From the NCBI GenBank assembly GCA_965116245.1, contig OZ220497.1, positions 870,939-934,938 on the forward strand: a stretch of DNA of 64,000 nt, in the 5' to 3' direction. The stretch comes from Acidimicrobiales bacterium (GTDB lineage Bacteria > Actinomycetota > Acidimicrobiia > Acidimicrobiales > Poriferisodalaceae). The notes below the pieces were generated by a model. It was given only the letters and a program-made list of their open reading frames with translations. It was not told the DNA's origin and did no database searches. Positions 1 through 64,000 of the stretch are shown here, piece after piece. A program made the translations under genes and the position numbers. Position 1 is the first letter of the stretch. Each line of letters starts with the position of its first letter.

Positions 1-350
1 GGATTGTTGCTGACTCGCCCGAGTGTGATCACCCCGGTCGGGCAGCGATCTACGCACAAGGCGCAACGAGTACACACATCGTCGTCAATGATGAAGATGG
101 CGTTGTCCGAAGGGTCCAGCCCGGGTTGCTCCACACCGACTGCTTCATCAACTGCGTCGGTGGACACGTACCAGATGCACTTCCACGGGCAGATGTCCAC
201 GCAGCCTTCGCACTGGATGCACTCGGACTGGTCAATGTTGATGAACTGCTTCGGCTTGACGGCGGCTTCCAGGTAGGAGGCATCTACCTGTTGCAGCAGG
301 TAGTCGTCCCGAAACTTGGGCATGGGAGGGTTTGCGTCGTTCGCTGCCAT
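1..350 (-). CDS. 4Fe-4S dicluster ferredoxin-domain protein (3' end runs off the window)
   Basis: Absent from the ORF track because it is open at position 1. My reverse translation from ATG 350..348 gives MAANDANPPMPKFRDDYLLQQV...CIQCEGCVDICP...CTRCALCVDRCPTGV, i.e. two CxxCxxCxxxCP motifs. Confidence 0.75.
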   Translation of the reverse strand, partial: MAANDANPPMPKFRDDYLLQQVDASYLEAAVKPKQFINIDQSECIQCEGCVDICPWKCIWYVSTDAVDEAVGVEQPGLDPSDNAIFIIDDDVCTRCALCVDRCPTGVITLGRVSNN

Positions 351-362
351 GTCTTTGCGCCC

Positions 363-797
363 TTAGTTGCTCTTCACCAACGGCCGGCCGTAGTCGGAGA
401 TCGGCTCTGGGACCTCTGAAGCCTTGTCGCGTCGCTGCCACCACAACCCCAGCACTGGAAGCCCAGCTAACGCGACCAGATGCTCGATGACAACGACTAT
501 GTCGCTGACCTTCTTGAGGTCGATGCGCATCGGCGGGAACGTAATGGGCGAGGTCATGAACTGGCCCTCGGTGACCAAGTAGCGCTCCACCGACCATCCC
601 CACTCGTTGTCGGTCAGGCGAATCCAGCGGTCGGGCACGATGCCGAACAACAACATCAGCAACATGAAAACGTAGGCCGCGCCAAGCATGGCTTCGCCCC
701 AGGTGGTCGGCTGGTCGCTCGGGCGGCGCTTGCCGTACCACACGAACAGCACAACCATCAGCGCGGTAGCGAGGATTGAAGTGACTAGCGCAACCAC
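363..797 (-). CDS. small integral membrane protein, function unknown
   Basis: Track ORF 363..887(-). Its first 30 codons lie in the 13-nt tandem array, so I moved the start to GTG 797, which is preceded by GGGAGGA. It has several hydrophobic helices and stops 12 nt before the ferredoxin ATG. Confidence 0.55.
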   Translation of the reverse strand: MVALVTSILATALMVVLFVWYGKRRPSDQPTTWGEAMLGAAYVFMLLMLLFGIVPDRWIRLTDNEWGWSVERYLVTEGQFMTSPITFPPMRIDLKKVSDIVVVIEHLVALAGLPVLGLWWQRRDKASEVPEPISDYGRPLVKSN

Positions 798-840
798 TCT
801 GCTTTTCCTCCCGCTTACCTGTAACCATTGACGCGTCGTC

Positions 841-902
841 AAGACGTGTAGCCAAGACGTGTAGCCAAGACGTATAGCCAAGACCACCTAGCCAAGACCA
901 CC
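841..902. repeat. tandem array of 13-14-nt units, about 4.7 copies (aagacgtgtagcc)
   Basis: Read directly: aagacgtgtagcc x2, aagacgtatagcc, aagaccacctagcc, aagaccacc. Confidence 0.9.
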
Positions 903-993
903 GGAAAGATTACCGGCGCTCCGGGCGCGGCGCGCGATGTTCTAGCACGACAGCTCACGTCTGCCACCTCCGCACGACTGAGTTGCCCCGCAG

Positions 994-1027
994 CATGGTC
1001 AGCAACATGGTCAGCAACATGGTCGGC
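994..1027. repeat. tandem array of a 12-nt unit, about 2.8 copies (catggtcagcaa)
   Basis: Read directly in the divergent intergenic region 798..1197. Confidence 0.9.
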
Positions 1028-1112
1028 TTGGAGGGTCATCGCGAAGGTGGCCAGCCGACGACCGCGTGGCAAACTTGCGCCTCGGCGCGCTTGAGCGCGT
1101 ATCGTGCCCTGC

Positions 1113-1144
1113 GAAGTTGATCGAAGAAGTTGATCGAAGCTGAT
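1113..1144. repeat. tandem array of a 13-nt unit, about 2.5 copies (gaagttgatcgaa)
   Basis: Read directly, about 55 nt upstream of the cytochrome c start. Confidence 0.9.
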
Positions 1145-1197
1145 TTTTGTCCCGGCCCCGTGCCGCAACCCCTGGGGGCAACCCCGCGGAGGATCAC

Positions 1198-1977
1198 GTG
1201 ACCGAAGTCCCTGAGTATCTGCTAGAGCGCTCGCGACAGCGGCGCATTGCCTTGGGCGTGCTTGAGGACGACGGCAGCGGCGCGGGCGCTGCTACTGGCG
1301 CAGCGACGCCCGCCAGCGCAACAACACCAGCGGCGGGACCTTCCCAAGCGGAGATGATCTCAGCCGCTCGCGAGGCGGCACGACTTGAAGTTGAAGAGGA
1401 ACCCCCGCCGGATCCGTCATGGGTCCTAGCGGCTAGTCGCAGGCACCGGATTCCGATCTGGGTGTTGCCGGTGCTGATGTGTTTGCCGCTTTGGGCGTTC
1501 GTGTATGTGCAGATGACTGAACCTCCGCCCGAGCCCATTACGGCCATCAACGAGGGAGCCAGCGTCTATGCGGTGCGTTGCGCTAGCTGTCACGGTGGTG
1601 ACGGTTCTGGTTCGGACGGAGGTTTGGTGGGGCGTCCGCTGTGGAACGGCGAGGTGTTGCTGACATTCCCCAACCTGGACGACTCGCTTATTGAATGGCT
1701 CCAGGTGGGCTCCGAAGGCATCGGCCTAGGAGAGATTTACGGCGATCCGAACCGACCCGGCGGCGCGCACATCTCCGGTGGCAGCCCCAACGCGGCTGCC
1801 ATGCCTGCGTTCGGCGGCGTGCTCAATAGTCATCAGCTCTACGCGGTTGCGCGCTACGCCCGCGAAGTGATCGGCGGCGAAGCAATCAGCGATGAAGTGG
1901 CCGCTGAACGTGATGCCGAGTGGGAACACTTGGGCGGAGGTGCCGCGGGCGATATGGGTGGAGGCGGCGGTCACTAA
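1198..1977 (+). CDS. membrane-anchored mono-haem c-type cytochrome
   Basis: Track ORF 1147..1977. GTG 1198 is preceded by GGAGGA. One TM helix (IPIWVLPVLMCLPLWAFVYV) is followed by a single CASCH haem-binding motif. Confidence 0.8.
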   Translation: MTEVPEYLLERSRQRRIALGVLEDDGSGAGAATGAATPASATTPAAGPSQAEMISAAREAARLEVEEEPPPDPSWVLAASRRHRIPIWVLPVLMCLPLWAFVYVQMTEPPPEPITAINEGASVYAVRCASCHGGDGSGSDGGLVGRPLWNGEVLLTFPNLDDSLIEWLQVGSEGIGLGEIYGDPNRPGGAHISGGSPNAAAMPAFGGVLNSHQLYAVARYAREVIGGEAISDEVAAERDAEWEHLGGGAAGDMGGGGGH

Positions 1978-3196
1978 GACCCTCAATTGCGAGACTCTCG
2001 TAATTGGCGGCGGACCGGCGGGTTGCGCCGCGGCCTACTGGCTGGCGCGCGCTGGATGCGACGTGTTGCTTATTGAGCGCTCCACTCACCCCCGGACGCG
2101 TGTATGCGGCGATGCCCTGACACCGATTGCCGTGGGGGAACTGATCGATATGGATTGCGATCTTGATGCCACGCGTTGGCATCGACATCGCGGTTTGCGT
2201 ATCACAGCCCACGGTCGAAGCCTCGAAGTGCGGTGGCCTCAAGTTGAGCGGTGGCCCGACTACGGCCTGGTGGTGCGTCGTTCGCAGCTTGACACGCTGT
2301 TGTGTGCCACAGCGCAATCAGCGGGAGCGCGGGTGCTCACCGGCACCGAGGTCATCGCTCCGCTGATCACTCACGGCCATCTGCGTGGCTGTATTGCCAG
2401 CGCCGAACCGTCAACAGCAACACCGCTCGACGCGTCAGCCGCACAACAGCCCGGGGGCGTGATTGCGCGCGCTCGCTACGTCGTCGTGGCCGATGGTCCG
2501 CGTTCGAGGTTCGGCCGCGCGCTGGGGACTGTCCGCACCCGGACTTACGCCCAAGGTCTGGCGATGCGCGCCTATTACCCCACACCGAACCACCGCGAAC
2601 CGTGGATTGAGTCTGTCTTTGCTTTAGCCGACAGCGCGGGGCGCCAGCTACCCGGTTACGGCTGGGTTTTTCCGGTAGGCGATGGCACGGCCAACGTCGG
2701 AGTGGGCCTTCTCAGCCATCACTACGGCAATGAAGCCATCTCTCTTGAGCGGCTGTTTGAACAGTGGACCCAACAAATACCCGAGCGTTGGAATATCGAT
2801 CCCACCGGAGCACACAGTGAGCCGGAAGGCGGACGACTACCGATGGGCGGAGCGGTGCGCCCACGATCCGGGCCGAATTGGGTGGTAGTCGGCGATGCTG
2901 CGGGCAGCGTCAATCCCTGGAACGGCGACGGCATTGGCCCGGCCCTAGCAACCGGGCGGCTGGCGGCTGAAGTCATCGCGCAAACGCTTGAAGCCGACGA
3001 CGGTCTGGAGCTTCGACGCTACGAGGCTGAGCTGACTTCGCGTTGGCAGCGATATCACCGCTTCGGGCGACTGACAACCCGCGCTCTGGGCCGTCCTGGT
3101 CTGATGCGGAAGCTGACTCAGCTAGCTATTCGCTCGCCCCGCATGGGCAGGTTGGCTACGCGCGTTTCGACGGGCTTGCTGAAAGGCAACCGCTAG
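1958..3196 (+). CDS. geranylgeranyl reductase family FAD-dependent oxidoreductase
   Basis: The N-terminus LVIGGGPAGCAAAYWLARAGCDVLLIERS...CGDALTP is typical of this family. Start GTG 1958 is my choice and is uncertain; the track ORF starts at 1892 and overlaps the cytochrome c gene. Confidence 0.75.
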   Translation: MEAAVTKTLNCETLVIGGGPAGCAAAYWLARAGCDVLLIERSTHPRTRVCGDALTPIAVGELIDMDCDLDATRWHRHRGLRITAHGRSLEVRWPQVERWPDYGLVVRRSQLDTLLCATAQSAGARVLTGTEVIAPLITHGHLRGCIASAEPSTATPLDASAAQQPGGVIARARYVVVADGPRSRFGRALGTVRTRTYAQGLAMRAYYPTPNHREPWIESVFALADSAGRQLPGYGWVFPVGDGTANVGVGLLSHHYGNEAISLERLFEQWTQQIPERWNIDPTGAHSEPEGGRLPMGGAVRPRSGPNWVVVGDAAGSVNPWNGDGIGPALATGRLAAEVIAQTLEADDGLELRRYEAELTSRWQRYHRFGRLTTRALGRPGLMRKLTQLAIRSPRMGRLATRVSTGLLKGNR

Positions 3197-3202
3197 GCGG
3201 CA

Positions 3203-3221
3203 GTCCCGAAGTCCCGAAGTC
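3203..3221. repeat. tandem 8-nt unit, about 2.4 copies (gtcccgaa)
   Basis: Read directly at the hemL stop codon. Confidence 0.8.
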
Positions 3222-4506
3222 AACCGGCCGCCGCGGCCGCCGCATCAGCAATGGCAGCCAGTGCTTCGTCGATGACTTCTGACGTGTGGGATAGGCCGAC
3301 AAAGATCGCTTCGTAGGCACCTGGAGCAAACGCCACACCGCGTGCCAGCAGTTCCGCGTGCAGCCGAGCGTAGGACGCTTCATCGGTCATACGGGCATCG
3401 TCGTAGTCCCTGGGCACCCAGCCAGGTTCACGAACCTCGCCGCAGTAAAGGCCAACAAGTGTGCCGACTCGGGAGACGACCGCGCCCAGACCGCCGTCAC
3501 GCAGCGCAGCGGTCATGCCATCGGCAAAGTGGATGGCTCTTGTCTCGAGCTCCTGGTAAGCGGCTACCGTCAATTGTTGCATCGTGGCCAGTCCGGCCGC
3601 GGTCGCCAGCGGATTGCCCGACAACGTCCCCGCCTGATACACCGGACCTGTCGGGGCCAACGTCTCCATTATCTCAGCACGTCCTCCGAGCGCGCCGATG
3701 GGTAAGCCGCCGCCGATGACTTTGCCGAAGCAAGACATGTCGGGTGTAACGCCGAAACTATCGGCGGCTCCGCCACTGCCGAGACGAAAACCGGTGATGA
3801 CCTCATCAAATATCAGCAGCGCACCCGCTTGGTTGCAGACAGCACGCAAGCCGTCCAGGAAGCCAGGCACAGGCGCAACGAGGCCCATGTTGGCCGCTAC
3901 GGGCTCGACGATGACCGCTGCAATCTGCTCATCAAGCTCTGGCACGACGTTGTAGGGGGCTACCACCGTGTCGGCCACAGCGCCAGGCGGAACCCCTGCC
4001 GAGCCCGACAACCCGAGCGTGGCGACACCACTGCCCCCTGCCGCCAGCAGGGCGTCCGCGTGTCCGTGGTAGCAACCCGCGAACTTCACGACGCGCGGGC
4101 GGCCGGTGAAACCGCGCGCTAAGCGCACAGCAGTCATCGCCGCTTCGGTACCGCTGCTGGTTAGCCGCACCTGCTCAACTCCAGGGGCCAAGGCAGCTAT
4201 GTGCTGAGCGAGTTCTACCTCGCGTGCGGTGGGTGCGCCATAGGAGGTGCCTTGGGCTGCGGCTGCTGTAACTGCGTCGGTGACTGCCGGGTGAGCGTGA
4301 CCGAGAATGATTGCCCCATAGGACTGCACGAAATCGATGTAGCGCTGGCCCTGCTCATCGATCACATGGGGGCCGTGCGCTGCTGCCACGAAATACGGTG
4401 TGCCGCCAACTGACCCGAAGGCGCGAACCGGTGAGTTGACGCCGCCTGGAATTACACGTTGCGCCGCGTTGAACAGCTCTACGTTCGTTGGATGCGGTTT
4501 GGTCAC
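3220..4506 (-). CDS. hemL: glutamate-1-semialdehyde 2,1-aminomutase
   Basis: 428 aa. Contains LFNAAQRVIPGGVNSPVRAF...YIDFVQSYGAIILGHAHP and has full-length family resemblance. Confidence 0.95.
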   Translation of the reverse strand: MTKPHPTNVELFNAAQRVIPGGVNSPVRAFGSVGGTPYFVAAAHGPHVIDEQGQRYIDFVQSYGAIILGHAHPAVTDAVTAAAAQGTSYGAPTAREVELAQHIAALAPGVEQVRLTSSGTEAAMTAVRLARGFTGRPRVVKFAGCYHGHADALLAAGGSGVATLGLSGSAGVPPGAVADTVVAPYNVVPELDEQIAAVIVEPVAANMGLVAPVPGFLDGLRAVCNQAGALLIFDEVITGFRLGSGGAADSFGVTPDMSCFGKVIGGGLPIGALGGRAEIMETLAPTGPVYQAGTLSGNPLATAAGLATMQQLTVAAYQELETRAIHFADGMTAALRDGGLGAVVSRVGTLVGLYCGEVREPGWVPRDYDDARMTDEASYARLHAELLARGVAFAPGAYEAIFVGLSHTSEVIDEALAAIADAAAAAAG

Positions 4507-4573
4507 GGTTCGCAGCGTAGGAGCGTCAGCGAGCTCGTGAACGTGGCCGCAAGGGGCCTACAGCGATCCGGTG

Positions 4574-5395
4574 CTAGTGGCTAACGCTGAGCGGCGAACG
4601 CTCGGGCTTGGGGATGGCGTGTAGCGCCGTGGCTACCGCTTCAACCAATCCCTTGTCTGAGGGCTGACGCGCGACGGCTGCCACGGTCAGATTCGCATCA
4701 ACACAAGCCGCAGCCGTGGTCTTGCCGATGCAAACGACCTTGCCCGCTAACGGTTTCCCACCGATCTGGCTCAGGTGGCCGCGCACCGCTGACGGCGAGG
4801 CGAAAATCACGGCATCCGCTGCGCGCACGTCTGCGATGAGATGGTCCGACAGTGTGGGCGTCACCGTGCGGTAGGCGTGGACTGCTTTCACCGTCCAACC
4901 GCGTGCTCGAAGGCCGTCGACGAGTTCAGGGCGAGCCTGCGCCGAGTGCGGCACGAAGCAAGCTCCCCCCGGTGGCAGCTCGCCGAAGGCGGCAGCGAGA
5001 CCAGCCGCGTCGTTCTGGTCGGGCACGAGATTGGCGGGTCGGCCCAGTTCGCTTTCAACGCGTGCTGCTGTGGTAGGGCCGATGGCGGCTACACGGATAC
5101 GCGAGAAGCGGCCACGTACGCCGCGTCGGTCAGCGCGCGCCAGCGTGGCTGCTACCGCGTTGGTGGATGTGAATGCAACCCAGTTGAACTGCTCAAGCCG
5201 CAGCAGTGCATCGTCGAGCGGTTGACCGCCATCTAGTGGCGGCACCACCGCCAGAGCCGGAGCGATCAGTGGGCGCGCACCGTGCGCCCGAAGCGCATCC
5301 GCGGTGGATGTCGCTTGGTGCGAAGCCCGCGTCACCACGATGGTGCGACCGGCCAACTCGCCCAGGGAAACTTCACCGTGCGTGCTGCTGGGCAT
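4574..5395 (-). CDS. hemD: uroporphyrinogen-III synthase
   Basis: 273 aa with a HemD-like two-lobed pattern (IVVTRASHQ...AFTSTNAV...VFASPSAV). It lies immediately downstream of hemC. Confidence 0.8.
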   Translation of the reverse strand: MPSSTHGEVSLGELAGRTIVVTRASHQATSTADALRAHGARPLIAPALAVVPPLDGGQPLDDALLRLEQFNWVAFTSTNAVAATLARADRRGVRGRFSRIRVAAIGPTTAARVESELGRPANLVPDQNDAAGLAAAFGELPPGGACFVPHSAQARPELVDGLRARGWTVKAVHAYRTVTPTLSDHLIADVRAADAVIFASPSAVRGHLSQIGGKPLAGKVVCIGKTTAAACVDANLTVAAVARQPSDKGLVEAVATALHAIPKPERSPLSVSH

Positions 5396-5397
5396 CC

Positions 5398-6327
5398 CTA
5401 GCTCGCTCTGCTATTGGCTGGGTCTTGAGCATCAGCCACATACGACGCGGCTGTTCCGGTACCTGCCATTAGCTGGCGTGCCAGCGACACTCCGAGCTGT
5501 TCGCCATCGCGGTCGCTGCCAGCAACACGCGCAATGCGCGTCCGGTCTGGCGTAGCCAACATCGCCGTCATGTTCACGCTTCCGTCGGGATTGATGGTGG
5601 CGTAGGCACCGGTTGGTAGATCGCAACCGCCACCGAGTGTTCGCAGGAAGGCGCGCTCGGCGTGGACACATCTAGTCGTCACATCATCGACGATCTCGCT
5701 GACTGCGGTGGTAGTGGCGGCGTCACCGCTGCGGTGCTCTATGGCTATTGCCCCCTGACCAACCTGGGGCACCATTTCGTCGTGATTGAATCGCTGTGCT
5801 ATCTGGTGAGCCTCGCCTAGGCGCTGAAGCGCTGCGACTGCTACCACCACAGCGTCAATGTCAGCTCGGGAGGCGGCCGCGACTCGACGCGCCATGTTGC
5901 CGCGCAAGCCCGCGAAGCGCAGATCTTCTCGAAGCGCTGACAACTGGCACAGACGTCGCTGTGATCCGGTAGCCACGACTCCGCCGAGAGGGATCGCATC
6001 AAGCTCTAACCCGACCAGCGCGTCGCGCGCGTCACCGCGCTCTAGACAGCCAGCCAACCTCAGGCCCGGTGTCGGCTCCGAGCGCATGTCTTTGGCGCTG
6101 TGTACCGCTATGTCGGCGCGTCCGTCGAGCACGGCAGCCTGCACTTCGGTCACGAATACGCCCCGCCCGGACATCTGCGACATGGCAGTGACCTGATCCA
6201 AGTCGCCGCTTGTGGAGACCGGCACGAACTCAATGTCGCCACTTGGTAGTCCGTTTGCACTCAGCGCAGTAGCAACGAACTGAGCCGCCCACATGGCCAG
6301 CGGGCTCGTTCGTGTGGCGATCCTCAC
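5398..6327 (-). CDS. hemC: hydroxymethylbilane synthase (porphobilinogen deaminase)
   Basis: 309 aa. Contains RIATRTSPLAMWAA...AVHSAKDM...LRGN...GGC. Confidence 0.95.
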   Translation of the reverse strand: MRIATRTSPLAMWAAQFVATALSANGLPSGDIEFVPVSTSGDLDQVTAMSQMSGRGVFVTEVQAAVLDGRADIAVHSAKDMRSEPTPGLRLAGCLERGDARDALVGLELDAIPLGGVVATGSQRRLCQLSALREDLRFAGLRGNMARRVAAASRADIDAVVVAVAALQRLGEAHQIAQRFNHDEMVPQVGQGAIAIEHRSGDAATTTAVSEIVDDVTTRCVHAERAFLRTLGGGCDLPTGAYATINPDGSVNMTAMLATPDRTRIARVAGSDRDGEQLGVSLARQLMAGTGTAASYVADAQDPANSRAS

Positions 6328-6351
6328 TCGGGCAGATCTTCGGGTCAGGTG

Positions 6352-7611
6352 CTAGAGGTCGAACAGATCGCGCACTGAATCGGCCAGGCGGTCGCCCTTG
6401 GCCTTCCCGGCCGCCGACCTCAACGCGACGGTGGGATGGTGCAACAACTTGTTGATCAGTGCCGCCGTGGCCCGCTCAAGTGCTTCGCGGGCATCACTGT
6501 TGAGGCTGGGGTGTGCCGCCATCGCACGTTCCACCTCGGACTGGCGTATTGCCTCCGCTGTGGCGCGCAGAGACTCAATCAGTGGTGCCATCTCGCGGGC
6601 CGTTCGGCTAAGAGAGAAGCGCTCCATCTCATCAGCCAAGATCGACTCAACTTCTGCCACCTCCGCGCGCCGACCTACCTGGCCTGTCTCTGCGAAGCGG
6701 GACAGATCGTCCATGTCAAGCAGGGTGACGCCAGGAAGGCGAGCCACTGCGTGATCTACATCGCGAGGCACAGCAATGTCGACAATGAGCAGCGGTCGGG
6801 CGGCGCGGCGCTCAATGACCGCTCCGACGCTGGCGTGGTCAACGATGACCGAGGTGGCGCCAGTTGATGTCAACAGCAGATCAACCTCAACCAAGGCGTC
6901 TTCCAATCGACCGAGCGGCACTTGTTGTCCGCCTATGCGAGCAGCTAGGGCTTCGGCGTGCGAGGGCGTGCGATTGGCCACCTGAACCGTTGCAGGACCT
7001 GCCGCTGCGAGCGCAACGATCATGCCTTCGGCCATATCGCCAGCACCCACCACAAGCACCCGAGCCTTCTCTAGCGTGCCGAGATGGCTCGTGGCCATGC
7101 TGACGGCCGCATGACTGATTGAAGCTGTTCCCCGCGATATACCGGTCTGGCTGCGCGCCCGCTTGCCAGCCGAGATGCCTTGTTGAAACAGTTGGTTCAG
7201 TACTGCGCCCGTGGTGCCCTCGGCTCGGGCTAAGTCCCACGAGGTGCGTACTTGGCCCAGGATTTCGTGCTCGCCAAGCACCGCCGACTCCAGACCACTC
7301 GCCACGCGGAACAGATGACCTGCTGCAGCGTCGTCGTAGTGGATATAGAGATGGTCGGACAACTCGGCGGGCGCCACGCCAGAAAGCGTGCAGAAGAAGT
7401 CGCGCAGCTCACCGAAGGCCGCGTGGAACTTCTCGGCCACGACGTAGGCCTCGGTTCGGTTACAGGTTGACACGACAACCGCTTCACTGACGTTCTCGCA
7501 TGACGCGAGATCGCCAAGGCGTTTCGGCACGTCGGCGGCGGCAACCGTGCAGCGCTCCAGCAGCTCAAGCGGCGCACTGCGATGGCTCACGCCCATAACA
7601 ACGATGGACAC
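6352..7611 (-). CDS. hemA: glutamyl-tRNA reductase
   Basis: 419 aa. Contains VVMGVSHRSAPLELLE...STCNRTE...VGAGDMAE. Confidence 0.95.
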   Translation of the reverse strand: MSIVVMGVSHRSAPLELLERCTVAAADVPKRLGDLASCENVSEAVVVSTCNRTEAYVVAEKFHAAFGELRDFFCTLSGVAPAELSDHLYIHYDDAAAGHLFRVASGLESAVLGEHEILGQVRTSWDLARAEGTTGAVLNQLFQQGISAGKRARSQTGISRGTASISHAAVSMATSHLGTLEKARVLVVGAGDMAEGMIVALAAAGPATVQVANRTPSHAEALAARIGGQQVPLGRLEDALVEVDLLLTSTGATSVIVDHASVGAVIERRAARPLLIVDIAVPRDVDHAVARLPGVTLLDMDDLSRFAETGQVGRRAEVAEVESILADEMERFSLSRTAREMAPLIESLRATAEAIRQSEVERAMAAHPSLNSDAREALERATAALINKLLHHPTVALRSAAGKAKGDRLADSVRDLFDL

Positions 7612-7734
7612 GAGGACTACCCAGGGGTCGGGAATGCGGCAAGTCCATTCTGGCCGGTCCGAAGCCCCGTTTCCAAACGTTCAGCGAAAGAACTTCCGCA
7701 GCGGCCTCAATGCTGCTAGCCCAGCGTAATGGTC

Positions 7735-7824
7735 TCAGTTGAGCGCCACTAGCAGTTGGATTGTGGCAGCTAGCAGAATGAGTGCCGCTAGCACAGCCAA
7801 CACGAGCGCTGTTCGAGGCCTCAT
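7735..7824 (-). CDS. possible 29-aa hydrophobic micro-protein
   Basis: My own translation gives MRPRTALVLAVLAALILLAATIQLLVALN*. It sits between the DUF62 gene and hemA. Too short for the ORF track, and there is no supporting homology. Confidence 0.25.
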   Translation of the reverse strand: MRPRTALVLAVLAALILLAATIQLLVALN

Positions 7825-7845
7825 GTCAATGGCACCGGTTGCGAC

Positions 7846-8799
7846 TCATGTCCCGACATTTGAGACAGCAGTTTCTTGCAGGCTGGCGTGACCGGCTTCG
7901 CGAGCCAGGCGGATCTCGGTGCCGGGCAACAGGCCGAGATGGGCAGCGCTGCGACCCGCGACTGTCAGCTCAAGCAGCCCGAAGGGATCGTCGCTCAAGG
8001 CAAGACCAGTGGTGCCAGCAGCTCCCGCTGGAGCTAGCTGAACCAACCGAGTCGCCGCTTCTGGAGCATGTGAGCCAACCGCATCCGCTGTCCATTCCGC
8101 AAGCAGAACATCACCGAGCGGCTCCAAGAGTTCACGGTTGATGTTGAGTTGCACCGTTCCCCAACGCGTCACCGATAGCACTTCCGCGGTCACGCAACCA
8201 TCATCCGCTACTCGCGGCACCGCAACCAGCGATGGCATCAACAACGCTGGATCAATCGGCGTGCCTAGCGACTCAATGGTCTCGCCCGCCGCTAGCCGGC
8301 CCGCTGCGGGAGCAAGCACATCGCGCGACGGATGCGCTACAGACTGTGGATCCACAGACTGTGAATCTCCAGACTGTGAATCTCCAGTGTCTGGATCCTG
8401 GCTGCTTTCTATCGCGATGCGGACTGCGGTATCCGCGCCGCCCACTGCAGCCGTGGCGGCCGCCAGCACCCCGTTGTCGGGACCCACCAGCATCGATTGA
8501 CCGTCACCGACCGATACTGCAATAGCGGGCCTGTCCAAGCGGCGCCCCACTGACACGAGCACAACGCCGGGTGCGAGGTGAGGCACGCTGCGAACCAACA
8601 TCAGCGCCGCCGTCCGGGTATCTCCCGGATCGATCTCGTGGCACAAGTCAATAACCGAAGCACTTGGAGCAATCTGACGCAGGACCGAGTGAATGACCCC
8701 CACAGACTCGTCCGCTGTACCCAGATCACTCAAGCAGGTGACTGTGTTGAAGCCGTTGATTTGCCTTTGTGAGGGCTCATCTGTTAGAGACTTGCGCAT
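7846..8799 (-). CDS. SAM hydroxide adenosyltransferase / DUF62 (chlorinase-fluorinase-like) family protein
   Basis: LSDLGTADESVGVIHSVL...LVGPDNGVL resembles the DUF62 TDFG...YVG...PDNG pattern. The start is uncertain (track ORF extends to 8841). It contains an in-frame 15-nt repeat insertion. Confidence 0.65.
   Translation of the reverse strand: MRKSLTDEPSQRQINGFNTVTCLSDLGTADESVGVIHSVLRQIAPSASVIDLCHEIDPGDTRTAALMLVRSVPHLAPGVVLVSVGRRLDRPAIAVSVGDGQSMLVGPDNGVLAAATAAVGGADTAVRIAIESSQDPDTGDSQSGDSQSVDPQSVAHPSRDVLAPAAGRLAAGETIESLGTPIDPALLMPSLVAVPRVADDGCVTAEVLSVTRWGTVQLNINRELLEPLGDVLLAEWTADAVGSHAPEAATRLVQLAPAGAAGTTGLALSDDPFGLLELTVAGRSAAHLGLLPGTEIRLAREAGHASLQETAVSNVGT
8340..8398. repeat. in-frame tandem 15-nt units, about 4 copies (cagactgtgaatctc)
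   Basis: Read directly. Encodes DSQSGDSQSVDPQSV inside the DUF62 protein. Confidence 0.9.
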
Positions 8800-8922
8800 T
8801 GAAGATGTGTGCATCAAAGACGATTCATCGAAGCCTGTCAATCACAGCCGCATTCATCAAGATTTGTACATCGAAACTGGGCTTGAGTGCGATGGGCTTG
8901 TTTGGGCTGTCGATCATGTCGC

Positions 8923-9714
8923 TCAAGCCTTACCGAGTTCAGCGGAACGGCGAGTGGCAGCTTCTACCGCCGCGGCGAAAGCGGCCCTAACCCCGTGACG
9001 TTCCAACTCGCGCAGCCCCGCCGCGGTTGTGCCGCCAGGCGAGGTCACGTCAGCCCGCAGATCGGCAGGTGAACGGCCACTAGCCAGTAGCGCCGAGGCA
9101 CCCGCCAGGGTCTGGCGGCTCAGTGCTGTGGCCACGGGGCGGCTCAGGCCCATGAGCACCCCCGCTTCGATCATCGCTTCCGCCACCAGAAAAACGTACG
9201 CCGGACCAGACCCCGAAAGGCCGGTGACCGCGTCCATCAGGGATTCCGGGACGCGCTCGACACTGCCCACTGCACCGAGCACATCCTCGGCCCACCCCAG
9301 ATCGGCCTCGTCAACATGTTCGTTTCCGCAGATAGCCGCCGCACCCTGGGATACCAGCGCAGGTGTATTGGGCATGCACCGCACAATCGGGGTTGCGGAG
9401 CCCGCCGCAGCGCCCAGAGCTGCAAGCGTTACACCGGCGGCAATGGAGAGGATGCGATCGGTGCCCGCTGCGACAACCTCAGATGCAACAGCCGAAACCA
9501 CGTCTGGCTTGGTGGCCAAAACCGCTCCTGCTGAGGCCGGAAAACTGTCCGAAACGGCAACTTCGTAGCTACGAGCCAACTCGTCACGACGTTCCGGAAT
9601 CGGCTCTACCACGCAAATGCCGCTGACACTGCGGCCCGCCGCAAGCAAACCACCCAGCAGTGCTTCGCCCATCTTGCCGCCGCCCACGATCAGCAGATCA
9701 ACCCGGTCGCCCAT
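8923..9714 (-). CDS. proC: pyrroline-5-carboxylate reductase
   Basis: Contains LLIVGGGKMGEALLGGL...SPGGTTAAGLRELE. I chose the start at ATG 9714 (MGDRVDLL). Confidence 0.9.
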   Translation of the reverse strand: MGDRVDLLIVGGGKMGEALLGGLLAAGRSVSGICVVEPIPERRDELARSYEVAVSDSFPASAGAVLATKPDVVSAVASEVVAAGTDRILSIAAGVTLAALGAAAGSATPIVRCMPNTPALVSQGAAAICGNEHVDEADLGWAEDVLGAVGSVERVPESLMDAVTGLSGSGPAYVFLVAEAMIEAGVLMGLSRPVATALSRQTLAGASALLASGRSPADLRADVTSPGGTTAAGLRELERHGVRAAFAAAVEAATRRSAELGKA

Positions 9715-9973
9715 GTGGTCACGGTACCCGACCACGTCTTTGCAACTACTGAGCAGCTCCAGCGAAGCTGGGCTATAGGTATGTCTGGGGACACAGGACC
9801 GTCCGGCACTGGTTTCTCAGGGTTGGCGCACGCAAGGCCGTTCGTACACCACGCCAGTCTGGCTAAAGCCGGGGCACTCGTCTTGAGTGGAACACTTCCC
9901 TGCGTGCCTGCTGTCGAATGCCCCGGCAAGCGCACAATGAACCAGAGAAGACCGATAGTTGTCCAACCAATTT

Positions 9974-10010
9974 GCTGGACCGCACAAGTAGCTGGACCGC
10001 ACAAGCTGGA
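9974..10010. repeat. tandem 17/14-nt unit, about 2.4 copies (gctggaccgcacaag)
   Basis: Read directly in the 350-nt gap upstream of proC. Confidence 0.85.
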
Positions 10011-10086
10011 GGAGGCGTGATGCTGAGTTAGTGCTGCTGTTCAGGCCTGTCTTGTCCATCTCGCCTGACCGTGGGCCTACGGTTGC

Positions 10087-10626
10087 CTAGTTGGCTGCTG
10101 GGTTTGCTGATGGGACAGTCTGCTGCTGGAAGCCCAGCCGGAGCAGCGTCACGAAGTCCCGCTCTATGTATGACCAGAGCGATCCGATGATCCGATCAAG
10201 TTCGTCTTCGTCTACGCAGTGAGTTGGCAACTCCCCAGTCAAGTACAGGGCATCTTCGGGGCCGATGCCGTACTGGGCACCTACCAGCGAGTAGTTGCGG
10301 CGCAACACGAATTTGGCCACCTGATGTGGTTGGTGGTGCGGCGTTGGGAGCACATAGGACTCATAGGCCAATGTGCGCTGACGCAATGTCAACCAGACGG
10401 CGATCACGTCGCGGGACTCGCCAGCTAGGCGGACGTACCAACGTCGCGGCACCTCGGTGTCACGGGTCACATCAAGTAGCAGCGGACGTTCAGACAAGTC
10501 AGGTTCAGACAAGCCAGATTCAGACAATCCAGTGTGAGCCTGTGCGCGAGCCCAGCCAGCCAACCAGTCGTCCACGCGAGCCTCAAGTTGAACCAGCTCG
10601 GTTTCGGTCGCGGGGCGGCGGGTCAC
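10087..10626 (-). CDS. YbjN-like protein (counterpart of the conserved gene that follows mshA in mycobacteria)
   Basis: 179 aa, located immediately downstream of mshA. The family assignment is from memory of this synteny. Contains the in-frame repeat GLSESGLSEPDLSE. Confidence 0.55.
   Translation of the reverse strand: MTRRPATETELVQLEARVDDWLAGWARAQAHTGLSESGLSEPDLSERPLLLDVTRDTEVPRRWYVRLAGESRDVIAVWLTLRQRTLAYESYVLPTPHHQPHQVAKFVLRRNYSLVGAQYGIGPEDALYLTGELPTHCVDEDELDRIIGSLWSYIERDFVTLLRLGFQQQTVPSANPAAN
10489..10533. repeat. in-frame tandem 15-nt units x3 (ttcagacaagtcagg)
   Basis: Read directly. Confidence 0.9.
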
Positions 10627-10650
10627 GTCACGAATCCAGAAATCGGCTTC

Positions 10651-12144
10651 TCACACGCAAGCAATCAGGTCGCGGCGAGCCGCGGCCTGCAACACTTTGA
10701 GCGCTGTGACTGCGCTCGCGCGCCAACTGAAACGTTCCGCGCGCCTAGAACCAGCATCGCCGAGTCGCAGCGCCAACAGCGGATCAGCGAGAATCTCAAT
10801 CACGCGGCCAGCAAAAGCGGCTCCGTCGCGGCCAACTACTAGGTAGCCCGTACGTCCGTCAACGACGTTGTCTCGCAGACCACCCACATCGGACGACACG
10901 ACTGGCGTCCCACACGCTGCGGCTTCAAGCGCAACCAGTCCGAATGACTCCGACCTACTTGGAACCAGGCACACGTCGGCTGCCCGGTAGTAGGTCGACA
11001 ACAGGTGATGCGGAAGTGGGTCCACGAACCGCACGTGGCGAGCAACCGCGAGCTCGTCGGCCATTTCTTTCAATCGGTTCAGTGTGGCCTGGCCGTCGGG
11101 GCCGCTGGGACCTCCAACGATGACCAGTTGAGCATTGGCGCCCACTGCGGCGGCGGCTCGGGTGGCAGCGAGAGTCTCAATGGCTAGCTCGGCCCCCTTG
11201 AGAGGTTGCAGGCGACCCACAAAGAGCAGCATCGGGCCCGCAGGTAGCCCGATCGCCGAGCGAGCCGCGTGACGCTGACCCGGCGCAAAGATGGCCCGGT
11301 CCACGCCCGGGGTCAACACATGGAGTCGCTCCGGGGGAGCGCCGTACAGCGACCTAAGTTGCAGCGCTTCAGCGTCGCCCGAGGTGAACACGGTGTCGGC
11401 GCAGTCAATGACCCGCTGCTCCGCCGCAACGCGATGACGCGGCTCGGCATCGCCAGCGTTGGTTTTGACACGTCCCAACGTGTGAAACGTGACGGCCAAA
11501 GGCACACCCAAGTGGTGTTTCAGTTCGTGCCCCGCTACACCGCTCAGCCAGTAATGGGCATGGATGGCGTCAACCGGTCGGCGTGCCAGGTGCTCGCCTA
11601 CGTTGTCAGCAAATGTGGATATGACCGCCGGTAGGTCCTCTTTGTGCAGCGAGGGCGCACCGGCGTCTACCTGGGTCACGCTTACCCCAGATTCAATTTC
11701 GATGGTGGCCGGCCCATTGTGAGTTGACCCATTTCTGGAGGGCTTAATGTCAGCCGCCCCGATGTCGATGGGCATTGGGCTGAACGGCCCCATATCAGCC
11801 GGGCCTACACGGGATTGCCCCACGGTGGAGGGTTTGATGCTGGCGGTAGCGGGCTCGCCGAACCGTGATGTGTCGCCAACCTGCGACAGCCCAGCCTTAG
11901 ACAACCCGGAGTTCGATATCCCGGCTTCTGAGATACCGGTTTCTGAGATACCGGCTTTTGGGGGCCCAGCTTCTGGGGGCCCAGATTTTGGGGGTCCAGC
12001 GCGGCGCGTGTAGATGTCGCAGTCAACACCGAGATGTGCCAGAGCGGTAGTGAGTTCGCGTACGTAGACGTTTAGACCGCCACCGTCGCCGCTGCCTGGT
12101 TGTTGCACCGGCGAGGTGTGCATACACAAGACCGCAACCCTCAC
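10651..12144 (-). CDS. mshA: D-inositol-3-phosphate glycosyltransferase (mycothiol biosynthesis), with a ~115-aa low-complexity insertion
   Basis: Contains MRVAVLCMHTSPVQQPGSGDGGGLNVYVREL... and a GT4 C-terminal domain (VPSRSESFGLVALEAAACGTPVV). Confidence 0.85.
   Translation of the reverse strand: MRVAVLCMHTSPVQQPGSGDGGGLNVYVRELTTALAHLGVDCDIYTRRAGPPKSGPPEAGPPKAGISETGISEAGISNSGLSKAGLSQVGDTSRFGEPATASIKPSTVGQSRVGPADMGPFSPMPIDIGAADIKPSRNGSTHNGPATIEIESGVSVTQVDAGAPSLHKEDLPAVISTFADNVGEHLARRPVDAIHAHYWLSGVAGHELKHHLGVPLAVTFHTLGRVKTNAGDAEPRHRVAAEQRVIDCADTVFTSGDAEALQLRSLYGAPPERLHVLTPGVDRAIFAPGQRHAARSAIGLPAGPMLLFVGRLQPLKGAELAIETLAATRAAAAVGANAQLVIVGGPSGPDGQATLNRLKEMADELAVARHVRFVDPLPHHLLSTYYRAADVCLVPSRSESFGLVALEAAACGTPVVSSDVGGLRDNVVDGRTGYLVVGRDGAAFAGRVIEILADPLLALRLGDAGSRRAERFSWRASAVTALKVLQAAARRDLIACV
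11891..11995. repeat. in-frame tandem 15-nt units x7 inside mshA
   Basis: Units include ccggcttctgagata / ccggtttctgagata / ccggcttttgggggc / ccagcttctgggggc. Together they encode GPPKSGPPEAGPPKAGISETGISEAGISNSGLSKAGLS. Confidence 0.9.
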
Positions 12145-12317
12145 AGCGCGACTCCCGTCGAAAGCGCGACGCAGATAGACGGACTATGCGACACGCCAGG
12201 AGTCACAGCAGGAGCCACGGACGGTAACGCTACGCAGAACGTTGAAGCGCCGCTAAGTCGTCGCGACAGTGAGCAAACCGACCGTGCGCTCAAGACCATG
12301 CGCTCTTGACCATACGT

Positions 12318-13463
12318 TCATACAGATACGAGCCCCAGGCCCCACATCCAAACCAAGGCTGTAACACTTAGCGAGTCCAGCCTGCGAACAGCCCATTCCC
12401 GCCTCGCTCGCTGCCAAGCGCCCTGGCTCCCGCCGACATCCGACGAGGCCACATCGCGGTCATCGGCTTGAGCCGTTCGCTTCGGCCCCGACTCATTCGA
12501 CCCATGCTGATTTGACCGAGACTGAGTTGACCCAGACTGAGTTGATCCATGGGCAAGCCGAGATGTCTTGCGCGCAGCCAGTGCCGTGTTCGATCGGGCC
12601 GTAGCTGGGCCTAGCGGCAACGTCAGTACAGCGATCGCTCCGAATCTGACAACATCACTGGGCACGAACGGCGGCACGCTCAAACCAGTCAAGGCGAGAA
12701 TGACAGTCGCCGCTGCGACTCCTCCGGCCAGCGGACCGCGCAGGCCTGGAGGCTGACCCGCTGCGCTTAGGTGGGAACCAGCGTCGTAGGCAGAAGCCGC
12801 GCACACGAGCACGAGCGCTGCGCCGAGCGAGTATTTGGCAATCGCCGCCAAGCACGCAGCCGTAACCCCGACCTGCATCCATGCACGAATCAACAAGTAC
12901 CCACGAACGATGCCTGCCGCCGCGGGTATTTCGAATCTGGGCGCGGCAATCCGGCGCACTCCTACTCGGGACACAGGCGCTTGGCGTGCTTTAGGCGCCG
13001 AGGACGTATGGGAGTGTGGTGGTTGCAAAGCACTCGACACCAGGACGCTCACGGCGATGGATGCGCCGATTACCGCACCGGCCAAACGGGTGTCCAGCAC
13101 ACCGGCGCATCCGATTGCACCCGCCAGCACAGCCGCTGGCGCACGGTAACTCGCAGGCAGGACTGGCCTTGCGGGTGCCGCTTCCTCAGCCGAAACTTCG
13201 GCAGCCGATGATCGGGGCCCTAACAATCTGGGCGCAGGGCCGCTACAAGTCACGCCCACGGATTGCCATGCTGCGATCATGGCAATCGCCGTCATGGTGA
13301 GTCCAAACGTTTCAGCACCGGCCCGCAGGGCGCCGATCTGCACAACAAACCAGATGAGTCCTGCACTGATGCTGGCGTCGCGCAGCGCTACGCCAGGACC
13401 AAGCCACCACACAACTGAGTAGATGCGCGGCCGCGCCAGCCCGAGACCGGGCGCCGCTTTCAC
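12318..13463 (-). CDS. polytopic membrane protein, function unknown
   Basis: 381 aa with many Ala/Gly/Leu-rich helices. An in-frame repeat (GSTQSGSTQSRSNQHGSNESG) lies near the C-terminus. Confidence 0.55.
   Translation of the reverse strand: MKAAPGLGLARPRIYSVVWWLGPGVALRDASISAGLIWFVVQIGALRAGAETFGLTMTAIAMIAAWQSVGVTCSGPAPRLLGPRSSAAEVSAEEAAPARPVLPASYRAPAAVLAGAIGCAGVLDTRLAGAVIGASIAVSVLVSSALQPPHSHTSSAPKARQAPVSRVGVRRIAAPRFEIPAAAGIVRGYLLIRAWMQVGVTAACLAAIAKYSLGAALVLVCAASAYDAGSHLSAAGQPPGLRGPLAGGVAAATVILALTGLSVPPFVPSDVVRFGAIAVLTLPLGPATARSNTALAARKTSRLAHGSTQSGSTQSRSNQHGSNESGPKRTAQADDRDVASSDVGGSQGAWQRARREWAVRRLDSLSVTALVWMWGLGLVSV
12512..12548. repeat. in-frame tandem 15-nt units, about 2.5 copies (ttgaccgagactgag)
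   Basis: Read directly. Confidence 0.85.
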
Positions 13464-13477
13464 CGCGTCGGTGCCGC

Positions 13478-13720
13478 TCAGCCGCCCGAGACGGGCGGCA
13501 GGACGGCGATCTCGTCGCCACTATTGAGTTGCGTACCGTCTAGCGCCGGTTCACCATTCAGCCAGACCCTGCTGGCCGTTAGCACAGCACTGAAGTCCTC
13601 GCCAAAACTTGCCTTCGCCCAATCCAGCGCTTCTGCCACCGATGTCGCTTCGGTTTGAGTGCTGCCAATACCAGCCGCTTCGCGCGCTCCCGCGAACAGA
13701 CGGATCGTTACCACCGGCAT
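13478..13720 (-). CDS. MoaD/ThiS-family sulfur-carrier protein
   Basis: 80 aa. Starts MPVVTIRLFAGAREAAG and ends VLPPVSGG, i.e. a C-terminal Gly-Gly. No moaE is in the window. Confidence 0.7.
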   Translation of the reverse strand: MPVVTIRLFAGAREAAGIGSTQTEATSVAEALDWAKASFGEDFSAVLTASRVWLNGEPALDGTQLNSGDEIAVLPPVSGG

Positions 13721-13771
13721 CGCCCGAAGACTACTGAGCACTGCTGCGATGGCCCGATACGGTGGGGTGAC

Positions 13772-14521
13772 GTGACACGACGTGACGAGTTAGTGGATGA
13801 TGAGTTGAGGGATACAGCGTTGCTGGCGCTGCGACACGGCCAGTCCGAATGGAACCTACGAGGAATTTGGCAAGGGCAGGCCGACCCGGACCTGACTGCT
13901 CTGGGCGAACGGCAGGCAGAAATCGCAGCCGACGCCTTGGCAACCAAGCTCGCTGGCGCGGACGCTGGCTGGCGGACACGTACGTCACGTCCTAGCCATC
14001 TCCAGCCTGATCTGCCCAAATCTGATGTGCCCACATTTGATCTACCCACATTTGATCTAATTGTGGCCAGCGACCTGCAGCGCGCACGCCGGACCGCTGA
14101 GATCATTGCCAAACGGTTCGGCGGCGATGTCGTGACCGATGAAGCGTTACGTGAGCGCAGCGCGGGACCGTGGGAGGGCCTTACCAGGGCTCAGATTGAG
14201 AACCGCTGGCCGGGCGCTATTGCATCGCGTAGATGGCCGTCGGGTTTTGAGTCGGAAGACAGGGTGGCCGCGCGACTGTTGCCCGCGCTACGCAAGCACT
14301 TGTCTGTTTGCGGTCGTGTGCTGCTGGTAAGTCACGGCGGAGTGCTCAAGACCATTGACGCCATGCTGGGCCTCGGCAACCAGAGGGTGCCGAAGAATCT
14401 GGCGGGCCGCTGGTATTGGCTTGAAGGCGTTGCGGCCGACGCAACATGGAGTTGGAATCAACTAGAACCCCGCGACCGAGTTGAGCTGGTGCCCTCCGAT
14501 ATCGATCCCACAATGGAATAG
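13772..14521 (+). CDS. histidine phosphatase (phosphoglycerate-mutase-like) family protein
   Basis: Has the LALRHGQSEWN catalytic RHG motif and a later SHGGVL. GTG 13772 was chosen as the start. Contains an in-frame repeat insertion. Confidence 0.8.
   Translation: MTRRDELVDDELRDTALLALRHGQSEWNLRGIWQGQADPDLTALGERQAEIAADALATKLAGADAGWRTRTSRPSHLQPDLPKSDVPTFDLPTFDLIVASDLQRARRTAEIIAKRFGGDVVTDEALRERSAGPWEGLTRAQIENRWPGAIASRRWPSGFESEDRVAARLLPALRKHLSVCGRVLLVSHGGVLKTIDAMLGLGNQRVPKNLAGRWYWLEGVAADATWSWNQLEPRDRVELVPSDIDPTME
14008..14060. repeat. in-frame tandem 15-nt units, about 3.5 copies (tgatctacccacatt)
   Basis: Encodes DLPKSDVPTFDLPTFDL. Confidence 0.9.
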
Positions 14522-14602
14522 CCAGCCATCTTCACCCGATGGCCGCGGAATTGAGCTGCCCTCTCCCCAAAAAAGGGGTTAGCCCGGGTCGATGGGCCAG
14601 GC

Positions 14603-14630
14603 TCGGTTAGCCAGCGTCGGTTAGCCAGGC
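14603..14630. repeat. tandem 14-nt unit x2 (tcggttagccagcg)
   Basis: Read directly. The repeat supplies the stop codon of the small ORF below. Confidence 0.85.
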
Positions 14631-14786
14631 CGTGGCGACTCGTGGATCCATTTCGTCGTCGGCCAGCAAACTGAGAGTGCGCTCTGCTCTTGCTAGTTCA
14701 TCCTCAATGGCATCTAGCTCGTCGTCGTCCAGCTCATCGGGTGTGAGCAGTTGAGGCTCAGACACAGCGGCGCCGGGCAACGACAT
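14607..14786 (-). CDS. possible 59-aa acidic helical protein
   Basis: MSLPGAAVSEPQLLTPDELDDDELDAIEDELARAERTL... No family recognised. Confidence 0.3.
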   Translation of the reverse strand: MSLPGAAVSEPQLLTPDELDDDELDAIEDELARAERTLSLLADDEMDPRVATAWLTDAG

Positions 14787-14931
14787 GGGAGCGTTTTCGG
14801 ACACTCTCGCGAGGCTAGGTGCGTTGCGCCTCCTCGGAGTCTGAGAACTCCATGGCTGGGGGCCAGAAGCGGGACGGCGCCCGAGATTCGCCACCGGACG
14901 CTCGGACCGCAGCAGGCGAACCCGACGCCGA

Positions 14932-15912
14932 TCACCCGAAGCCAAGGTATGAGGGCACCGGAGCTACGACATCGGCGGTCTCAGCGACCACCATCCACGG
15001 TCCAAAGAACCCCACGAACGCGGCGGTTGGGGCGTACCCGATCGCCGCGAACAAGCGAGCTGGCTGCTGCAGCCCTGCGGGCAGCCGGGCTGCCCCGCGC
15101 TCAATGAACGACCGGCCTGCCCCGTTCACCGCTTCAGAGTGAAGGACCAAAGTGTAGAAACTCGCGTAGGTCGCGACGAACACCATCTCGAATAACGGGA
15201 ATTGGAACTGGCTGCCAGCATTGAGCGTCAGCACCTGCCAGCTGCGCGGATAGGAGTAGATCTCGAGCCCGATGAATGACCACTCCACGACGAGGTCAAT
15301 GAGACACAAGACGGCGAACGTCGGAACCATCGCCCGAGCGAACGACCATGAGGGATTCCGGCGCCGCAGCCATCGAATACCGGCGAGTTGTAACGATCCG
15401 AGACCGATGCCTAGATACAGATATTGCGACGGCGCCCAGAACAGACCCTCTGCGAACCGGGTCGGCCCGTTGTGGCCAGGAACGTATCCGGCCCACGCCC
15501 CGAGGTTGATGGCGTGGTGGCTCCACGCAAACGCATACTCCGAGTAGTTGATCATGGTGTCGATCGGATACGCCAGCAACCCGCCAACCACCAACATGCC
15601 GGACAGAGTCAATCGACCCGCTGCTCGCCACGGCAGATATAGGTAGCGATAGAACGTCCAGACGATCAGGACGATGCTGATGAACTCAATTAGCCGGAGC
15701 GCCGCCACCTTGTAGGGGTTGATCTCGTCGGGCCCAGCGATCGGCATCGGCGCGAATGCTTCACTGTCTGCGACCCACCGTCCTAGCACATACGCAACGA
15801 GTACAATCCAGATCACGCCGAGCATTGACCAGGCCAGCGACCCCGAGCTGGCAGATCGCGCTTGGTCCCTACTGGTTGGGACGCGCTCTCTCGTGGCAGT
15901 CGCGGGTGTCAT
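14932..15912 (-). CDS. AveC-family (spirocyclase/DUF5135-like) integral membrane protein
   Basis: AYVLGRWVADSE, LGAWAGYVPGH, QFQFPLFEM and IERGAARLP line up with my recollection of Streptomyces AveC (AYVFSRWAADGG, SWGPYVPGW, WYQFPVYQ, VERGAWRLP). Start chosen at ATG 15912. Confidence 0.6.
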   Translation of the reverse strand: MTPATATRERVPTSRDQARSASSGSLAWSMLGVIWIVLVAYVLGRWVADSEAFAPMPIAGPDEINPYKVAALRLIEFISIVLIVWTFYRYLYLPWRAAGRLTLSGMLVVGGLLAYPIDTMINYSEYAFAWSHHAINLGAWAGYVPGHNGPTRFAEGLFWAPSQYLYLGIGLGSLQLAGIRWLRRRNPSWSFARAMVPTFAVLCLIDLVVEWSFIGLEIYSYPRSWQVLTLNAGSQFQFPLFEMVFVATYASFYTLVLHSEAVNGAGRSFIERGAARLPAGLQQPARLFAAIGYAPTAAFVGFFGPWMVVAETADVVAPVPSYLGFG

Positions 15913-16318
15913 GGCATCATCTCCGTGCAGCCGGACTCGGTCCGCAGGCTCGGTCCGGAGGTCGCTCACCCACGCAACGCTAGCCGTGTCGCATTCCGAA
16001 ATCAAGCGATGTATGGTTCCGGACGAGGCCCCGGACCACGGTCACTCTGATCGGCGCTATCCGGACCCGGCCGCGGCAGCTCATCGGTCGCGCGACCGGA
16101 AGCGCTCGTCGGCTTACCAGTGAGAGCGTGCTCTCAACTGGTCCGGCGCATGGTCCAGCGCGGAGCGGCGTTCACCCAGTCTCGGGATCCAACGCACCGG
16201 GCGCCGAGCCCTCGCGAACGTCTGGACGCGTGGCGCCCACCGGTACTGCGGCTGCTCTGGCGAACAGTAATTGATCAGTGTTAGTTTATCGCTGCCGCTG
16301 ACCGCCGAGGAGATCACC

Positions 16319-17131
16319 ATGGAAATCAGCTCGTTCCCTCAGCCCCCCGTGGGCATGGAGATGAACACCACCTGGCAGGCGGTATTCACCATCGGTCAGG
16401 CGATCCCGGCCGCGATCATGATCATCATCGCGGTGCTGATGCTGCGACGGTACGGCACTCCAATCCCGCTGTTGTGCCTGGTGGGCGGCGCCGTGGCGAT
16501 CCTCATCGAACCCATTGTCGATGTACTCGGCCTGGTGTGGTTTCCCCGCGAGGGTCAGTGGGTGCTCTTAGAGGCCTTCGGCCGGCCCCTCCCGGTCTTC
16601 CTGATCGTCTACGTGTGGTTCGTCGGCGGCCAGACGTTCCTGGTCTGGCACCGGATGGAGCGAGGCGTCACGACGCGAGGGATATGGCTCATGTACCTCG
16701 CCTTCACCATCATCAACATCCCGACCGAGACACCAGGTCTCTACATGGACCTCTACGCCTACTACGGAGCGCAGCCGTTCACTCCCTTCCGTCTGCCCTT
16801 GATGTGGCCCATCGTGAATGCGCTGATGCCCCTCGCCGCCGCGACCGCCATCTACCGGTTGCGGCCTTACCTCCATGGCTGGCGGATCATCGGGGTTGTC
16901 GCGCTCGTGCCGATGGTTGACGGCACCGTCAACATCGCGACCGCGTTCCCGCTGTACATCACGCTGAACACGAACCTCGGCTTCAAGGCCACTTACCCCG
17001 CCTTCTTCGTCATGCTCGCGCTCGCATTGTTGGTGGTGAAGATCATCACCATCGCCGTAGCGACCGACACCGAGCAACCAGAACGCTCCGCAGTCACCCA
17101 CGACCGCCAGGCCGCGGTGGCCGACGGATAG
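16319..17131 (+). CDS. polytopic membrane protein (possibly distantly AveC-related)
   Basis: ATG 16319 is preceded by GAGGAG. About 7 hydrophobic helices. Confidence 0.55.
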   Translation: MEISSFPQPPVGMEMNTTWQAVFTIGQAIPAAIMIIIAVLMLRRYGTPIPLLCLVGGAVAILIEPIVDVLGLVWFPREGQWVLLEAFGRPLPVFLIVYVWFVGGQTFLVWHRMERGVTTRGIWLMYLAFTIINIPTETPGLYMDLYAYYGAQPFTPFRLPLMWPIVNALMPLAAATAIYRLRPYLHGWRIIGVVALVPMVDGTVNIATAFPLYITLNTNLGFKATYPAFFVMLALALLVVKIITIAVATDTEQPERSAVTHDRQAAVADG

Positions 17132-17287
17132 GCATCGGCGGACCTCAGACGTCGCGCTCACGGTCCACCCACGAGAGGGGATCGTGGGCACGTGGGGCTG
17201 CCTCACTAAATCGCGATCAGAGCTACGTCGTGGCGTAGGAAAGCGCTTTGGCGGGCCGATCGGGGAGGCTTCCCCGACAGATGAGTA

Positions 17288-18091
17288 TCAGCTCCACGAC
17301 TCGCCTTTCGCGGCGTCGGCCTCAGTGTCGGACAGGTAGCCGGTCCGGCGATTCGAGAGGAAGTCGCCTCGGCGTTCTGCGGCTTCGCCAAGCAGATTGA
17401 GTTCGTAGGTGTAGCTGAGTTCGGCGCGGTACCGAGTTCTGATCTCGGCCAACCCGGCTGATCCGTTCAGCGCCCGCTTCAGGCGCCTCACCACAATTGG
17501 CGATTTGTTCGCGATCGTCTGGGCCAGGACCATCGCCTCGTCGCGCAGCGACGACTCATCGACCAGCCGGTAGACGCTCCCGTGTGCTTGAAGCTCCTCG
17601 GCGCTGAAGGGCTCAGCGGTCAGCATCGCGGCGCGCAATCGCTTCTCCGGCAACAAGGCCACGGCCTGAACCCCACCGCTGGTCGCGCCGTTGTCCACCT
17701 CGGCCAGGACGAAGCGTGTGTCGTAGGCGGCAACGATAATGTCGCACATCGCGACGATCAAGACGCCGACGCCGATACAGTACCCGTGGACTGCGGCGAT
17801 GACCGGGACGGCGCATTCGGCTGCCGCGAGGCTGGCTTCTTGTGATCCGCTGGCTTGGCCAAGAATGCCGTCGTGGCTCGACAACGCATGTACTTCCTTT
17901 ACATCGCCGCCACCGCAGAACCCCTTCCCCTCTGCACGCAGCAGTACGGCGCAGACATCGGGTCGGCGTTGGACCCCAGCGAGCCGTTCGGCGAGATCGT
18001 GCAAATCGGCGATACAGAATGCGTTGACGGGTGGGTGCTTGATCACGAGTTCGAGTACACCGTCGGGATGGTGGTGCTCTGTAATCGTCAT
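17288..18091 (-). CDS. enoyl-CoA hydratase/isomerase (crotonase) family protein
   Basis: Contains VLELVIKHPPVNAF...VLLRAEGKGFCGGGDVKE. ATG 18091 is preceded by GAGG. Confidence 0.85.
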   Translation of the reverse strand: MTITEHHHPDGVLELVIKHPPVNAFCIADLHDLAERLAGVQRRPDVCAVLLRAEGKGFCGGGDVKEVHALSSHDGILGQASGSQEASLAAAECAVPVIAAVHGYCIGVGVLIVAMCDIIVAAYDTRFVLAEVDNGATSGGVQAVALLPEKRLRAAMLTAEPFSAEELQAHGSVYRLVDESSLRDEAMVLAQTIANKSPIVVRRLKRALNGSAGLAEIRTRYRAELSYTYELNLLGEAAERRGDFLSNRRTGYLSDTEADAAKGESWS

Positions 18092-18280
18092 GGTTACCTC
18101 ACAGCGGGATCGAACAGTGGCGGACACGGTGGGGAGTCGCTTGTCAACGGAAACACACGGCTCCCGCTGGTGACTGTCGCAAGACACTAGTCAGCTCGCC
18201 ATTGCATAACCAAACATCGTTTGTTAACTTGTTGCCAGACCGGTTCGACACGCGGCCGGCCGGACGTTCGGGAGCCGGAC

Positions 18281-19327
18281 ATGAAGCTCAGCCTGATGAC
18301 CCTCGGTGATCGTCTGCCAGACCCAGTCACCGGCAGGACGATGACGCCGAAAGAGCGCTACGACATGTTGCTCGACTCGGCTGTCCTGGCCGACGCGCTC
18401 GGCTTTCACGGCATCAACCTCGGCGAGCATCATGGCCTGGGCTACGAACTGTCGGCCCCACCGGTGGTGCTAGGCGCAATTGCAACCCAGACCACCCAGC
18501 TCCGCCTGTCGACGGCTGTCGCGCTGCTCGCCAACCTCGATGCCTTTCGCTTGGCCGAGGACTACGCCACCGTTGACGTGATCTCGAACGGCCGGGTCGA
18601 CATCGTCGTCGGGCGTGGCAACTTCTTCGCTTCCACCTATGAGCTCTTCGGCCAGAACGTCGACGAGTCTCGGGCTCGGTTCGACGAGAACCTAGACCTG
18701 GTCTGCCGGCTGTGGAGCGGCGAGGAGACCCACTGGCAGGGCGAGTTCCGGCCGCCGATCAACGGCGAGCCGCTGATGCCCAAGCCACTTCAGCAGGGCA
18801 CCCCACCGATCTGGGTCGGAGGCGGCAGCTCCGAGGACACGGCCCGCATCACCGGCCAGCTTGGCCTCAAACTCATGCTGCCCAGCGCGTTTGGGCCCCC
18901 AGAGAAGTTCCGCGGAGCCGTTGACGTCTACCTCGAGGCCTTCTCCGACGCTGGCCACCACCACGAGCCCGAGGTCGGCGCGAGCTGGCATCTCAACGTC
19001 GCCAAGACAAGCCAGGAAGCACGTGCGCGCTGGGAGCCGCGCTATCGCTGCTACCACGCGTGGACCCAAGACCTCCTGAAGAAGGTGAACCCCAACGTTC
19101 CCGACTACCTGCTGAGGGGGTTCGATTACGAGTGGCTCTGTGCCAGCGGCCCCGCCGTGGTCGGAAGCCCCGCGGAGACCGCCGAGAGGCTCCACAAGCT
19201 CGGCGACATGCTTGGCGCGTCGCTCCACCTCTGCTACGTCGACATGGGTGGGCTGCCCGCTGGCGAATACCTCGAGATGGTGCAGCTACTGGGCGACGAA
19301 GTCCTGCCAGCTCTCGCCGACAAGTAG
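18281..19327 (+). CDS. LLM-class (luciferase-like) flavin-dependent oxidoreductase
   Basis: Contains MKLSLMTLGD...LGFHGINLGEHHG...VVGRGNF. Confidence 0.85.
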   Translation: MKLSLMTLGDRLPDPVTGRTMTPKERYDMLLDSAVLADALGFHGINLGEHHGLGYELSAPPVVLGAIATQTTQLRLSTAVALLANLDAFRLAEDYATVDVISNGRVDIVVGRGNFFASTYELFGQNVDESRARFDENLDLVCRLWSGEETHWQGEFRPPINGEPLMPKPLQQGTPPIWVGGGSSEDTARITGQLGLKLMLPSAFGPPEKFRGAVDVYLEAFSDAGHHHEPEVGASWHLNVAKTSQEARARWEPRYRCYHAWTQDLLKKVNPNVPDYLLRGFDYEWLCASGPAVVGSPAETAERLHKLGDMLGASLHLCYVDMGGLPAGEYLEMVQLLGDEVLPALADK

Positions 19328-19359
19328 CGGGCAAGTCAAACGAGCCGGACGGGGACACA

Positions 19360-21117
19360 ATGGGGGCAATCGACAACTGGGAGACGCTGGATCCCGGCGG
19401 GCTTCACTGGGAACGCGAGGACGTGCATTGGCCCGGCAGGCTCTCGCGCTGGTGCAGCCGCATTATGGTGCGCGACTACGCACGAGGTATCGAAGAACTC
19501 GCCCGAGACCGGGGCTGGCTTATCCAAGGCGTCGGGATACGTGAGGTTGACGGGTGTGTCTACTTCGGTGTCATCCCGATAGGCGGGCGAAACCTGCCAC
19601 AGCCACCGCGATGGCTCGCGCGGATCATCATGCCGCTTGCGCTCAAGGCCATCCCCGAATTCCGTCGGCGGGTGAAGGCGCTCAACCGGGACTACGACAC
19701 CAACTACTGGGCTGGCGTCATCGACGAGTGGACGAGCGAACGCGAGTCGGAGCTGCTCGCCGAAGCAGACCGGCTGCTATCGGCGAATCTCCACGATCTC
19801 ACCGATACCGACCTCGCGAACCTGGCAATCGAGGCGATGGACCACGCGGGCGCATGCATGAAGGAACACTTCCATCTGCACGGCGCCGGGATCCACGCGA
19901 TCTCGATCCTTGGGCGTGAGCTGACCGCACACCACGGGTTCAGCACGGCGGAGTTCGCCGGGCTCTTTGTCGGCCTGAGTGATGCCACAACGGGCCCTGC
20001 CGCTGCCCAACAGAAGATCGTGGATCGCGTACGCGACGCGTCCGCCGAAGATCAGCTACGCCAAGCGGCGACGCTCGATGATGTACGCGGCATCGGCCCC
20101 GCAGTGGGCGATGCGCTCGACGAGTATCTCACCTTCTGGGGTTGTCGAGCGATCCGTTACCAGGTGGCCTTCCCCACTGTCGGCGAGCGACCGGACTGGA
20201 TCCTGTCGGCGCTGCGAACCCAACTCAACAGCCCTTCGGGCACCCCGGACCACAAGAAGCGACAAACGAGACAGCGACAGGAGGCCGAGACCCGAGTCCT
20301 CGCGGCCCTCGGCGACACGGCATCCACCAGGGCGCGCATCTCCCTCGCACAAAAGGCAGCACCGATTCGCGAGGGAAACGAGACCGCGACCGTGGCGCTT
20401 CCCGCCGCCGCGGCTCGATTCATCGGCCTCGAGATGGGCAGGCGCCTAGTCGACCGGGGAGAGCTTGAGGCGCCTGATCATGTGTTCGACCTGGAGGTCG
20501 AGGAAGTCGCCGCCCTGTTGACATCCGGCCCAGAGAGTCCTACCGTGCCGGACAACGCCCGAGAACTCGCAGCGACACGCTACGACCATCGAACGTCAGA
20601 TGCCTCCGAACCGCCGCGCGAGTTCGGCAGGCCCGTTGAGCCACCAGACGTTGAGTTCTTCCCGCCGAGGGTCGCGGAAACGATGGGCGCCCTCCTCTGG
20701 CTCGTCGAAAAGGGCGGCGCTGGCGCGGAGGCGTCAGATGACGGTGATGCAGCCGCCGCCGCGGCAGCCGCCGCCGTGGAGACCGAGCCGGGCGCGCTCC
20801 GGCTCGATGGTGTTGCTGCATCCACCGGCATCTATGAGGGTCCTGCACGAATCATTGGGGGCGAGCACGACTTCGACAAATTGGAGGATGGCGATGTCAT
20901 GGTGTGTCCGATCACCTCGCCGATCTGGTCGATGCTCTTCCCCAAGATCGGCGCATTGGTGTGTGATGCGGGCGGTCCGATGAGCCATCCCGCGATCGTC
21001 GCTCGCGAGTTCGGCATTCCAGCCGTGCTCAACGTGCGGACGGCCACCGAGACGATTCAGGACGGTCAGCTTCTGCGAGTCGATGGCGACAACGGGATTG
21101 TGCTCGCCGTCGACTGA
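19360..21117 (+). CDS. PEP-utiliser swivel-His domain protein with a ~450-aa helical N-terminal region and no ATP-grasp
   Basis: The C-terminus is DGDVMVCPITSPIWSMLFPKIGALVCDAGGPMSHPAIVAREFGIPAV. ATG 19360 lies 32 nt after the LLM stop. Confidence 0.8.
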   Translation: MGAIDNWETLDPGGLHWEREDVHWPGRLSRWCSRIMVRDYARGIEELARDRGWLIQGVGIREVDGCVYFGVIPIGGRNLPQPPRWLARIIMPLALKAIPEFRRRVKALNRDYDTNYWAGVIDEWTSERESELLAEADRLLSANLHDLTDTDLANLAIEAMDHAGACMKEHFHLHGAGIHAISILGRELTAHHGFSTAEFAGLFVGLSDATTGPAAAQQKIVDRVRDASAEDQLRQAATLDDVRGIGPAVGDALDEYLTFWGCRAIRYQVAFPTVGERPDWILSALRTQLNSPSGTPDHKKRQTRQRQEAETRVLAALGDTASTRARISLAQKAAPIREGNETATVALPAAAARFIGLEMGRRLVDRGELEAPDHVFDLEVEEVAALLTSGPESPTVPDNARELAATRYDHRTSDASEPPREFGRPVEPPDVEFFPPRVAETMGALLWLVEKGGAGAEASDDGDAAAAAAAAAVETEPGALRLDGVAASTGIYEGPARIIGGEHDFDKLEDGDVMVCPITSPIWSMLFPKIGALVCDAGGPMSHPAIVAREFGIPAVLNVRTATETIQDGQLLRVDGDNGIVLAVD

Positions 21118-21129
21118 CCCGGCGGCCAG

Positions 21130-21396
21130 CTACCTGGCGAGCGCCACCGTGTGGCGCTCTGTTAACACCTCCATCCCCCACCGACCATTCTCCACGCCAA
21201 CGCCACTCGACTTGACCCCACTGAAGGGCTGATCCACGGCAGCGACAGCGCGTGCGTTAATCCACGTCATGCCAGCATCCAGACGCGACGCCAGCGCGGC
21301 AGCTTGTGCTGGATCAGCGGACCAAATCGAGGAATCAAGCCCGTAGTCGGTAGTGTGGTCATGCGGACGCTCCCCGAGTGAGGAAGCCGCGATCAC
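21130..21396 (-). pseudogene. aldehyde dehydrogenase C-terminal remnant (about 80 aa only)
   Basis: YGLDSSIWSADPAQAAALASRLDAGMTWINA...PFSGVKSSGVGVENGRWGMEVLTERHTV matches the ALDH C-terminus. The upstream ~400 codons are missing, and that space is occupied by the hydrolase gene in another frame. Confidence 0.7.
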
Positions 21397-22540
21397 TCAT
21401 CCACGAGCCGATATGGCCGAGGGCTTCTGCGAGATGAACACGGCCATCGGGACCAGCAAAGTAGTGGCTGGCGTGAGCCACGATGTAGCTCGCGAAGTCC
21501 GAGGCTGCGATAGCAGCTTCGATCTGTGCTGTGTGTTCCACCGGGCACGCGTCGTCGGCGCCAGCCGTGATGAGCAACGTTGGGATCTGGATCCGCGGCC
21601 CCGAGTCCACGATGTCAACCTGCGCGTCGTCGTAGCTCCACTGACTGAGCCAGCTCCGAAGCGATGTGAATCGCCCGAGCCCAGCCGGTGAGTTGTTGAC
21701 CACTCCAGGCTCGCCCATGTAGGTCATGTTTGGCTTTCGGTCATTCGGATCCACGGTGACATCGAGCCAGCGAGGATCCGCCATCGTGCCGTGGACCACG
21801 AAGCTTCGCTCCTCGGCGAAGCGCTCTTCCTCGGCCAATGCGGCGAGCTGCTCTTTGACCCAGGACGTGATCCGGCGGTTCCTTTGTAGCTGCGCTTCAC
21901 GATACTCCGCCACAAACCCATCACTGTATGGCGGCTGAGCGGGGTTCTTCGGATCGTAGAGATCAAACTCGGCTCGACGATGCGACTCGGGGCGCTGCTC
22001 GTCGGTGATCGAGGCGTCGAGCTGACCGGTCAGGAGATGGTGGCGGCTGCGATGTGTGGCCATGAGAAGCAGGCCGTCGACGGGCAGGAGCTCGACATCG
22101 ACCAGCGGGGTCGGCTCGCCGGAGGCGGCCGCCGAGATCACCCGTTGGGTGCTCTCCGCGACGTAGCCAGCCATCACGGCACCACCGCCGCTCCAGCCCG
22201 CGAGGACGACCTTTTCGTAGCCAAGACGCTCCCGGGTGTCTCGAACGCAAGCCGCGAGATCGACCAATACGTTCTCCATTTGCAGGGAGGCGTCACCGGT
22301 CGAATACCGGGTGGCGCACGCGACCACGTCGAACCCGGACCGTCCAAGCTGCGAAAACATCGGCAGATAACCGGGAGCTGCGATCGGGTGCATGCCGATG
22401 ATGGCTGTATCGGCCAGGGTCTCCCCTCGAAGGTGCTGTGCCTGGAGCACCACGTTGTTGCCAATCGAGCCGTAAACATCCTTGCGCGCTGACTGCTCGG
22501 TATGGACGATCAGGTATGGCTCCCGGTTGTACTTCGACAC
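21359..22540 (-). CDS. alpha/beta-hydrolase fold protein
   Basis: 393 aa with a GWSGG nucleophile elbow. GTG start. Confidence 0.7.
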   Translation of the reverse strand: MSKYNREPYLIVHTEQSARKDVYGSIGNNVVLQAQHLRGETLADTAIIGMHPIAAPGYLPMFSQLGRSGFDVVACATRYSTGDASLQMENVLVDLAACVRDTRERLGYEKVVLAGWSGGGAVMAGYVAESTQRVISAAASGEPTPLVDVELLPVDGLLLMATHRSRHHLLTGQLDASITDEQRPESHRRAEFDLYDPKNPAQPPYSDGFVAEYREAQLQRNRRITSWVKEQLAALAEEERFAEERSFVVHGTMADPRWLDVTVDPNDRKPNMTYMGEPGVVNNSPAGLGRFTSLRSWLSQWSYDDAQVDIVDSGPRIQIPTLLITAGADDACPVEHTAQIEAAIAASDFASYIVAHASHYFAGPDGRVHLAEALGHIGSWMSDRGFLTRGASA

Positions 22541-22655
22541 GATGTCCTACTCCTGTCTCGACATCACAATCCACTTACCATACACTGTTTGATTAATGGG
22601 GGTTTCTGACAGGGTTGGCAAGATGGCAAAGGCGCTGTCGCGCGAGCGCCAGCAC

Positions 22656-24857
22656 ATGCCGATTCACTACTCATTCACGGAGCCGTCGGCAGTCAGCCGA
22701 CAAGAACGGCGCGCCCTCCTCGGCGGCAAGGGTGCTGGCCTCGCTGACATGGCCCAGCGAGGCCTCCCGGTACCCCAGGGGTTCACGCTGACCACCGAGG
22801 CATGCCGTGCCTACCGCGCCTCAGGCTGGTCCACTGTTCACGAGACCGCGGTAAACGAAGGTCTCGGCAAGCTCGAAGAGCAGTCCTCGCGGAAACTCGG
22901 CTTCCGCGATCGCCCGCTACTCGTGAGCGTCCGGTCCGGGGCAGAGATCTCCATGCCAGGAATGATGGACACCGTGCTCAACGTGGGCATGAACGACGAG
23001 GTCGAGGCCGCGCTCGCTGCCGAGACCGGCGATCCGGAGTTCGCAGCCGATGCTCATCGACGCTTCGTGCTGGCGTACGCGGAAATCGTGGAGGGCGCGC
23101 CGGGCGATGTGCTCGCCGCCGTAGCCACCGCGTATCCCGCTGCAACGGCCCAAGAGCTGCGGAACTCACTCACTGACTCCGGCTACACAGTCCCGAAGGA
23201 TCCGGCTCGCCAACTCACCGAGGCCATCAAGGCCGTCTTCAGTTCCTGGGATACCCCAAGAGCCATCGCTTACCGTCAACATGAAGGCATTGCTGCGGAT
23301 CTCGGGACTGCGTGCTCGATCCAGCGGATGGTCTTTGGCAATCTCGGTTCCGACTCCGGTACCGGGGTCGCCTTCACCCGCCACCCTTCGACGGGCGAGC
23401 CCGGCCTTACCGGCGACCTCCTCGTCGGCGCCCAAGGCGAGGACGTCGTCTCAGGCGCACATCAGACACAGGCCCTGGACACGATGGCAACCATCTGGCC
23501 AGCGGCCTATGACCAGCTCGCCCAGCTCGCCAACGAACTCGAGCACGACTACCGCGACATGGTCGACATTGAGTTCACCGTCGAGAAGGGCATGCTCTGG
23601 CTCCTGCAGTCCCGCGTCGGCAAGCGCAGTCCAGCAGCGGTGTTCAGAACCGCGTTGGACATGGCGGAGGACCCGTCCTTCCCGCTCGACCGAGACGAGG
23701 CCGTCGAGCGATGCCGCTCCCTGTTCAACAACCCGCCGATGCGCACCTCGACCCCCACGGATCCAGGTTCGACGCACGAGGTGATCGCCGCTGGCCTCCC
23801 TGCGTCGCCCGGCCGAGTTTCGGGCGCACTCCACACTGACATTGAGCGAGCAATCCGCGAGGCCGAAGCGGGCAATGCCGTCATCCTGGCTCGACCAGAG
23901 ACCTCGCCGCGGGATGTCCACGGAATGACAGCCGCCAGCGGTCTGTTGACAACCCTGGGTGGCACGGTGAGCCACGCGGCCGTCGTCGCCCGTTCCTGGG
24001 GGCTGCCAGCTGTCGTCGGAGCGGACGATGTCGACGTCACCGACACCGGGATCACCTGTTCCGGTCGACACATCGAGATCGGGACAACCGTCACCATCGA
24101 CGGGACCTCAGGCGAATTGCTGCTTGGCGCACATGATGGCGATCTCGTCCACCTCCCGGAGGTCGCGACCATCAAGAGGTGGGCCCAGGAAGGGACGACC
24201 CGAGACTCGGACCAGGTTGACCTCGCCGAGAGCGACCAGCCCGAGTTCGAACCGGCCCTTCGCCTCCTCGCGATCAAGGGCGCTGCGACGGTGACGGTCC
24301 TCGCCGACGCCCTCGCTGCCACCGAGGCGGCCACTGCGACCGTCTTGGGCAAAGCCGAAGCGAACAGTCTGGCGACCGAGAGCGCGGGCACGTGGAAGCT
24401 GACCGAGAATGCCGCCCACGTCATCGCCTCGATAGCCGGATCACCGAGCGACGCGGAGCGAGAAGCGCTTGGCGCGATCCTCGACCGGTTCCATGGACCC
24501 AACCTGGAACTAAAAGCCCTCGTGACCCAATGGCAGATGCGCACGATCGACGACGAGGCCGTGGTCAACGACCACTCGGACTCTGCCTATGACCAATCGC
24601 TCATCGGCACGCTTCGTGACGACGTCCACCCGGCTGTGACCGCCATTGTCGAGGAAACTGCAGCGCTCACCGACCACATGGCGGACTACTCGAGACGGTT
24701 AGATCGGGCCCTCTTGCGACTTGAGCAGGGCGACCGCAGTTACATGGCACACCCGCTTCTCGACTCGTATCACACGGTCTGGTTCGAGCTCCATGAAGAA
24801 CTCATCCGTCTAGCCGGGCGCACCCGACGCGACGAAGCGGAGGCTGGCCGTGCCTAA
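22656..24857 (+). CDS. pyruvate-phosphate-dikinase-like protein: ATP-grasp plus swivel-His, with the TIM-barrel domain replaced by a wHTH-like/helical C-terminus
   Basis: RRALLGGKGAGLADMAQRGLPVPQGFTLTTEAC is the PPDK N-terminus. TTLGGTVSHAAVVARSWGLPAVVG is the phosphohistidine motif. There is no PEP/pyruvate-binding region. Alternative starts are 22596 and 22623. Confidence 0.8.
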   Translation: MPIHYSFTEPSAVSRQERRALLGGKGAGLADMAQRGLPVPQGFTLTTEACRAYRASGWSTVHETAVNEGLGKLEEQSSRKLGFRDRPLLVSVRSGAEISMPGMMDTVLNVGMNDEVEAALAAETGDPEFAADAHRRFVLAYAEIVEGAPGDVLAAVATAYPAATAQELRNSLTDSGYTVPKDPARQLTEAIKAVFSSWDTPRAIAYRQHEGIAADLGTACSIQRMVFGNLGSDSGTGVAFTRHPSTGEPGLTGDLLVGAQGEDVVSGAHQTQALDTMATIWPAAYDQLAQLANELEHDYRDMVDIEFTVEKGMLWLLQSRVGKRSPAAVFRTALDMAEDPSFPLDRDEAVERCRSLFNNPPMRTSTPTDPGSTHEVIAAGLPASPGRVSGALHTDIERAIREAEAGNAVILARPETSPRDVHGMTAASGLLTTLGGTVSHAAVVARSWGLPAVVGADDVDVTDTGITCSGRHIEIGTTVTIDGTSGELLLGAHDGDLVHLPEVATIKRWAQEGTTRDSDQVDLAESDQPEFEPALRLLAIKGAATVTVLADALAATEAATATVLGKAEANSLATESAGTWKLTENAAHVIASIAGSPSDAEREALGAILDRFHGPNLELKALVTQWQMRTIDDEAVVNDHSDSAYDQSLIGTLRDDVHPAVTAIVEETAALTDHMADYSRRLDRALLRLEQGDRSYMAHPLLDSYHTVWFELHEELIRLAGRTRRDEAEAGRA

Positions 24858-26037
24858 TGAATCCGACAACACAGTTGGCGCGCTGGCCGGGCTACGCGTC
24901 CTTGAAGTCGGCCACCTCATTGCGGGCCCATTCTGTGGCCACCTGTTCGCCGACCACGGCGCTGAGGTGATCAAGATCGAGCCGCCAGGCGGTGACCCGA
25001 TGCGTCACTGGGGTCGGGACTATCGGGGCATCGGCTTGTATTGGCCGATCATCGCACGCGGGAAGAAGTCGGTCACGCTGGACCTTCGTACCGACGGTGA
25101 TCGGCAATCATTTCGTCAGTTGGCTCGGGGCGCCGACGTGGTTATCGAGAACATGAGGCCTGGGGTGATGGAACGTTGGGGCCTCGGGCCCGACGATCTT
25201 CGAACCCGTAACGAAAAGCTCATCATGGTTCGGATCAGTGGCTACGGCCAGACCGGCCCGTACTCGGACCAAGCGGGTTATGGGCTCGTCGCCGAGGCGA
25301 TGAGCGGATTCCGGCACCTGTCCGGAGAACTGGGCCGCGCTCCGGTTCGCGTCGGAATTTCCATCGGGGACTCGCTCGCGGCGACGCAGGGCTTCATCGG
25401 CGCCCTGATGGCGCTCTGGCGCAGAGATCGGCCGGGTGGCACCGCACACGGACAGGTCATTGACGTTGCGCTGTACGAGGCGATGTTCATGTACATGGAG
25501 TCGATTGCGGCGGAGTACGACAAACTGACCGAGATTCGCCAACCCGCTGGGCCCACCTTGCCAGGCATCGCTCCCTCGAACGCATACCCGACCGCGGACA
25601 AACAATGGGTCCTCATCGGAGCCAACCAGGACTCAGTCTTCGCTCGCCTCGCTTCGGCAATCGGCCGACCTGACTGGGCCGAACCGCCCTCGCCGTTCGT
25701 CAATCATGTCGGACGCGGTGCCGCGCAGGCTGAACTCGACGGACTGATCGCCGAGTGGACCGCCGCCCAATCTCTCGACGCCATCCTCGACCACATGGCC
25801 GCCGCGGGGGTCCCGGCAGGCCACCTCTACACGGCTGCAGACATCGTCGCGGACCCGCACTACGCCGCGCGCGAGATGCTGATCCACATCGACGAGCCGA
25901 ACCTGAACAACGAGTCCGTGTTGCACCCAGGTGTCGTCCCGAAGCTGAGCGGCACGCCCGGCCGGATCCGCCGAGGCGCACCGCTCTTGGGCGAACACAA
26001 CGACGAAATCCGAGCAGAACTGGAGGCAGTGGCATGA
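24850..26037 (+). CDS. family III (CaiB/BaiF) CoA-transferase
   Basis: Contains LRVLEVGHLIAGPFCGHLFADHGAEVIKIEPPGGDPMR. The GTG start overlaps the upstream stop by 8 nt. Confidence 0.9.
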   Translation: MPNESDNTVGALAGLRVLEVGHLIAGPFCGHLFADHGAEVIKIEPPGGDPMRHWGRDYRGIGLYWPIIARGKKSVTLDLRTDGDRQSFRQLARGADVVIENMRPGVMERWGLGPDDLRTRNEKLIMVRISGYGQTGPYSDQAGYGLVAEAMSGFRHLSGELGRAPVRVGISIGDSLAATQGFIGALMALWRRDRPGGTAHGQVIDVALYEAMFMYMESIAAEYDKLTEIRQPAGPTLPGIAPSNAYPTADKQWVLIGANQDSVFARLASAIGRPDWAEPPSPFVNHVGRGAAQAELDGLIAEWTAAQSLDAILDHMAAAGVPAGHLYTAADIVADPHYAAREMLIHIDEPNLNNESVLHPGVVPKLSGTPGRIRRGAPLLGEHNDEIRAELEAVA

Positions 26038-27554
26038 CCTCGGACACGATCGCCCATGACTGGGTCAACCATCACGCGAGTCGCACTCCTGACAACGTCG
26101 CCCTCGTCGATGCCGACAGTGGAGAGATGTGGACTTGGGAGCGACTGAATGATCGCGTGGGGCGCCTCGCGGCCGCACTGAGACAGGCCGGGGTGCAACG
26201 CGGAGAACGGGTAGCCGTGCTGGCCGACACCTACCCCGGCATCTTCGAGATCCAGTTCGCTTGCTTTCGCCTGGGCGCCATCTTCGTGCCGCTCAATTGG
26301 CGGCTCCAGGTCGACGAACTCGTGACCATCTGCGCCGACGCCGCGCCAGTCGCCATGATCCACGACGAGGTGTGGGCTGAGCGGACCCAAGAGGTCCTCA
26401 CCCGCTCCCCCGTCGACCTCGTCTTCGACACCGCCGGGCTGGACGAGCTTCTCGCGGCGCACCAGCCGATGCCGCCCGGGACGGACAACACCATGGCAAC
26501 TCCGTGCCAGCTTTTGTACACCTCGGGAACGACGGGCCTCCCGAAGGGTGTGATCTGCACCTTCGGCACGCTGACGTGGAACATGGTGAATGGCGTCCAA
26601 CCGAAAGGGCTTACAGCCGCTGGCGTCAATGTCTATAACCCTCTCCCGCTCTTCCATGCTGGCGGGCTCAACTCGATGGCGAACCCCGCGCTGATGAACG
26701 GCGCGTGCGTCACAACGGCCGCTCGCTTCGACCCGGCCGCGGCGCTCGCCGCCATGACAGATCCCGACAACCCTGCCACCCACATCGCAGCCGTGCCCGT
26801 CATCTACCAAGAGATCGCCGCCTTGCCGGAGTTCCCCGATGCCGACCTGTCAGCGGTTCGCATCGCGGTCGTTGGTGGCGGGGCTGCGTCGGCCGATCTC
26901 GTCAAGGCATTCTTAGCAAAGGGCGTCAAGCTCGAAGCCCACTACGGCAGCACCGAGCTCGGGCCCGCGACCCTGGCGATCTCCCCACCGGACCCCGACC
27001 TGATGCTCACTGGCTCTGTCGGCCGTCCGGTGCTGCACCAGGCCGTCCGCCTCGTGGACGACAGCGGGAACGACGTCGACGACGGTGCCATCGGCGAGAT
27101 TTGGGTGAAGGGGCCCAGCGTCACACCCGGCTACTGGGGTCTTGACAACGCCGAGTTCTTCAGCGACGGCTGGTTCAAGACCGGGGACATGGCATGGAAA
27201 GACGAAGCGGGCAACTACTTCCTCGCTGATCGCGCCAAGGACATGTACAAGTCTGGCGGCGAGAACATTTACCCCTCGGAGGTCGAGCGACTCGTTCTCG
27301 ACTCCCCAGCGGTGGCAGAAGTCGCCATCATCGGGATCCCCGACGAGAAATGGGGTGAGGTCGGTCTTGCCATCGTGGTCGCGGCACCCGGTTCGGCACC
27401 CACGCTGGCCGACATCCACGAGGCCATCGGCGACCGAGTCGCCCGATACAAACTGCCGCACGCGCTCGAACTCGTCGATGAGCTGCCTCGTAACGTCACA
27501 GGCAAGGTGGCCAAGGTCGAGCTTCGGGAGCGCTATGTGAGAGCCGATCGGTAG
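26034..27554 (+). CDS. AMP-dependent acyl-CoA synthetase/ligase
   Basis: Has the LLYTSGTTGLPKGV AMP-binding motif. ATGA overlap with the CoA-transferase stop. Confidence 0.9.
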   Translation: MTSDTIAHDWVNHHASRTPDNVALVDADSGEMWTWERLNDRVGRLAAALRQAGVQRGERVAVLADTYPGIFEIQFACFRLGAIFVPLNWRLQVDELVTICADAAPVAMIHDEVWAERTQEVLTRSPVDLVFDTAGLDELLAAHQPMPPGTDNTMATPCQLLYTSGTTGLPKGVICTFGTLTWNMVNGVQPKGLTAAGVNVYNPLPLFHAGGLNSMANPALMNGACVTTAARFDPAAALAAMTDPDNPATHIAAVPVIYQEIAALPEFPDADLSAVRIAVVGGGAASADLVKAFLAKGVKLEAHYGSTELGPATLAISPPDPDLMLTGSVGRPVLHQAVRLVDDSGNDVDDGAIGEIWVKGPSVTPGYWGLDNAEFFSDGWFKTGDMAWKDEAGNYFLADRAKDMYKSGGENIYPSEVERLVLDSPAVAEVAIIGIPDEKWGEVGLAIVVAAPGSAPTLADIHEAIGDRVARYKLPHALELVDELPRNVTGKVAKVELRERYVRADR

Positions 27555-27698
27555 GTCCGCCGCTTACCGTGTCTGGCGGGTCGTGACCGGTCTCGCCCGA
27601 CGACGGGCCTGGATCGCCGACCGTCCGGGCGCCCCGGGTCACATCAATCACCTGGCCGAGCACACGACGGCACTGCGAAGCACGTTGTTCCACAAGGG

Positions 27699-28421
27699 CT
27701 ACGCGCGGGACAGCGTCGGTTCTCCGTTCGTCGCGTCAATGAGCGCCGCAAAGCCCGCGATGATCGATCGCGCCACGAGGTCGAACGTCTCGTCGTGGTC
27801 CATGCTCGCCTGACGGGCGAGCGCGAAGAGATGCGGGTAGTCCTCTTGCCAGTCGCGGGCATCGTCGGTGTCTTCGGCGGCATCGATCGGGCTGGCGTAC
27901 ATGACGGTGCCAATCGCCAACGCCTCGAGGCTCTCGAGCAACGGGAGAACAAGATCGCGGGTGACGCCTTGGACGGCGAGGAGCGCGGCTGTCGCGTTGT
28001 GTTCACGGAGGCCGATACGCATCGCGTGGCGTCGTACGAGCAACGGCATCAGATTTGGGTGCGCCAACAATGCGCGACGGAACTCGAGGAGGTTCGACAG
28101 CAGCCACTCCTGCCAGTCGGCAGCGGGATCTGTGGGCGTGCGCACTCCCTCGAGGGCAAGCGTCGCGACGCCGACCAGAATCTCGTCCTTGTTCCGGAAG
28201 TGGTGGTAGAGCGAGGCACCGTTGATGCCCAACTCCTCCGCCAAGCGGCGGATCGTCAGCGCTTCCAACCCTTCGCGGTCTGCGATCGCCAGTGCGACAT
28301 CCAGCGTCTTTCGCTGCGAGACCAGCGGAACTTTCGGTCGGGCCACGGGCTGCTCCTGGTCGTGGTGCGTTTGGTAACCAGGGTTCACGGTACCGCGCAG
28401 ACCACCGAAAGATACCTGCAT
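27699..28421 (-). CDS. TetR-family transcriptional regulator
   Basis: Contains LDVALAIADREGLEALTIRRLAEELGINGASLYHHFRNKDEIL. The start may be internal. Confidence 0.85.
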   Translation of the reverse strand: MQVSFGGLRGTVNPGYQTHHDQEQPVARPKVPLVSQRKTLDVALAIADREGLEALTIRRLAEELGINGASLYHHFRNKDEILVGVATLALEGVRTPTDPAADWQEWLLSNLLEFRRALLAHPNLMPLLVRRHAMRIGLREHNATAALLAVQGVTRDLVLPLLESLEALAIGTVMYASPIDAAEDTDDARDWQEDYPHLFALARQASMDHDETFDLVARSIIAGFAALIDATNGEPTLSRA

Positions 28422-28568
28422 CTCAACCCGCTGGCAGATTATCCATCGTTGTTTGATATAATAGCGGCGCGTGGTTGCTGACAGCGTTCGCGTTCGTGAT
28501 GTCGGACCCCGGGACGGGCTTCAGTCGGTTGCGCCCGATCTGAGCCTTGACGCGAAGCTTCGCTTGAG

Positions 28569-29123
28569 TCAGTTGCTGGCGCGGGCAGCGTCTTTCACTG
28601 CGGACCGGGTCACGATGCCCTCATAATCGGCCTCGGTTGCCGGGGAGTCGTCCCTGAGGAGGCGCGCAGCCTCGCTGCGTTCATCGGGGCCAAGCACTCG
28701 TGTCGGCAACGTCCACTCAACCAGCGAGCCGTCGGGATCACGGGTGTAGATACTGACGATGAAGTCGTGGTCGACCTCGACGACGTGGTAGCCATTATCG
28801 AGCCAGCGTTGCTTTTTGGCATCGAGTTCGGCGCGGCTGTCGACCTGAAACGCGACGTGGTTTACCCACCAGGGCAGACCCGCGCCTGTGGAGATGCCTC
28901 CGGACCAATCGTCTGCCTCGAGCTGCTCCCCTTCGAGCCCACGGAGGTCCCAGATGGCAAAGAGTGTGCCGTCGCCGATGTCATAGAAGATGTGCTTGGT
29001 CCAGCCCCCGCCTGGGGCTTCGCGCTTCACGACCTTCACCAACTCAAACCCCATCGCCTCGGTGTAGAACCGATGCACATTCTCGACGTTCTTCGCGGCG
29101 ACGGCCAGGTGGTGTACGGGCAT
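28569..29123 (-). CDS. VOC (glyoxalase/bleomycin-resistance/dioxygenase) family protein
   Basis: Contains VHHLAVAAKNVENVHRFYTEAMGFELV... and a second beta-alpha-beta-beta-beta half. Confidence 0.8.
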   Translation of the reverse strand: MPVHHLAVAAKNVENVHRFYTEAMGFELVKVVKREAPGGGWTKHIFYDIGDGTLFAIWDLRGLEGEQLEADDWSGGISTGAGLPWWVNHVAFQVDSRAELDAKKQRWLDNGYHVVEVDHDFIVSIYTRDPDGSLVEWTLPTRVLGPDERSEAARLLRDDSPATEADYEGIVTRSAVKDAARASN

Positions 29124-29191
29124 CCTCTAACCTCCAAAGACCGAATCTAACAATGCTTGGTTACGCTGTGCAAACCCACCGCAAGACAGCA

Positions 29192-30298
29192 TCAGAAATC
29201 AAAGGTCACGACGGAGCGGGCATGGGCCCCCACACGTAGGCGCTCGTATCCCACGTTGACGTCATCCAATGCGAGGTGCTCCTCGATCAAGGCGTCGAGC
29301 TCGAGGCGACCCTGCAGGTACAAGCGAGCCAACATCGGGATGTCGTCGGTGAAACGACTCGACCCCATGATCAACCCTCTGATCGCCTTTTGCCGGAAGA
29401 CCATCGGACCGCCCGGTATCTCGACCGTGGCATCGGCCGCGGGAACACCAACGATGTACGCGGTGCGCCCGGGCGCGGCCATGTCAACCGCCTGGGCGAT
29501 CGTCGCTGGCAATCCGACGACCTCGAATGCATGGTCGACACCGCCTCCCGATGCCTCGAGGACCGCGTCGGCGCCAGGTCCGGCACTGGCGTCAACGATG
29601 TCGGTCGCACCTAAACGACGAGCCAGCTCAAGCTTGGCTGGCTCGGTGTCGACCGCGAAGATGCGCTCCGCACCGGCGAGCCGCGCCCCTTGGACCACGT
29701 TCAAGCCCACGCCACCGCACCCAATCACGGCAACCGTCTCACCCACACCAACACGCGCACCGTTGATCACCGATCCCACGCCGGTGAGTACGGCGCAGCC
29801 CAACAACGCAGCGCAATCGAGGGGCACCTCTTTGGGGATAGCAACGACAGCGTTACGGTGAACCAACATCTGCTCGGCGAGGCCGCCGAGGGAACCAAGC
29901 GGGTAGAGCGGTTGGTTCGACCAGCGCAGGGGCGGGTCACCCGCGCCGCGCCCGATCGCTCGGCGGCGAGCACACAACCAGGGCTCGCCGCCGCGGCAGC
30001 GAGGACACGACCCACAGAACTGGGACGTGCATGTGACCACGTGATCGCCGACCCCAACGTCGGTGAACTCGCTGCCCACGGCCTCCACTACCCCGGCGCA
30101 CTCGTGGCCGATCACGGCTGGCAACGCCGCTGGCAGATGGCCGTCGAGCACGTGGACATCGCTGTGACAGAGCCCACACGCCGCCACGCGGACGAGCACC
30201 TCGTCTGGGCGCGGAGCGGCGATCTCGACATCTTCGATCCGCAATTCGCCCGGGGTTTGAGTGAGTACCGCTGCTCTGATGGATCTTCGCTCACTCAT
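29192..30298 (-). CDS. zinc-dependent alcohol dehydrogenase
   Basis: Contains VAACGLCHSDVHV and GHECAGVVEAVG, plus a structural-Zn Cys cluster (CGSCPRC) and GCGGVG. Confidence 0.9.
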   Translation of the reverse strand: MSERRSIRAAVLTQTPGELRIEDVEIAAPRPDEVLVRVAACGLCHSDVHVLDGHLPAALPAVIGHECAGVVEAVGSEFTDVGVGDHVVTCTSQFCGSCPRCRGGEPWLCARRRAIGRGAGDPPLRWSNQPLYPLGSLGGLAEQMLVHRNAVVAIPKEVPLDCAALLGCAVLTGVGSVINGARVGVGETVAVIGCGGVGLNVVQGARLAGAERIFAVDTEPAKLELARRLGATDIVDASAGPGADAVLEASGGGVDHAFEVVGLPATIAQAVDMAAPGRTAYIVGVPAADATVEIPGGPMVFRQKAIRGLIMGSSRFTDDIPMLARLYLQGRLELDALIEEHLALDDVNVGYERLRVGAHARSVVTFDF

Positions 30299-30453
30299 TG
30301 GTCCCTCCTCATCTGTACCAGCATCGAGGCTTTCCGGTCGATCTCAGCCACAGAGGCATTGGCGTCGATGAACAGCTTGATGATTGCGGCACCGATCCCC
30401 TGTGCTGCTCCGGTGAAGACGACGTCGCCGGTGAAATCGAAGGCGGTCGTCAT
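30295..30453 (-). pseudogene. 52-codon stub of a short-chain dehydrogenase (N-terminal Rossmann beta-alpha-beta only)
   Basis: My base-by-base translation gives MTTAFDFTGDVVFTGAAQGIGAAIIKLFIDANASVAEIDRKASMLVQMRRDQ*. The TGxxxGIG motif is present. There are ATGA overlaps with the P450 stop and with the ADH start. Confidence 0.6.
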
Positions 30454-31640
30454 TGAGTTGCTCCCGTGGCCTCAACCGGGACCGCGACTGGCCCGCGGAC
30501 ATGGCCGGGCGTCCACTCGACCTCCTCAGGATTCGGCACGCGGAACGTAGGGAACGCCCCGATGAACTCCTCCAGCGCGACCCGCAGCTCCATGCGGGCG
30601 AGGTTGGAGCCCAGGCAACGGTGGATCCCCAGGCCAAACGTTGCGTGCCGGTTGGCCGCACGGTCGATGACGAACTCATCCGCCCGGTCGAACGCTGATA
30701 GATCCCGGTTGGCGGAGACGAAGGGCAGCAGAAGGCGTTCACCAGCCCGAATCGGGCAGCCAGCGAAGTCGATGTCGTTGGCGGCGATCCGTCCGACGGC
30801 GACAGGGGCGTAGAACCGCAGCACCTCCTCAACCGCACCGGGGATCAGCTCTGGCTCAGCGACCAACCGAGCGAGGTCTGCCTGGTGGCTGCCGAGATGC
30901 CAGAGCGCTGTGCCCAAAACGCTCCACGTCGTGTCGATACCGGCCACGACGAGGAGGTACGCCATTCCGACCGCCATCTCGTCGGACAGCGGCTCGCCAT
31001 CGATCTGCTGGCTTGCGACGATCGTCAGAACATCGGTGCCGTCGCCTCCCCGGCGGTCCTCGAGCAGGGGGCGGAGGTACTGCTGCAGCGCAGCAATGGC
31101 ATCGTGTCGTGCGCGTGGATCGGCATATCCCTCGACCATGATCGCTCGTATCCATCCGCGGAACGTCGCGGCATCGGCGGGGGGCAAGTCAAGCAACATC
31201 GCCACCGCCTGAGTCGGGATGTGCTGGGCAAAACGTCCGGCTGCGTCAAAGCGGCCGTTCGCTGGCAATGCTGCGATCAGACTCTTGCAGTAGCCGCGGA
31301 GCTCGTCCTCAAGCCCCGCGATAGAGCGTGGTGCGAAGCTCGGCAACAGGACACGCCGATGATCACCGTGGTCGGGCGGATCGCTGGTGATTGGAGGTGA
31401 TTTCTTTGTGTTCGTACCGGGCGGGCGAACGCCGGTCTCGCGCGAGCTGAAGGCCTCGTGATCCAGTATCACTGAGCTGATCAGGTCGTGAGTCGTCACC
31501 AACCAGGCTCCTCCGTAGCGCTCGGTGCGCGCCACTGGACAGGTGTCGCGCAGCGTGGCCGCTATCGAGAACGGATCCCGCGCCCAAGCCGGATCGGCGT
31601 GGTCCCAGTCGGTGCACCAGTCCTGCACTGGATCCGTCAT
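30450..31640 (-). CDS. cytochrome P450
   Basis: Has the FGLGIHRCLGSNLAR haem-thiolate loop and EEVLRFYAP (ExxR). Confidence 0.95.
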   Translation of the reverse strand: MTDPVQDWCTDWDHADPAWARDPFSIAATLRDTCPVARTERYGGAWLVTTHDLISSVILDHEAFSSRETGVRPPGTNTKKSPPITSDPPDHGDHRRVLLPSFAPRSIAGLEDELRGYCKSLIAALPANGRFDAAGRFAQHIPTQAVAMLLDLPPADAATFRGWIRAIMVEGYADPRARHDAIAALQQYLRPLLEDRRGGDGTDVLTIVASQQIDGEPLSDEMAVGMAYLLVVAGIDTTWSVLGTALWHLGSHQADLARLVAEPELIPGAVEEVLRFYAPVAVGRIAANDIDFAGCPIRAGERLLLPFVSANRDLSAFDRADEFVIDRAANRHATFGLGIHRCLGSNLARMELRVALEEFIGAFPTFRVPNPEEVEWTPGHVRGPVAVPVEATGATQ

Positions 31641-31739
31641 ACAGCGGCCTCCCGCAACCGAGTGTTACTGCAAATCTATCACTGTTTGATTAGCGAGACC
31701 AGGCGGTGTCGTAGGCGCATGCGAGCGACGGAAGTCCGG

Positions 31740-32882
31740 TCACGATGCGTCCGCAACGACGCCAGCGCCGATCCAGGCCTCGATTTCCTCGCTTGACGCG
31801 CCGATCTCTGCGAGCACCTGGGCAGCGCTGAGTCCACGAGACTCGATAGACGAGGTGGTGTCAACGTGTGCGGAGAGCCTGGGGGCTGGCCCACTATGAA
31901 GCCGATCGCCGTGCCGGTACACGGTCCGTCGCTCGACCAGATGCTCGTCGTCGTCAAGTTCGTCGATACCGAGCACCGGAGCCACGCAGGCGTCGACCCC
32001 CGCGAACGCGGCGTCCCACTCGGGTCGAGTTCGGTTGAGAAACTCGGCAGCGAACCGCCTGCGCAACGCTGGCCAGCGAGTGGCATCCCACTGGGCGGTG
32101 GGGTCCTCGCCTGGCGCGACCACGTGGATCAACGCCGCGTAGAACTGCGGCTCGATCGCACCGACGGAGTACCAGTCGCCGTCACGGCATTCGTAGACGC
32201 CGTAGAACGGGGCAGTCCCCGACAACAGGTGGGTGCCGCGGCGTCCGTCCCACAAGCCACTCGCCCGCTCGCCGAACGCGGCTGACAACAGCAGCGTCGC
32301 GCCGTCGACGATCGACGCATCGACAACTTGGCCCTCGCCTGTCTGTCGCCGCTCAAACAGAGCCAGGATCGTCCCGATCACGGCCATGAACGAGCCCGAA
32401 GCAAGGTCGCCGAGGAAGGCGAGCGGCACGACAGGCTCGTCGGTTCCGATCAACCCGAGCAGGCCGGAAGTCGCCAGATAGTTGATGTCGTGTCCCGCAC
32501 GCTGGGCGTAGGGACCCTGCTGGCCCCAGCCCGTGAGGCGGACGTAGACCAGCCCGGGGTTGCGGGCGAGCAACACGTCCGGGCCCAGCCCACGTCGCTC
32601 CATCGCGCCCGGCCGATTCCCCTCGAGCAGGACGTCACACTCGTCAGCGAGGCGGCGGATCACGTGGGGCCCGTCGGGCGCGCGAATGTCGATCACGAGT
32701 TCGGACTTCCCGCGGCGGAGAAACGCCGCGGGATCGGGCCCGGACGCGTCCGGCCGGAGCACGTGGATCACCTCGGCGCCGTAGTCCGCGAGCATCATCG
32801 TCGCGAACGGACCTGGACCGAGTGCGCTCATGTCGAGCACCCGGATACCTTCCAGCGGCCCAGCGTTGGACTCACGCATCAC
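31740..32882 (-). CDS. alpha-methylacyl-CoA racemase-like family III CoA-transferase
   Basis: AGPLEGIRVLDMSALGPGPFATMMLADYGAEVIHVLRPD closely resembles the N-terminus of mycobacterial MCR. Confidence 0.85.
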   Translation of the reverse strand: MMRESNAGPLEGIRVLDMSALGPGPFATMMLADYGAEVIHVLRPDASGPDPAAFLRRGKSELVIDIRAPDGPHVIRRLADECDVLLEGNRPGAMERRGLGPDVLLARNPGLVYVRLTGWGQQGPYAQRAGHDINYLATSGLLGLIGTDEPVVPLAFLGDLASGSFMAVIGTILALFERRQTGEGQVVDASIVDGATLLLSAAFGERASGLWDGRRGTHLLSGTAPFYGVYECRDGDWYSVGAIEPQFYAALIHVVAPGEDPTAQWDATRWPALRRRFAAEFLNRTRPEWDAAFAGVDACVAPVLGIDELDDDEHLVERRTVYRHGDRLHSGPAPRLSAHVDTTSSIESRGLSAAQVLAEIGASSEEIEAWIGAGVVADAS

Positions 32883-32965
32883 CGATCACCGTCCTCCATT
32901 CGATTCACTACGATCCATCATCATTAGGCAATTCGAGGAGATCGGAGGCGGGCCACACCGGGCCT

Positions 32966-34294
32966 TCACCGGGTCAGGCGGCCAGCGGCAAGCTCGCCTG
33001 AGGTGACTGCGGCGTTGACGCTCGAGCGGGCAAGGTAGTCACCGGCAAGTTGGATCGACGAGCGCTCGCCTGTCGCCTCCCGAAGATGCACCAAGTCCCG
33101 ATACGTCCCCACCCGAGAGGCAACGAGCGCGGGGTCCCATCGCGTCACGACCGCCGTTTGCATCGAGTCGAGGGACCAGGCGGGAAAGCGGAGCCGCAGG
33201 GTGTCAACGAAACCATCGACTAATCGGTCGTCTTCGTCGGCCCAGTGCTCGTTGCTCCAGTCGGTCATGTAGAACGCGGTCAGGATTCCCCCACCCGGGG
33301 GCGTGCGACCGTCGGCCATGTTGTGATTCAGGCCGACCACCGGAAGGGATGGATCGATCTCGCGAGGGATGAGCACCATCGAGGATGTCTCGTCAGGAGC
33401 GGCTGCCAGCCCGAGACTGACGACGATCGTCCTGGAGTGCGACAGCGCAGACAAGTACTGACGCGCCTTGGGCGTGAGGCGTTCGACAAGATCGGGAACC
33501 CGCGACGCAGGCGTGGCCACCACGACTCCGTCGACCGTGTCCGATCGCGGGAAGCTGCCGGCGGTCCACTCCACGTTCACTCCCCGACCCGCAGGTGACA
33601 CCCGGTTGACCTCGGCACCGACCTCCACGTCGAGTCGCTGCGCGATTCGTTCAAGAAAGAAGCCGACGCCATCGGAGTGCGAGAGCAGACGACCGGCCAG
33701 CAGCAACGACTTCATGGCTCCGAACAGGTCCACGATCGACGTTTGGTCAGGCTCGACCAGGAACAGGGCCCGACACAGGGGGCGGATGAACAACGTCACC
33801 ACCTGCTCGTCAACACCTCGGCGGCGGCACCAGTGATCGACGGATTCGACGTCGAACCGCGCCGCACTCGCGAGGTCGGAGTCGTTCACCGATCGATAGA
33901 TTCGAAGGAAAGGACCGAGCAGCGTCGTGATCCGCAGCTTCGCCCCCGCACTGAGGTGACCCGCCGACAGGAACGTCCACGGACGCGCGCGGTCGATACG
34001 ATGAACTGCCCCATCGTGCAGCGTGCCGATGACCGGCGGCACGCGGTCCACCTCGGCACCGACGCTCGCGTCGGCCAACAGGCGCTCCACAGCGTCGTAG
34101 GTGTCCGGCAGAGCCCCAGCGCCCACATCGAATCGATAGCCATCCGCCTCGATCGTGCGACAGCGTCCACCAACGCGCCCTGAAGCCTCGAGCACCCGGA
34201 CCGACCAACCAGCCTGATGAAGACGGAACGCTGCCGAGATGCCCGCGGCACCGGCGCCGACGACTAGCGCTCGAGGCACTCGAATTCCCGGCAT
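32966..34294 (-). CDS. FAD-dependent oxidoreductase (amine-oxidase / protoporphyrinogen-oxidase-like fold)
   Basis: Contains ALVVGAGAAGISAAFRLHQAGWSVRVLEASGRVGGRCRT and the C-terminal QLAGDY motif. Confidence 0.8.
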   Translation of the reverse strand: MPGIRVPRALVVGAGAAGISAAFRLHQAGWSVRVLEASGRVGGRCRTIEADGYRFDVGAGALPDTYDAVERLLADASVGAEVDRVPPVIGTLHDGAVHRIDRARPWTFLSAGHLSAGAKLRITTLLGPFLRIYRSVNDSDLASAARFDVESVDHWCRRRGVDEQVVTLFIRPLCRALFLVEPDQTSIVDLFGAMKSLLLAGRLLSHSDGVGFFLERIAQRLDVEVGAEVNRVSPAGRGVNVEWTAGSFPRSDTVDGVVVATPASRVPDLVERLTPKARQYLSALSHSRTIVVSLGLAAAPDETSSMVLIPREIDPSLPVVGLNHNMADGRTPPGGGILTAFYMTDWSNEHWADEDDRLVDGFVDTLRLRFPAWSLDSMQTAVVTRWDPALVASRVGTYRDLVHLREATGERSSIQLAGDYLARSSVNAAVTSGELAAGRLTR

Positions 34295-34368
34295 TTATCC
34301 ATCATTGATTGGATTATGTCAGACTGTCTCGACACTGTCAGTCAGCCGGATGAGGAGAGCGCAGATCG

Positions 34369-35712
34369 ATGACCGACACACCGCACGCGATCATCATCGG
34401 AGCGGGGATCGCCGGGCTCAGCGCGGGGTTCCGGCTGCATGAAGCTGGCTGGCGGGTCACGGTCCTGGAGGCGAGTGACCACGTCGGCGGTCGCATGAGC
34501 AGTGTGGAAATCGACGGGTTCATCTGCAACCGGGCCGCGAACATCTTGCCCGGCTCGTACGATGCCATCCGGCAGCTCGCCGCCGATGTTGGCATCGGCG
34601 ACAAGCTCGGCGTGACGGACGGCGTCATCGCGACACTGCGCGACGGACACATTCATCGACTGCGATCAGACAAGCTCATTCGTGACGGCCTCCGGACGCG
34701 GCTGGTGCCGTGGCGGACGAAACTCCGTGCAATCCCGATCCTGATCGACGCCCGGCGCATGCGCGGGAGCCTGAGCTACCAGAACCTCGGCGCGGCCGCC
34801 GACTTCGACGTTGAAACCGTCGCTGAATACTGTGCCCGGCGACTCACCCCCGAGCTTCGCGAGTACGTCGTCGAGCCGGTGGTCCGGGCCCTCTACGTCT
34901 CGGAGGCGGAGCGGCTGTCAGTGGTGGACTTCTTCTTCGCAGCATTGAACTTCATCGGCTCCGGGTTCATGCAGTACCCGGGCGGCATCGGGTTCCTGGC
35001 CGAAGCGCTCGCCGCGACGCTGGACGTTCGCCTTGAATGTCGCGTCGAGAACGTGAGCCACACTGGCGAGGGCGCGCAGGTGACCTGGGAACATAACGGC
35101 ACGCAGGAGGTCGCGGTAGCCGATGCTGCCGTCATCGCCACCGTCGGAGCCGTCGTCCCCGAGTTGTACCCCGATCTGGACAAACGAGCGTCGGAGATAC
35201 TGCGCACAGACCTCGAGTACGCGTCGGTGTTTAACGCCCACTTTGGACTCGCCGAGCGACCCGAGGAACCAGCATCGATTATCCAGGTGCCCCGGGCCGA
35301 GGACGAGGCGCTTTGCGTGGTCACCCTCGACCACAATGCCAGCCCGTCGATCGTTCCCGCTGGCAAAGGGAAACTCGCGACCTACTGGCACCACCACTGG
35401 TGTTCAAGCCGCATGGATCGCGAAGACGCGGACCTGCTCGCCGAGATGCTTCCTTCCGTTCGGAAGGTCGTGCCCGACGTCGAGGCGTTGACCGTCACCT
35501 CGCGTATCGATCGCTGGCCGCTCGGCGTCGTCCGTAGTCGCCCGGGCACGTATGCGCTCATGCGAGAACTCGGCTCTCGCATCGACGCCCGATCACCGAT
35601 CCAACTGGCTGGCGACTACTTCTCGGCGTCGTCAACCAACGGCTGCGCTGTGTCTGGGGATCTCGCTGCCGAGCGACTCCTCGGGACCCGATCCGACTTG
35701 CGGCTCGCATGA
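34369..35712 (+). CDS. FAD-dependent oxidoreductase, divergently transcribed paralogue of 32966..34294
   Basis: Contains AIIIGAGIAGLSAGFRLHEAGWRVTVLEASDHVGGRMSS and QLAGDY. Confidence 0.8.
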   Translation: MTDTPHAIIIGAGIAGLSAGFRLHEAGWRVTVLEASDHVGGRMSSVEIDGFICNRAANILPGSYDAIRQLAADVGIGDKLGVTDGVIATLRDGHIHRLRSDKLIRDGLRTRLVPWRTKLRAIPILIDARRMRGSLSYQNLGAAADFDVETVAEYCARRLTPELREYVVEPVVRALYVSEAERLSVVDFFFAALNFIGSGFMQYPGGIGFLAEALAATLDVRLECRVENVSHTGEGAQVTWEHNGTQEVAVADAAVIATVGAVVPELYPDLDKRASEILRTDLEYASVFNAHFGLAERPEEPASIIQVPRAEDEALCVVTLDHNASPSIVPAGKGKLATYWHHHWCSSRMDREDADLLAEMLPSVRKVVPDVEALTVTSRIDRWPLGVVRSRPGTYALMRELGSRIDARSPIQLAGDYFSASSTNGCAVSGDLAAERLLGTRSDLRLA

Positions 35713-35720
35713 GTTTACGA

Positions 35721-35768
35721 TACGTTGTTGGATTACCGTACGTTGTTTGATTACCGTTTGGTTACCGG
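35721..35768 (+). promoter_or_regulatory. tandem AT-rich box, 2 full copies plus a partial (tacgttgtt[g/t]gattaccg), upstream of the SCP2-P450 operon
   Basis: Read directly. It belongs to the island-wide motif family described in the findings. Confidence 0.5.
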
Positions 35769-35787
35769 TACTGAGAGGATTCAGTGT

Positions 35788-36198
35788 ATGGGCATGTTCC
35801 GGGACGCCGAGGAGCTGTACACCGTCCAAGGCGGCTTCTTCGACCTCATCACGGTCGATTCAAGCCTCGGACCCAAGTTCGCAGCATCCAACACATCGTT
35901 CCTCGTGAAATACACCGCCCCCGAGGCCTTCATCCTCGTGGACTGCACTGGTGACGAGAACCAGGTCATCTACCCGGCCAGCCCCGACACGGATGCGGAG
36001 ATCACCCTCACCATGGAGGCCGATGCGGGGCACCGGTTCTGGCTCGGCGACCTCAACCTCACCGGAGCGATCGCTCGGCGAAAGGTCACGATCCATGGCT
36101 CGATGAAGGACGCGCTCCGTCTGCTTCCGGCGATGAAGCCTGCCTTCCCGAAGTACCGCACCTACTGCGTTGAGAACGGCCACGCAGACAAGATCTGA
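35788..36198 (+). CDS. SCP2 sterol-carrier-like lipid-binding domain protein
   Basis: 136 aa. GHRFWLGDLNLTGAIARRKVTIHGSMKDALRLLPAMKPAFPKY is typical of actinobacterial SCP2 proteins. Confidence 0.7.
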   Translation: MGMFRDAEELYTVQGGFFDLITVDSSLGPKFAASNTSFLVKYTAPEAFILVDCTGDENQVIYPASPDTDAEITLTMEADAGHRFWLGDLNLTGAIARRKVTIHGSMKDALRLLPAMKPAFPKYRTYCVENGHADKI

Positions 36199-36206
36199 GG
36201 ACACCA

Positions 36207-37511
36207 ATGACCGAGCTTGCGAAGACGGCGAATCCTCAGACCGACGACACCGTAGATCGACTACTCGATGATTTCGATCACCAATCTGCGGACTTCGCCC
36301 ACCACTGGGCCGAGGTGTACGGCAAGGCCCGGGCCAACCAATGCCCGGTGATCCACTCCGACAAGCATGGAGGGTTCGACGCCGTCCTCGGCTATGAAGA
36401 TGTGGTCACGGCGTTTCGCGACTGGAAGACCTTCGCCTCCGAGCGGCTGCTCGACGAAGACGGGATCGAGATGGAGGGTGGCGTGGGCATTCCCGCCCAT
36501 GTGTTCCGGATCGGGTTCCTCGAGATGGATCCGCCGCAGTCACTCAATCTGCGCCGACTCTGCAATCCGTGGTTCAACCGGAACACCATCGATGCAGCTC
36601 GGCCCCGCCTGGGCGAGATCATGCACTGGGCCTTCGACAGCGTGGCGGAGAAGGGCCAGTGTGATGTCGTCACCGACCTCGTGACCCCGTTCCAGTGTGT
36701 GTCGATCATGGACCTCCTGGGGATTCCTCTTGAGAAGTGGCCGCGCTACAAGGAAGTGGTTGACCAGGAGGTCGCCCAGGAGGAGTCGAGCCTCGAAGGG
36801 ATGCAGTGGCTTCTCGCCGACATCTTCGATGAGATCGAGCGGCAGACTGCCGAAAGGGGCCACGGGCTGCTGGCCGTCCTCGCGTCAAGTGAACTCGATG
36901 GCGAACGATTGGACCCCGAGCTCGTGACCGAGCTGATCCTCATGTTGCTCCTCGGGGGGATGGACACCACCATCGCGACGGTCGGGCTCGCGGTTCGGCA
37001 TCTCCACGACACACCAGAGGATCGAGCGCGCCTAAAGGAGAGCCCCGACCTCATCGAGTCGTTCGTCGAGGAGGTGCTGCGTTTCTACACGCCAGCGACC
37101 GGAATGGGTCGTACGATCCGTACGCCGACCACGTTCGCGGGCCAATCCTACGAGCGTGGCGACCGCGTCTACCTCGCGATCGCCTCCGCGAATCGCGACG
37201 AGCGGGCCTTCGACCGAGCCGACAAGTTCGTGATCGACCGCTCGCCCAACCCACACATGAGCTTCGGCACCGGCACCCATCACTGCATCGGCTCCGAGTT
37301 CGCCCGAAGCAACACCCAACTCTTCCTCACGACGTTGCTCAGCAGGATGCCCGACTTCGAGGTGGACGTTGCCGCCGCTCACATGGCGACCAGCATCCCG
37401 CACGCCCGGTCCTACCTCACGCTCCCGATCAGCTACGACCCCGGCCGATCATTCGGCCTCGGCGACAATGCATGGCCCGAGTTCAAGACCGACCCCATCC
37501 GGCCGGTCTAG
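36207..37511 (+). CDS. cytochrome P450
   Basis: Contains FGTGTHHCIGSEFAR and EEVLRFYTP. Confidence 0.95.
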   Translation: MTELAKTANPQTDDTVDRLLDDFDHQSADFAHHWAEVYGKARANQCPVIHSDKHGGFDAVLGYEDVVTAFRDWKTFASERLLDEDGIEMEGGVGIPAHVFRIGFLEMDPPQSLNLRRLCNPWFNRNTIDAARPRLGEIMHWAFDSVAEKGQCDVVTDLVTPFQCVSIMDLLGIPLEKWPRYKEVVDQEVAQEESSLEGMQWLLADIFDEIERQTAERGHGLLAVLASSELDGERLDPELVTELILMLLLGGMDTTIATVGLAVRHLHDTPEDRARLKESPDLIESFVEEVLRFYTPATGMGRTIRTPTTFAGQSYERGDRVYLAIASANRDERAFDRADKFVIDRSPNPHMSFGTGTHHCIGSEFARSNTQLFLTTLLSRMPDFEVDVAAAHMATSIPHARSYLTLPISYDPGRSFGLGDNAWPEFKTDPIRPV

Positions 37512-37682
37512 ACAAGCGGCAAGCGTCGCGGCTACCAGCTAGGCCGCTGTCAGGGCGTCCGGGCTCAGCGAACGATCTCACGAGCGGTCATGCGGGCGCC
37601 TCAGCATTGATGGTTCCCATCGGATGGGCTCCCGCTCCGGTGTGCCAGCCTCCGCCGCCGACGATCGCGTCGGCTCGTGCTG

Positions 37683-38378
37683 TCACGTATGCACGCCAAG
37701 CAGCTCATAAACGTACAGTCCGACCATCATGGCGGTGGCGAAAGCCGCGTGTGGCAGCGCCAGCCCGATCAAGAAGATCGCCGTTCGAGTGCGTGGTGGG
37801 TGTTGGCGATCATCGGCGGCGACGTTGAGGTCGTCCCAGCCAAGCTGATCGAGAATGTGTCGAGCCTGCGAGATCATGAACAGAGTGACCACGAGCATCA
37901 GGCCCGTCGTAACGAAGTGCAGCCACGGGATGTTGAAGAAAAGCCACTTGTCATCGAGCCCGTAGATGTTGGCCTCGGTCAGCTCGATCATCATGCCCTC
38001 GACAATGATGTTGGCGACGTAGACCCCGACCATGGCGATGCCATAGCGCCATCCGCCGAGACGATCTCGAAGTGGCTCGTCGAGGTACTTGAGCCACACC
38101 ACGGTCAAGATGCCGAAAAAGGCACCATAGGAGAGCGGCGCCCAGAGCGCTTCGCCGCGCCCGCCCCATGTCGCGATCCACATCGAGTCCGGGTGGAACT
38201 CCATGTTCCACATCTCCGGACCAGCGTATACCCAGTCGTGTTGCCAACTCAGGAATGCGCCTAAGTAGACGCCGAGTATGAGCCCGCGCCTGGTCTGGGT
38301 CCAGACGAGCCAGAGCCCCGCGAGGAAGGCGAGGAGAAACCCGGCCTCCACCAGCCTCACACCTACCGTTGCGATCAT
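37683..38378 (-). CDS. polytopic membrane protein, possibly a short AveC-superfamily member
   Basis: 231 aa. LSWQHDWVY resembles the AveC ASWQSPLMNW region. ATG is preceded by AGGGGAG. Confidence 0.5.
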   Translation of the reverse strand: MIATVGVRLVEAGFLLAFLAGLWLVWTQTRRGLILGVYLGAFLSWQHDWVYAGPEMWNMEFHPDSMWIATWGGRGEALWAPLSYGAFFGILTVVWLKYLDEPLRDRLGGWRYGIAMVGVYVANIIVEGMMIELTEANIYGLDDKWLFFNIPWLHFVTTGLMLVVTLFMISQARHILDQLGWDDLNVAADDRQHPPRTRTAIFLIGLALPHAAFATAMMVGLYVYELLGVHT

Positions 38379-38520
38379 CGCGCGTCTCCCCTAACTAGCC
38401 GGAGGCACCATAATCTAACGACGTTCGGTGACTCGGTCGACCGAATAGCCCTGGCCATCCGCCGCCCACCTCCGTCGTGTCGACGCCGCCTGCGATCGCG
38501 TGCCACCACCTCTGGTTCGA

Positions 38521-38549
38521 TTGACACGCGTAACCCAACGTCGTATGGT
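38521..38549 (+). promoter_or_regulatory. sigma-70-like promoter TTGACA-17 nt-TATGGT
   Basis: Read directly, about 50 nt upstream of ATG 38601. Confidence 0.45.
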
Positions 38550-38600
38550 TTCACTGAGTCGACAGCAAGTCAACGACCGCCCAAACACATCAGGATTGGT

Positions 38601-39575
38601 ATGGAAGTTCACGGAGGGGGCACGGCGCCCGAGCTCGGGTCCGAGGACGAAGGGCACCACCCGACCGGCAACGACGAGACCTGGCAGGAGAGCGTGGTTC
38701 TCGTCTGGTGGGACCTCACTGCCGAGGTCGGGGGAATGCACCGCATCGGCTATGAGCCGAACTGGCGAGACGGCGGCCAAGTCTCATTGTGGAACAACAT
38801 CTTCTCTGCCGATGCTGTCTTCAAGCGCTCCGCGACGATCCCCCTCACGGACGTTCACCCGACCGGCACGATCTTCTCTTCGGGCGATGGCACCTGCCAG
38901 TTCGAATACACCGACCACGCGATCTGGACGATCTCAGAGGAGGAGGTCCAGGCCGAGTTGCACGTGACCGATGCCCACACGCCGGTTGACATCTATCCCA
39001 AGCAGTCCACCCTCGGCCAAGACTTCGCGCCGAATCACATGGAGGTCGGCGGAACGGTGCGGGGGACATGCACCATCGATGGGCGCCGCTACGACGTCGA
39101 TGGGCTAGCCTTTCGCGACCACGGCTGGGGGACACGTCGGTGGGATACCCTGCTGAGCCATCGCTGGGTCGCTGGCGCATTCGCGCCCGACTTCAGCTTC
39201 TTCGCGGTGTCGTTCCACACCAGCGATGACGAAATCGTCGGTTTCGGCTGCGTGATCCGGGAGGGTGTCCTAATCTACGCCCAGGTCGACATCGTGGCGT
39301 ACCTTGAAGTCGACGGTCTCACCCACCGAGGTGGTCGAGTGACGATGTCTCTGACGACAGGCGAGACGCTCGTGCTCGAGTGCGACGCCTTGCAGAAGGG
39401 AACCGTTTCCTGGATTCACGACATTGCCTGCGTCGACACGATGTGCAAGGTGACTCTCGGCGACCGCGTGGGAATGTGTGATTTTGAGACGACCAACAAC
39501 GCACTTCGAGGGTCACATCAACCGAGGAAGGCGATCGGCGGCTACATCGAGAACGGGCTGCACCGAATCCAGTGA
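38601..39575 (+). CDS. conserved-looking beta-rich protein of unknown function (RDHGWGTRRW motif; possibly CrtC/AttH-like)
   Basis: 324 aa with no TM segment. The family assignment is a weak recollection. Its stop overlaps the GTG of the next gene (GTGA). Confidence 0.6.
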   Translation: MEVHGGGTAPELGSEDEGHHPTGNDETWQESVVLVWWDLTAEVGGMHRIGYEPNWRDGGQVSLWNNIFSADAVFKRSATIPLTDVHPTGTIFSSGDGTCQFEYTDHAIWTISEEEVQAELHVTDAHTPVDIYPKQSTLGQDFAPNHMEVGGTVRGTCTIDGRRYDVDGLAFRDHGWGTRRWDTLLSHRWVAGAFAPDFSFFAVSFHTSDDEIVGFGCVIREGVLIYAQVDIVAYLEVDGLTHRGGRVTMSLTTGETLVLECDALQKGTVSWIHDIACVDTMCKVTLGDRVGMCDFETTNNALRGSHQPRKAIGGYIENGLHRIQ

Positions 39576-41209
39576 GAACCGCAGGAGACGCGATGGACCT
39601 CAACCGTAGCCCTGTACACACCCGATCGCACCCGACCACGAGATGGTCCCGGGCGAACTTCGCCGAAGCGGTCCAAGGAGTCCAGACTCCCCTGGGCTGG
39701 ACATTTTGGGATCACGTCGCCGAGACCTCGGTGCGCCAGTGCTTCTCCGACATCGGTGGTATTGCGGCCAAGGACGCCCCGCCCCCAGCCGACCCGAACC
39801 TTAAGTTCAACGCGCCGTTCTTCGGTCTCCCGGCTGGCAACGTCACCTTCTTTCACTCTATCGGCGAGGCGCTCCCGGGAACCTCTGGCGACGTCGTCAT
39901 CAAGCAAATGTTCGGGGAGGAGCCCGGGGTCGTCACCCCCAGCGCCCGCGCGAGCTGGCTCCGACCGATCATTGCGGGATTCAAGATGCCAGCGGCTGCG
40001 ATCCGCTCGACGCGGCGGGTCGTCACCGTCCACAACCAAGTCGCAGACTGGTGGCGTCGAGGGGTGCTCAAGCAACCGCCGGACGACCTGGCCGGAGCGC
40101 AACGGCTGTTGAACGAGGCGGCCGAGTGGTTCATCCGCGTTGGACGGCATCACGCGACGGTGTCGCTGATCGGTCAAGCCCTAGTCGAACAAGTTGAACT
40201 CGTCATTGAGCACGCGTTCGGTGACCGAAGCCGAACCTCTGATGTCCTCACCGGCCTCGGGGGCATGGAGGAGACAAAACTCATGACCGCGATCTGGGAG
40301 GCGGCCCAGGGGCAAAGCGACGTCGCCTCGATCATCGCCGCCTTCGGCTTCCACGGACCCGACGAGGGAAACGTGACGAGCGTCTCGTGGCGAGAAGACG
40401 ACGGCCCGGTTCACGACCTCGTGGCCAACTATGAGGATGCCGGGGTGCATGACCCACGGGAGCGAGAACGCGAGCAGACCACCAAGCGCGAGGTCGTCGA
40501 GCGGGAACTCCTCGATGCGCTCGACCCGCTCAGACGCCAGCGCGCCAAGATCGTGCTTCGCCTCACGCGCACGCTCGTCCCCCGCCGCGAGATCGGCAAG
40601 GCTGGCTTCCTGATGGCGATCGATGGCGCACGCTGCGCCGCACGGTGCGCTGGTAGTGAGATGGCGCGGGCCGGAACGCTCAACGAAACCGACGACATCT
40701 TTTTCGTCACCTTCGACGAACTGGCAAGCGGGGATCAGGTCGACCGCGCAACGATCGAGTCGCGCAAACGACACCATCGCCACTTCGAAGGGCTGACCGT
40801 TGCCCAGGCATGGACTGGGAACCCGGACCCGATCGAAGACCCTGACGTCAGCGAGGCCAGTGCGCCGCGAACGAGGCCGCCGGGAAACGTCGTCCAAGGG
40901 ATCGGCGTCGTGGGTGGGACAGTCCGGGGGCGCGCGCGGGTCTTGGACGACCCGACCTCGGGTCCACTGGCGCCAGGCGAGATACTCGTTTGCCGAACGA
41001 CTGATCCGAGCTGGACACCGCTATTCCTGGTCGCTGACGCTCTGGTGATCGACACTGGCGGATCGATGAGCCACGGTGCGATCGTGGCGCGGGAACTCGG
41101 CGTGACGTGCGTGATCAACACGATCGATGGCACGGCCGCGATTCCCGACGGCGCCATGATCGAAGTCAACGGCAGCGACGGCACCGCCGTCATCATCGAT
41201 GCCGAATAG
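39572..41209 (+). CDS. PEP-utiliser swivel-His domain protein, paralogue of 19360..21117
   Basis: The C-terminus is GEILVCRTTDPSWTPLFLVADALVIDTGGSMSHGAIVARELGVTCV. The alternative start is ATG 39593. Confidence 0.8.
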   Translation: MRTAGDAMDLNRSPVHTRSHPTTRWSRANFAEAVQGVQTPLGWTFWDHVAETSVRQCFSDIGGIAAKDAPPPADPNLKFNAPFFGLPAGNVTFFHSIGEALPGTSGDVVIKQMFGEEPGVVTPSARASWLRPIIAGFKMPAAAIRSTRRVVTVHNQVADWWRRGVLKQPPDDLAGAQRLLNEAAEWFIRVGRHHATVSLIGQALVEQVELVIEHAFGDRSRTSDVLTGLGGMEETKLMTAIWEAAQGQSDVASIIAAFGFHGPDEGNVTSVSWREDDGPVHDLVANYEDAGVHDPREREREQTTKREVVERELLDALDPLRRQRAKIVLRLTRTLVPRREIGKAGFLMAIDGARCAARCAGSEMARAGTLNETDDIFFVTFDELASGDQVDRATIESRKRHHRHFEGLTVAQAWTGNPDPIEDPDVSEASAPRTRPPGNVVQGIGVVGGTVRGRARVLDDPTSGPLAPGEILVCRTTDPSWTPLFLVADALVIDTGGSMSHGAIVARELGVTCVINTIDGTAAIPDGAMIEVNGSDGTAVIIDAE

Positions 41210-41250
41210 GCGCGCCAGCGACCGCTTGGGATCCGGCCACGCGGCATGGT

Positions 41251-43161
41251 TCAGCCCGCTATGCCGACGTCTGCGCCGCCTCCATCGCGCCGTTCTTCGA
41301 GGAGCTGCTTGAGACGCGCCGACAAGCTCGTGAGGCCGTCGGGCATGAGAGTGAGGGTGAGCAACACCAGGAGGCCGCTTGCCAGATCGATGACATCGGG
41401 GGAAGCGCCGAGTTCACTGGCGAGGTACGTGAGCAGTCCACCGGAGACCAGCATCCCGGCGACGACCCCGCCCCCGGCGGCGCCAACACCACCGATCACG
41501 ACCACCACGAGCAGGAACACGGACTGGAGCGAGACGAAGGAAGCGGCCGACACTCGGCCTGATCGATAGCCCAGCAGAGCGCCGCCAGCGGCCGCCATCG
41601 ATGCTGAGATCGAGAACGCGAGCAGTTTCACTCGAGGAACCGAGATCCCGACGCCCTCGGCCCCTCGCTCGTTGATCCGTACCGCGAGAAACGACTGACC
41701 GGCTGGCCTGCTTCGGATCAACTGAACGACGAGGCAGGCCAGCGCTAGTGCGATCACCACCACTACGCCAAATCGCCGTGGATGTTCGAAGCTGTCGAGG
41801 CTCCAACCGGCGAGGCTCGGTCGCGGAAACTCGATCCCTTCAGGGAAACGATCACGGTCGCTGAAAAACATCTCGTCGAACATCACGGCAACACCGAGCG
41901 TCACGATGGCGAGGTTCACGCCGCGGACCCGAATCGACGGTGCGCCAAGGGCGAGACCGATCGGGAAAACGAGGAGGACCGCAACGAGGACCGGGAGCGG
42001 GAAAGGGAGGTTAAGACTGATCGCTGCCCATGACCCGAACGCCGCGCCGAGCCCGGCGAAGGTCATTTGGGCGAGTGAGAGCTGCCCCACGAAACCCACC
42101 ACGAGCACGAGCGACACGGCGACGATCGCGAGAATGGCGCTTCGAGTCAGCGGATCGATGATCGCGGACGGGCCCAGAACCATGGCCGCACCCCCCACCG
42201 CTGCGACGGCCGCTGGCAACCGGGCCGGTTTCTTGACCGGTGGTGCGGCGGGGAGACTGCTTTCGAAAGAAACCTCACGAGTCGGAATCGCGCTGCCCGT
42301 GGCGACAATGACGACGATCAGGACGATGAAGGGCACGGCTTCGGGCCACCCAGGCAAGCCGGTGAACTCGGAGATATCGGCGATCCGGCCGCTGACCACC
42401 GCCTGGACTGCTGCGACGGCGAGACTCGCAACGAGGGCCACAACGACCGATCGGAAACCGGCGATTGCTGCAGTGGCGAGCGCCACGACAACGAGCAGGG
42501 TCAGGCCCAAGACCGAAACGGTCGTGATGCTCGAGAGCAAGACCCCGGCGAATCCCGACAGCGCTCCACCGAGCATCCAGTTCGACGTCGAGGCGATGTC
42601 GGGGCTGTGACCGCTCAGCGAGACCCCCGCCTCGCCGTCGGCCATGGCGCGACTCACAAGGCCGAAGGACGTGTTTCGATAGACGGCGGCGACGATGACC
42701 ACGACGACCGTCGCCGTCACCAGAATGAACAAACGGTCTCTCGTGAGGACATAGTCCCCGGGGAGCGTGAACGTCCCCCGTTCGAAGAGCCGAACCTGCG
42801 GGGTGCTTCCGTCGACGAGGAACAGGTTCACGACGGCTTGCACGACGACGAGCAACCCGAGCGTTGCCGTCACCCGGACGAACATGGCCGCGGACCGCAG
42901 CCGACGCATGACGAGCCAGTCGAAGAGACCGGCAACGGCCGCCGCGGCCACCGTGCCAACGATCGCTGCAGGCACAGCGCCGAGGCGATCCCCGTCGGCG
43001 TGGACCCACGCAGCGACATAGGCACCGAGAGCAGCGAGCGCCCCAGTTCCCAGATTGAGTGTCTTCGATCCTCGGTAGATGACGATGAGGGCGAGAGCCA
43101 AAAGCCCGTAGGCCGCGCCAGCGCCCACGCTTGCCAACGCGATCTGCAGATCGAACCTCAC
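41251..43161 (-). CDS. fused LivH/LivM-type branched-chain amino acid ABC permease
   Basis: About 636 aa with two permease halves. GTG 43161 overlaps the livF stop (GTGA). Confidence 0.8.
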   Translation of the reverse strand: MRFDLQIALASVGAGAAYGLLALALIVIYRGSKTLNLGTGALAALGAYVAAWVHADGDRLGAVPAAIVGTVAAAAVAGLFDWLVMRRLRSAAMFVRVTATLGLLVVVQAVVNLFLVDGSTPQVRLFERGTFTLPGDYVLTRDRLFILVTATVVVVIVAAVYRNTSFGLVSRAMADGEAGVSLSGHSPDIASTSNWMLGGALSGFAGVLLSSITTVSVLGLTLLVVVALATAAIAGFRSVVVALVASLAVAAVQAVVSGRIADISEFTGLPGWPEAVPFIVLIVVIVATGSAIPTREVSFESSLPAAPPVKKPARLPAAVAAVGGAAMVLGPSAIIDPLTRSAILAIVAVSLVLVVGFVGQLSLAQMTFAGLGAAFGSWAAISLNLPFPLPVLVAVLLVFPIGLALGAPSIRVRGVNLAIVTLGVAVMFDEMFFSDRDRFPEGIEFPRPSLAGWSLDSFEHPRRFGVVVVIALALACLVVQLIRSRPAGQSFLAVRINERGAEGVGISVPRVKLLAFSISASMAAAGGALLGYRSGRVSAASFVSLQSVFLLVVVVIGGVGAAGGGVVAGMLVSGGLLTYLASELGASPDVIDLASGLLVLLTLTLMPDGLTSLSARLKQLLEERRDGGGADVGIAG

Positions 43162-43850
43162 GAAGACCCTCCGAGGTAGCTGGCTTCCAAGGCGGTACGG
43201 TTGGCCAACAGCGCCTGCGCCGTCTCCTCCATGGTGACCCTTCCCAGCGAGAGCACGTAGGCCCGGCTCGCGGTGTGGAGTGATTGCCGGACATGTTGCT
43301 CGACGAGCACGACGGCAAGGTTGCGATCCGCTGCTGCTTCGCAAAGCCGCTCAAGCAATCGATCGACGACCCGCGGCGCCAGCCCGAGCGAGAGCTCGTC
43401 GACGAAGAACAGGCGAGGGCGCGTCGCCAGGGCTCTCGCCAGCGCCACCATCTGTTGCTCGCCACCGGACAAGAGTCCGGCCCGTAGGTTGAGCTTGTCG
43501 TGGAGTTCGGGGAACAGGTCGACGATCGAGCGGTCGCCTCGGCGAACGAGCCGCAGGTTCTCTGCGACGGTCAACCCCGACACGATGCCGCGTTCCTCGG
43601 GCACGAGCGCCATCCCTGCCCTGACCCGCCAATGCGGCGGAGTGTCGCGGAGGTCATCGCCATCGAACCGGACCGAGCCCGCCATAGGGCGTATGAAGCC
43701 CATGATGGTCGAGAGCAACGTCGTCTTTCCTGCGCCGTTCGGCCCGAGGATCGCCACGATCTCGCCAGCCTCGACATCGATGTCGACCTCGTGGACCGCG
43801 GCGTTGTTCCCGTAGCCCGCGACCAGACCGGTTACTTTGAGCAGGCTCAT
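43158..43850 (-). CDS. livF: ABC transporter ATP-binding protein, LivF type
   Basis: Contains GPNGAGKTT, LSGGEQQM and FVDE. Confidence 0.9.
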   Translation of the reverse strand: MSLLKVTGLVAGYGNNAAVHEVDIDVEAGEIVAILGPNGAGKTTLLSTIMGFIRPMAGSVRFDGDDLRDTPPHWRVRAGMALVPEERGIVSGLTVAENLRLVRRGDRSIVDLFPELHDKLNLRAGLLSGGEQQMVALARALATRPRLFFVDELSLGLAPRVVDRLLERLCEAAADRNLAVVLVEQHVRQSLHTASRAYVLSLGRVTMEETAQALLANRTALEASYLGGSS

Positions 43851-44590
43851 GCGCCCGATCCCAAGTAGGCCTCGACGACCCGGGGATCGGCCACAACCTC
43901 CATGGGATTTCCTGAGGCGATGAGTTCGCCGAAGTCGAGGACGAACAGATCGTCGCAGACCTTGAGGACGAGGGACATGTCGTGATCGATCAGCAAGATC
44001 CCTACCCCTGTCGACGCGATCGCTCGCAGCACGTCACCCAGCTCTGCAGTCTCATCGTGATCGAGACCCGCCGCGGGCTCGTCGACCAAGAGACACGAGG
44101 GTTGGCACATCAGAGCCCGAGCGAGAGCCACCCGCCGGAGATCACCCGCTGACAGGTCAGCAGCGGGCGTGTCCGCGAGGTGCGAGACACCCAGGAGGTT
44201 CAACACCGTCGCGGGCTCGAACGAACCATCGCGCCGAGACCCCGCACCCGCGACCGTGAGGTTCTCGCCAACTGTCAGATCATCAAACAGCTCGAGGTTC
44301 TGGAATGTCCGGACGAGGCCTGCGCGCACTCGCCGACTCGGCTTCATCGCGCCCAGCGACTCATCACCGAGCAAGACTTCGCCCGAGCGCACCGGAAGGA
44401 AACCAGTGACCGCGTCAACGAGGGTGGTCTTCCCCGCTCCATTGGCTCCGACCAGCCCCACGACCCGGCCCGGTTCTACGACAAGGGTCACATCGTGAAC
44501 TACGCGTGTCGACCCATAGGCGACATCAAGGTTCCGGATGGCGAGCGCGCGGCGGCAGTCATGTTCCAGTACGTCCCAGATGCCGCTCAT
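43847..44590 (-). CDS. livG: ABC transporter ATP-binding protein, LivG type
   Basis: Contains GANGAGKTT, LSAGDLRRV and LVDEPAAGL. Confidence 0.9.
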   Translation of the reverse strand: MSGIWDVLEHDCRRALAIRNLDVAYGSTRVVHDVTLVVEPGRVVGLVGANGAGKTTLVDAVTGFLPVRSGEVLLGDESLGAMKPSRRVRAGLVRTFQNLELFDDLTVGENLTVAGAGSRRDGSFEPATVLNLLGVSHLADTPAADLSAGDLRRVALARALMCQPSCLLVDEPAAGLDHDETAELGDVLRAIASTGVGILLIDHDMSLVLKVCDDLFVLDFGELIASGNPMEVVADPRVVEAYLGSGA

Positions 44591-44824
44591 CTCCCCCCTG
44601 TCCCACCGCCTCGGCCCTCTCTGGCGGGGTCGGCGTATCCCAACGCCAGTTGATTACCAACGACAGACCTCGCCAGCGGGGCACGCCCGCAGGCGAGCAC
44701 TCCCTCCCAACGGCCTGCCGCGCTGCGTGTTCGGAAGGCTACTTGATAATCTAGCAGTGTTAGGCAACTATGGTCTCATTGTCGGAGGTGAAAGTCGCCT
44801 CCACGAGCATCTAGGGAGAAGACC

Positions 44825-46108
44825 ATGTTCAAGGGGAAGCGACTCGCCATCGCCATCATGTTGCTGTTCGCACTCGTCGCCGCGTCGTGCGGTTCCGACG
44901 ATGACAACTCCACGGTGTCGGATGGCGACGCCGCAGACAGTGCCGCGACCGAGGAACAAGAGGCAACGGGAGCCGACGAAGCGGAGCCAGCCGAAGAAGA
45001 CCCAGTGGAACAAGACCCTGCCGAAGAGGAGCCCCAGGCAGCGGCGCCTTCCGGCGAGCCGATTCGGGTTGCCAACATCTTCTCCCAGGCAGGCCCGATC
45101 GATCTCCACTTCACACCGGCAGGATTCGATGCCTGGGTGGCGGACGTCAACAGTCGAGGCGGCATCCACGGGCGCCCGGTTGAGGTCGTGAGCTGCAACG
45201 ACGAACTCGATCCCGCGTTGAACGAGGAGTGCGCCCGTTCGATCGTCGGCGACGACACGATCATCGCCGTAGCAGGCGGAATCGCAGGGCTCGAACCATG
45301 GATCCCGATCCTCACCGAAAGCGGAGTCGGCGCAATCACGAGCATTCCCACCACGCTTGGCGAGTTCAACGCTCCGAACTTCCTCGCGATCGGAGGTGGC
45401 GCCATCGGCGGCTACGCGAACCTCTTGGCCGACGCGGTCGCGAGCGGCTACGGACGAATTGCTTTCATCCGAACGGATCTTCCGACCGGCAACCAAGCCG
45501 CCAGCATCTTCACCGCCTTCCAAGCCCAGATCCCCGGGTGGGAGTTCATCGACGTTCCGGTAAACGAAGGGGCCGCCGACTTCCTGCCAGCCGTCCAGAA
45601 CGCACTGTCGCAGAACGCCGACTACATCACCACTGGCCTCACCGGCGCTGCCGCAGCGAGGGTCGCACTCGATGCGCAGTCACTCGGCTTCGAAGGGACC
45701 GTCTCACTCATCGGGGGCGGGTTCGACCCAGCGTTGCTCGAGGTCGAGGGATTCGTCCTGACCGCCGACTTCCCCGATCCGAGTGGCAGCTCCGCGGTCA
45801 TCGAGGCCTACCGCGCCAACCTGGCCAATCCCGACGACATCGGCGACGCATCGCTCGGTGGGTACTTCGCCGGACTGACCCTGGAAGAAATCCTCGTCGA
45901 ACTCAGCCCTGACAATCTAACCCGCGAGGCTGTACTCGCCCGCATCGAAGATCCGACACCGCTCACGGTGCCCGAACTTGGCGACCTCGAGGCTGGGTTC
46001 TTCCCGCTGGCCCCACGGCTCGCACGGTCGGCTTCGTGGATTGTGACGGTCGAGGACGGCGAGCTCGTCTACGGCAATCCCGTCGATGCCCTCGGCGCCG
46101 CTGGCTGA
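44825..46108 (+). CDS. ABC substrate-binding lipoprotein (LivJ/type-I periplasmic binding fold)
   Basis: Has a lipobox (LVAASCGS), then an acidic low-complexity linker, then the PBP domain. Confidence 0.8.
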   Translation: MFKGKRLAIAIMLLFALVAASCGSDDDNSTVSDGDAADSAATEEQEATGADEAEPAEEDPVEQDPAEEEPQAAAPSGEPIRVANIFSQAGPIDLHFTPAGFDAWVADVNSRGGIHGRPVEVVSCNDELDPALNEECARSIVGDDTIIAVAGGIAGLEPWIPILTESGVGAITSIPTTLGEFNAPNFLAIGGGAIGGYANLLADAVASGYGRIAFIRTDLPTGNQAASIFTAFQAQIPGWEFIDVPVNEGAADFLPAVQNALSQNADYITTGLTGAAAARVALDAQSLGFEGTVSLIGGGFDPALLEVEGFVLTADFPDPSGSSAVIEAYRANLANPDDIGDASLGGYFAGLTLEEILVELSPDNLTREAVLARIEDPTPLTVPELGDLEAGFFPLAPRLARSASWIVTVEDGELVYGNPVDALGAAG

Positions 46109-46235
46109 GTTCAACCAGCGTGGAACTGCTCCGCTTGCTTGAACTCGGCGGGCTTAGAAGTACGGCGGCGTTAGTAGCCTCCGCCAGAGTGTCGATGCGT
46201 CTTGAATGCCGATACGCCGGATCGGCGAAGCAATG

Positions 46236-46295
46236 TCGGCAAAGTTCGGGTCGGCAGACGTCGGGCCGGCGGAGGCTGGGTCGGCGGAATTTGGG
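46236..46295. repeat. tandem 15-nt units x4 (tcggcNNNNNNtNggg) running into tRNA-Lys
   Basis: Units are tcggcaaagttcggg / tcggcagacgtcggg / ccggcggaggctggg / tcggcggaatttggg. The last ggg is tRNA bases 1-3. Confidence 0.85.
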
Positions 46296-46368
46296 CCGCT
46301 AGCTCATCGGGTAGAGCAGGGGACTTTTAATCCCAAGGTGCCGGGTTCGAGTCCCGGGCGGCCTACCA
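46293..46368 (+). tRNA. tRNA-Lys (anticodon UUU)
   Basis: I folded the cloverleaf by hand. The acceptor stem is GGGCCGC/GCGGCCU, the D arm is GCUC..GAGC, the anticodon loop is CUUUUAA, the T arm is CCGGG-UUCGAGU-CCCGG, and CCA is encoded. Confidence 0.9.
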
Positions 46369-46451
46369 CAGCGAGATACAACCGCCAGCTACACGACCGC
46401 TAGCAAAATAGTGAGCAACACCAGCTAGAGACTCACCTACAGTTTCCCGCC

Positions 46452-46889
46452 GTGGTGACAGTTCCGATCCGAAGGCTGGACCCAGAGCTGGCGTTGCCTA
46501 CGTATGCGAAGCCTGGCGACGCCGGATGTGATCTGCTAGCGGCCAAGTCAGTGACGCTGGCCGCGGCGGGCGGACGCGCCATGGTACCCACAGGCATCGC
46601 CGTGGCCATTCCCGCTGGCTACGCCGGATTTGTGCAACCCCGCAGCGGCTTGGCATTGCGACACGGGGTCACCTGCGTGAACTCGCCCGGCCTAATTGAC
46701 AGCGGATACCGGGACGAACTGCGAGTGCTGCTGTTGAACACCGACCCGGATGAGCCCTACGAGATTCAGCGCGGCGACCGCATCGCCCAGCTAGTAGTCC
46801 AGCGTGTCGAACAGGCCGAATGGCACGAGGTAGACGCGCTCAATGAGACCGAGCGAGGCCTAGGAGGGTTCGGACACTCCGGCCGCTGA
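46452..46889 (+). CDS. dut: dUTP diphosphatase
   Basis: Contains [25 protein letters not shown] and [10 protein letters not shown]. Confidence 0.95.
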
Positions 46890-46934
46890 ACTCACGGGTC
46901 ATAGCTGTCACACCCCACCGGTAACCATTTGGCC

Positions 46935-47318
46935 ATGACCAAGACCCCCATGGCACCTCCACAGTCACTTCGGCCCGGTCGGCCAAAGAAAGCACAACTC
47001 ACCTTGTTTGATATCCCCGAGTTTGATGTCCCTGCATCGCTTGAGGGCCCCCGTTACGCAAAGAGCCCAAGCTCGCCTAACGTCACTAGTCCAAAGTTTG
47101 AGGGGCCAAAGTTTGAGGGGCCACAGTTCGAAGCCGTACGGGCTCGGAGGCACCGCTCCCTGGCACGGCTAGCCAAGCGCCGCTACCTCGCAGATTCCGA
47201 GAGCTATTTGCGTATTGAGCAGGTCCGCAGTTCCCTTCGCCTCGTCATCAGCCAAACGGGCCAAGTTGACACAGGGCAACTCGGCACGGAACGACGCGGT
47301 ACGGGGCAAGCCGACTAA
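46935..47318 (+). CDS. hypothetical basic protein with in-frame repeat
   Basis: No family recognised. Contains SPKFEGPKFEGPQFE. Confidence 0.4.
   Translation: MTKTPMAPPQSLRPGRPKKAQLTLFDIPEFDVPASLEGPRYAKSPSSPNVTSPKFEGPKFEGPQFEAVRARRHRSLARLAKRRYLADSESYLRIEQVRSSLRLVISQTGQVDTGQLGTERRGTGQAD
47091..47135. repeat. in-frame tandem 15-nt units x3 (ccaaagtttgagggg)
   Basis: Read directly. Confidence 0.9.
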
Positions 47319-48376
47319 TCCGATTCGAGCAGGGACAGCGCCACGCTCAACTGCTCCTCGGTGCCCAGCACAACCAGTAGATCGTGTTCGGCTAGCTGCT
47401 GATCACCACTCGGGTTGGCGAGCCAACGCCCCTCACGCCGGATCGCCAACGTCTCACAACCGGCGCGCTGAGCTAACTCAAGCTGCGACAACCGCTTGCC
47501 TACGGAGTGGTCTCCGTGCGCTATGTGGTGTTCAAGCAGGCGCACGTCCTGGTCTGTGCGCCCAATGACCTCCTCCAGATAGTCAGACACACCTGGGCGC
47601 AGCGCGATGGCCGCCATGCGTGATCCTCCAAGCTGGTGCGGGTTGATGACTCGATCCGCGCCCGCTCGGTGCAGCTTCGGTACCGCGTTCGCAGAGTTCG
47701 CGCGGGCCACGATGAACAACCCCTCACAGAGAGAGCGGGCACTCAGCGCCACATAGAGATTGTCGACATCTGAGTCAAGCGCCAACACCATCGTGGTCGC
47801 TCGCTCAATGCCAGCATCACGCAGGATGCGATCATCGGTGGCGTCACCACTCACGTGACGCACCCCGGCGGCCTCAATGTCGGGGTCACGATCGATAATG
47901 ACGACGTCAATGCCCTCGTCAATCATCACCGAGGCAATGGCTCGACCGACCTGGCCATAGCCGCAGATGATCGAATGGCCACTGATTTGGTCGATGTCAC
48001 GCTGCATGCGTCGCCTCCGCAGTTGGTCGTCGAGCCGCCCCTCCAGCAACATCTCGAAGACAACACCAATCATGTACAGCGAGGTGCCGGTTCCTAACAG
48101 GATGAGGAGGATCGTGAAGAGCTGGTACCGACGGCCGACATCTTCCGGATCGCCAAAGCCGACCGTCGAAATAGTTATAACCGTCTGGTACAACGCATCG
48201 AGCGGTCGCAAGCCGAGCATCACATAGCCGGTCGTGCCAGTTGCCAAAATGACGGTCAGAACAATGAGACTCCCGATCAGTCGTTCGCTGGGTTCGAGGC
48301 GGCCGACTAACAGGCGGCGTCTGGGGACAGAGCGTGGCCGTCGCCTGAAGCGACTCCGGTCCCGCGCCACAGCCAT
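47315..48376 (-). CDS. potassium channel with RCK (TrkA-N/TrkA-C) domains
   Basis: Has the TVGFGD selectivity filter and a GYGQVG Rossmann motif. Confidence 0.85.
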   Translation of the reverse strand: MAVARDRSRFRRRPRSVPRRRLLVGRLEPSERLIGSLIVLTVILATGTTGYVMLGLRPLDALYQTVITISTVGFGDPEDVGRRYQLFTILLILLGTGTSLYMIGVVFEMLLEGRLDDQLRRRRMQRDIDQISGHSIICGYGQVGRAIASVMIDEGIDVVIIDRDPDIEAAGVRHVSGDATDDRILRDAGIERATTMVLALDSDVDNLYVALSARSLCEGLFIVARANSANAVPKLHRAGADRVINPHQLGGSRMAAIALRPGVSDYLEEVIGRTDQDVRLLEHHIAHGDHSVGKRLSQLELAQRAGCETLAIRREGRWLANPSGDQQLAEHDLLVVLGTEEQLSVALSLLESD

Positions 48377-48419
48377 CGTTTGAACGCTATTGCCGCCAAC
48401 AGCCGCGGGCGTGCCTACG

Positions 48420-49019
48420 ATGCAGCCCGTGATGGTTTGGATGGATCTGGAGATGACTGGGCTTGATCACCGACGTCATCGCATTGTGGAGATAGCCACA
48501 GTTATCACCGACGACGCACTTGAGGTCATCGCCACCGGTCCGTGCATGGTCATTGGAGCTGCGCAGGCCGATCTGGACGCAATGGAGCCTGTAGTTCGTG
48601 AGATGCACACCAAGAGTGGGCTGCTCAACGAGATTCAGGCATCGCAAATCACCGTCGCGGAGGCCGCTGAACGCACGCTTGAATTCGTGAAAACACACGT
48701 TCCAGAGCCACATAAGGTGCCGCTGTGCGGCAACACCATCGGAATGGACCGTCGATTCTTGGATCAGTACATGCCGGAACTCGAAAACTACCTTCACTAT
48801 CGAGTAATTGACGTGTCAACAATCAAAGAGCTGGCCAAGCGCTGGCTGCCGGAGTTAGCTGAGGCCTCGTCTGACGCAAAAAAAAGCCGTGTTGCCAGCA
48901 CCAAGCACCGAGCCTTGGACGACGTGCTTGAGAGCATCGAAGAACTGCGCTTGTATCACGAACACTGGCTCACACCGGGCGCTACCGAAATCCACCGCAA
49001 CAAATCGAACACTGATTAG
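48420..49019 (+). CDS. orn: oligoribonuclease
   Basis: Contains VWMDLEMTGLD...CGNTIGMDRRFL...HRALDD (DEDDh). Confidence 0.9.
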   Translation: MQPVMVWMDLEMTGLDHRRHRIVEIATVITDDALEVIATGPCMVIGAAQADLDAMEPVVREMHTKSGLLNEIQASQITVAEAAERTLEFVKTHVPEPHKVPLCGNTIGMDRRFLDQYMPELENYLHYRVIDVSTIKELAKRWLPELAEASSDAKKSRVASTKHRALDDVLESIEELRLYHEHWLTPGATEIHRNKSNTD

Positions 49020-49062
49020 AAGACTCGGGAGTGGGCTCGATTAGCTGGCTAGCCTGCGTCGC

Positions 49063-50151
49063 ATGTCACGCCCGACTCGCGAGGAGCAGCTACCGCCCGA
49101 TGGCAAGGTAGCTGAGCTGGCGCCCGACGTGCGCAGACTGCAACTGCCAATGTCAATGCCCGGTTTGGGGCACGTGAACTGCTACATCCTCGACGACGAC
49201 CGCGGTGCTGCGTTGGTAGATCCCGGATTGCCGGGTCCAGCCAACTGGAAGGCACTCATGGCTGGTCTTGACCAAGCCGAGTTGCCACCCGAGCGGGTCC
49301 ACTCAATCATTGTCACCCACAGCCACCCCGACCACTTCGGTGCAGCGGGCCGCTTCGCGCGTGAGTTTGGCGCCGACCTAGTGACCCATCGCAGATTTCG
49401 ACTGTGGTGGGACACGGCCGACGAAGACGAGGAAGCGCTTGAACCGGTAGCGGCCGATGGCGAGAACAACGAACTCGTCGCCGACCCTGTGTACAGCGGA
49501 CGCGACACCGGCCCGAGCGGACCGACGCCATGGGGCGGCCAGCGTTACAAGATGCCGGTCAGAGCCAAGCTGGGCTACATGGCGATGCGTAAGGGCTGGG
49601 GCGGCCGCTGGTTTGCTACGCCGCACCCCACCCACCGCGTGGAGGATGCAGACCGAATCAAACTCGCGCGTCGCGAATTTGTAGCAGTCCACACTCCGGG
49701 TCACACCATTGACCATCTCTGCCTGTTCGATCCCGAGAGCGGCTTGATGATCTGCGGCGACCATGTGTTGCCCACAATCACCCCTCACATATCGGGCATC
49801 ACCTCGGCGCGCGATCCACTAAAGGACTTCTTCTCGAGTCTGGATCGGGTCGCCAGCTTTGAGGGTGTCAGCCTGGGCTTGCCAGCCCACGGTCAGCCCT
49901 TCACAGACCTGGCGGGACGAGTGGAGGACATCAAACGTCACCATGTGGAGCGACTGGACCTGCTGCGCTCCTCATCTGACCGCCTCGGCCGTGCATCTGT
50001 GCAGGACTACATGAAGCAACTGTTCAAGGAGCGCTCATGGGGCCCAATGGCCGAGTCGGAGACATTCGCTCACCTAGAACATCTGCGCTACACAGGCGAA
50101 GTCAACGTCTCCAGACGGCCCGACGATGTCCTGGAGTACGAGTTCAAGTGA
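49063..50151 (+). CDS. MBL-fold metallo-hydrolase
   Basis: Contains VNCYILDDDRGAALVDPG and THSHPDHFG. Confidence 0.85.
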   Translation: MSRPTREEQLPPDGKVAELAPDVRRLQLPMSMPGLGHVNCYILDDDRGAALVDPGLPGPANWKALMAGLDQAELPPERVHSIIVTHSHPDHFGAAGRFAREFGADLVTHRRFRLWWDTADEDEEALEPVAADGENNELVADPVYSGRDTGPSGPTPWGGQRYKMPVRAKLGYMAMRKGWGGRWFATPHPTHRVEDADRIKLARREFVAVHTPGHTIDHLCLFDPESGLMICGDHVLPTITPHISGITSARDPLKDFFSSLDRVASFEGVSLGLPAHGQPFTDLAGRVEDIKRHHVERLDLLRSSSDRLGRASVQDYMKQLFKERSWGPMAESETFAHLEHLRYTGEVNVSRRPDDVLEYEFK

Positions 50152-50586
50152 CCACACCCCAACTACACAGCCTCATCTAGAGCAAGCCACCGCTGTACAG
50201 AGCGACCAAAATAACTTGACGCAATCCGACCTGACGTGCTGCTATCAGCACCGCAGCGGCTTATCGTCGGGTATCCGCAGCAGGCCATCGAACCCGACCT
50301 TTCGCCTAATGGGATCATCGATGTCCAACATTGGCGCCGTTACCGAAGCGCGTGTCTGGCGACGATGTGCACAGGTGCCCGCGAAGCAGGATCGGCTCTG
50401 ACAGCCGATAACGCGCACACAGCTTCCAGCACGGCCATCGACATACCCACAAGGGCTGACCTCATGCAGGTCAGGTTCACACAGGCGATGAGCGGTCCAG
50501 CGGCTATCGGTCGAAAGCCGCCAACCGCCACCGCTTGCGGCCCTCGGAATATCTGATGTAGTCCACAGAAGCACCAGATTTCTCCG

Positions 50587-50623
50587 AACGGCCGCTGGGA
50601 CCCCTAGCGGTCGTTTTGCGTTT
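50587..50623 (+). terminator. intrinsic-terminator-like hairpin inside the whiB7 leader (candidate attenuator)
   Basis: A 10-bp stem aacggccgct/agcggtcgtt (one G-U pair), a 9-nt loop, then ttgcgttt. Confidence 0.45.
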
Positions 50624-50754
50624 CCAGAACGCCGCCGATGCCACAGGGCTGCGTAGTCCATAGCTGCTGAATTTCGCGGCTGTGTGTTCCAGCCGTTGTG
50701 AACAACCCCTTTGCAATCGACACAGCGTCGTGAACACGACGCAGGAGGCAGCTC

Positions 50755-51099
50755 ATGTTGGAAACTTTTATCGAAAACACCGACAACGCCGATAAGGAGG
50801 ACTGGCGCACGCAGGGCCGCTGCCGCGATCTCGCAGGCACGCTCACCCCTCTGTTTTTTTCAGAGCACTTCTATGAGATTGCTCGTGCCAAGGCCATCTG
50901 CTCGTTGTGCCCGGTGATGAACGACTGTCTTGCGGCCGCGCAGGCACGGCGTGAACCATGGGGTGTGTGGGGCGGGGAGCTGTTTGAGAACGGCCACATC
51001 TGCAGAAACAAGCGTCCGCGCGGACGGCCTCCCAAGCGACCTCGGCCACCGCTCGTCATTGAGGAGGTGCCGCTGCCTCCCGACTTGGTGCGCGCCTGA
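50755..51099 (+). CDS. whiB7: WhiB7-type (WblC) Fe-S transcriptional activator with C-terminal AT-hook
   Basis: Has four Cys residues. EPWGVWGGELFENGHICRNKRPRGRPPKRPRPP closely parallels M. tuberculosis WhiB7 EPWGVWGGEIF...KRPRGRPRK. Confidence 0.85.
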   Translation: MLETFIENTDNADKEDWRTQGRCRDLAGTLTPLFFSEHFYEIARAKAICSLCPVMNDCLAAAQARREPWGVWGGELFENGHICRNKRPRGRPPKRPRPPLVIEEVPLPPDLVRA

Positions 51100-51176
51100 G
51101 ACTCCCCGCCTCAGGCGGGCCCGTGGGCCTGCCAGCTAACAACCGCAGGCACCGGCGGCGATTCTGCCCCTCCCGA

Positions 51177-51205
51177 ACCTGCCCCCCCCCCCCCCCCAGG
51201 CAGGT
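51177..51205. repeat. C16 homopolymer (51182..51197) inside a 7-bp inverted repeat acctgcc/ggcaggt
   Basis: Counted directly. Confidence 0.85.
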
Positions 51206-51347
51206 GTGTGCCGACGGTCTGTCCCGGAGGTCTGAGGCTGCCCGAAACGGGCGGCTGACAGCCCCAGGGCAGGCCGTCAAGACAGGTCACAAACTGTCGA
51301 GTAGCCCTAAACAGTCATCTGGGAGACCGCAGTAGCCTCACTTTCGC

Positions 51348-52091
51348 ATGAGAAATGCGTCGAGTTCACGCTTGCGAGCGCGGCTGGCGGGTTGGCGAGG
51401 CTGGCTGTTTGCACTGTTAGGCCTCTATGCGCTCGGTGCCGCGGCATTCTTGATAGCGGAGGGCCTAATCGCGGACGACAGTCCCGCGGCAAACGCCTCG
51501 GCGACCCAGGCGCCAACCGAGCTAGCCGACGTAGCAAGCGGCCAGCCGAACACGGGGGCCCAGCCGAACACTGAGATCCAGTCGAACACAGGAGCATCGT
51601 CTGCCACCAGAGTGGATGAGCAAGCCGCCACAGCGACCGCGTGCAACGACGTTGACCCCGCCGCTCACAGCGTCGACCCAAGCCTCAACGGGGTGCATGG
51701 CCTAGGTTTCGTGACGCTCGACGAGCAACCCGCTGGCTTCTCCGGCTATGACGGATGTCCGCTCATCGTGAACTTCTTCGCTTCCTGGTGCGTACCTTGC
51801 GTGACCGAAATGCCCGACTTCGAGCGTTTTTGGCAATCTCACGGAGCGAACATTGCGGTACTGGGCCTAGCCGCCAATGATCGACTCTCTGATGCGATAG
51901 CAACAGTGGAAGAACGCGGTGTGAGCTACCCCACCGGTCTCGACGAAGGCGAGCTGTTTATTGACTTTGGCGGTCTCGGCATGCCCACAACAGTCTTCGT
52001 CTCCCGGCAGGGCGAAATACTGGAAACCCACAGCGGACTGCTCACCCTTGACAACATCACCGACCGGGCACGTAAGCACTTCGGCCTATGA
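51348..52091 (+). CDS. TlpA/ResA-like thiol:disulfide oxidoreductase (membrane-anchored thioredoxin fold)
   Basis: Has a WCVPC active site and an N-terminal TM helix. Contains the in-frame 18-nt repeat GQPNTGAQPNTEIQSNTGA. Confidence 0.85.
   Translation: MRNASSSRLRARLAGWRGWLFALLGLYALGAAAFLIAEGLIADDSPAANASATQAPTELADVASGQPNTGAQPNTEIQSNTGASSATRVDEQAATATACNDVDPAAHSVDPSLNGVHGLGFVTLDEQPAGFSGYDGCPLIVNFFASWCVPCVTEMPDFERFWQSHGANIAVLGLAANDRLSDAIATVEERGVSYPTGLDEGELFIDFGGLGMPTTVFVSRQGEILETHSGLLTLDNITDRARKHFGL
51541..51594. repeat. in-frame tandem 18-nt units x3
   Basis: gccagccgaacacggggg / cccagccgaacactgaga / tccagtcgaacacaggag. Confidence 0.85.
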
Positions 52092-52097
52092 ACGAAC

Positions 52098-52187
52098 GCC
52101 GTAAGAACCAACACCGTATGAGCCAAGACCGTATGGGCCAAGACCGTATGAGCCAGAACTGCATGAGCCAGAACCGTAGAAGACCGC
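52098..52187. repeat. intergenic tandem 15-nt units x6 (accgtatgagccaag)
   Basis: Read directly. It fills most of the tlpA-ccdA spacer. Confidence 0.9.
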
Positions 52188-52221
52188 GCCGATCGGGGCA
52201 GCGAGCTGCCAGGCTTTCGCC

Positions 52222-53172
52222 GTGAACAGTGCGCGTCTCAGCTTCGCCTTTACCGCTGGCATCGTGGCCACGGTCAACCCGTGCGGATTCGCGATGCTGC
52301 CTGCCTACCTCTCGTTTTTCATGGGGATCGACCGACGCGCTCACGAAGGCAGCGCCCGAGCTGGCGTCGGGCGCGCGCTGGCCACCGGAGCCGTCGTTAC
52401 GGCTGGCATCGTTGTGGTGTTTGGCATCGTCGGCATCGCATTGTCAGCCGGATTGAGTGCGCTGCGCGACTACGTACCCTGGACGGCCATTGTTATCGGG
52501 GCGAGTCTGGTCGCGCTGGGCGTCTCAATGTTGGCTGGCTTCCGCTTCACGGCTTTCTTGCCTAAGTTTGAGCGCGGGCCAAGCGGTCGCGACGTTCGTT
52601 CGCTGTTTCTGTTTGGCGTGAGTTACGCGGTGGCCTCCGTCTCGTGCGGGCTCGCCACCTTCCTTGTCGTGGTCACAGCCTCGGCGGGCAACGACAGCGT
52701 TGCCGCCAACATCGTGTCGTTCGTGCTGTATGCACTGGGCATGGGCATGGTGCTGACCTCACTGGCGGTAAGCCTGGCTCTTGCGCGTAGCTGGCTGCTG
52801 GGCAAGTTGCGGACGCTTATGCGTCACACCGACACCATTGCCGCTGTCTTGTTGATCGCAGCGGGCTTTTTCACCATGTGGTACTGGATCGTGGACCTCA
52901 CTGGCCGCGGCGGTGACGGCCTTGTGGTGACCGTTGAGAGCTGGAGCAGTGGCTTGAGTAACTGGGTGGCCACCGTGGGCGGCTGGCGCCTGGGGGTCAT
53001 CATGAGCATCGTTCTAGCCATCGGTGGCATGGCGATGCTGGCGACAAGGCGGCCGCCCACGACGCAGCTCCCCGCAATGTCCGCTAATCACAGCGAAGAC
53101 AGAACCTCAAAGCCATCAACTCCAGCAATGCCAGACGACCAAGCAGACAGCGCCGTGCGGGTGCTGGACTGA
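52222..53172 (+). CDS. ccdA: cytochrome c biogenesis protein CcdA (DsbD-like thiol transporter)
   Basis: Contains FTAGIVATVNPCGFAMLPAYLSFF and a second Cys helix (SCGLATFLV). Confidence 0.9.
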   Translation: MNSARLSFAFTAGIVATVNPCGFAMLPAYLSFFMGIDRRAHEGSARAGVGRALATGAVVTAGIVVVFGIVGIALSAGLSALRDYVPWTAIVIGASLVALGVSMLAGFRFTAFLPKFERGPSGRDVRSLFLFGVSYAVASVSCGLATFLVVVTASAGNDSVAANIVSFVLYALGMGMVLTSLAVSLALARSWLLGKLRTLMRHTDTIAAVLLIAAGFFTMWYWIVDLTGRGGDGLVVTVESWSSGLSNWVATVGGWRLGVIMSIVLAIGGMAMLATRRPPTTQLPAMSANHSEDRTSKPSTPAMPDDQADSAVRVLD

Positions 53173-53178
53173 CCACCT

Positions 53179-53871
53179 GTGGCACTGCACCTCAAGGACC
53201 CCTCACTGCTTGACGCCAAGCGTCCCTTCGCTGAGCTACTGAAACGGCCCGGCGTGAGCGAGTTCCTGCGGCTGCGCTCACGTTTCGGCTTCATGGCCTT
53301 TCACGGTGGCTGGCTGGAGGAAGTGACCGACGACATCGCCATCACCGCGGCTCAGCGCAGCGGTGCTTCTGTGTATGCCTGCCTGCAGGGCCCCGACGAT
53401 CAGTGGCATCTGCCGAGCCACTGCTTCGACCCGCAGGACTCACCGGTGCTGCGTCAGTTTCTGGACCACGTGGATGTGGTAGTCGCGGTTCACGGCTTTG
53501 GCAGCCCACGGCTGTTGCGGGCCGTGCTGCTAGGGGGCGCCAACCGCACGCTAGCGACGCACGTAGCTGTGCATCTGATCAAACGGCTGCCACACTATGA
53601 GGTGCTTCATCGGCTAGATGAGGTTCCAAAGTCACTGGCCGGGCAGCACCCGCGCAATCCGTGCAATCTGCCACGCATGGGCGGCGTTCAGATTGAACTG
53701 CCCCCGCGCATTCGCGGCAAGAGTCCGATGTGGACAGGATTCGTTGGCCCCGGCCGCGTCCCTCACCACGAAGCGCTCATAAAAGGTCTGGCAGCAGCGG
53801 CTCGAGCCTGGCCGTCCGAACCATCCGCGTCTTCTGGGGCGCCGACTACTCAGGTGCGGGTATCTCGGTGA
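53179..53871 (+). CDS. poly-gamma-glutamate hydrolase-like (DUF867/UPF0714) family protein
   Basis: MAFHGGWLEEVTDDIA and VVAVHGF resemble the family HGG..E.GT..IA and ..HG motifs. The assignment is tentative. Confidence 0.5.
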   Translation: MALHLKDPSLLDAKRPFAELLKRPGVSEFLRLRSRFGFMAFHGGWLEEVTDDIAITAAQRSGASVYACLQGPDDQWHLPSHCFDPQDSPVLRQFLDHVDVVVAVHGFGSPRLLRAVLLGGANRTLATHVAVHLIKRLPHYEVLHRLDEVPKSLAGQHPRNPCNLPRMGGVQIELPPRIRGKSPMWTGFVGPGRVPHHEALIKGLAAAARAWPSEPSASSGAPTTQVRVSR

Positions 53872-55099
53872 AGTTCAGCCACCGATGCAATGCTGCGGGT
53901 ACCGCTATAGAGCCGTCGCGTCGTTGGTGATTCTCCATGATGAAGACCAGTGTGCGACCAATCGCGCAGGCCGTGCCGTTGAGCGTGTGAACCAGCCCGT
54001 GTCCGTCCTCGCTGAACCAACGCGTCCCGAGACGGCGGGCTGAGTAGTCCGTGTAGTTCGAGCACGAGGTGACCTCTCGGTAGGCCCGCTCCGAAGGCAG
54101 CCAAACCTCCAAGTCATACTTCTTAGCTGCGGCGGCCCCAAGATCGCCAGCGGCCACGTTTATGACCCGGTAGGGCAGATCTAACGAACCGACGATTTCC
54201 TCTTGAATATCGCGCAGCACCTCCAGTTCATCCCAGCTCGTGTTCGGATCACAGAACGAGAACATCTCCACCTTGTCGAACTGATGCACACGAAAGATGC
54301 CTCTCGTGTCCTTGCCATAGGTGCCCGCTTCGCGTCGGAAACACGATGAGAACCCCGCGTATCGCAGCGGCAGCGCTGCTTGCGCCAAGCGTTCACCTCG
54401 ATGAAGGCCCGCCAGCGCCACCTCCGATGTCCCAATCAGAAAAAGATCGTCGCCATCAATCTCGTAGACCTGGTGCCGGTCGGCGGGGAAAAACCCTGCC
54501 TCGATCATCATTTCCTCACGCACAAGCACCGGCGGAACAACCGGCACGAAGCCGTGTCGCTCCAGCAAATCCATCGTCCACTGCACTAAAGCAAACTCCA
54601 TACGCACAGCGGCGCCCAGGAGATACGAAAATCTTGCACCGCTGTTGCGAGCCCCGCTCTCGGCATCCACTAGACCGCTTCGCGCTGCTATCTCGGCATG
54701 ATCGTAAGCGGGCGGAGCGGCGCGCTCACCAACCTCGTGGAGCGTCTCAAAGTGCTCCGCGCCGCCCGCGGGCACATCAGTGGCAGCCGGGTTGGGAACC
54801 GCCAGCGCCAGTTCGCTGCGTCGCTCCGAAGCCCGCCGCTCGGCGCTCTCTAGGCGTTCCACCTCCTCTTTCAAGCGCGACGCTTCAGCGATCTTGACTG
54901 GACGTTCGTCGAGCGCTGCACGCCCGATCTCCCGAGAAGCGACATTTCGCGCGGCCCGCGCTTCCTCGGCCTGATGGGTCACAGTCCGCCACGCCTCATC
55001 GGCCGCTAGCACTTCGTCAATGAGCGTGACAGGGGCACCCTTGCGCAAGGCGCCATCGCGGTAAGCGACGTCGTCACGCAACCGGCGGATGTCAATCAC
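53846..55099 (-). CDS. serS: seryl-tRNA synthetase
   Basis: Contains VIDIRRLRDD, a coiled-coil arm and class II motifs (FRREAG, GTACA). GTG 55099 chosen as the start. Confidence 0.95.
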   Translation of the reverse strand: MIDIRRLRDDVAYRDGALRKGAPVTLIDEVLAADEAWRTVTHQAEEARAARNVASREIGRAALDERPVKIAEASRLKEEVERLESAERRASERRSELALAVPNPAATDVPAGGAEHFETLHEVGERAAPPAYDHAEIAARSGLVDAESGARNSGARFSYLLGAAVRMEFALVQWTMDLLERHGFVPVVPPVLVREEMMIEAGFFPADRHQVYEIDGDDLFLIGTSEVALAGLHRGERLAQAALPLRYAGFSSCFRREAGTYGKDTRGIFRVHQFDKVEMFSFCDPNTSWDELEVLRDIQEEIVGSLDLPYRVINVAAGDLGAAAAKKYDLEVWLPSERAYREVTSCSNYTDYSARRLGTRWFSEDGHGLVHTLNGTACAIGRTLVFIMENHQRRDGSIAVPAALHRWLNFTEIPAPE

Positions 55100-55183
55100 G
55101 CCGAGCGAAGCTACCGGAGCGGCCAGCATCCGAGCCGTGCATCAAGACTTGCGCAGCGAGGCGGGTCCCGCAAGCATGGTCGG

Positions 55184-56923
55184 ATGAACGAATCTGCGCC
55201 AGCTCCAGGTCGTCACCTTCGTTTCGAAGCCGACGACAAGCCGCCACTGCCGCTCACTGCGGGACTCGGACTGCAGTTCGCAATTCTCGCTATCGCGGGC
55301 ATCGTGCTTACTCCAGCCATCGTCATTCGGGCCGCGGGAGGCACCGACGCGCACCTGACTTGGGCAGTGTTCGCAGCCGCTGCCATAAGCGGCATTAGCA
55401 CGATTCTGCAAGCGGCTCGGCTCGGTCGCATTGGCGCTGGCTACGTGCTGTTGATGGGAACCTCTGGCGCGTTCATTGCGGTGTGTGTCACCGCGTTGGT
55501 CGACGGTGGTCCCGGACTGCTTGCCACTCTGGTTGTGGTCTCGTCGTTGTTTCAATATTTGCTAGCAGCCAAGCTGGCGTTATTTCGGCGGCTGTTGACG
55601 CCGACCGTGGCTGGCACAGTAGTGATGCTGATCGCCGTCACAGTGATGCCGCTCGTGTTCAACTTGGTGACGGCCTCACCCGAAGGGGCATCTTCGGCGA
55701 GTGCTCCAGTCACCGCGCTCGCAGCGGCGAGTGTCATCGTGGCTATCGCCCTGAAAGCCGGCGGGCAGCTTCGGCTTTGGGCACCGGTGATTGGTATTGC
55801 GGTCGGCTCGGTGGTAGCGGCCTTCTTCGGACTGTATGACTGGGATAGGGTCGCCGAAGCGAACTGGATTGGCGTGCCCGACGGCGGATGGCCCGGTTTT
55901 GATTTCACGTTCGGTGCAGACTTTTGGGGTTTGCTGCCCGCGTTCGTGTTCGTGACGCTCATCGGCGCGATTGAGACCATCGGTGACTCGGTGGCCATTC
56001 AGCGCGTTTCGTGGCGACATCCCCGAGCCGTCAACTACCGCTCTGTGCAGGGAGCTGTCGCAGCCGACGGCACCGGCAACTTGCTTTCGGGGCTAGCGGG
56101 CACGGTGCCAAACACCACTTACTCCACCTCTATCTCCATAACCGAACTCACTGGTGTTGCAGCGCGCCGAGTGGGTATCGCCATTGGCATTTCGTTCATC
56201 GTGATGGCCTTCGTGCCCAAACTGCTGGCGTTGGTACTAGCGATTCCCGACGCTGTGGTGGCTGCGTACGTGACGGTGCTGTTGGGGCTGCTGTTCGTGG
56301 TGGGCATGAAGATCGTGATTGCGGATGCCACCGACTACCGCCGGGGGCTGATCGCGGGTTTTTCGTTTTGGATCGGCGTGGGGTTTCAGAACAATCAGAT
56401 ATTTCCGGAGTATTTGAGCGGATTTGCGGGAGGATTCCTAGAAAACGGTATGACGGCTGGTGGACTGACCGCTATTTTGCTGACGCTGTTCGTGGAGGTC
56501 ACCGGGGCTCGCCCTAAGAAACTGCACTGTTCACTGGCCGCCGAAGATTTGCCCAAGATTCAGGACTTCCTCGGCGCCTTCGCTGAGCGCAGCGGCTGGG
56601 ACAACGCCATGTCAACAAGACTCAGCGCGGTAGCCGAAGAAACACTCCTGACAATGCTCAATTCACCACTGCCACCAGGAGCCGACGAGCGACGCGCGCT
56701 GCGGTTGACCGCTAGCAAGCGAGACGGCGGCGCGATGTTGGAGTTCGTGGCTGCCGCCAGCGAAGAGAACATTTCCGACCGTCTTGCAGTGCTTGATGAG
56801 CCCACCGCAGAGCGTCCCGCCGAGCGGGATCTCTCGCTGCGAGTGTTGCAACACTACGCGTCGTCAGTGAATCATCAGCAGTATCACGAGGTGGACATCG
56901 TCACCGTGCAGGTAGATGTGTAG
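55184..56923 (+). CDS. NCS2 (xanthine/uracil-type) permease with a ~135-aa cytosolic C-terminal extension
   Basis: About 440 aa of polytopic permease (GLGLQFAILAIAG...). The tail LPKIQDFLGAFAERSGW...LSAVAEETLLTML resembles RsbW/SpoIIAB-type GHKL modules. Confidence 0.75.
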   Translation: MNESAPAPGRHLRFEADDKPPLPLTAGLGLQFAILAIAGIVLTPAIVIRAAGGTDAHLTWAVFAAAAISGISTILQAARLGRIGAGYVLLMGTSGAFIAVCVTALVDGGPGLLATLVVVSSLFQYLLAAKLALFRRLLTPTVAGTVVMLIAVTVMPLVFNLVTASPEGASSASAPVTALAAASVIVAIALKAGGQLRLWAPVIGIAVGSVVAAFFGLYDWDRVAEANWIGVPDGGWPGFDFTFGADFWGLLPAFVFVTLIGAIETIGDSVAIQRVSWRHPRAVNYRSVQGAVAADGTGNLLSGLAGTVPNTTYSTSISITELTGVAARRVGIAIGISFIVMAFVPKLLALVLAIPDAVVAAYVTVLLGLLFVVGMKIVIADATDYRRGLIAGFSFWIGVGFQNNQIFPEYLSGFAGGFLENGMTAGGLTAILLTLFVEVTGARPKKLHCSLAAEDLPKIQDFLGAFAERSGWDNAMSTRLSAVAEETLLTMLNSPLPPGADERRALRLTASKRDGGAMLEFVAAASEENISDRLAVLDEPTAERPAERDLSLRVLQHYASSVNHQQYHEVDIVTVQVDV

Positions 56924-56976
56924 CAGCCGATGTCTAGCCGCGCCTTTGACGTCACGACGGCACGGTCGCCAACTGG

Positions 56977-57474
56977 TTACTCGCGCGGTAGCAACCCGAC
57001 ATGAGCCTCCAGCCGCGCGAGCCGGTCAGTGTGATCCAGCAAAATGACATGGATCTCCCGAAACCCAGCCTGCATCTCAGTTCTAAGGGCACCAATCTCC
57101 GACCGCAAAGCAGCAATCTCGGTGCCAAACTCAGAACGCAGGCCTCCAATCTCGGCACGCATCTCAGACCGCAGGCCGCCAATCTCCGCGCCTAGCTCGG
57201 CACGCAACTCGTTGCCGAGGTTGTCAATGCGAGCGTTCATCGCCGCGAGCTGTTCGTTCATCGCTCCAAACTGGGTCATCATCACCAAGACCAGGGCGCC
57301 AAGAAGCGCTGTCACGATTCCGCCGAACACAGTGATGAGCACACCCGGCGACACTCCGACGCGACCATCGCCCCGCACGAGAGCACGCCGCGACGCACCG
57401 AAATCCGGCCCGGCAGATGAAGCTGGCGCTTGTTGAGGATCCATGGTGGTGGTCGATTCCAAAGAAGCGGACAT
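56977..57474 (-). CDS. single-pass membrane protein with an 11-residue-repeat coiled coil
   Basis: ATG 57474 is preceded by GGAGG. One TM helix, then AEIGGLRSEMR / AEIGGLRSEFG / TEIAALRSEIG repeats (33-nt units at about 57070..57200). Confidence 0.6.
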   Translation of the reverse strand: MSASLESTTTMDPQQAPASSAGPDFGASRRALVRGDGRVGVSPGVLITVFGGIVTALLGALVLVMMTQFGAMNEQLAAMNARIDNLGNELRAELGAEIGGLRSEMRAEIGGLRSEFGTEIAALRSEIGALRTEMQAGFREIHVILLDHTDRLARLEAHVGLLPRE

Positions 57475-57647
57475 CAGGCCTCCTGCACGTTGGGGCGCAA
57501 CTCTGCGCACACCTGGTAACTGACAGACCGCCGCGTCAGCCGGGCAGCGAGGCACACACCAACATAGACCACACCAATACCCACCAACCCCCGATTAAAG
57601 GAGAGGCGCAAGAAACCCGTGTCGCACCGACACAGCGCGCCCCTGCT

Positions 57648-57722
57648 AACTGGCTAGTCGCGCGACATAAACCCGACATGAGCCTCCAGCCGCGCGAGGC
57701 GGTCAGTGTGATCCAGCAAGAC
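57648..57722. repeat. second copy of a ~75-nt segment also present at 56971..57046
   Basis: Aligned by eye. A 45-nt core is shared with one mismatch (cccgacatgagcctccagccgcgcgag[c/g]cggtcagtgtgatccagcaa). It corresponds to the 3' end of the coiled-coil gene. Confidence 0.85.
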
Positions 57723-57803
57723 GCGGCCGAGCCGAGGCCTCGCAGTCTTTGGGGGGTTACTAGCCGAACAGGCCAGGTAGTCGTGTAGTTGGCAGCCGGA
57801 TGC

Positions 57804-58172
57804 TCAGCAGTGAGAGCTGGGACTGACTTCGCAACCCGCCGGATCAGTCCACAACAGCATGGAAGTGCCCATGGCAGCGTAAACAGCCACCGCGAGCACC
57901 AGTCCACCCACGAATAGCCAGGTGAACAGCTTGTTGTCAAAGCGCAGATGCATGAAGTACGCGACAACTATCTCGAACTTCACGACCATGAGAATCAGCA
58001 ACGCTGGAACCTCAACCGGGCCCGTGTCCACGAAATAGGTCATCACCTCGGCCGCTGTCAGCACGCCTAGCAACACTGCGACCTTGATGTAGCCGAAATC
58101 GCTCAGACCATGTTCGTGGCTCTGGTGTTCGTCAACGGCTGCTTCGGCCGTGGCCTCAGTGACAGTGCTCAT
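57804..58172 (-). CDS. cytochrome c oxidase subunit IV (Bacillus/COX4_pro type)
   Basis: 122 aa with three helices. YIKVAVLLGVLTAAEV...VVKFEIVVAYFMHL is typical. Confidence 0.7.
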   Translation of the reverse strand: MSTVTEATAEAAVDEHQSHEHGLSDFGYIKVAVLLGVLTAAEVMTYFVDTGPVEVPALLILMVVKFEIVVAYFMHLRFDNKLFTWLFVGGLVLAVAVYAAMGTSMLLWTDPAGCEVSPSSHC

Positions 58173-58184
58173 CGCTTGCAGTTC

Positions 58185-58886
58185 CTAAGGGATCAGGTAG
58201 ACAACCGCGAAGATCACGATCCAGACGATGTCAACGAAATGCCAGTACAGACCAATGATCTCGACCGTCTCGGCCCGTTCAGGGCCGATGATCCCTCGAT
58301 TTACCATCATCCACAGCGTGACGAGCATGATGATTCCCAACGACACATGGACGCCGTGGAAGCCAGTCAGGGTGTAGAACGCTGACGAGGAGATACTGAC
58401 GGTGTATCCGAGACCTTCCCGATAGAAGCCCGTGAACTCATAGACCTGCCCAGCGATGAAAACGGCACCCAAGGAGGCGGTTGTGAGCAGCCACAACTTG
58501 CAGCGTTCCAGTTCGCCTCTAGTGATCGCCGACACTGCTAGCACCATCGTGAGCGAACTCATCAGCAGCACATACGAACTCACCGAAGTAAACGGAATAT
58601 CAAACAGATCGGCTGGGCTCAGTACATCTTCACCCGAAAGAGGCCGACGATTGCGCAGCAACAGGTAGGTCGAGATGAGCGCGCCAAAGAGCAGACAGTC
58701 TGAGCCCAAAAAGGCCCACATCGTCATCTTTTCGTTGGACAGGCTTGTCGTGGGTGGAACTATCTCGTAGTCGTCCCACTCGGTACGCGGGTAAGCAATC
58801 GGGGGCTCGTCGGCGTTAGCCGAACTGGCTGGATTAGCTGGTTCGACAGCGGCCTCAGCGGTATCATTCACCGACAGCCTCCCCAT
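58185..58886 (-). CDS. ctaE: cytochrome c oxidase subunit III
   Basis: Contains FYTLTGFHGVHVSLG and GLYWHFVDIVW. The start is ATG 58886 or GTG 58871. Confidence 0.9.
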   Translation of the reverse strand: MGRLSVNDTAEAAVEPANPASSANADEPPIAYPRTEWDDYEIVPPTTSLSNEKMTMWAFLGSDCLLFGALISTYLLLRNRRPLSGEDVLSPADLFDIPFTSVSSYVLLMSSLTMVLAVSAITRGELERCKLWLLTTASLGAVFIAGQVYEFTGFYREGLGYTVSISSSAFYTLTGFHGVHVSLGIIMLVTLWMMVNRGIIGPERAETVEIIGLYWHFVDIVWIVIFAVVYLIP

Positions 58887-60933
58887 TCGACACACTGACC
58901 GCCGACACACCGTTGGCACTGGCGTGTTCAACACCGCCGCCGACCGGATCAGCGTCATGGCTATTGCCGTGGGCACCTGAGACGTCATGACCATGGCCCG
59001 GATCAGTAGAGGGTTCAAGCGTCCATCCGTACATTGCGCCGACTAGCAGCAGCAGTCCGAAACCGGCGATCCAGAGGCTGTAGATCAGCCCGAACCCAAT
59101 GAGAGGTAGTCCGGCGGCCAGAACGATTGGCCAGTAAGACGGCGATGGCAGGTGTGGATGTTGGTCTCCGCGTTGGGCAATGTCATTGCCGTTGGCAATG
59201 CGGCGCAGTTTGCCGGATTCGTCTGGTTGATACTTCTTGTGCCAAAAGTCGTCGACGTCGCTAACCACTGGTACATAGTCAAAGTTGTGTTCGGGTGTTG
59301 GTGACGGAATAGCCCACTCCAGTGTGCGGCCGTCCCACGGGTCGGCGTCGGCCTTCGGTTCAAGGTCTCGGCGGTAGCGCCCCCAGGTACGGAAGATGTT
59401 GACCGCCAGGATCACCATGGCGGCGAGCATGAAGAAATAGCCAATAGTCGCGATCTTGTTCCAGAACTCGAACCCGTCAAACTCTCCGTACACACTGTGA
59501 CGGCGAGCCATGCCCTGCAAACCGACGATGTGCATTGGTCCGAACGTAACGTTGAAGCCGATCAGCATGAGCCAAAAATGCCAGCGCCCCAGCCGGTCGT
59601 TCAAGTGGTACCCAAAAGCCTTGGGCCACCAGTAGTAGAGACCCGCGAACATGCCCATGAGAGCGCCGCCGACCAGCACATAGTGAAAGTGCGCCACGAT
59701 GAAATACGTGTCGGTCTGCTGAGTGTCGGCGGGCGCGATCGCGTGCATAACGCCCGACAGGCCGCCAATTGTGAACATGGCCACCAGCGACACTGAGAAC
59801 ATCATCGGAACTGTGAAACGGACCCTGCCAGCCCACATGGTCGCGATCCAGTTCAGGATCTTCACACCGGTTGGCACGGCAATGAACATGGTGGTCGCCG
59901 AGAACGCCGCTACCGAGACTGGGCCCATGCCTGAGGTGAACATGTGGTGCGCCCAAACGCCCCACCCCATGAAGCCAATAGCTGCTCCCGACAGAACCAC
60001 GATCGGATAACCGAAGAGCGGCTTACGGCTGAAAACCGGCAGCGTTTCGGATACGACACCGAAGGCTGGCAAGATCAATATGTACACCTCGGGATGGCCG
60101 AATATCCAGAACAAGTGCTGCCACAGCAGCGGGTCGGCACCCGCAGCGACATCAAAGAAGTTGGAGTCAAATGTGCGGTCAAAGGTCAGCAGTATCAGCG
60201 CCACGGTGATGACCGGCAATGCAAAGACCAGTAAGAACTGGACTACCAGGATCATCCAGGTGAACACCGGCATGCGCAGCAAGCTCATGCCCGGGCAGCG
60301 CATATTGATGATCGTCACAAGCAGATTCAAAGCGCCCAGCAACGAGGCGATGCCTGCGATCTGCAAACCCAAGGCGTAGAAGTCCATGCCGTGGCCCGGG
60401 CTGTAGGCCATTCCGGTGTTGGGCGCGTATGCGAACCAGCCACCGTCAGCGCCTCCACCCAAGAACCAACTTAGGTTCAAAAACAAGCCGCCGAACACAA
60501 ATATCCACAAGCCCAGTGCGTTCATACGCGGGAAGGCCACGTCCCTTGCGCCGATCTGCAGCGGCACTAGATAGTTGGCGAACGCGTTCGCCAAAGGCAT
60601 GATCACCAAGAAGACCATGGTCACGCCATGCATCGTGAACAACTGGTTGTAGGCGTCTGCGCTGAGCACTTCTCCATCGGGTGCCCACAACTGCAGGCGC
60701 ACCAGCCCAATCTCTAGCCCGCCCACCAAGAACCAGAACATGGCGGCCGCGCCGTACATGATCCCGATCTTTTTGTGGTCCACCGTGAACAACCACTCGC
60801 GCCAGCCAGTTGCGTGCAGAGGGCGAGCAAACACGCCCGTACGCGCGGAGTCCTGCACGTGTGGCTCCGGCTCAGCCACCTCTAGTTCAGTGCTTGCTAT
60901 TTCGCTGTCCGGTCGATCGGTGATGATTGCCAT
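58864..60933 (-). CDS. ctaD: cytochrome c oxidase subunit I with a ~125-aa C-terminal two-helix extension
   Basis: Contains WFFGHPEVYILILP-type motifs (LFWIFGHPEVYILILPAFG) and HHMF. 689 aa against the usual ~550. Confidence 0.95.
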   Translation of the reverse strand: MAIITDRPDSEIASTELEVAEPEPHVQDSARTGVFARPLHATGWREWLFTVDHKKIGIMYGAAAMFWFLVGGLEIGLVRLQLWAPDGEVLSADAYNQLFTMHGVTMVFLVIMPLANAFANYLVPLQIGARDVAFPRMNALGLWIFVFGGLFLNLSWFLGGGADGGWFAYAPNTGMAYSPGHGMDFYALGLQIAGIASLLGALNLLVTIINMRCPGMSLLRMPVFTWMILVVQFLLVFALPVITVALILLTFDRTFDSNFFDVAAGADPLLWQHLFWIFGHPEVYILILPAFGVVSETLPVFSRKPLFGYPIVVLSGAAIGFMGWGVWAHHMFTSGMGPVSVAAFSATTMFIAVPTGVKILNWIATMWAGRVRFTVPMMFSVSLVAMFTIGGLSGVMHAIAPADTQQTDTYFIVAHFHYVLVGGALMGMFAGLYYWWPKAFGYHLNDRLGRWHFWLMLIGFNVTFGPMHIVGLQGMARRHSVYGEFDGFEFWNKIATIGYFFMLAAMVILAVNIFRTWGRYRRDLEPKADADPWDGRTLEWAIPSPTPEHNFDYVPVVSDVDDFWHKKYQPDESGKLRRIANGNDIAQRGDQHPHLPSPSYWPIVLAAGLPLIGFGLIYSLWIAGFGLLLLVGAMYGWTLEPSTDPGHGHDVSGAHGNSHDADPVGGGVEHASANGVSAVSVSNGEAVGE

Positions 60934-60968
60934 CAGGTCGTTCTCCTAGGCCCACATGCCAGCGCTCA

Positions 60969-62132
60969 TCAGGGCAGCACCGGCGGGCTGCCGAGGGTCT
61001 TCAGGTACTCCATCAAGTTGTCAAGGTCTTCATCGGTTAGGACCTCAGAGAAGCCGAGCATGCCCTGCTGGTTGTCCGCACGAGCAGGTTTCATGTCGGG
61101 CGCGTTGCGCACCCATTCCCGCATTTCGGCCACGTTCGGCACTAGCCGCCCGTCAGACCCGCGCAGGTACTCGCCATCGGGTCCAGTGAGGTAGGTCTCG
61201 AACATCGCTCCAGCGAAGGCCGTGCGGCTCATCAGGTTGGTGAGGTTTGGAGCGATACCTGCGAGCAGTGCCGCGTTGCCTCCGGCGGCACTTTCGTAGG
61301 ACCCGTCCACCACGTGGCAACTGATGCAGTGGGTCTCAAACAAGTCAGCACCAGCAGCTTGCGCGGTGCCCTCAGCCGGTGCCGTGCGGACTGCTGCTTG
61401 ACCATCTAGTTGTTCTTGCACCCAACGCTCAAAGTCTCCGGGAGCGAGAGCTATGGCTCGCATTTGCATGTTGGCGTGGCTCAGACCACAGAATTCCACG
61501 CATTCTCCATAGAAGACGCCCGGTTCGTCGGAGCTGATCCGCCAATGGTGAACCCGCCCCGGCACGGCGTCTCGTTTGCCGTTTAGTTGGGGTATCCAAA
61601 ATGAGTGGATGACGTCGTTGGAGTGAATCTCAAGGTTGACTTCTTCACCGGTCGGAATGACCAGGTCATTCGCGGTGACGATGTCGTACTGTCCGTCTTC
61701 GTCTAGGTCGTAGCTGAACTGCCACCACCATTGTTGACCCTCGACCTTGATGGTGCGGCCGTCCCCGTCGGAGGCGAGAGCGAACACAGTCGGGAGCGTG
61801 ACGACTGTTAGGAACACCAGCATGGCTGTGGGGATAAGTGTCCAAGTCAGCTCGGCTTTGCGATTGCCATGTATCTGCGGCGGCAGATCGTCGGGGTCAT
61901 CTGTGGGTCGAGCCCGGAACTTCACGATGATCGTGATTACGGCGGCCGCTACGAACACGCCCACAGCGACTGCCATCCAGCCTGACAGCCGCATGAGCCC
62001 GTCAATATCGCGGGCGTTGGGTCCGGCGGGTCGGGTGGCGTCCAGGCGGCCGGTGGCGCAGCCAGCAGCTACTAGTCCCGCCAAGGCCGCGAATACGACG
62101 CGGCAGCTTCGGGCACTGCGAGCGCCGATCAT
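60969..62132 (-). CDS. ctaC: cytochrome c oxidase subunit II fused to a cytochrome c domain (caa3 type)
   Basis: Has the CuA site HSFWIP...CVEFCGLSHANM, a C-terminal CISCH haem c motif and a lipoprotein-like signal. Confidence 0.9.
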   Translation of the reverse strand: MIGARSARSCRVVFAALAGLVAAGCATGRLDATRPAGPNARDIDGLMRLSGWMAVAVGVFVAAAVITIIVKFRARPTDDPDDLPPQIHGNRKAELTWTLIPTAMLVFLTVVTLPTVFALASDGDGRTIKVEGQQWWWQFSYDLDEDGQYDIVTANDLVIPTGEEVNLEIHSNDVIHSFWIPQLNGKRDAVPGRVHHWRISSDEPGVFYGECVEFCGLSHANMQMRAIALAPGDFERWVQEQLDGQAAVRTAPAEGTAQAAGADLFETHCISCHVVDGSYESAAGGNAALLAGIAPNLTNLMSRTAFAGAMFETYLTGPDGEYLRGSDGRLVPNVAEMREWVRNAPDMKPARADNQQGMLGFSEVLTDEDLDNLMEYLKTLGSPPVLP

Positions 62133-62908
62133 TCGTGCCCTCCGTCGGTATCGCTTGGCGTGCCTGACTCGTCGCCGTGATCGTGCGCGTGGTCACCTGA
62201 CACCTCGGCGTGTCCCGGTTGGTGGAACTCACGCTCGCCTATCGCAGCCGACGTGATGCCAGCCACGATCAGAGCGACGCCTCCCAGTACCAGCACCGAT
62301 GCAGTGACAGCGCGGCGCAGGAGCGGTTTCGAATAGAGCACAAACGCGAATGCCAAAATTGCCGCTGAGATAGCAAGCGCCGCGTAGCTCGCCGCGGTCT
62401 TGCTGACCGTCAGGAAGATTCGAGAGGCAAGTACTACTGGAACGGCAATGCCTAATGCGCCGTAGAGCGCGATTTCAAAGGGGCGTAGCAGCCTTGCTCG
62501 CTCAACCGCATTCGACGCAACATCGGTAGACAGATGCTCCGCCCATGCGCTCATCGTCCATTCGATAGCGGAGATCACCAACAAGGCGATACCCGCGATG
62601 GCCAGAAGCGCGTCGGTTACCAAGCCCACCATGAGCACGCCGAGGCCGACTGCGGCCATGATTGGCCAGTAAGCCGGGGTTGGGCTGTGCTGATATGAGT
62701 GCTCCCGATCCAGCGAGTCGCCGTCGCCCACGGTGAGCGCCAGCGCAAACAGCAAGGCAAACGCGCCTGCGGCAACGCCCAGCACGATCGTGGCGTACAT
62801 AGCCACGTGACCTGTGCCGTCCATGCCGGTGAGCAGGCCAATAGCCATAGCGGCCGCTGCTGCCAGTGCGATGCGCCCGGCGAAGTATCTGCTGGCAATG
62901 CCGACCAT
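62129..62908 (-). CDS. polytopic membrane protein with an actinobacterial CtaF-like motif
   Basis: SPTPAYWPIMAAVGLGVL resembles mycobacterial CtaF SPHSWWPIMVAL. It overlaps the ctaC start by 4 nt. Confidence 0.5.
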   Translation of the reverse strand: MVGIASRYFAGRIALAAAAAMAIGLLTGMDGTGHVAMYATIVLGVAAGAFALLFALALTVGDGDSLDREHSYQHSPTPAYWPIMAAVGLGVLMVGLVTDALLAIAGIALLVISAIEWTMSAWAEHLSTDVASNAVERARLLRPFEIALYGALGIAVPVVLASRIFLTVSKTAASYAALAISAAILAFAFVLYSKPLLRRAVTASVLVLGGVALIVAGITSAAIGEREFHQPGHAEVSGDHAHDHGDESGTPSDTDGGHE

Positions 62909-62914
62909 TGATTC

Positions 62915-63583
62915 CTACTTCACCACGTAGACGACGTACCAGGTGGCAGCCCAAGCAAGCACACCGAAATCCCAGAAGAAAACCGCTGCGCCTAGCGGTG
63001 TTGAACGATCTCGACCTACGCTGCCGCCCAGCGATCGTAGGGTCATGAGACCTAGGTAGAACATGCCGACGATCAAAATCGCCAGGGATAGCCCCGTAAC
63101 GGCGAACGCCAACGTTGCCCATTCTCCAGAACCGATCTCAAGCTCCATGCGGTTCAGACTGAACATCACCATGTTGAAAAACGCCAGGCCCAAGACCAAG
63201 GTGAGTGCCATACCTACCCATGTGTGACCGCGCTCGTCGCGACCACTTGCCCACACAGCCCAATGGGCCGTCACGACTGACAACAGCAAGGTAATGAGCG
63301 CGTAGACAAGTTGGGGATTTGGCACTGAGTGTGAAGCGAGCCACTCATGGCCAGGGTCTGCGCCGGACCCGTGCCGACGCGCCATGTAGTGACCCAGCGC
63401 TCCCGCGACAGCCATAGCGCCCGCAGCAATAGCAAAACCGGTGCCAACAAGCTGGCTGCGGGGACGCGGCGGCGGGCCCGGAACGTGGTAGCGGTCTGGC
63501 GCATACGCCTGCATAGCAACACCTACGGTTGCGGCGCCGACAGGGCCAGCATCTACTGCCGTACTCGTGGTGTCCGCCATCAC
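62915..63583 (-). CDS. haem-copper oxidase subunit III-like protein (second copy)
   Basis: The C-terminus AVFFWDFGVLAWAATWYVVYV parallels the subunit III YWHFVDVVW region. Confidence 0.6.
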   Translation of the reverse strand: MMADTTSTAVDAGPVGAATVGVAMQAYAPDRYHVPGPPPRPRSQLVGTGFAIAAGAMAVAGALGHYMARRHGSGADPGHEWLASHSVPNPQLVYALITLLLSVVTAHWAVWASGRDERGHTWVGMALTLVLGLAFFNMVMFSLNRMELEIGSGEWATLAFAVTGLSLAILIVGMFYLGLMTLRSLGGSVGRDRSTPLGAAVFFWDFGVLAWAATWYVVYVVK

Positions 63584-64000
63584 GCCAGTACCTTTGCCGA
63601 GTCGTCCGCTTCTGAAGACCTACTTGCTGAAGATCCAGTTTCTGAAGATCCAGATTCAGAAGACTCAGAAGTCAGCAGGGGTGTTCCCGAGGAAAGCATG
63701 GCCAGGGAATCGGCTACGCCTATCGGCGGTGGCGACGGCAATAGCCATTCTGGTGTCAGAGCACCCCACGGATCCGCGTCGGTTTGAGCGCCCCTGCGCC
63801 GCACCACACCAACCACCAAATTCGCCACCATGACCGCCATGCCTGCCAGCACCAACACGACGCCTATAGCGGAGACGATTGACAACCCCTCAGCAACCGA
63901 TGCTCCAGTTGAATCAACCTCGCTGACATAGCGAGTGGTGAGCAATGGTTCGACGTAAACGAACTGGGGCTGCTCGGTCAGCATGCCCGACAGTGTGGAC
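63580..64000 (-). CDS. C-terminal part of a second subunit I-like protein (5' end beyond the window)
   Basis: The frame stays open to position 64000. DADPWGALTPEWLLPSPPP parallels ctaD DADPWDGRTLEWAIPSPTP. Ser/Glu-rich repeat tail. Confidence 0.6.
   Translation of the reverse strand, partial: STLSGMLTEQPQFVYVEPLLTTRYVSEVDSTGASVAEGLSIVSAIGVVLVLAGMAVMVANLVVGVVRRRGAQTDADPWGALTPEWLLPSPPPIGVADSLAMLSSGTPLLTSESSESGSSETGSSASRSSEADDSAKVLA
63608..63670. repeat. in-frame tandem 15-nt units, about 4 copies (gtttctgaagatcca)
   Basis: Encodes SESSESGSSETGSSASRSSE. Confidence 0.85.

Follow-up and report, generated by a model that had tools for sequence, protein, structure and literature searches.

Two ATP-grasp-less phosphotransferase-like proteins and their probable VadK-type phosphate source in a catabolic gene island of a sponge-associated actinobacterium

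In an actinobacterium associated with a sponge, a gene island for lipid/terpenoid degradation encodes two rifampicin-phosphotransferase-like proteins without ATP-binding domain (A and C) and a truncated pyruvate-phosphate-dikinase of the VadK type (B), which is probably the phosphate source for both. The window, that is, the whole stretch of DNA that was analysed, comprises 64,000 nt of an Acidimicrobiales bacterium (Poriferisodalaceae; GCA_965116245.1, contig OZ220497.1, positions 870,939-934,938, forward strand), and its features are collected in Table 1. A sequence-only reading knew of no description of the combination, a view that is outdated: in PpsAB, CreHI and HpeHI, all established two-component dikinases, the ATP-grasp is separate from the substrate-domain/swivel protein (PMC12167813). 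Split histidine-swivel kinases are already a known kind, and the novelty lies in the VadK-type ATP partner; we found no paper linking a VadK/Rv1126c-type protein like B with ATP-grasp-less proteins of the A/C type.

Table 1. Features of the island, in positions of the window.
Feature	Position (nt)	Residues	Strand	Assignment
Enoyl-CoA hydratase/isomerase (ECH)	17288..18187		-	Pfam ECH_1 E=2e-34; opens the conserved ECH/LLM/A/hydrolase block
Luciferase-like monooxygenase (LLM)	18221..19327		+	Pfam Bac_luciferase E=8e-55
Protein A	19360..21117		+	ATP-grasp-less RPH/HpeH-like module
A, helical substrate-binding domain		1-470		
A, C-terminal His-swivel	20884-21096	509-579		His within GGPMSH
Alpha/beta hydrolase between A and B	21359..22540		-	Pfam Hydrolase_4/Abhydrolase_1
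Protein B	22596..24857			
B, N-terminal two thirds	22596..24209		+	PPDK-type ATP-grasp and His-swivel, VadK/Rv1127c type
B, swivel	23880-24113	429-506		His within GGTVSH
B, C-terminal tail	24210..24857 (domain 24210..24854, about 215 aa)		+	Winged-helix plus helical-bundle
Family III CoA-transferase	24850..26037		+	Pfam CoA_transf_3 E=2e-119
AMP-forming acyl-CoA synthetase	26034..27554		+	Pfam AMP-binding
TetR regulator of the island	27699..28421		-	Pfam TetR_N
VOC/glyoxalase-type protein, Zn-alcohol dehydrogenase, P450, second CoA-transferase III	28569..32882		-	Pfam
Two amine-oxidase/phytoene-desaturase-like flavoproteins, SCP2 lipid-carrier protein, P450	32966..37511			Pfam
DUF7065+DUF7064 protein, directly upstream of C	38601..39575		+	Pfam
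Protein C	39572..41209		+	ATP-grasp-less RPH/HpeH-like module, RPH-type substrate domain
C, C-terminal His-swivel	40970-41182	467-537		His within GGSMSH

The swivel motifs of PEP-utilisers that had been quoted for the three proteins are present in their translations, and Pfam matched PF00391 to each of them (A, E=7e-22; B, E=9e-20; C, E=4e-19). As had also been claimed, the nucleotide-binding domain PF01326 (PPDK_N) was found in B (E=6e-47) with no match in A or C, and PF02896, the TIM-barrel domain, matched none of the three. The lack of an ATP-grasp in A and C had been put forward with reserve, which is now lifted by the agreement of the Pfam result with three other observations: C aligned in sequence with residues 574-867 of RPH-Lm (E=5e-35); the AlphaFold model of A (pLDDT 86.5) had RPH-Lm as a full-length match in Foldseek (E=5e-17, TMq 0.61) and other PDB entries over the swivel only; and proteins of 585 aa (A) and 545 aa (C) leave no room for an additional grasp domain of 310 aa. 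The layout of rifampicin phosphotransferase (RPH) minus its ATP-grasp thus holds for both. Residues 293-585 of A and 293-543 of C are homologous (hhalign probability 99.9), and the two proteins can be aligned over their C-terminal halves only. The start of C is GTG 39572 or ATG 39593; the latter may be the real one, because the gene model of P0033, a homologue with 93% identity, gives a protein of 537 aa and leaves a gap of 17 nt.

With regard to B, the ATP-grasp and the swivel had been recognized correctly, while a third conserved domain, the tail, had been missed. PPDK structures match residues 31-512 of B (E=2e-112) with the ATP-site motifs intact, the protein scores 470 bits against NF004531, the Rv1127c-type model, whose curated cutoff is 456 bits, and it is 39% identical to the VadK orthologue of M. 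asiaticum, whose locus is syntenic with EphC-Rv1125-Rv1126c-Rv1127c. Translation more likely begins at ATG 22596 than at 22656, since a protein of 753 aa on record (P0153) is 100% identical to B. The tail is homologous to a stand-alone Rv1126c-type protein and orthologous to Rv1126c, the operon partner of VadK; the 201-aa ORF that follows VadK in M. asiaticum matches it at 37% identity (E=5e-35), and in mycobacteria this partner is assigned as Rv1126c by synteny. B is VadK plus Rv1126c. The tail family has 2028 representatives; the motif DSYH[TD][VI]W[FM]ELHE is invariant in the alignment of the domain, and the structure model of the tail (pLDDT 91.6) had no PDB fold match at E<=1e-3. An invariant polar cluster (K102, Q109, N120-D121-H122, D124, Y160, R163, S186-Y187-H188, E193, H195-E196, R206) suggests a binding or active site in the tail.

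The surroundings of A, B and C are partly conserved. The order of ECH, LLM, A and hydrolase, including the LLM-A adjacency, is the same in L005 and in the sister-genome locus L008, and the hydrolase is kept also in L010 and L020. All the junctions reported before were read directly: 32 nt between the LLM stop at 19327 and the ATG of A at 19360, the 8-nt overlap of the CoA-transferase GTG at 24850 with B (TAA 24855-57), an ATGA overlap of the CoA-transferase and acyl-CoA synthetase genes at 26034-37 and a GTGA overlap at 39572-75 upstream of C. The tight coupling proposed downstream of B stood for the acyl-CoA synthetase, homologues of which lie beside B-type genes in 26/80 loci and sometimes within the kinase operon, but not for the CoA-transferase, which is present in L008 only as a remnant. 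The gene overlapping C, formerly an unknown beta-rich protein, was identified as DUF7065+DUF7064, and its pairing with C recurs in seven loci (L001, L006, L081, L100, L126, L132 and L153). C lies 14.7 kb from B. In the PDB sequence search, the two P450s were closest to P450cin (28569..32882, E=2.5e-70) and to the CYP125/CYP142 steroid C26-monooxygenases (32966..37511). The substrate probably belongs to the isoprenoid or steroid-like compounds rather than to the phenols. Phosphorylation of hydroxyls installed by the P450s or the LLM is plausible; in the Cre pathway the order is reversed, and the P450 takes a substrate that already bears the phosphate.

Comparative genomics supports the coupling of B with A and C. 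The gene co-occurrence survey that had been suggested was done with loci of 80 species fetched with the tail domain, 50 of them with full flanks: an ATP-grasp-less swivel protein is encoded within 10 kb of the tail-domain gene in 35/80 loci (44%), in 22 of the 50 with full flanks, and the 35 loci carry at least 18 different taxon labels, Proteobacteria and Chloroflexota among them. Some are compact operons (RD-swivel/tail/grasp-swivel or RD-swivel/ACS/tail/grasp-swivel). Moreover, the kinase parts are fused in three configurations, among them RD-swivel-grasp-swivel-tail (P0156, from three contigs and two sequencing runs, P0258 and L030) and RD-swivel-tail with a grasp-swivel gene after it (L015 and L143), so that the tail occurs fused to either partner. 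The same gene set is found in the sister genome (L006 and L008), and M. palustre (L081) repeats the set of ACS, P450, flavoprotein, VadK-like protein, tail, LLM, DUF7065 and ATP-grasp-less protein. Two ATP-grasp-less genes accompany a single ATP-grasp gene here, and up to four elsewhere. Neither the window nor the 80 B-side loci nor 34 C-side loci of at least 9 kb showed an ORF with an ATP-grasp only.

We therefore favour, with moderate confidence, a multi-component ATP-dependent histidine-swivel dikinase composed of A, B and C, of the HpeHI/CreHI/PpsAB kind with another ATP-side component. B would bind ATP in its intact PPDK-type grasp and form a phosphohistidine, and A and C would act as substrate-specific phosphotransferases that have their own swivel His and no nucleotide site. 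The phosphoryl group would pass from B to A and from B to C, either by direct phosphorylation of the A/C swivels at the grasp of B or by a His-to-His relay starting at B's own swivel. A and C may then phosphorylate a hydrophobic intermediate, probably isoprenoid or steroid-like, at a hydroxyl or enol oxygen; the intermediate would belong to the pathway of the nearby P450, LLM, flavoprotein, SCP2 and CoA genes, and the phosphate could serve for trapping, as a recognition handle for the P450s or for making a leaving group. The Rv1126c-like tail most likely keeps the complex together. The earlier proposal of one ATP-grasp shared by two modules is borne out as far as the fusions and co-localisation link B with A and C, and it leaves the swivel and tail of B unexplained: B is more than an ATP-grasp module of the HpeI or PpsB sort, and an ATP-grasp lent in trans is an incomplete account because B retains an invariant swivel His absent from HpeI, CreI and PpsB. 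A further point against the favoured reading is that the A family has Glu in place of RPH K670, a residue that we take to be catalytic.

In sequence order, the tail of B comes where PPDK has its PEP/pyruvate domain, and on this ground B could be an enzyme complete in itself. Such a VadK/Rv1126c-type kinase would have its own target, a protein or a tail-bound small molecule, and have no more than a pathway or regulon in common with A and C, which would be charged by an ATP-grasp protein encoded elsewhere, for example HpeI-like or a full-length RPH paralogue. We regard this as less likely than the favoured reading: the grasp-swivel-tail order parallels grasp-swivel-TIM barrel in PPDK, the polar residues of the tail are dense and invariant, and VadK of M. 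tuberculosis was proposed to act on methylcitrate-cycle enzymes (PMC13400623). Moreover, the linkage is weak when viewed from A and C, with a VadK-type gene in the fetched flank of only about 3-4 of ~30 independent C/A-homologue loci; 45/80 B-side loci, among them the one of M. asiaticum that shares synteny with Mtb vadK, have no ATP-grasp-less partner within 10 kb, and in L089 a full-length 920-aa RPH-like gene lies 3 kb from an ATP-grasp-less homologue. Against it, RD-swivel and VadK/tail parts are joined in one polypeptide, the co-localisation is far over chance for few copies per genome, and an HpeI-like ATP-grasp-only gene was seen next to none of 46 ATP-grasp-less genes.

The system may instead be mainly ATP-forming or phosphate-exchanging, which we consider improbable. 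In this case A and C would be charged from an intermediate that already bears phosphate, put there for example by another kinase, and B, as a PPDK-type enzyme, would regenerate ATP from that phosphohistidine with the AMP and PPi released by the adjacent acyl-CoA synthetase. Alternatively, A and C would only shuttle phosphate between small molecules. The nucleotide partial reaction of PPDK is reversible, and at many loci the gene of the AMP- and PPi-forming synthetase lies inside the kinase operon or is joined to it by translational coupling. HpeH alone moves phosphate between two phenolic substrates (PMC12167813), and the group-transfer potential of steroid phosphoesters can be very high (PMC8449060). 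This reading is, however, wholly inferential, and the window has no other kinase for the substrate. To our knowledge, every characterised relative runs ATP-consuming in vivo. Most improbable of all, A and C would be catalytically inert or structural paralogues that cluster with B by coincidence. Neither reaches a curated NCBIfam cutoff (the RPH equivalog score is 142 vs 999 bits), and eight residues ahead of the His, where the motif of the HpeH paper has T/S, A has Cys and C has Ile. Nevertheless, the swivel His is kept in 25/25 A-family, 119/120 C-family and all B-family proteins, the catalytic His with the GGxxSH core in 144/145 A/C homologues, mean column identity of the family alignments is high (A 74%, C 59%), synteny is kept from Acidimicrobiia to Mycobacterium, and fusions to B-type proteins occur.

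Two-component small-molecule dikinases have been described between 2004 and 2025, in part reportedly by Schmeling (2004) and Du (2016). HpeH, CreH and PpsA share the architecture of A and C: an RPH-type substrate domain comes first, the C-terminal swivel carries the phosphocarrier His, a nucleotide domain is missing, and ATP is bound by a separate polypeptide. The earlier analogy to phenylphosphate synthase was apt; HpeH requires HpeI and its own His581 (PMC12167813). These systems also belong to aerobic actinobacterial catabolic clusters, and the Cre pathway has a P450 as well. On the other hand, ATP is bound in those systems by an ATP-grasp-only protein of the PEP-synthase/RPH type, about 40 kDa, encoded beside its partner, one each, whereas the sole ATP-grasp here is of the PPDK type, has a swivel His of its own as well as an Rv1126c-like domain, and stands for two ATP-grasp-less proteins. 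Their substrates are phenols, unlike the isoprenoid or steroid-like compounds to which the context here points, and A and C are distinct subfamilies. RPH (5FBS/5HV1; PMC4844700) is the only solved structure matching A over its full length, also aligns with C and shares the swivel mechanism, but its ATP-grasp forms the N-terminal part of the same single chain, and its antibiotic-resistance context is absent here.

VadK (Rv1127c) of M. tuberculosis, reported in 2026, is a histidine autokinase: given ATP/Mg it phosphorylates its own His, and its binding to Rv1126c is tight, a 2 M NaCl wash having been used to separate the two (PMC13400623). The first 510 residues of B have the same truncated-PPDK architecture and catalytic His, and its tail corresponds to Rv1126c; the two proteins of this salt-resistant complex are fused in B. 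In the published model VadK has a regulatory role, binding methylcitrate-cycle enzymes rather than phosphorylating small molecules, and a partnership with ATP-grasp-less RPH-like proteins is not considered (PMC13400623), whereas B has no prpDC or methylcitrate genes nearby and lies with such proteins in a P450/CoA catabolic island. Finally, the 25-hydroxysteroid kinase of Sterolibacterium denitrificans, an APH-type phosphotransferase not homologous to PEP-utiliser swivel enzymes, offers a functional analogy only: it phosphorylates a steroid side-chain alcohol with ATP to give a leaving group, and the proteins purified together with it were of the acyl-CoA synthetase, phytoene-dehydrogenase-like and luciferase-like types (PMC8449060), the very enzyme classes found in this island.

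The best-supported reading of the locus is a multi-component dikinase consisting of B, a protein with a PPDK-type ATP-grasp and a swivel, and of A and C, two RPH/HpeH-like proteins with a substrate domain and a His-swivel. In this enzyme, B would form phosphohistidine from ATP, and A and C would deliver the phosphate to pathway intermediates. The sequence-only reading had recognized three swivel proteins, one of them with an ATP-grasp and all of them without a TIM barrel. Pfam bore this out: the three swivel motifs are present as quoted with PF00391 in A, B and C, PF01326 was found in B only, and PF02896 in none of the three. The tight gene linkage that it described was also verified in the sequence at all four junctions.

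The first 510 residues of B comprise a PPDK-type nucleotide-binding domain and the swivel, which matched PPDK structures at E=2e-112, and the ATP-site motifs GGKGA, SVRSGA, DIEFTV and LQSR align to PPDK. B passed the curated cutoff of NF004531, a model for the short mycobacterial PpdK (470 bits vs 456), and stayed below the cutoff of TIGR01828 for canonical PPDK (509 bits vs 843), where only positions 5-511 of 865 were matched. Because B lacks the PF02896 PEP/pyruvate TIM barrel, it is not a canonical pyruvate phosphate dikinase. Its last 215 residues (hereafter the tail) form a conserved domain (alignment A1), which is predicted to fold into a winged helix followed by a helical bundle (pLDDT 91.6). 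Foldseek found no PDB match to the tail fold at E<=1e-3, and the N-terminal winged helix alone resembles MarR/PadR/VanR regulators in the PDB. No Pfam or NCBIfam model exists for the tail, and its family of 2028 representative clusters consists mostly of stand-alone proteins of ~200 aa, the remainder being located at the C-terminus of 700-800-aa proteins.

The VadK orthologue of M. asiaticum is 39% identical to B, and the 201-aa ORF after it is 37% identical to the tail over the full length (E=5e-35). Beyond this ORF are genes for a 414-aa protein, an alpha/beta hydrolase, 6PGD and G6PD, in the same order as around EphC-Rv1125-Rv1126c-Rv1127c of M. tuberculosis, an order which in H37Rv includes zwf/gnd. 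This M. asiaticum locus is the true syntenic locus of M. tuberculosis vadK. Since its first 510 residues are VadK-like and its tail is homologous to the ORF following VadK, B is, as judged from homology, a VadK-Rv1126c fusion. Rv1127c, since 2026 called VadK, phosphorylates its own His422 with ATP/Mg, and virulence as well as growth on cholesterol and propionate depend on it; in that work it was co-expressed with Rv1126c, its partner in the operon, and a column wash with 2 M NaCl was used to separate the two (PMC13400623). A locus of M. palustre was also considered as a prp/VadK locus and ruled out, as it holds a paralogous pair of VadK-like gene and tail gene inside a lipid-catabolic cluster. 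Another B-type protein (P0163, 1194 aa) is apparently fused to the lipoyl, E3-binding and catalytic domains of a 2-oxoacid dehydrogenase E2; its junction is of low complexity, so that a frameshift or a faulty gene call may lie behind the fusion, and P0163 was left out.

With regard to A and C, phmmer aligned C to residues 574-867 of Listeria RPH (5fbs, E=5e-35), a stretch with the swivel and the second half of the RIF-binding domain. A was modelled with AlphaFold (pLDDT 86.5, pTM 0.88), and the model matches RPH-Lm (5fbt) over the full length (Foldseek, E=5e-17, TMq 0.61), and matches to the remaining PDB entries are confined to the swivel. A and C are homologous in their C-terminal 250-290 residues (hhalign probability 99.9), while hhalign detected no homology between their first 290 residues; the N-terminal halves have diverged. 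Their homologues carry PF27448 ('Rph_4th', a recent Pfam family) together with PF00391, and the phosphocarrier His with the GGxxSH core is kept in 144 of 145 of them. At position -8 of the HpeH-type motif T/S-x-x-G-G-x-x-x-H, the T/S is replaced with Cys in A and Ile in C. With about 25 proteins, from Acidimicrobiales and Actinomycetota MAGs, the family of A is small; that of C is large (more than 470 matches, including Mycobacterium, Pseudonocardia, Conexibacter and Solirubrobacteraceae). Having no ATP-grasp and, with NF041857 for RPH, scores of 142 (C) and 98 (A) where the cutoff is 999, neither is an RPH. Their architecture is that of HpeH, CreH and PpsA, with an RPH-type substrate domain before the swivel and no nucleotide-binding domain.

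The genes lie in a catabolic island at ~14.9-46 kb of the window (GC 60-66%), which is flanked by housekeeping genes on both sides: hemA/C/D, an aminotransferase, proC and a GT4 glycosyltransferase on one, and a potassium channel, seryl-tRNA synthetase and cytochrome oxidase on the other. The island encodes ECH, a luciferase-like monooxygenase, A, an alpha/beta hydrolase, B, a CoA-transferase III, an acyl-CoA synthetase, TetR, a VOC protein, Zn-ADH, a P450, a second CoA-transferase, two phytoene-desaturase-like flavoproteins, SCP2, a second P450, a 231-aa protein, DUF7065/64, C and a branched-chain-type ABC transporter. In the PDB sequence search, the nearest relative of one P450 was P450cin (E=2.5e-70), and those of the other were the CYP125/CYP142 steroid C26-monooxygenases (E about 1e-45), indicating an isoprenoid or steroid-like substrate. 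The gene context as a whole, with both P450s, SCP2 and the CoA enzymes, points to such a substrate. It also suggests that A and C act on non-phenolic substrates, unlike the phenol-phosphorylating two-component dikinases. B is 100% identical to a database protein (P0153), and A and C share 90-93% identity with proteins of 'Candidatus Poriferisocius sp.' from the family Ca. Hopanoidivoransaceae (Acidimicrobiia), on which a literature search gave nothing relevant. A sister genome carries the same island (L006 and L008), and the same gene set surrounds the VadK-like gene and tail gene of M. palustre (L081). In L008 (77-93% identical), the acyl-CoA synthetase gene directly follows B.

Positions of the features in the window and in homologous loci
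Feature	Sequence	Positions	Strand
A, RPH/HpeH-like protein	window	19360..21117	
B, ATP-grasp/swivel protein with tail (start more likely at 22596)	window	22596..24857	
Rv1126c-like tail of B	window	24210..24854	
C, RPH/HpeH-like protein (start possibly 39593)	window	39572..41209	
AveC-like protein (spirocyclase family, PF17198) at left edge of island	window	14932-16005	-
Two ORFs without Pfam matches, adjoining the AveC-like gene	window	12318-13463, 16271-17131	
CoA-transferase overlapping B by 8 nt	window	24850-26037	
Remnant of this CoA-transferase (~115 aa) in sister genome	L008	10431-10778	
231-aa ORF without Pfam or NCBIfam match	window	37683-38378	-
231-aa ORF, position kept between second P450 and DUF7065/64 gene in sister genome	L006	8091-8786	
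DUF7065/64	window	38601-39575	
DUF7065/64	L001	7663-8616	
DUF7065/64	L081	17714-18760	
DUF7065/64	L007	17875-18921	
DUF7065/64	L089	17931-18977	
Epimerase-fused neighbours of VadK/tail gene (Nocardia, Nocardioides, Haloechinothrix)	L014	12387-14822	
	L042	12654-15212	
	L016	10512-12884	
	L037	6508-9066	
Four ATP-grasp-less Rph_4th+swivel genes within 11 kb	L001 (JGI Ga0467042_0000224)	4767-15699	
920-aa full-length RPH-like gene (PPDK_N+Rph_4th+swivel), then Y_phosphatase3 gene	L089 (M. florentinum)	4217-7758	

A search with the tail alignment gave matches in at least 576 species, of which the 80 best loci were examined with custom HMMs. In 35 of these 80 (22 of the 50 with complete flanks), an ATP-grasp-less swivel protein was encoded within 10 kb; 34 loci have it as a separate gene, which in 19 of them is at most 3 kb away, measured between domain hits. 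At least 18 taxon labels are represented among the loci with such a partner; besides Acidimicrobiia, Nocardia, Gordonia, Streptomyces and Mycobacterium, they include Proteobacteria and Chloroflexota. Twenty-four of the partners are HpeH-like; nine, 810-850 aa long, combine an N-terminal NAD-epimerase domain with a remnant of the RPH domain and a swivel, and these matched NF004520 (PRK05865) in full length and have neither PPDK_N nor ATP-grasp. Neighbours scored as 'CN+swivel', those in Nocardia among them, are not all HpeH-like, as nine of them are these epimerase-fused proteins. Some loci are compact operons in the order of RD-swivel (the RPH-type substrate domain with swivel), tail and grasp-swivel (the VadK-type protein), or of RD-swivel, acyl-CoA synthetase, tail and grasp-swivel. 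Moreover, three kinds of fusion were found: grasp-swivel-tail in B and many others, RD-swivel-grasp-swivel-tail (P0156 on three contigs from two runs, P0258 and a locus of Myxococcota, L030), and RD-swivel-tail followed by a grasp-swivel gene (L015, L143). Together, the window and about 35 loci of other species point to a pairing of VadK/Rv1126c-type proteins with ATP-grasp-less RPH-like proteins.

Seen from the side of A and C, 34 loci of at least 9 kb contain 46 ATP-grasp-less genes, often several per locus and often adjoining P450 and DUF7065 genes. An ATP-grasp-only gene of the HpeI/CreI/PpsB type was found neither in the window nor in any of these 34 loci. A full-length RPH-like gene occurs in one of them (L089), and a VadK-type gene in only three, one of them as a fusion (L124, L143 and fusion L090). 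No ATP-grasp other than the VadK type is recurrently associated with the ATP-grasp-less family, yet most of its genes have no ATP-grasp neighbour, which fits one donor serving many acceptors. The same pattern leaves room for the alternative that the ATP-grasp-less proteins are charged by an unlinked donor. In L001, the four ATP-grasp-less genes are accompanied by P450, ferredoxin, histidine phosphatase, ADH, DUF7065/64, ECH, glyoxalase and SDR genes, and no ATP-grasp gene was found in the 16 kb seen. In M. florentinum, the RPH-like gene lies 3 kb upstream of an ATP-grasp-less C homologue.

The main rival of the multi-component dikinase is that B, tail included, is already a complete enzyme, and indeed the tail sits at the position of the third domain of PPDK. 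On the side of the multi-component dikinase, the tail is fused to either partner, as expected of a bridging subunit. The swivel His of B itself is invariant, so that two routes of the phosphate are possible. The grasp of B may directly phosphorylate the swivel of A or C, which is sterically plausible because the RD-swivel-grasp order in the triple fusions is a circular permutation of RPH, or the phosphate may pass from the swivel of B to that of A or C. As for the purpose, phosphate is a handle for P450 oxidation in the Cre pathway, and by analogy phosphorylation could play the same role here, or could serve trapping or scavenging as in HpeHI. It might also create a leaving group, as with the 25-hydroxysteroid kinase (PMC8449060).

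DUF7065/DUF7064 genes directly adjoin kinase genes of two unrelated families, namely ATP-grasp-less RPH-like genes in the window, L001, L006, L081, L100, L126, L132 and L153, and APH-type phosphotransferase genes in L007 and L089. The partner of the APH-type 25-hydroxysteroid kinase is a phosphate-eliminating lyase whose identity is still sought (PMC8449060). Taken together, DUF7065/64 proteins may act on phosphorylated intermediates.

It is conceivable, though we would not expect it, that VadK/Rv1126c-type proteins are general ATP-driven donors at the centre of a hub-and-spoke system, possibly in a His-to-His relay resembling the PTS, and that numerous and diverse ATP-grasp-less swivel proteins, both HpeH-like and NAD-epimerase-fused, are their acceptors for the phosphorylation of lipid, terpenoid or steroid intermediates. 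The epimerase, RPH-remnant and swivel layout (NF004520/PRK05865) is what we take to be the architecture of Rv2047c of M. tuberculosis. This likeness to neighbours of the VadK/tail gene would make Rv2047c, to our knowledge the only other swivel protein in M. tuberculosis, a candidate VadK acceptor, and the general-donor scheme predicts that it is the phospho-acceptor of this virulence factor. If so, the effect of VadK on cholesterol and propionate metabolism would be small-molecule phosphorylation rather than protein regulation. The pairing itself, if true, would extend the dikinase family to non-aromatic, probably isoprenoid or steroid, catabolism, give a function to thousands of 'PEP-utilizing enzyme' and 'phosphohistidine swiveling domain' proteins and a role to the Rv1126c family, and offer a concrete in-vitro test for the VadK target. 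What this study chiefly offers is a testable hypothesis on which protein accepts the phosphate of VadK and on what a large protein family without annotation does.

The dikinase work and the VadK work are two recent lines that have so far not been connected: we found no literature linking VadK-type proteins with ATP-grasp-less RPH-like proteins, and the VadK paper does not mention the latter (PMC13400623). The split phosphotransferase of the sequence-only reading was correct in kind but not undescribed, as the architecture of HpeH, CreH and PpsA was already known. HpeHI, characterised in 2025, is a two-component RPH homologue, in which HpeI is the ATP-grasp alone and HpeH the RIF-binding-like domain with the swivel; His581 of HpeH is essential, and HpeH alone exchanges phosphate between substrates (PMC12167813). 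Two other kinases are not relatives: the 25-hydroxysteroid kinase is of the APH type and only a functional analogue, and MarK is a different ATP-grasp-like homodimeric kinase without swivel partner. RPH is a single chain of N-terminal ATP-grasp, RIF-binding domain and swivel, whereas A and C have no ATP-grasp; HpeHI, CreHI and PpsAB have an adjacent ATP-grasp-only partner gene, which A and C do not. The Rv1126c-type partner of VadK is a separate gene product, while that of B is its fused C-terminal domain. VadK is associated with prpDC/methylcitrate-cycle genes and is proposed to be a regulator there, but Pfam detected no PrpD or citrate-synthase-type gene among the larger ORFs of the window, a few 200-320-aa ORFs outside the island being left out. 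PpsABC, with the His-carrying PpsA, the ATP-grasp-only PpsB and the small stimulatory PpsC, a CBS-domain protein, has a similar three-part logic with a small accessory part; it differs in that the ATP part in the window, B, carries a swivel of its own and that the accessory part is a winged-helix/helical domain. Thus, this kind of split kinase is already known, and the proposed VadK-type ATP partner for ATP-grasp-less RPH-like proteins is new.
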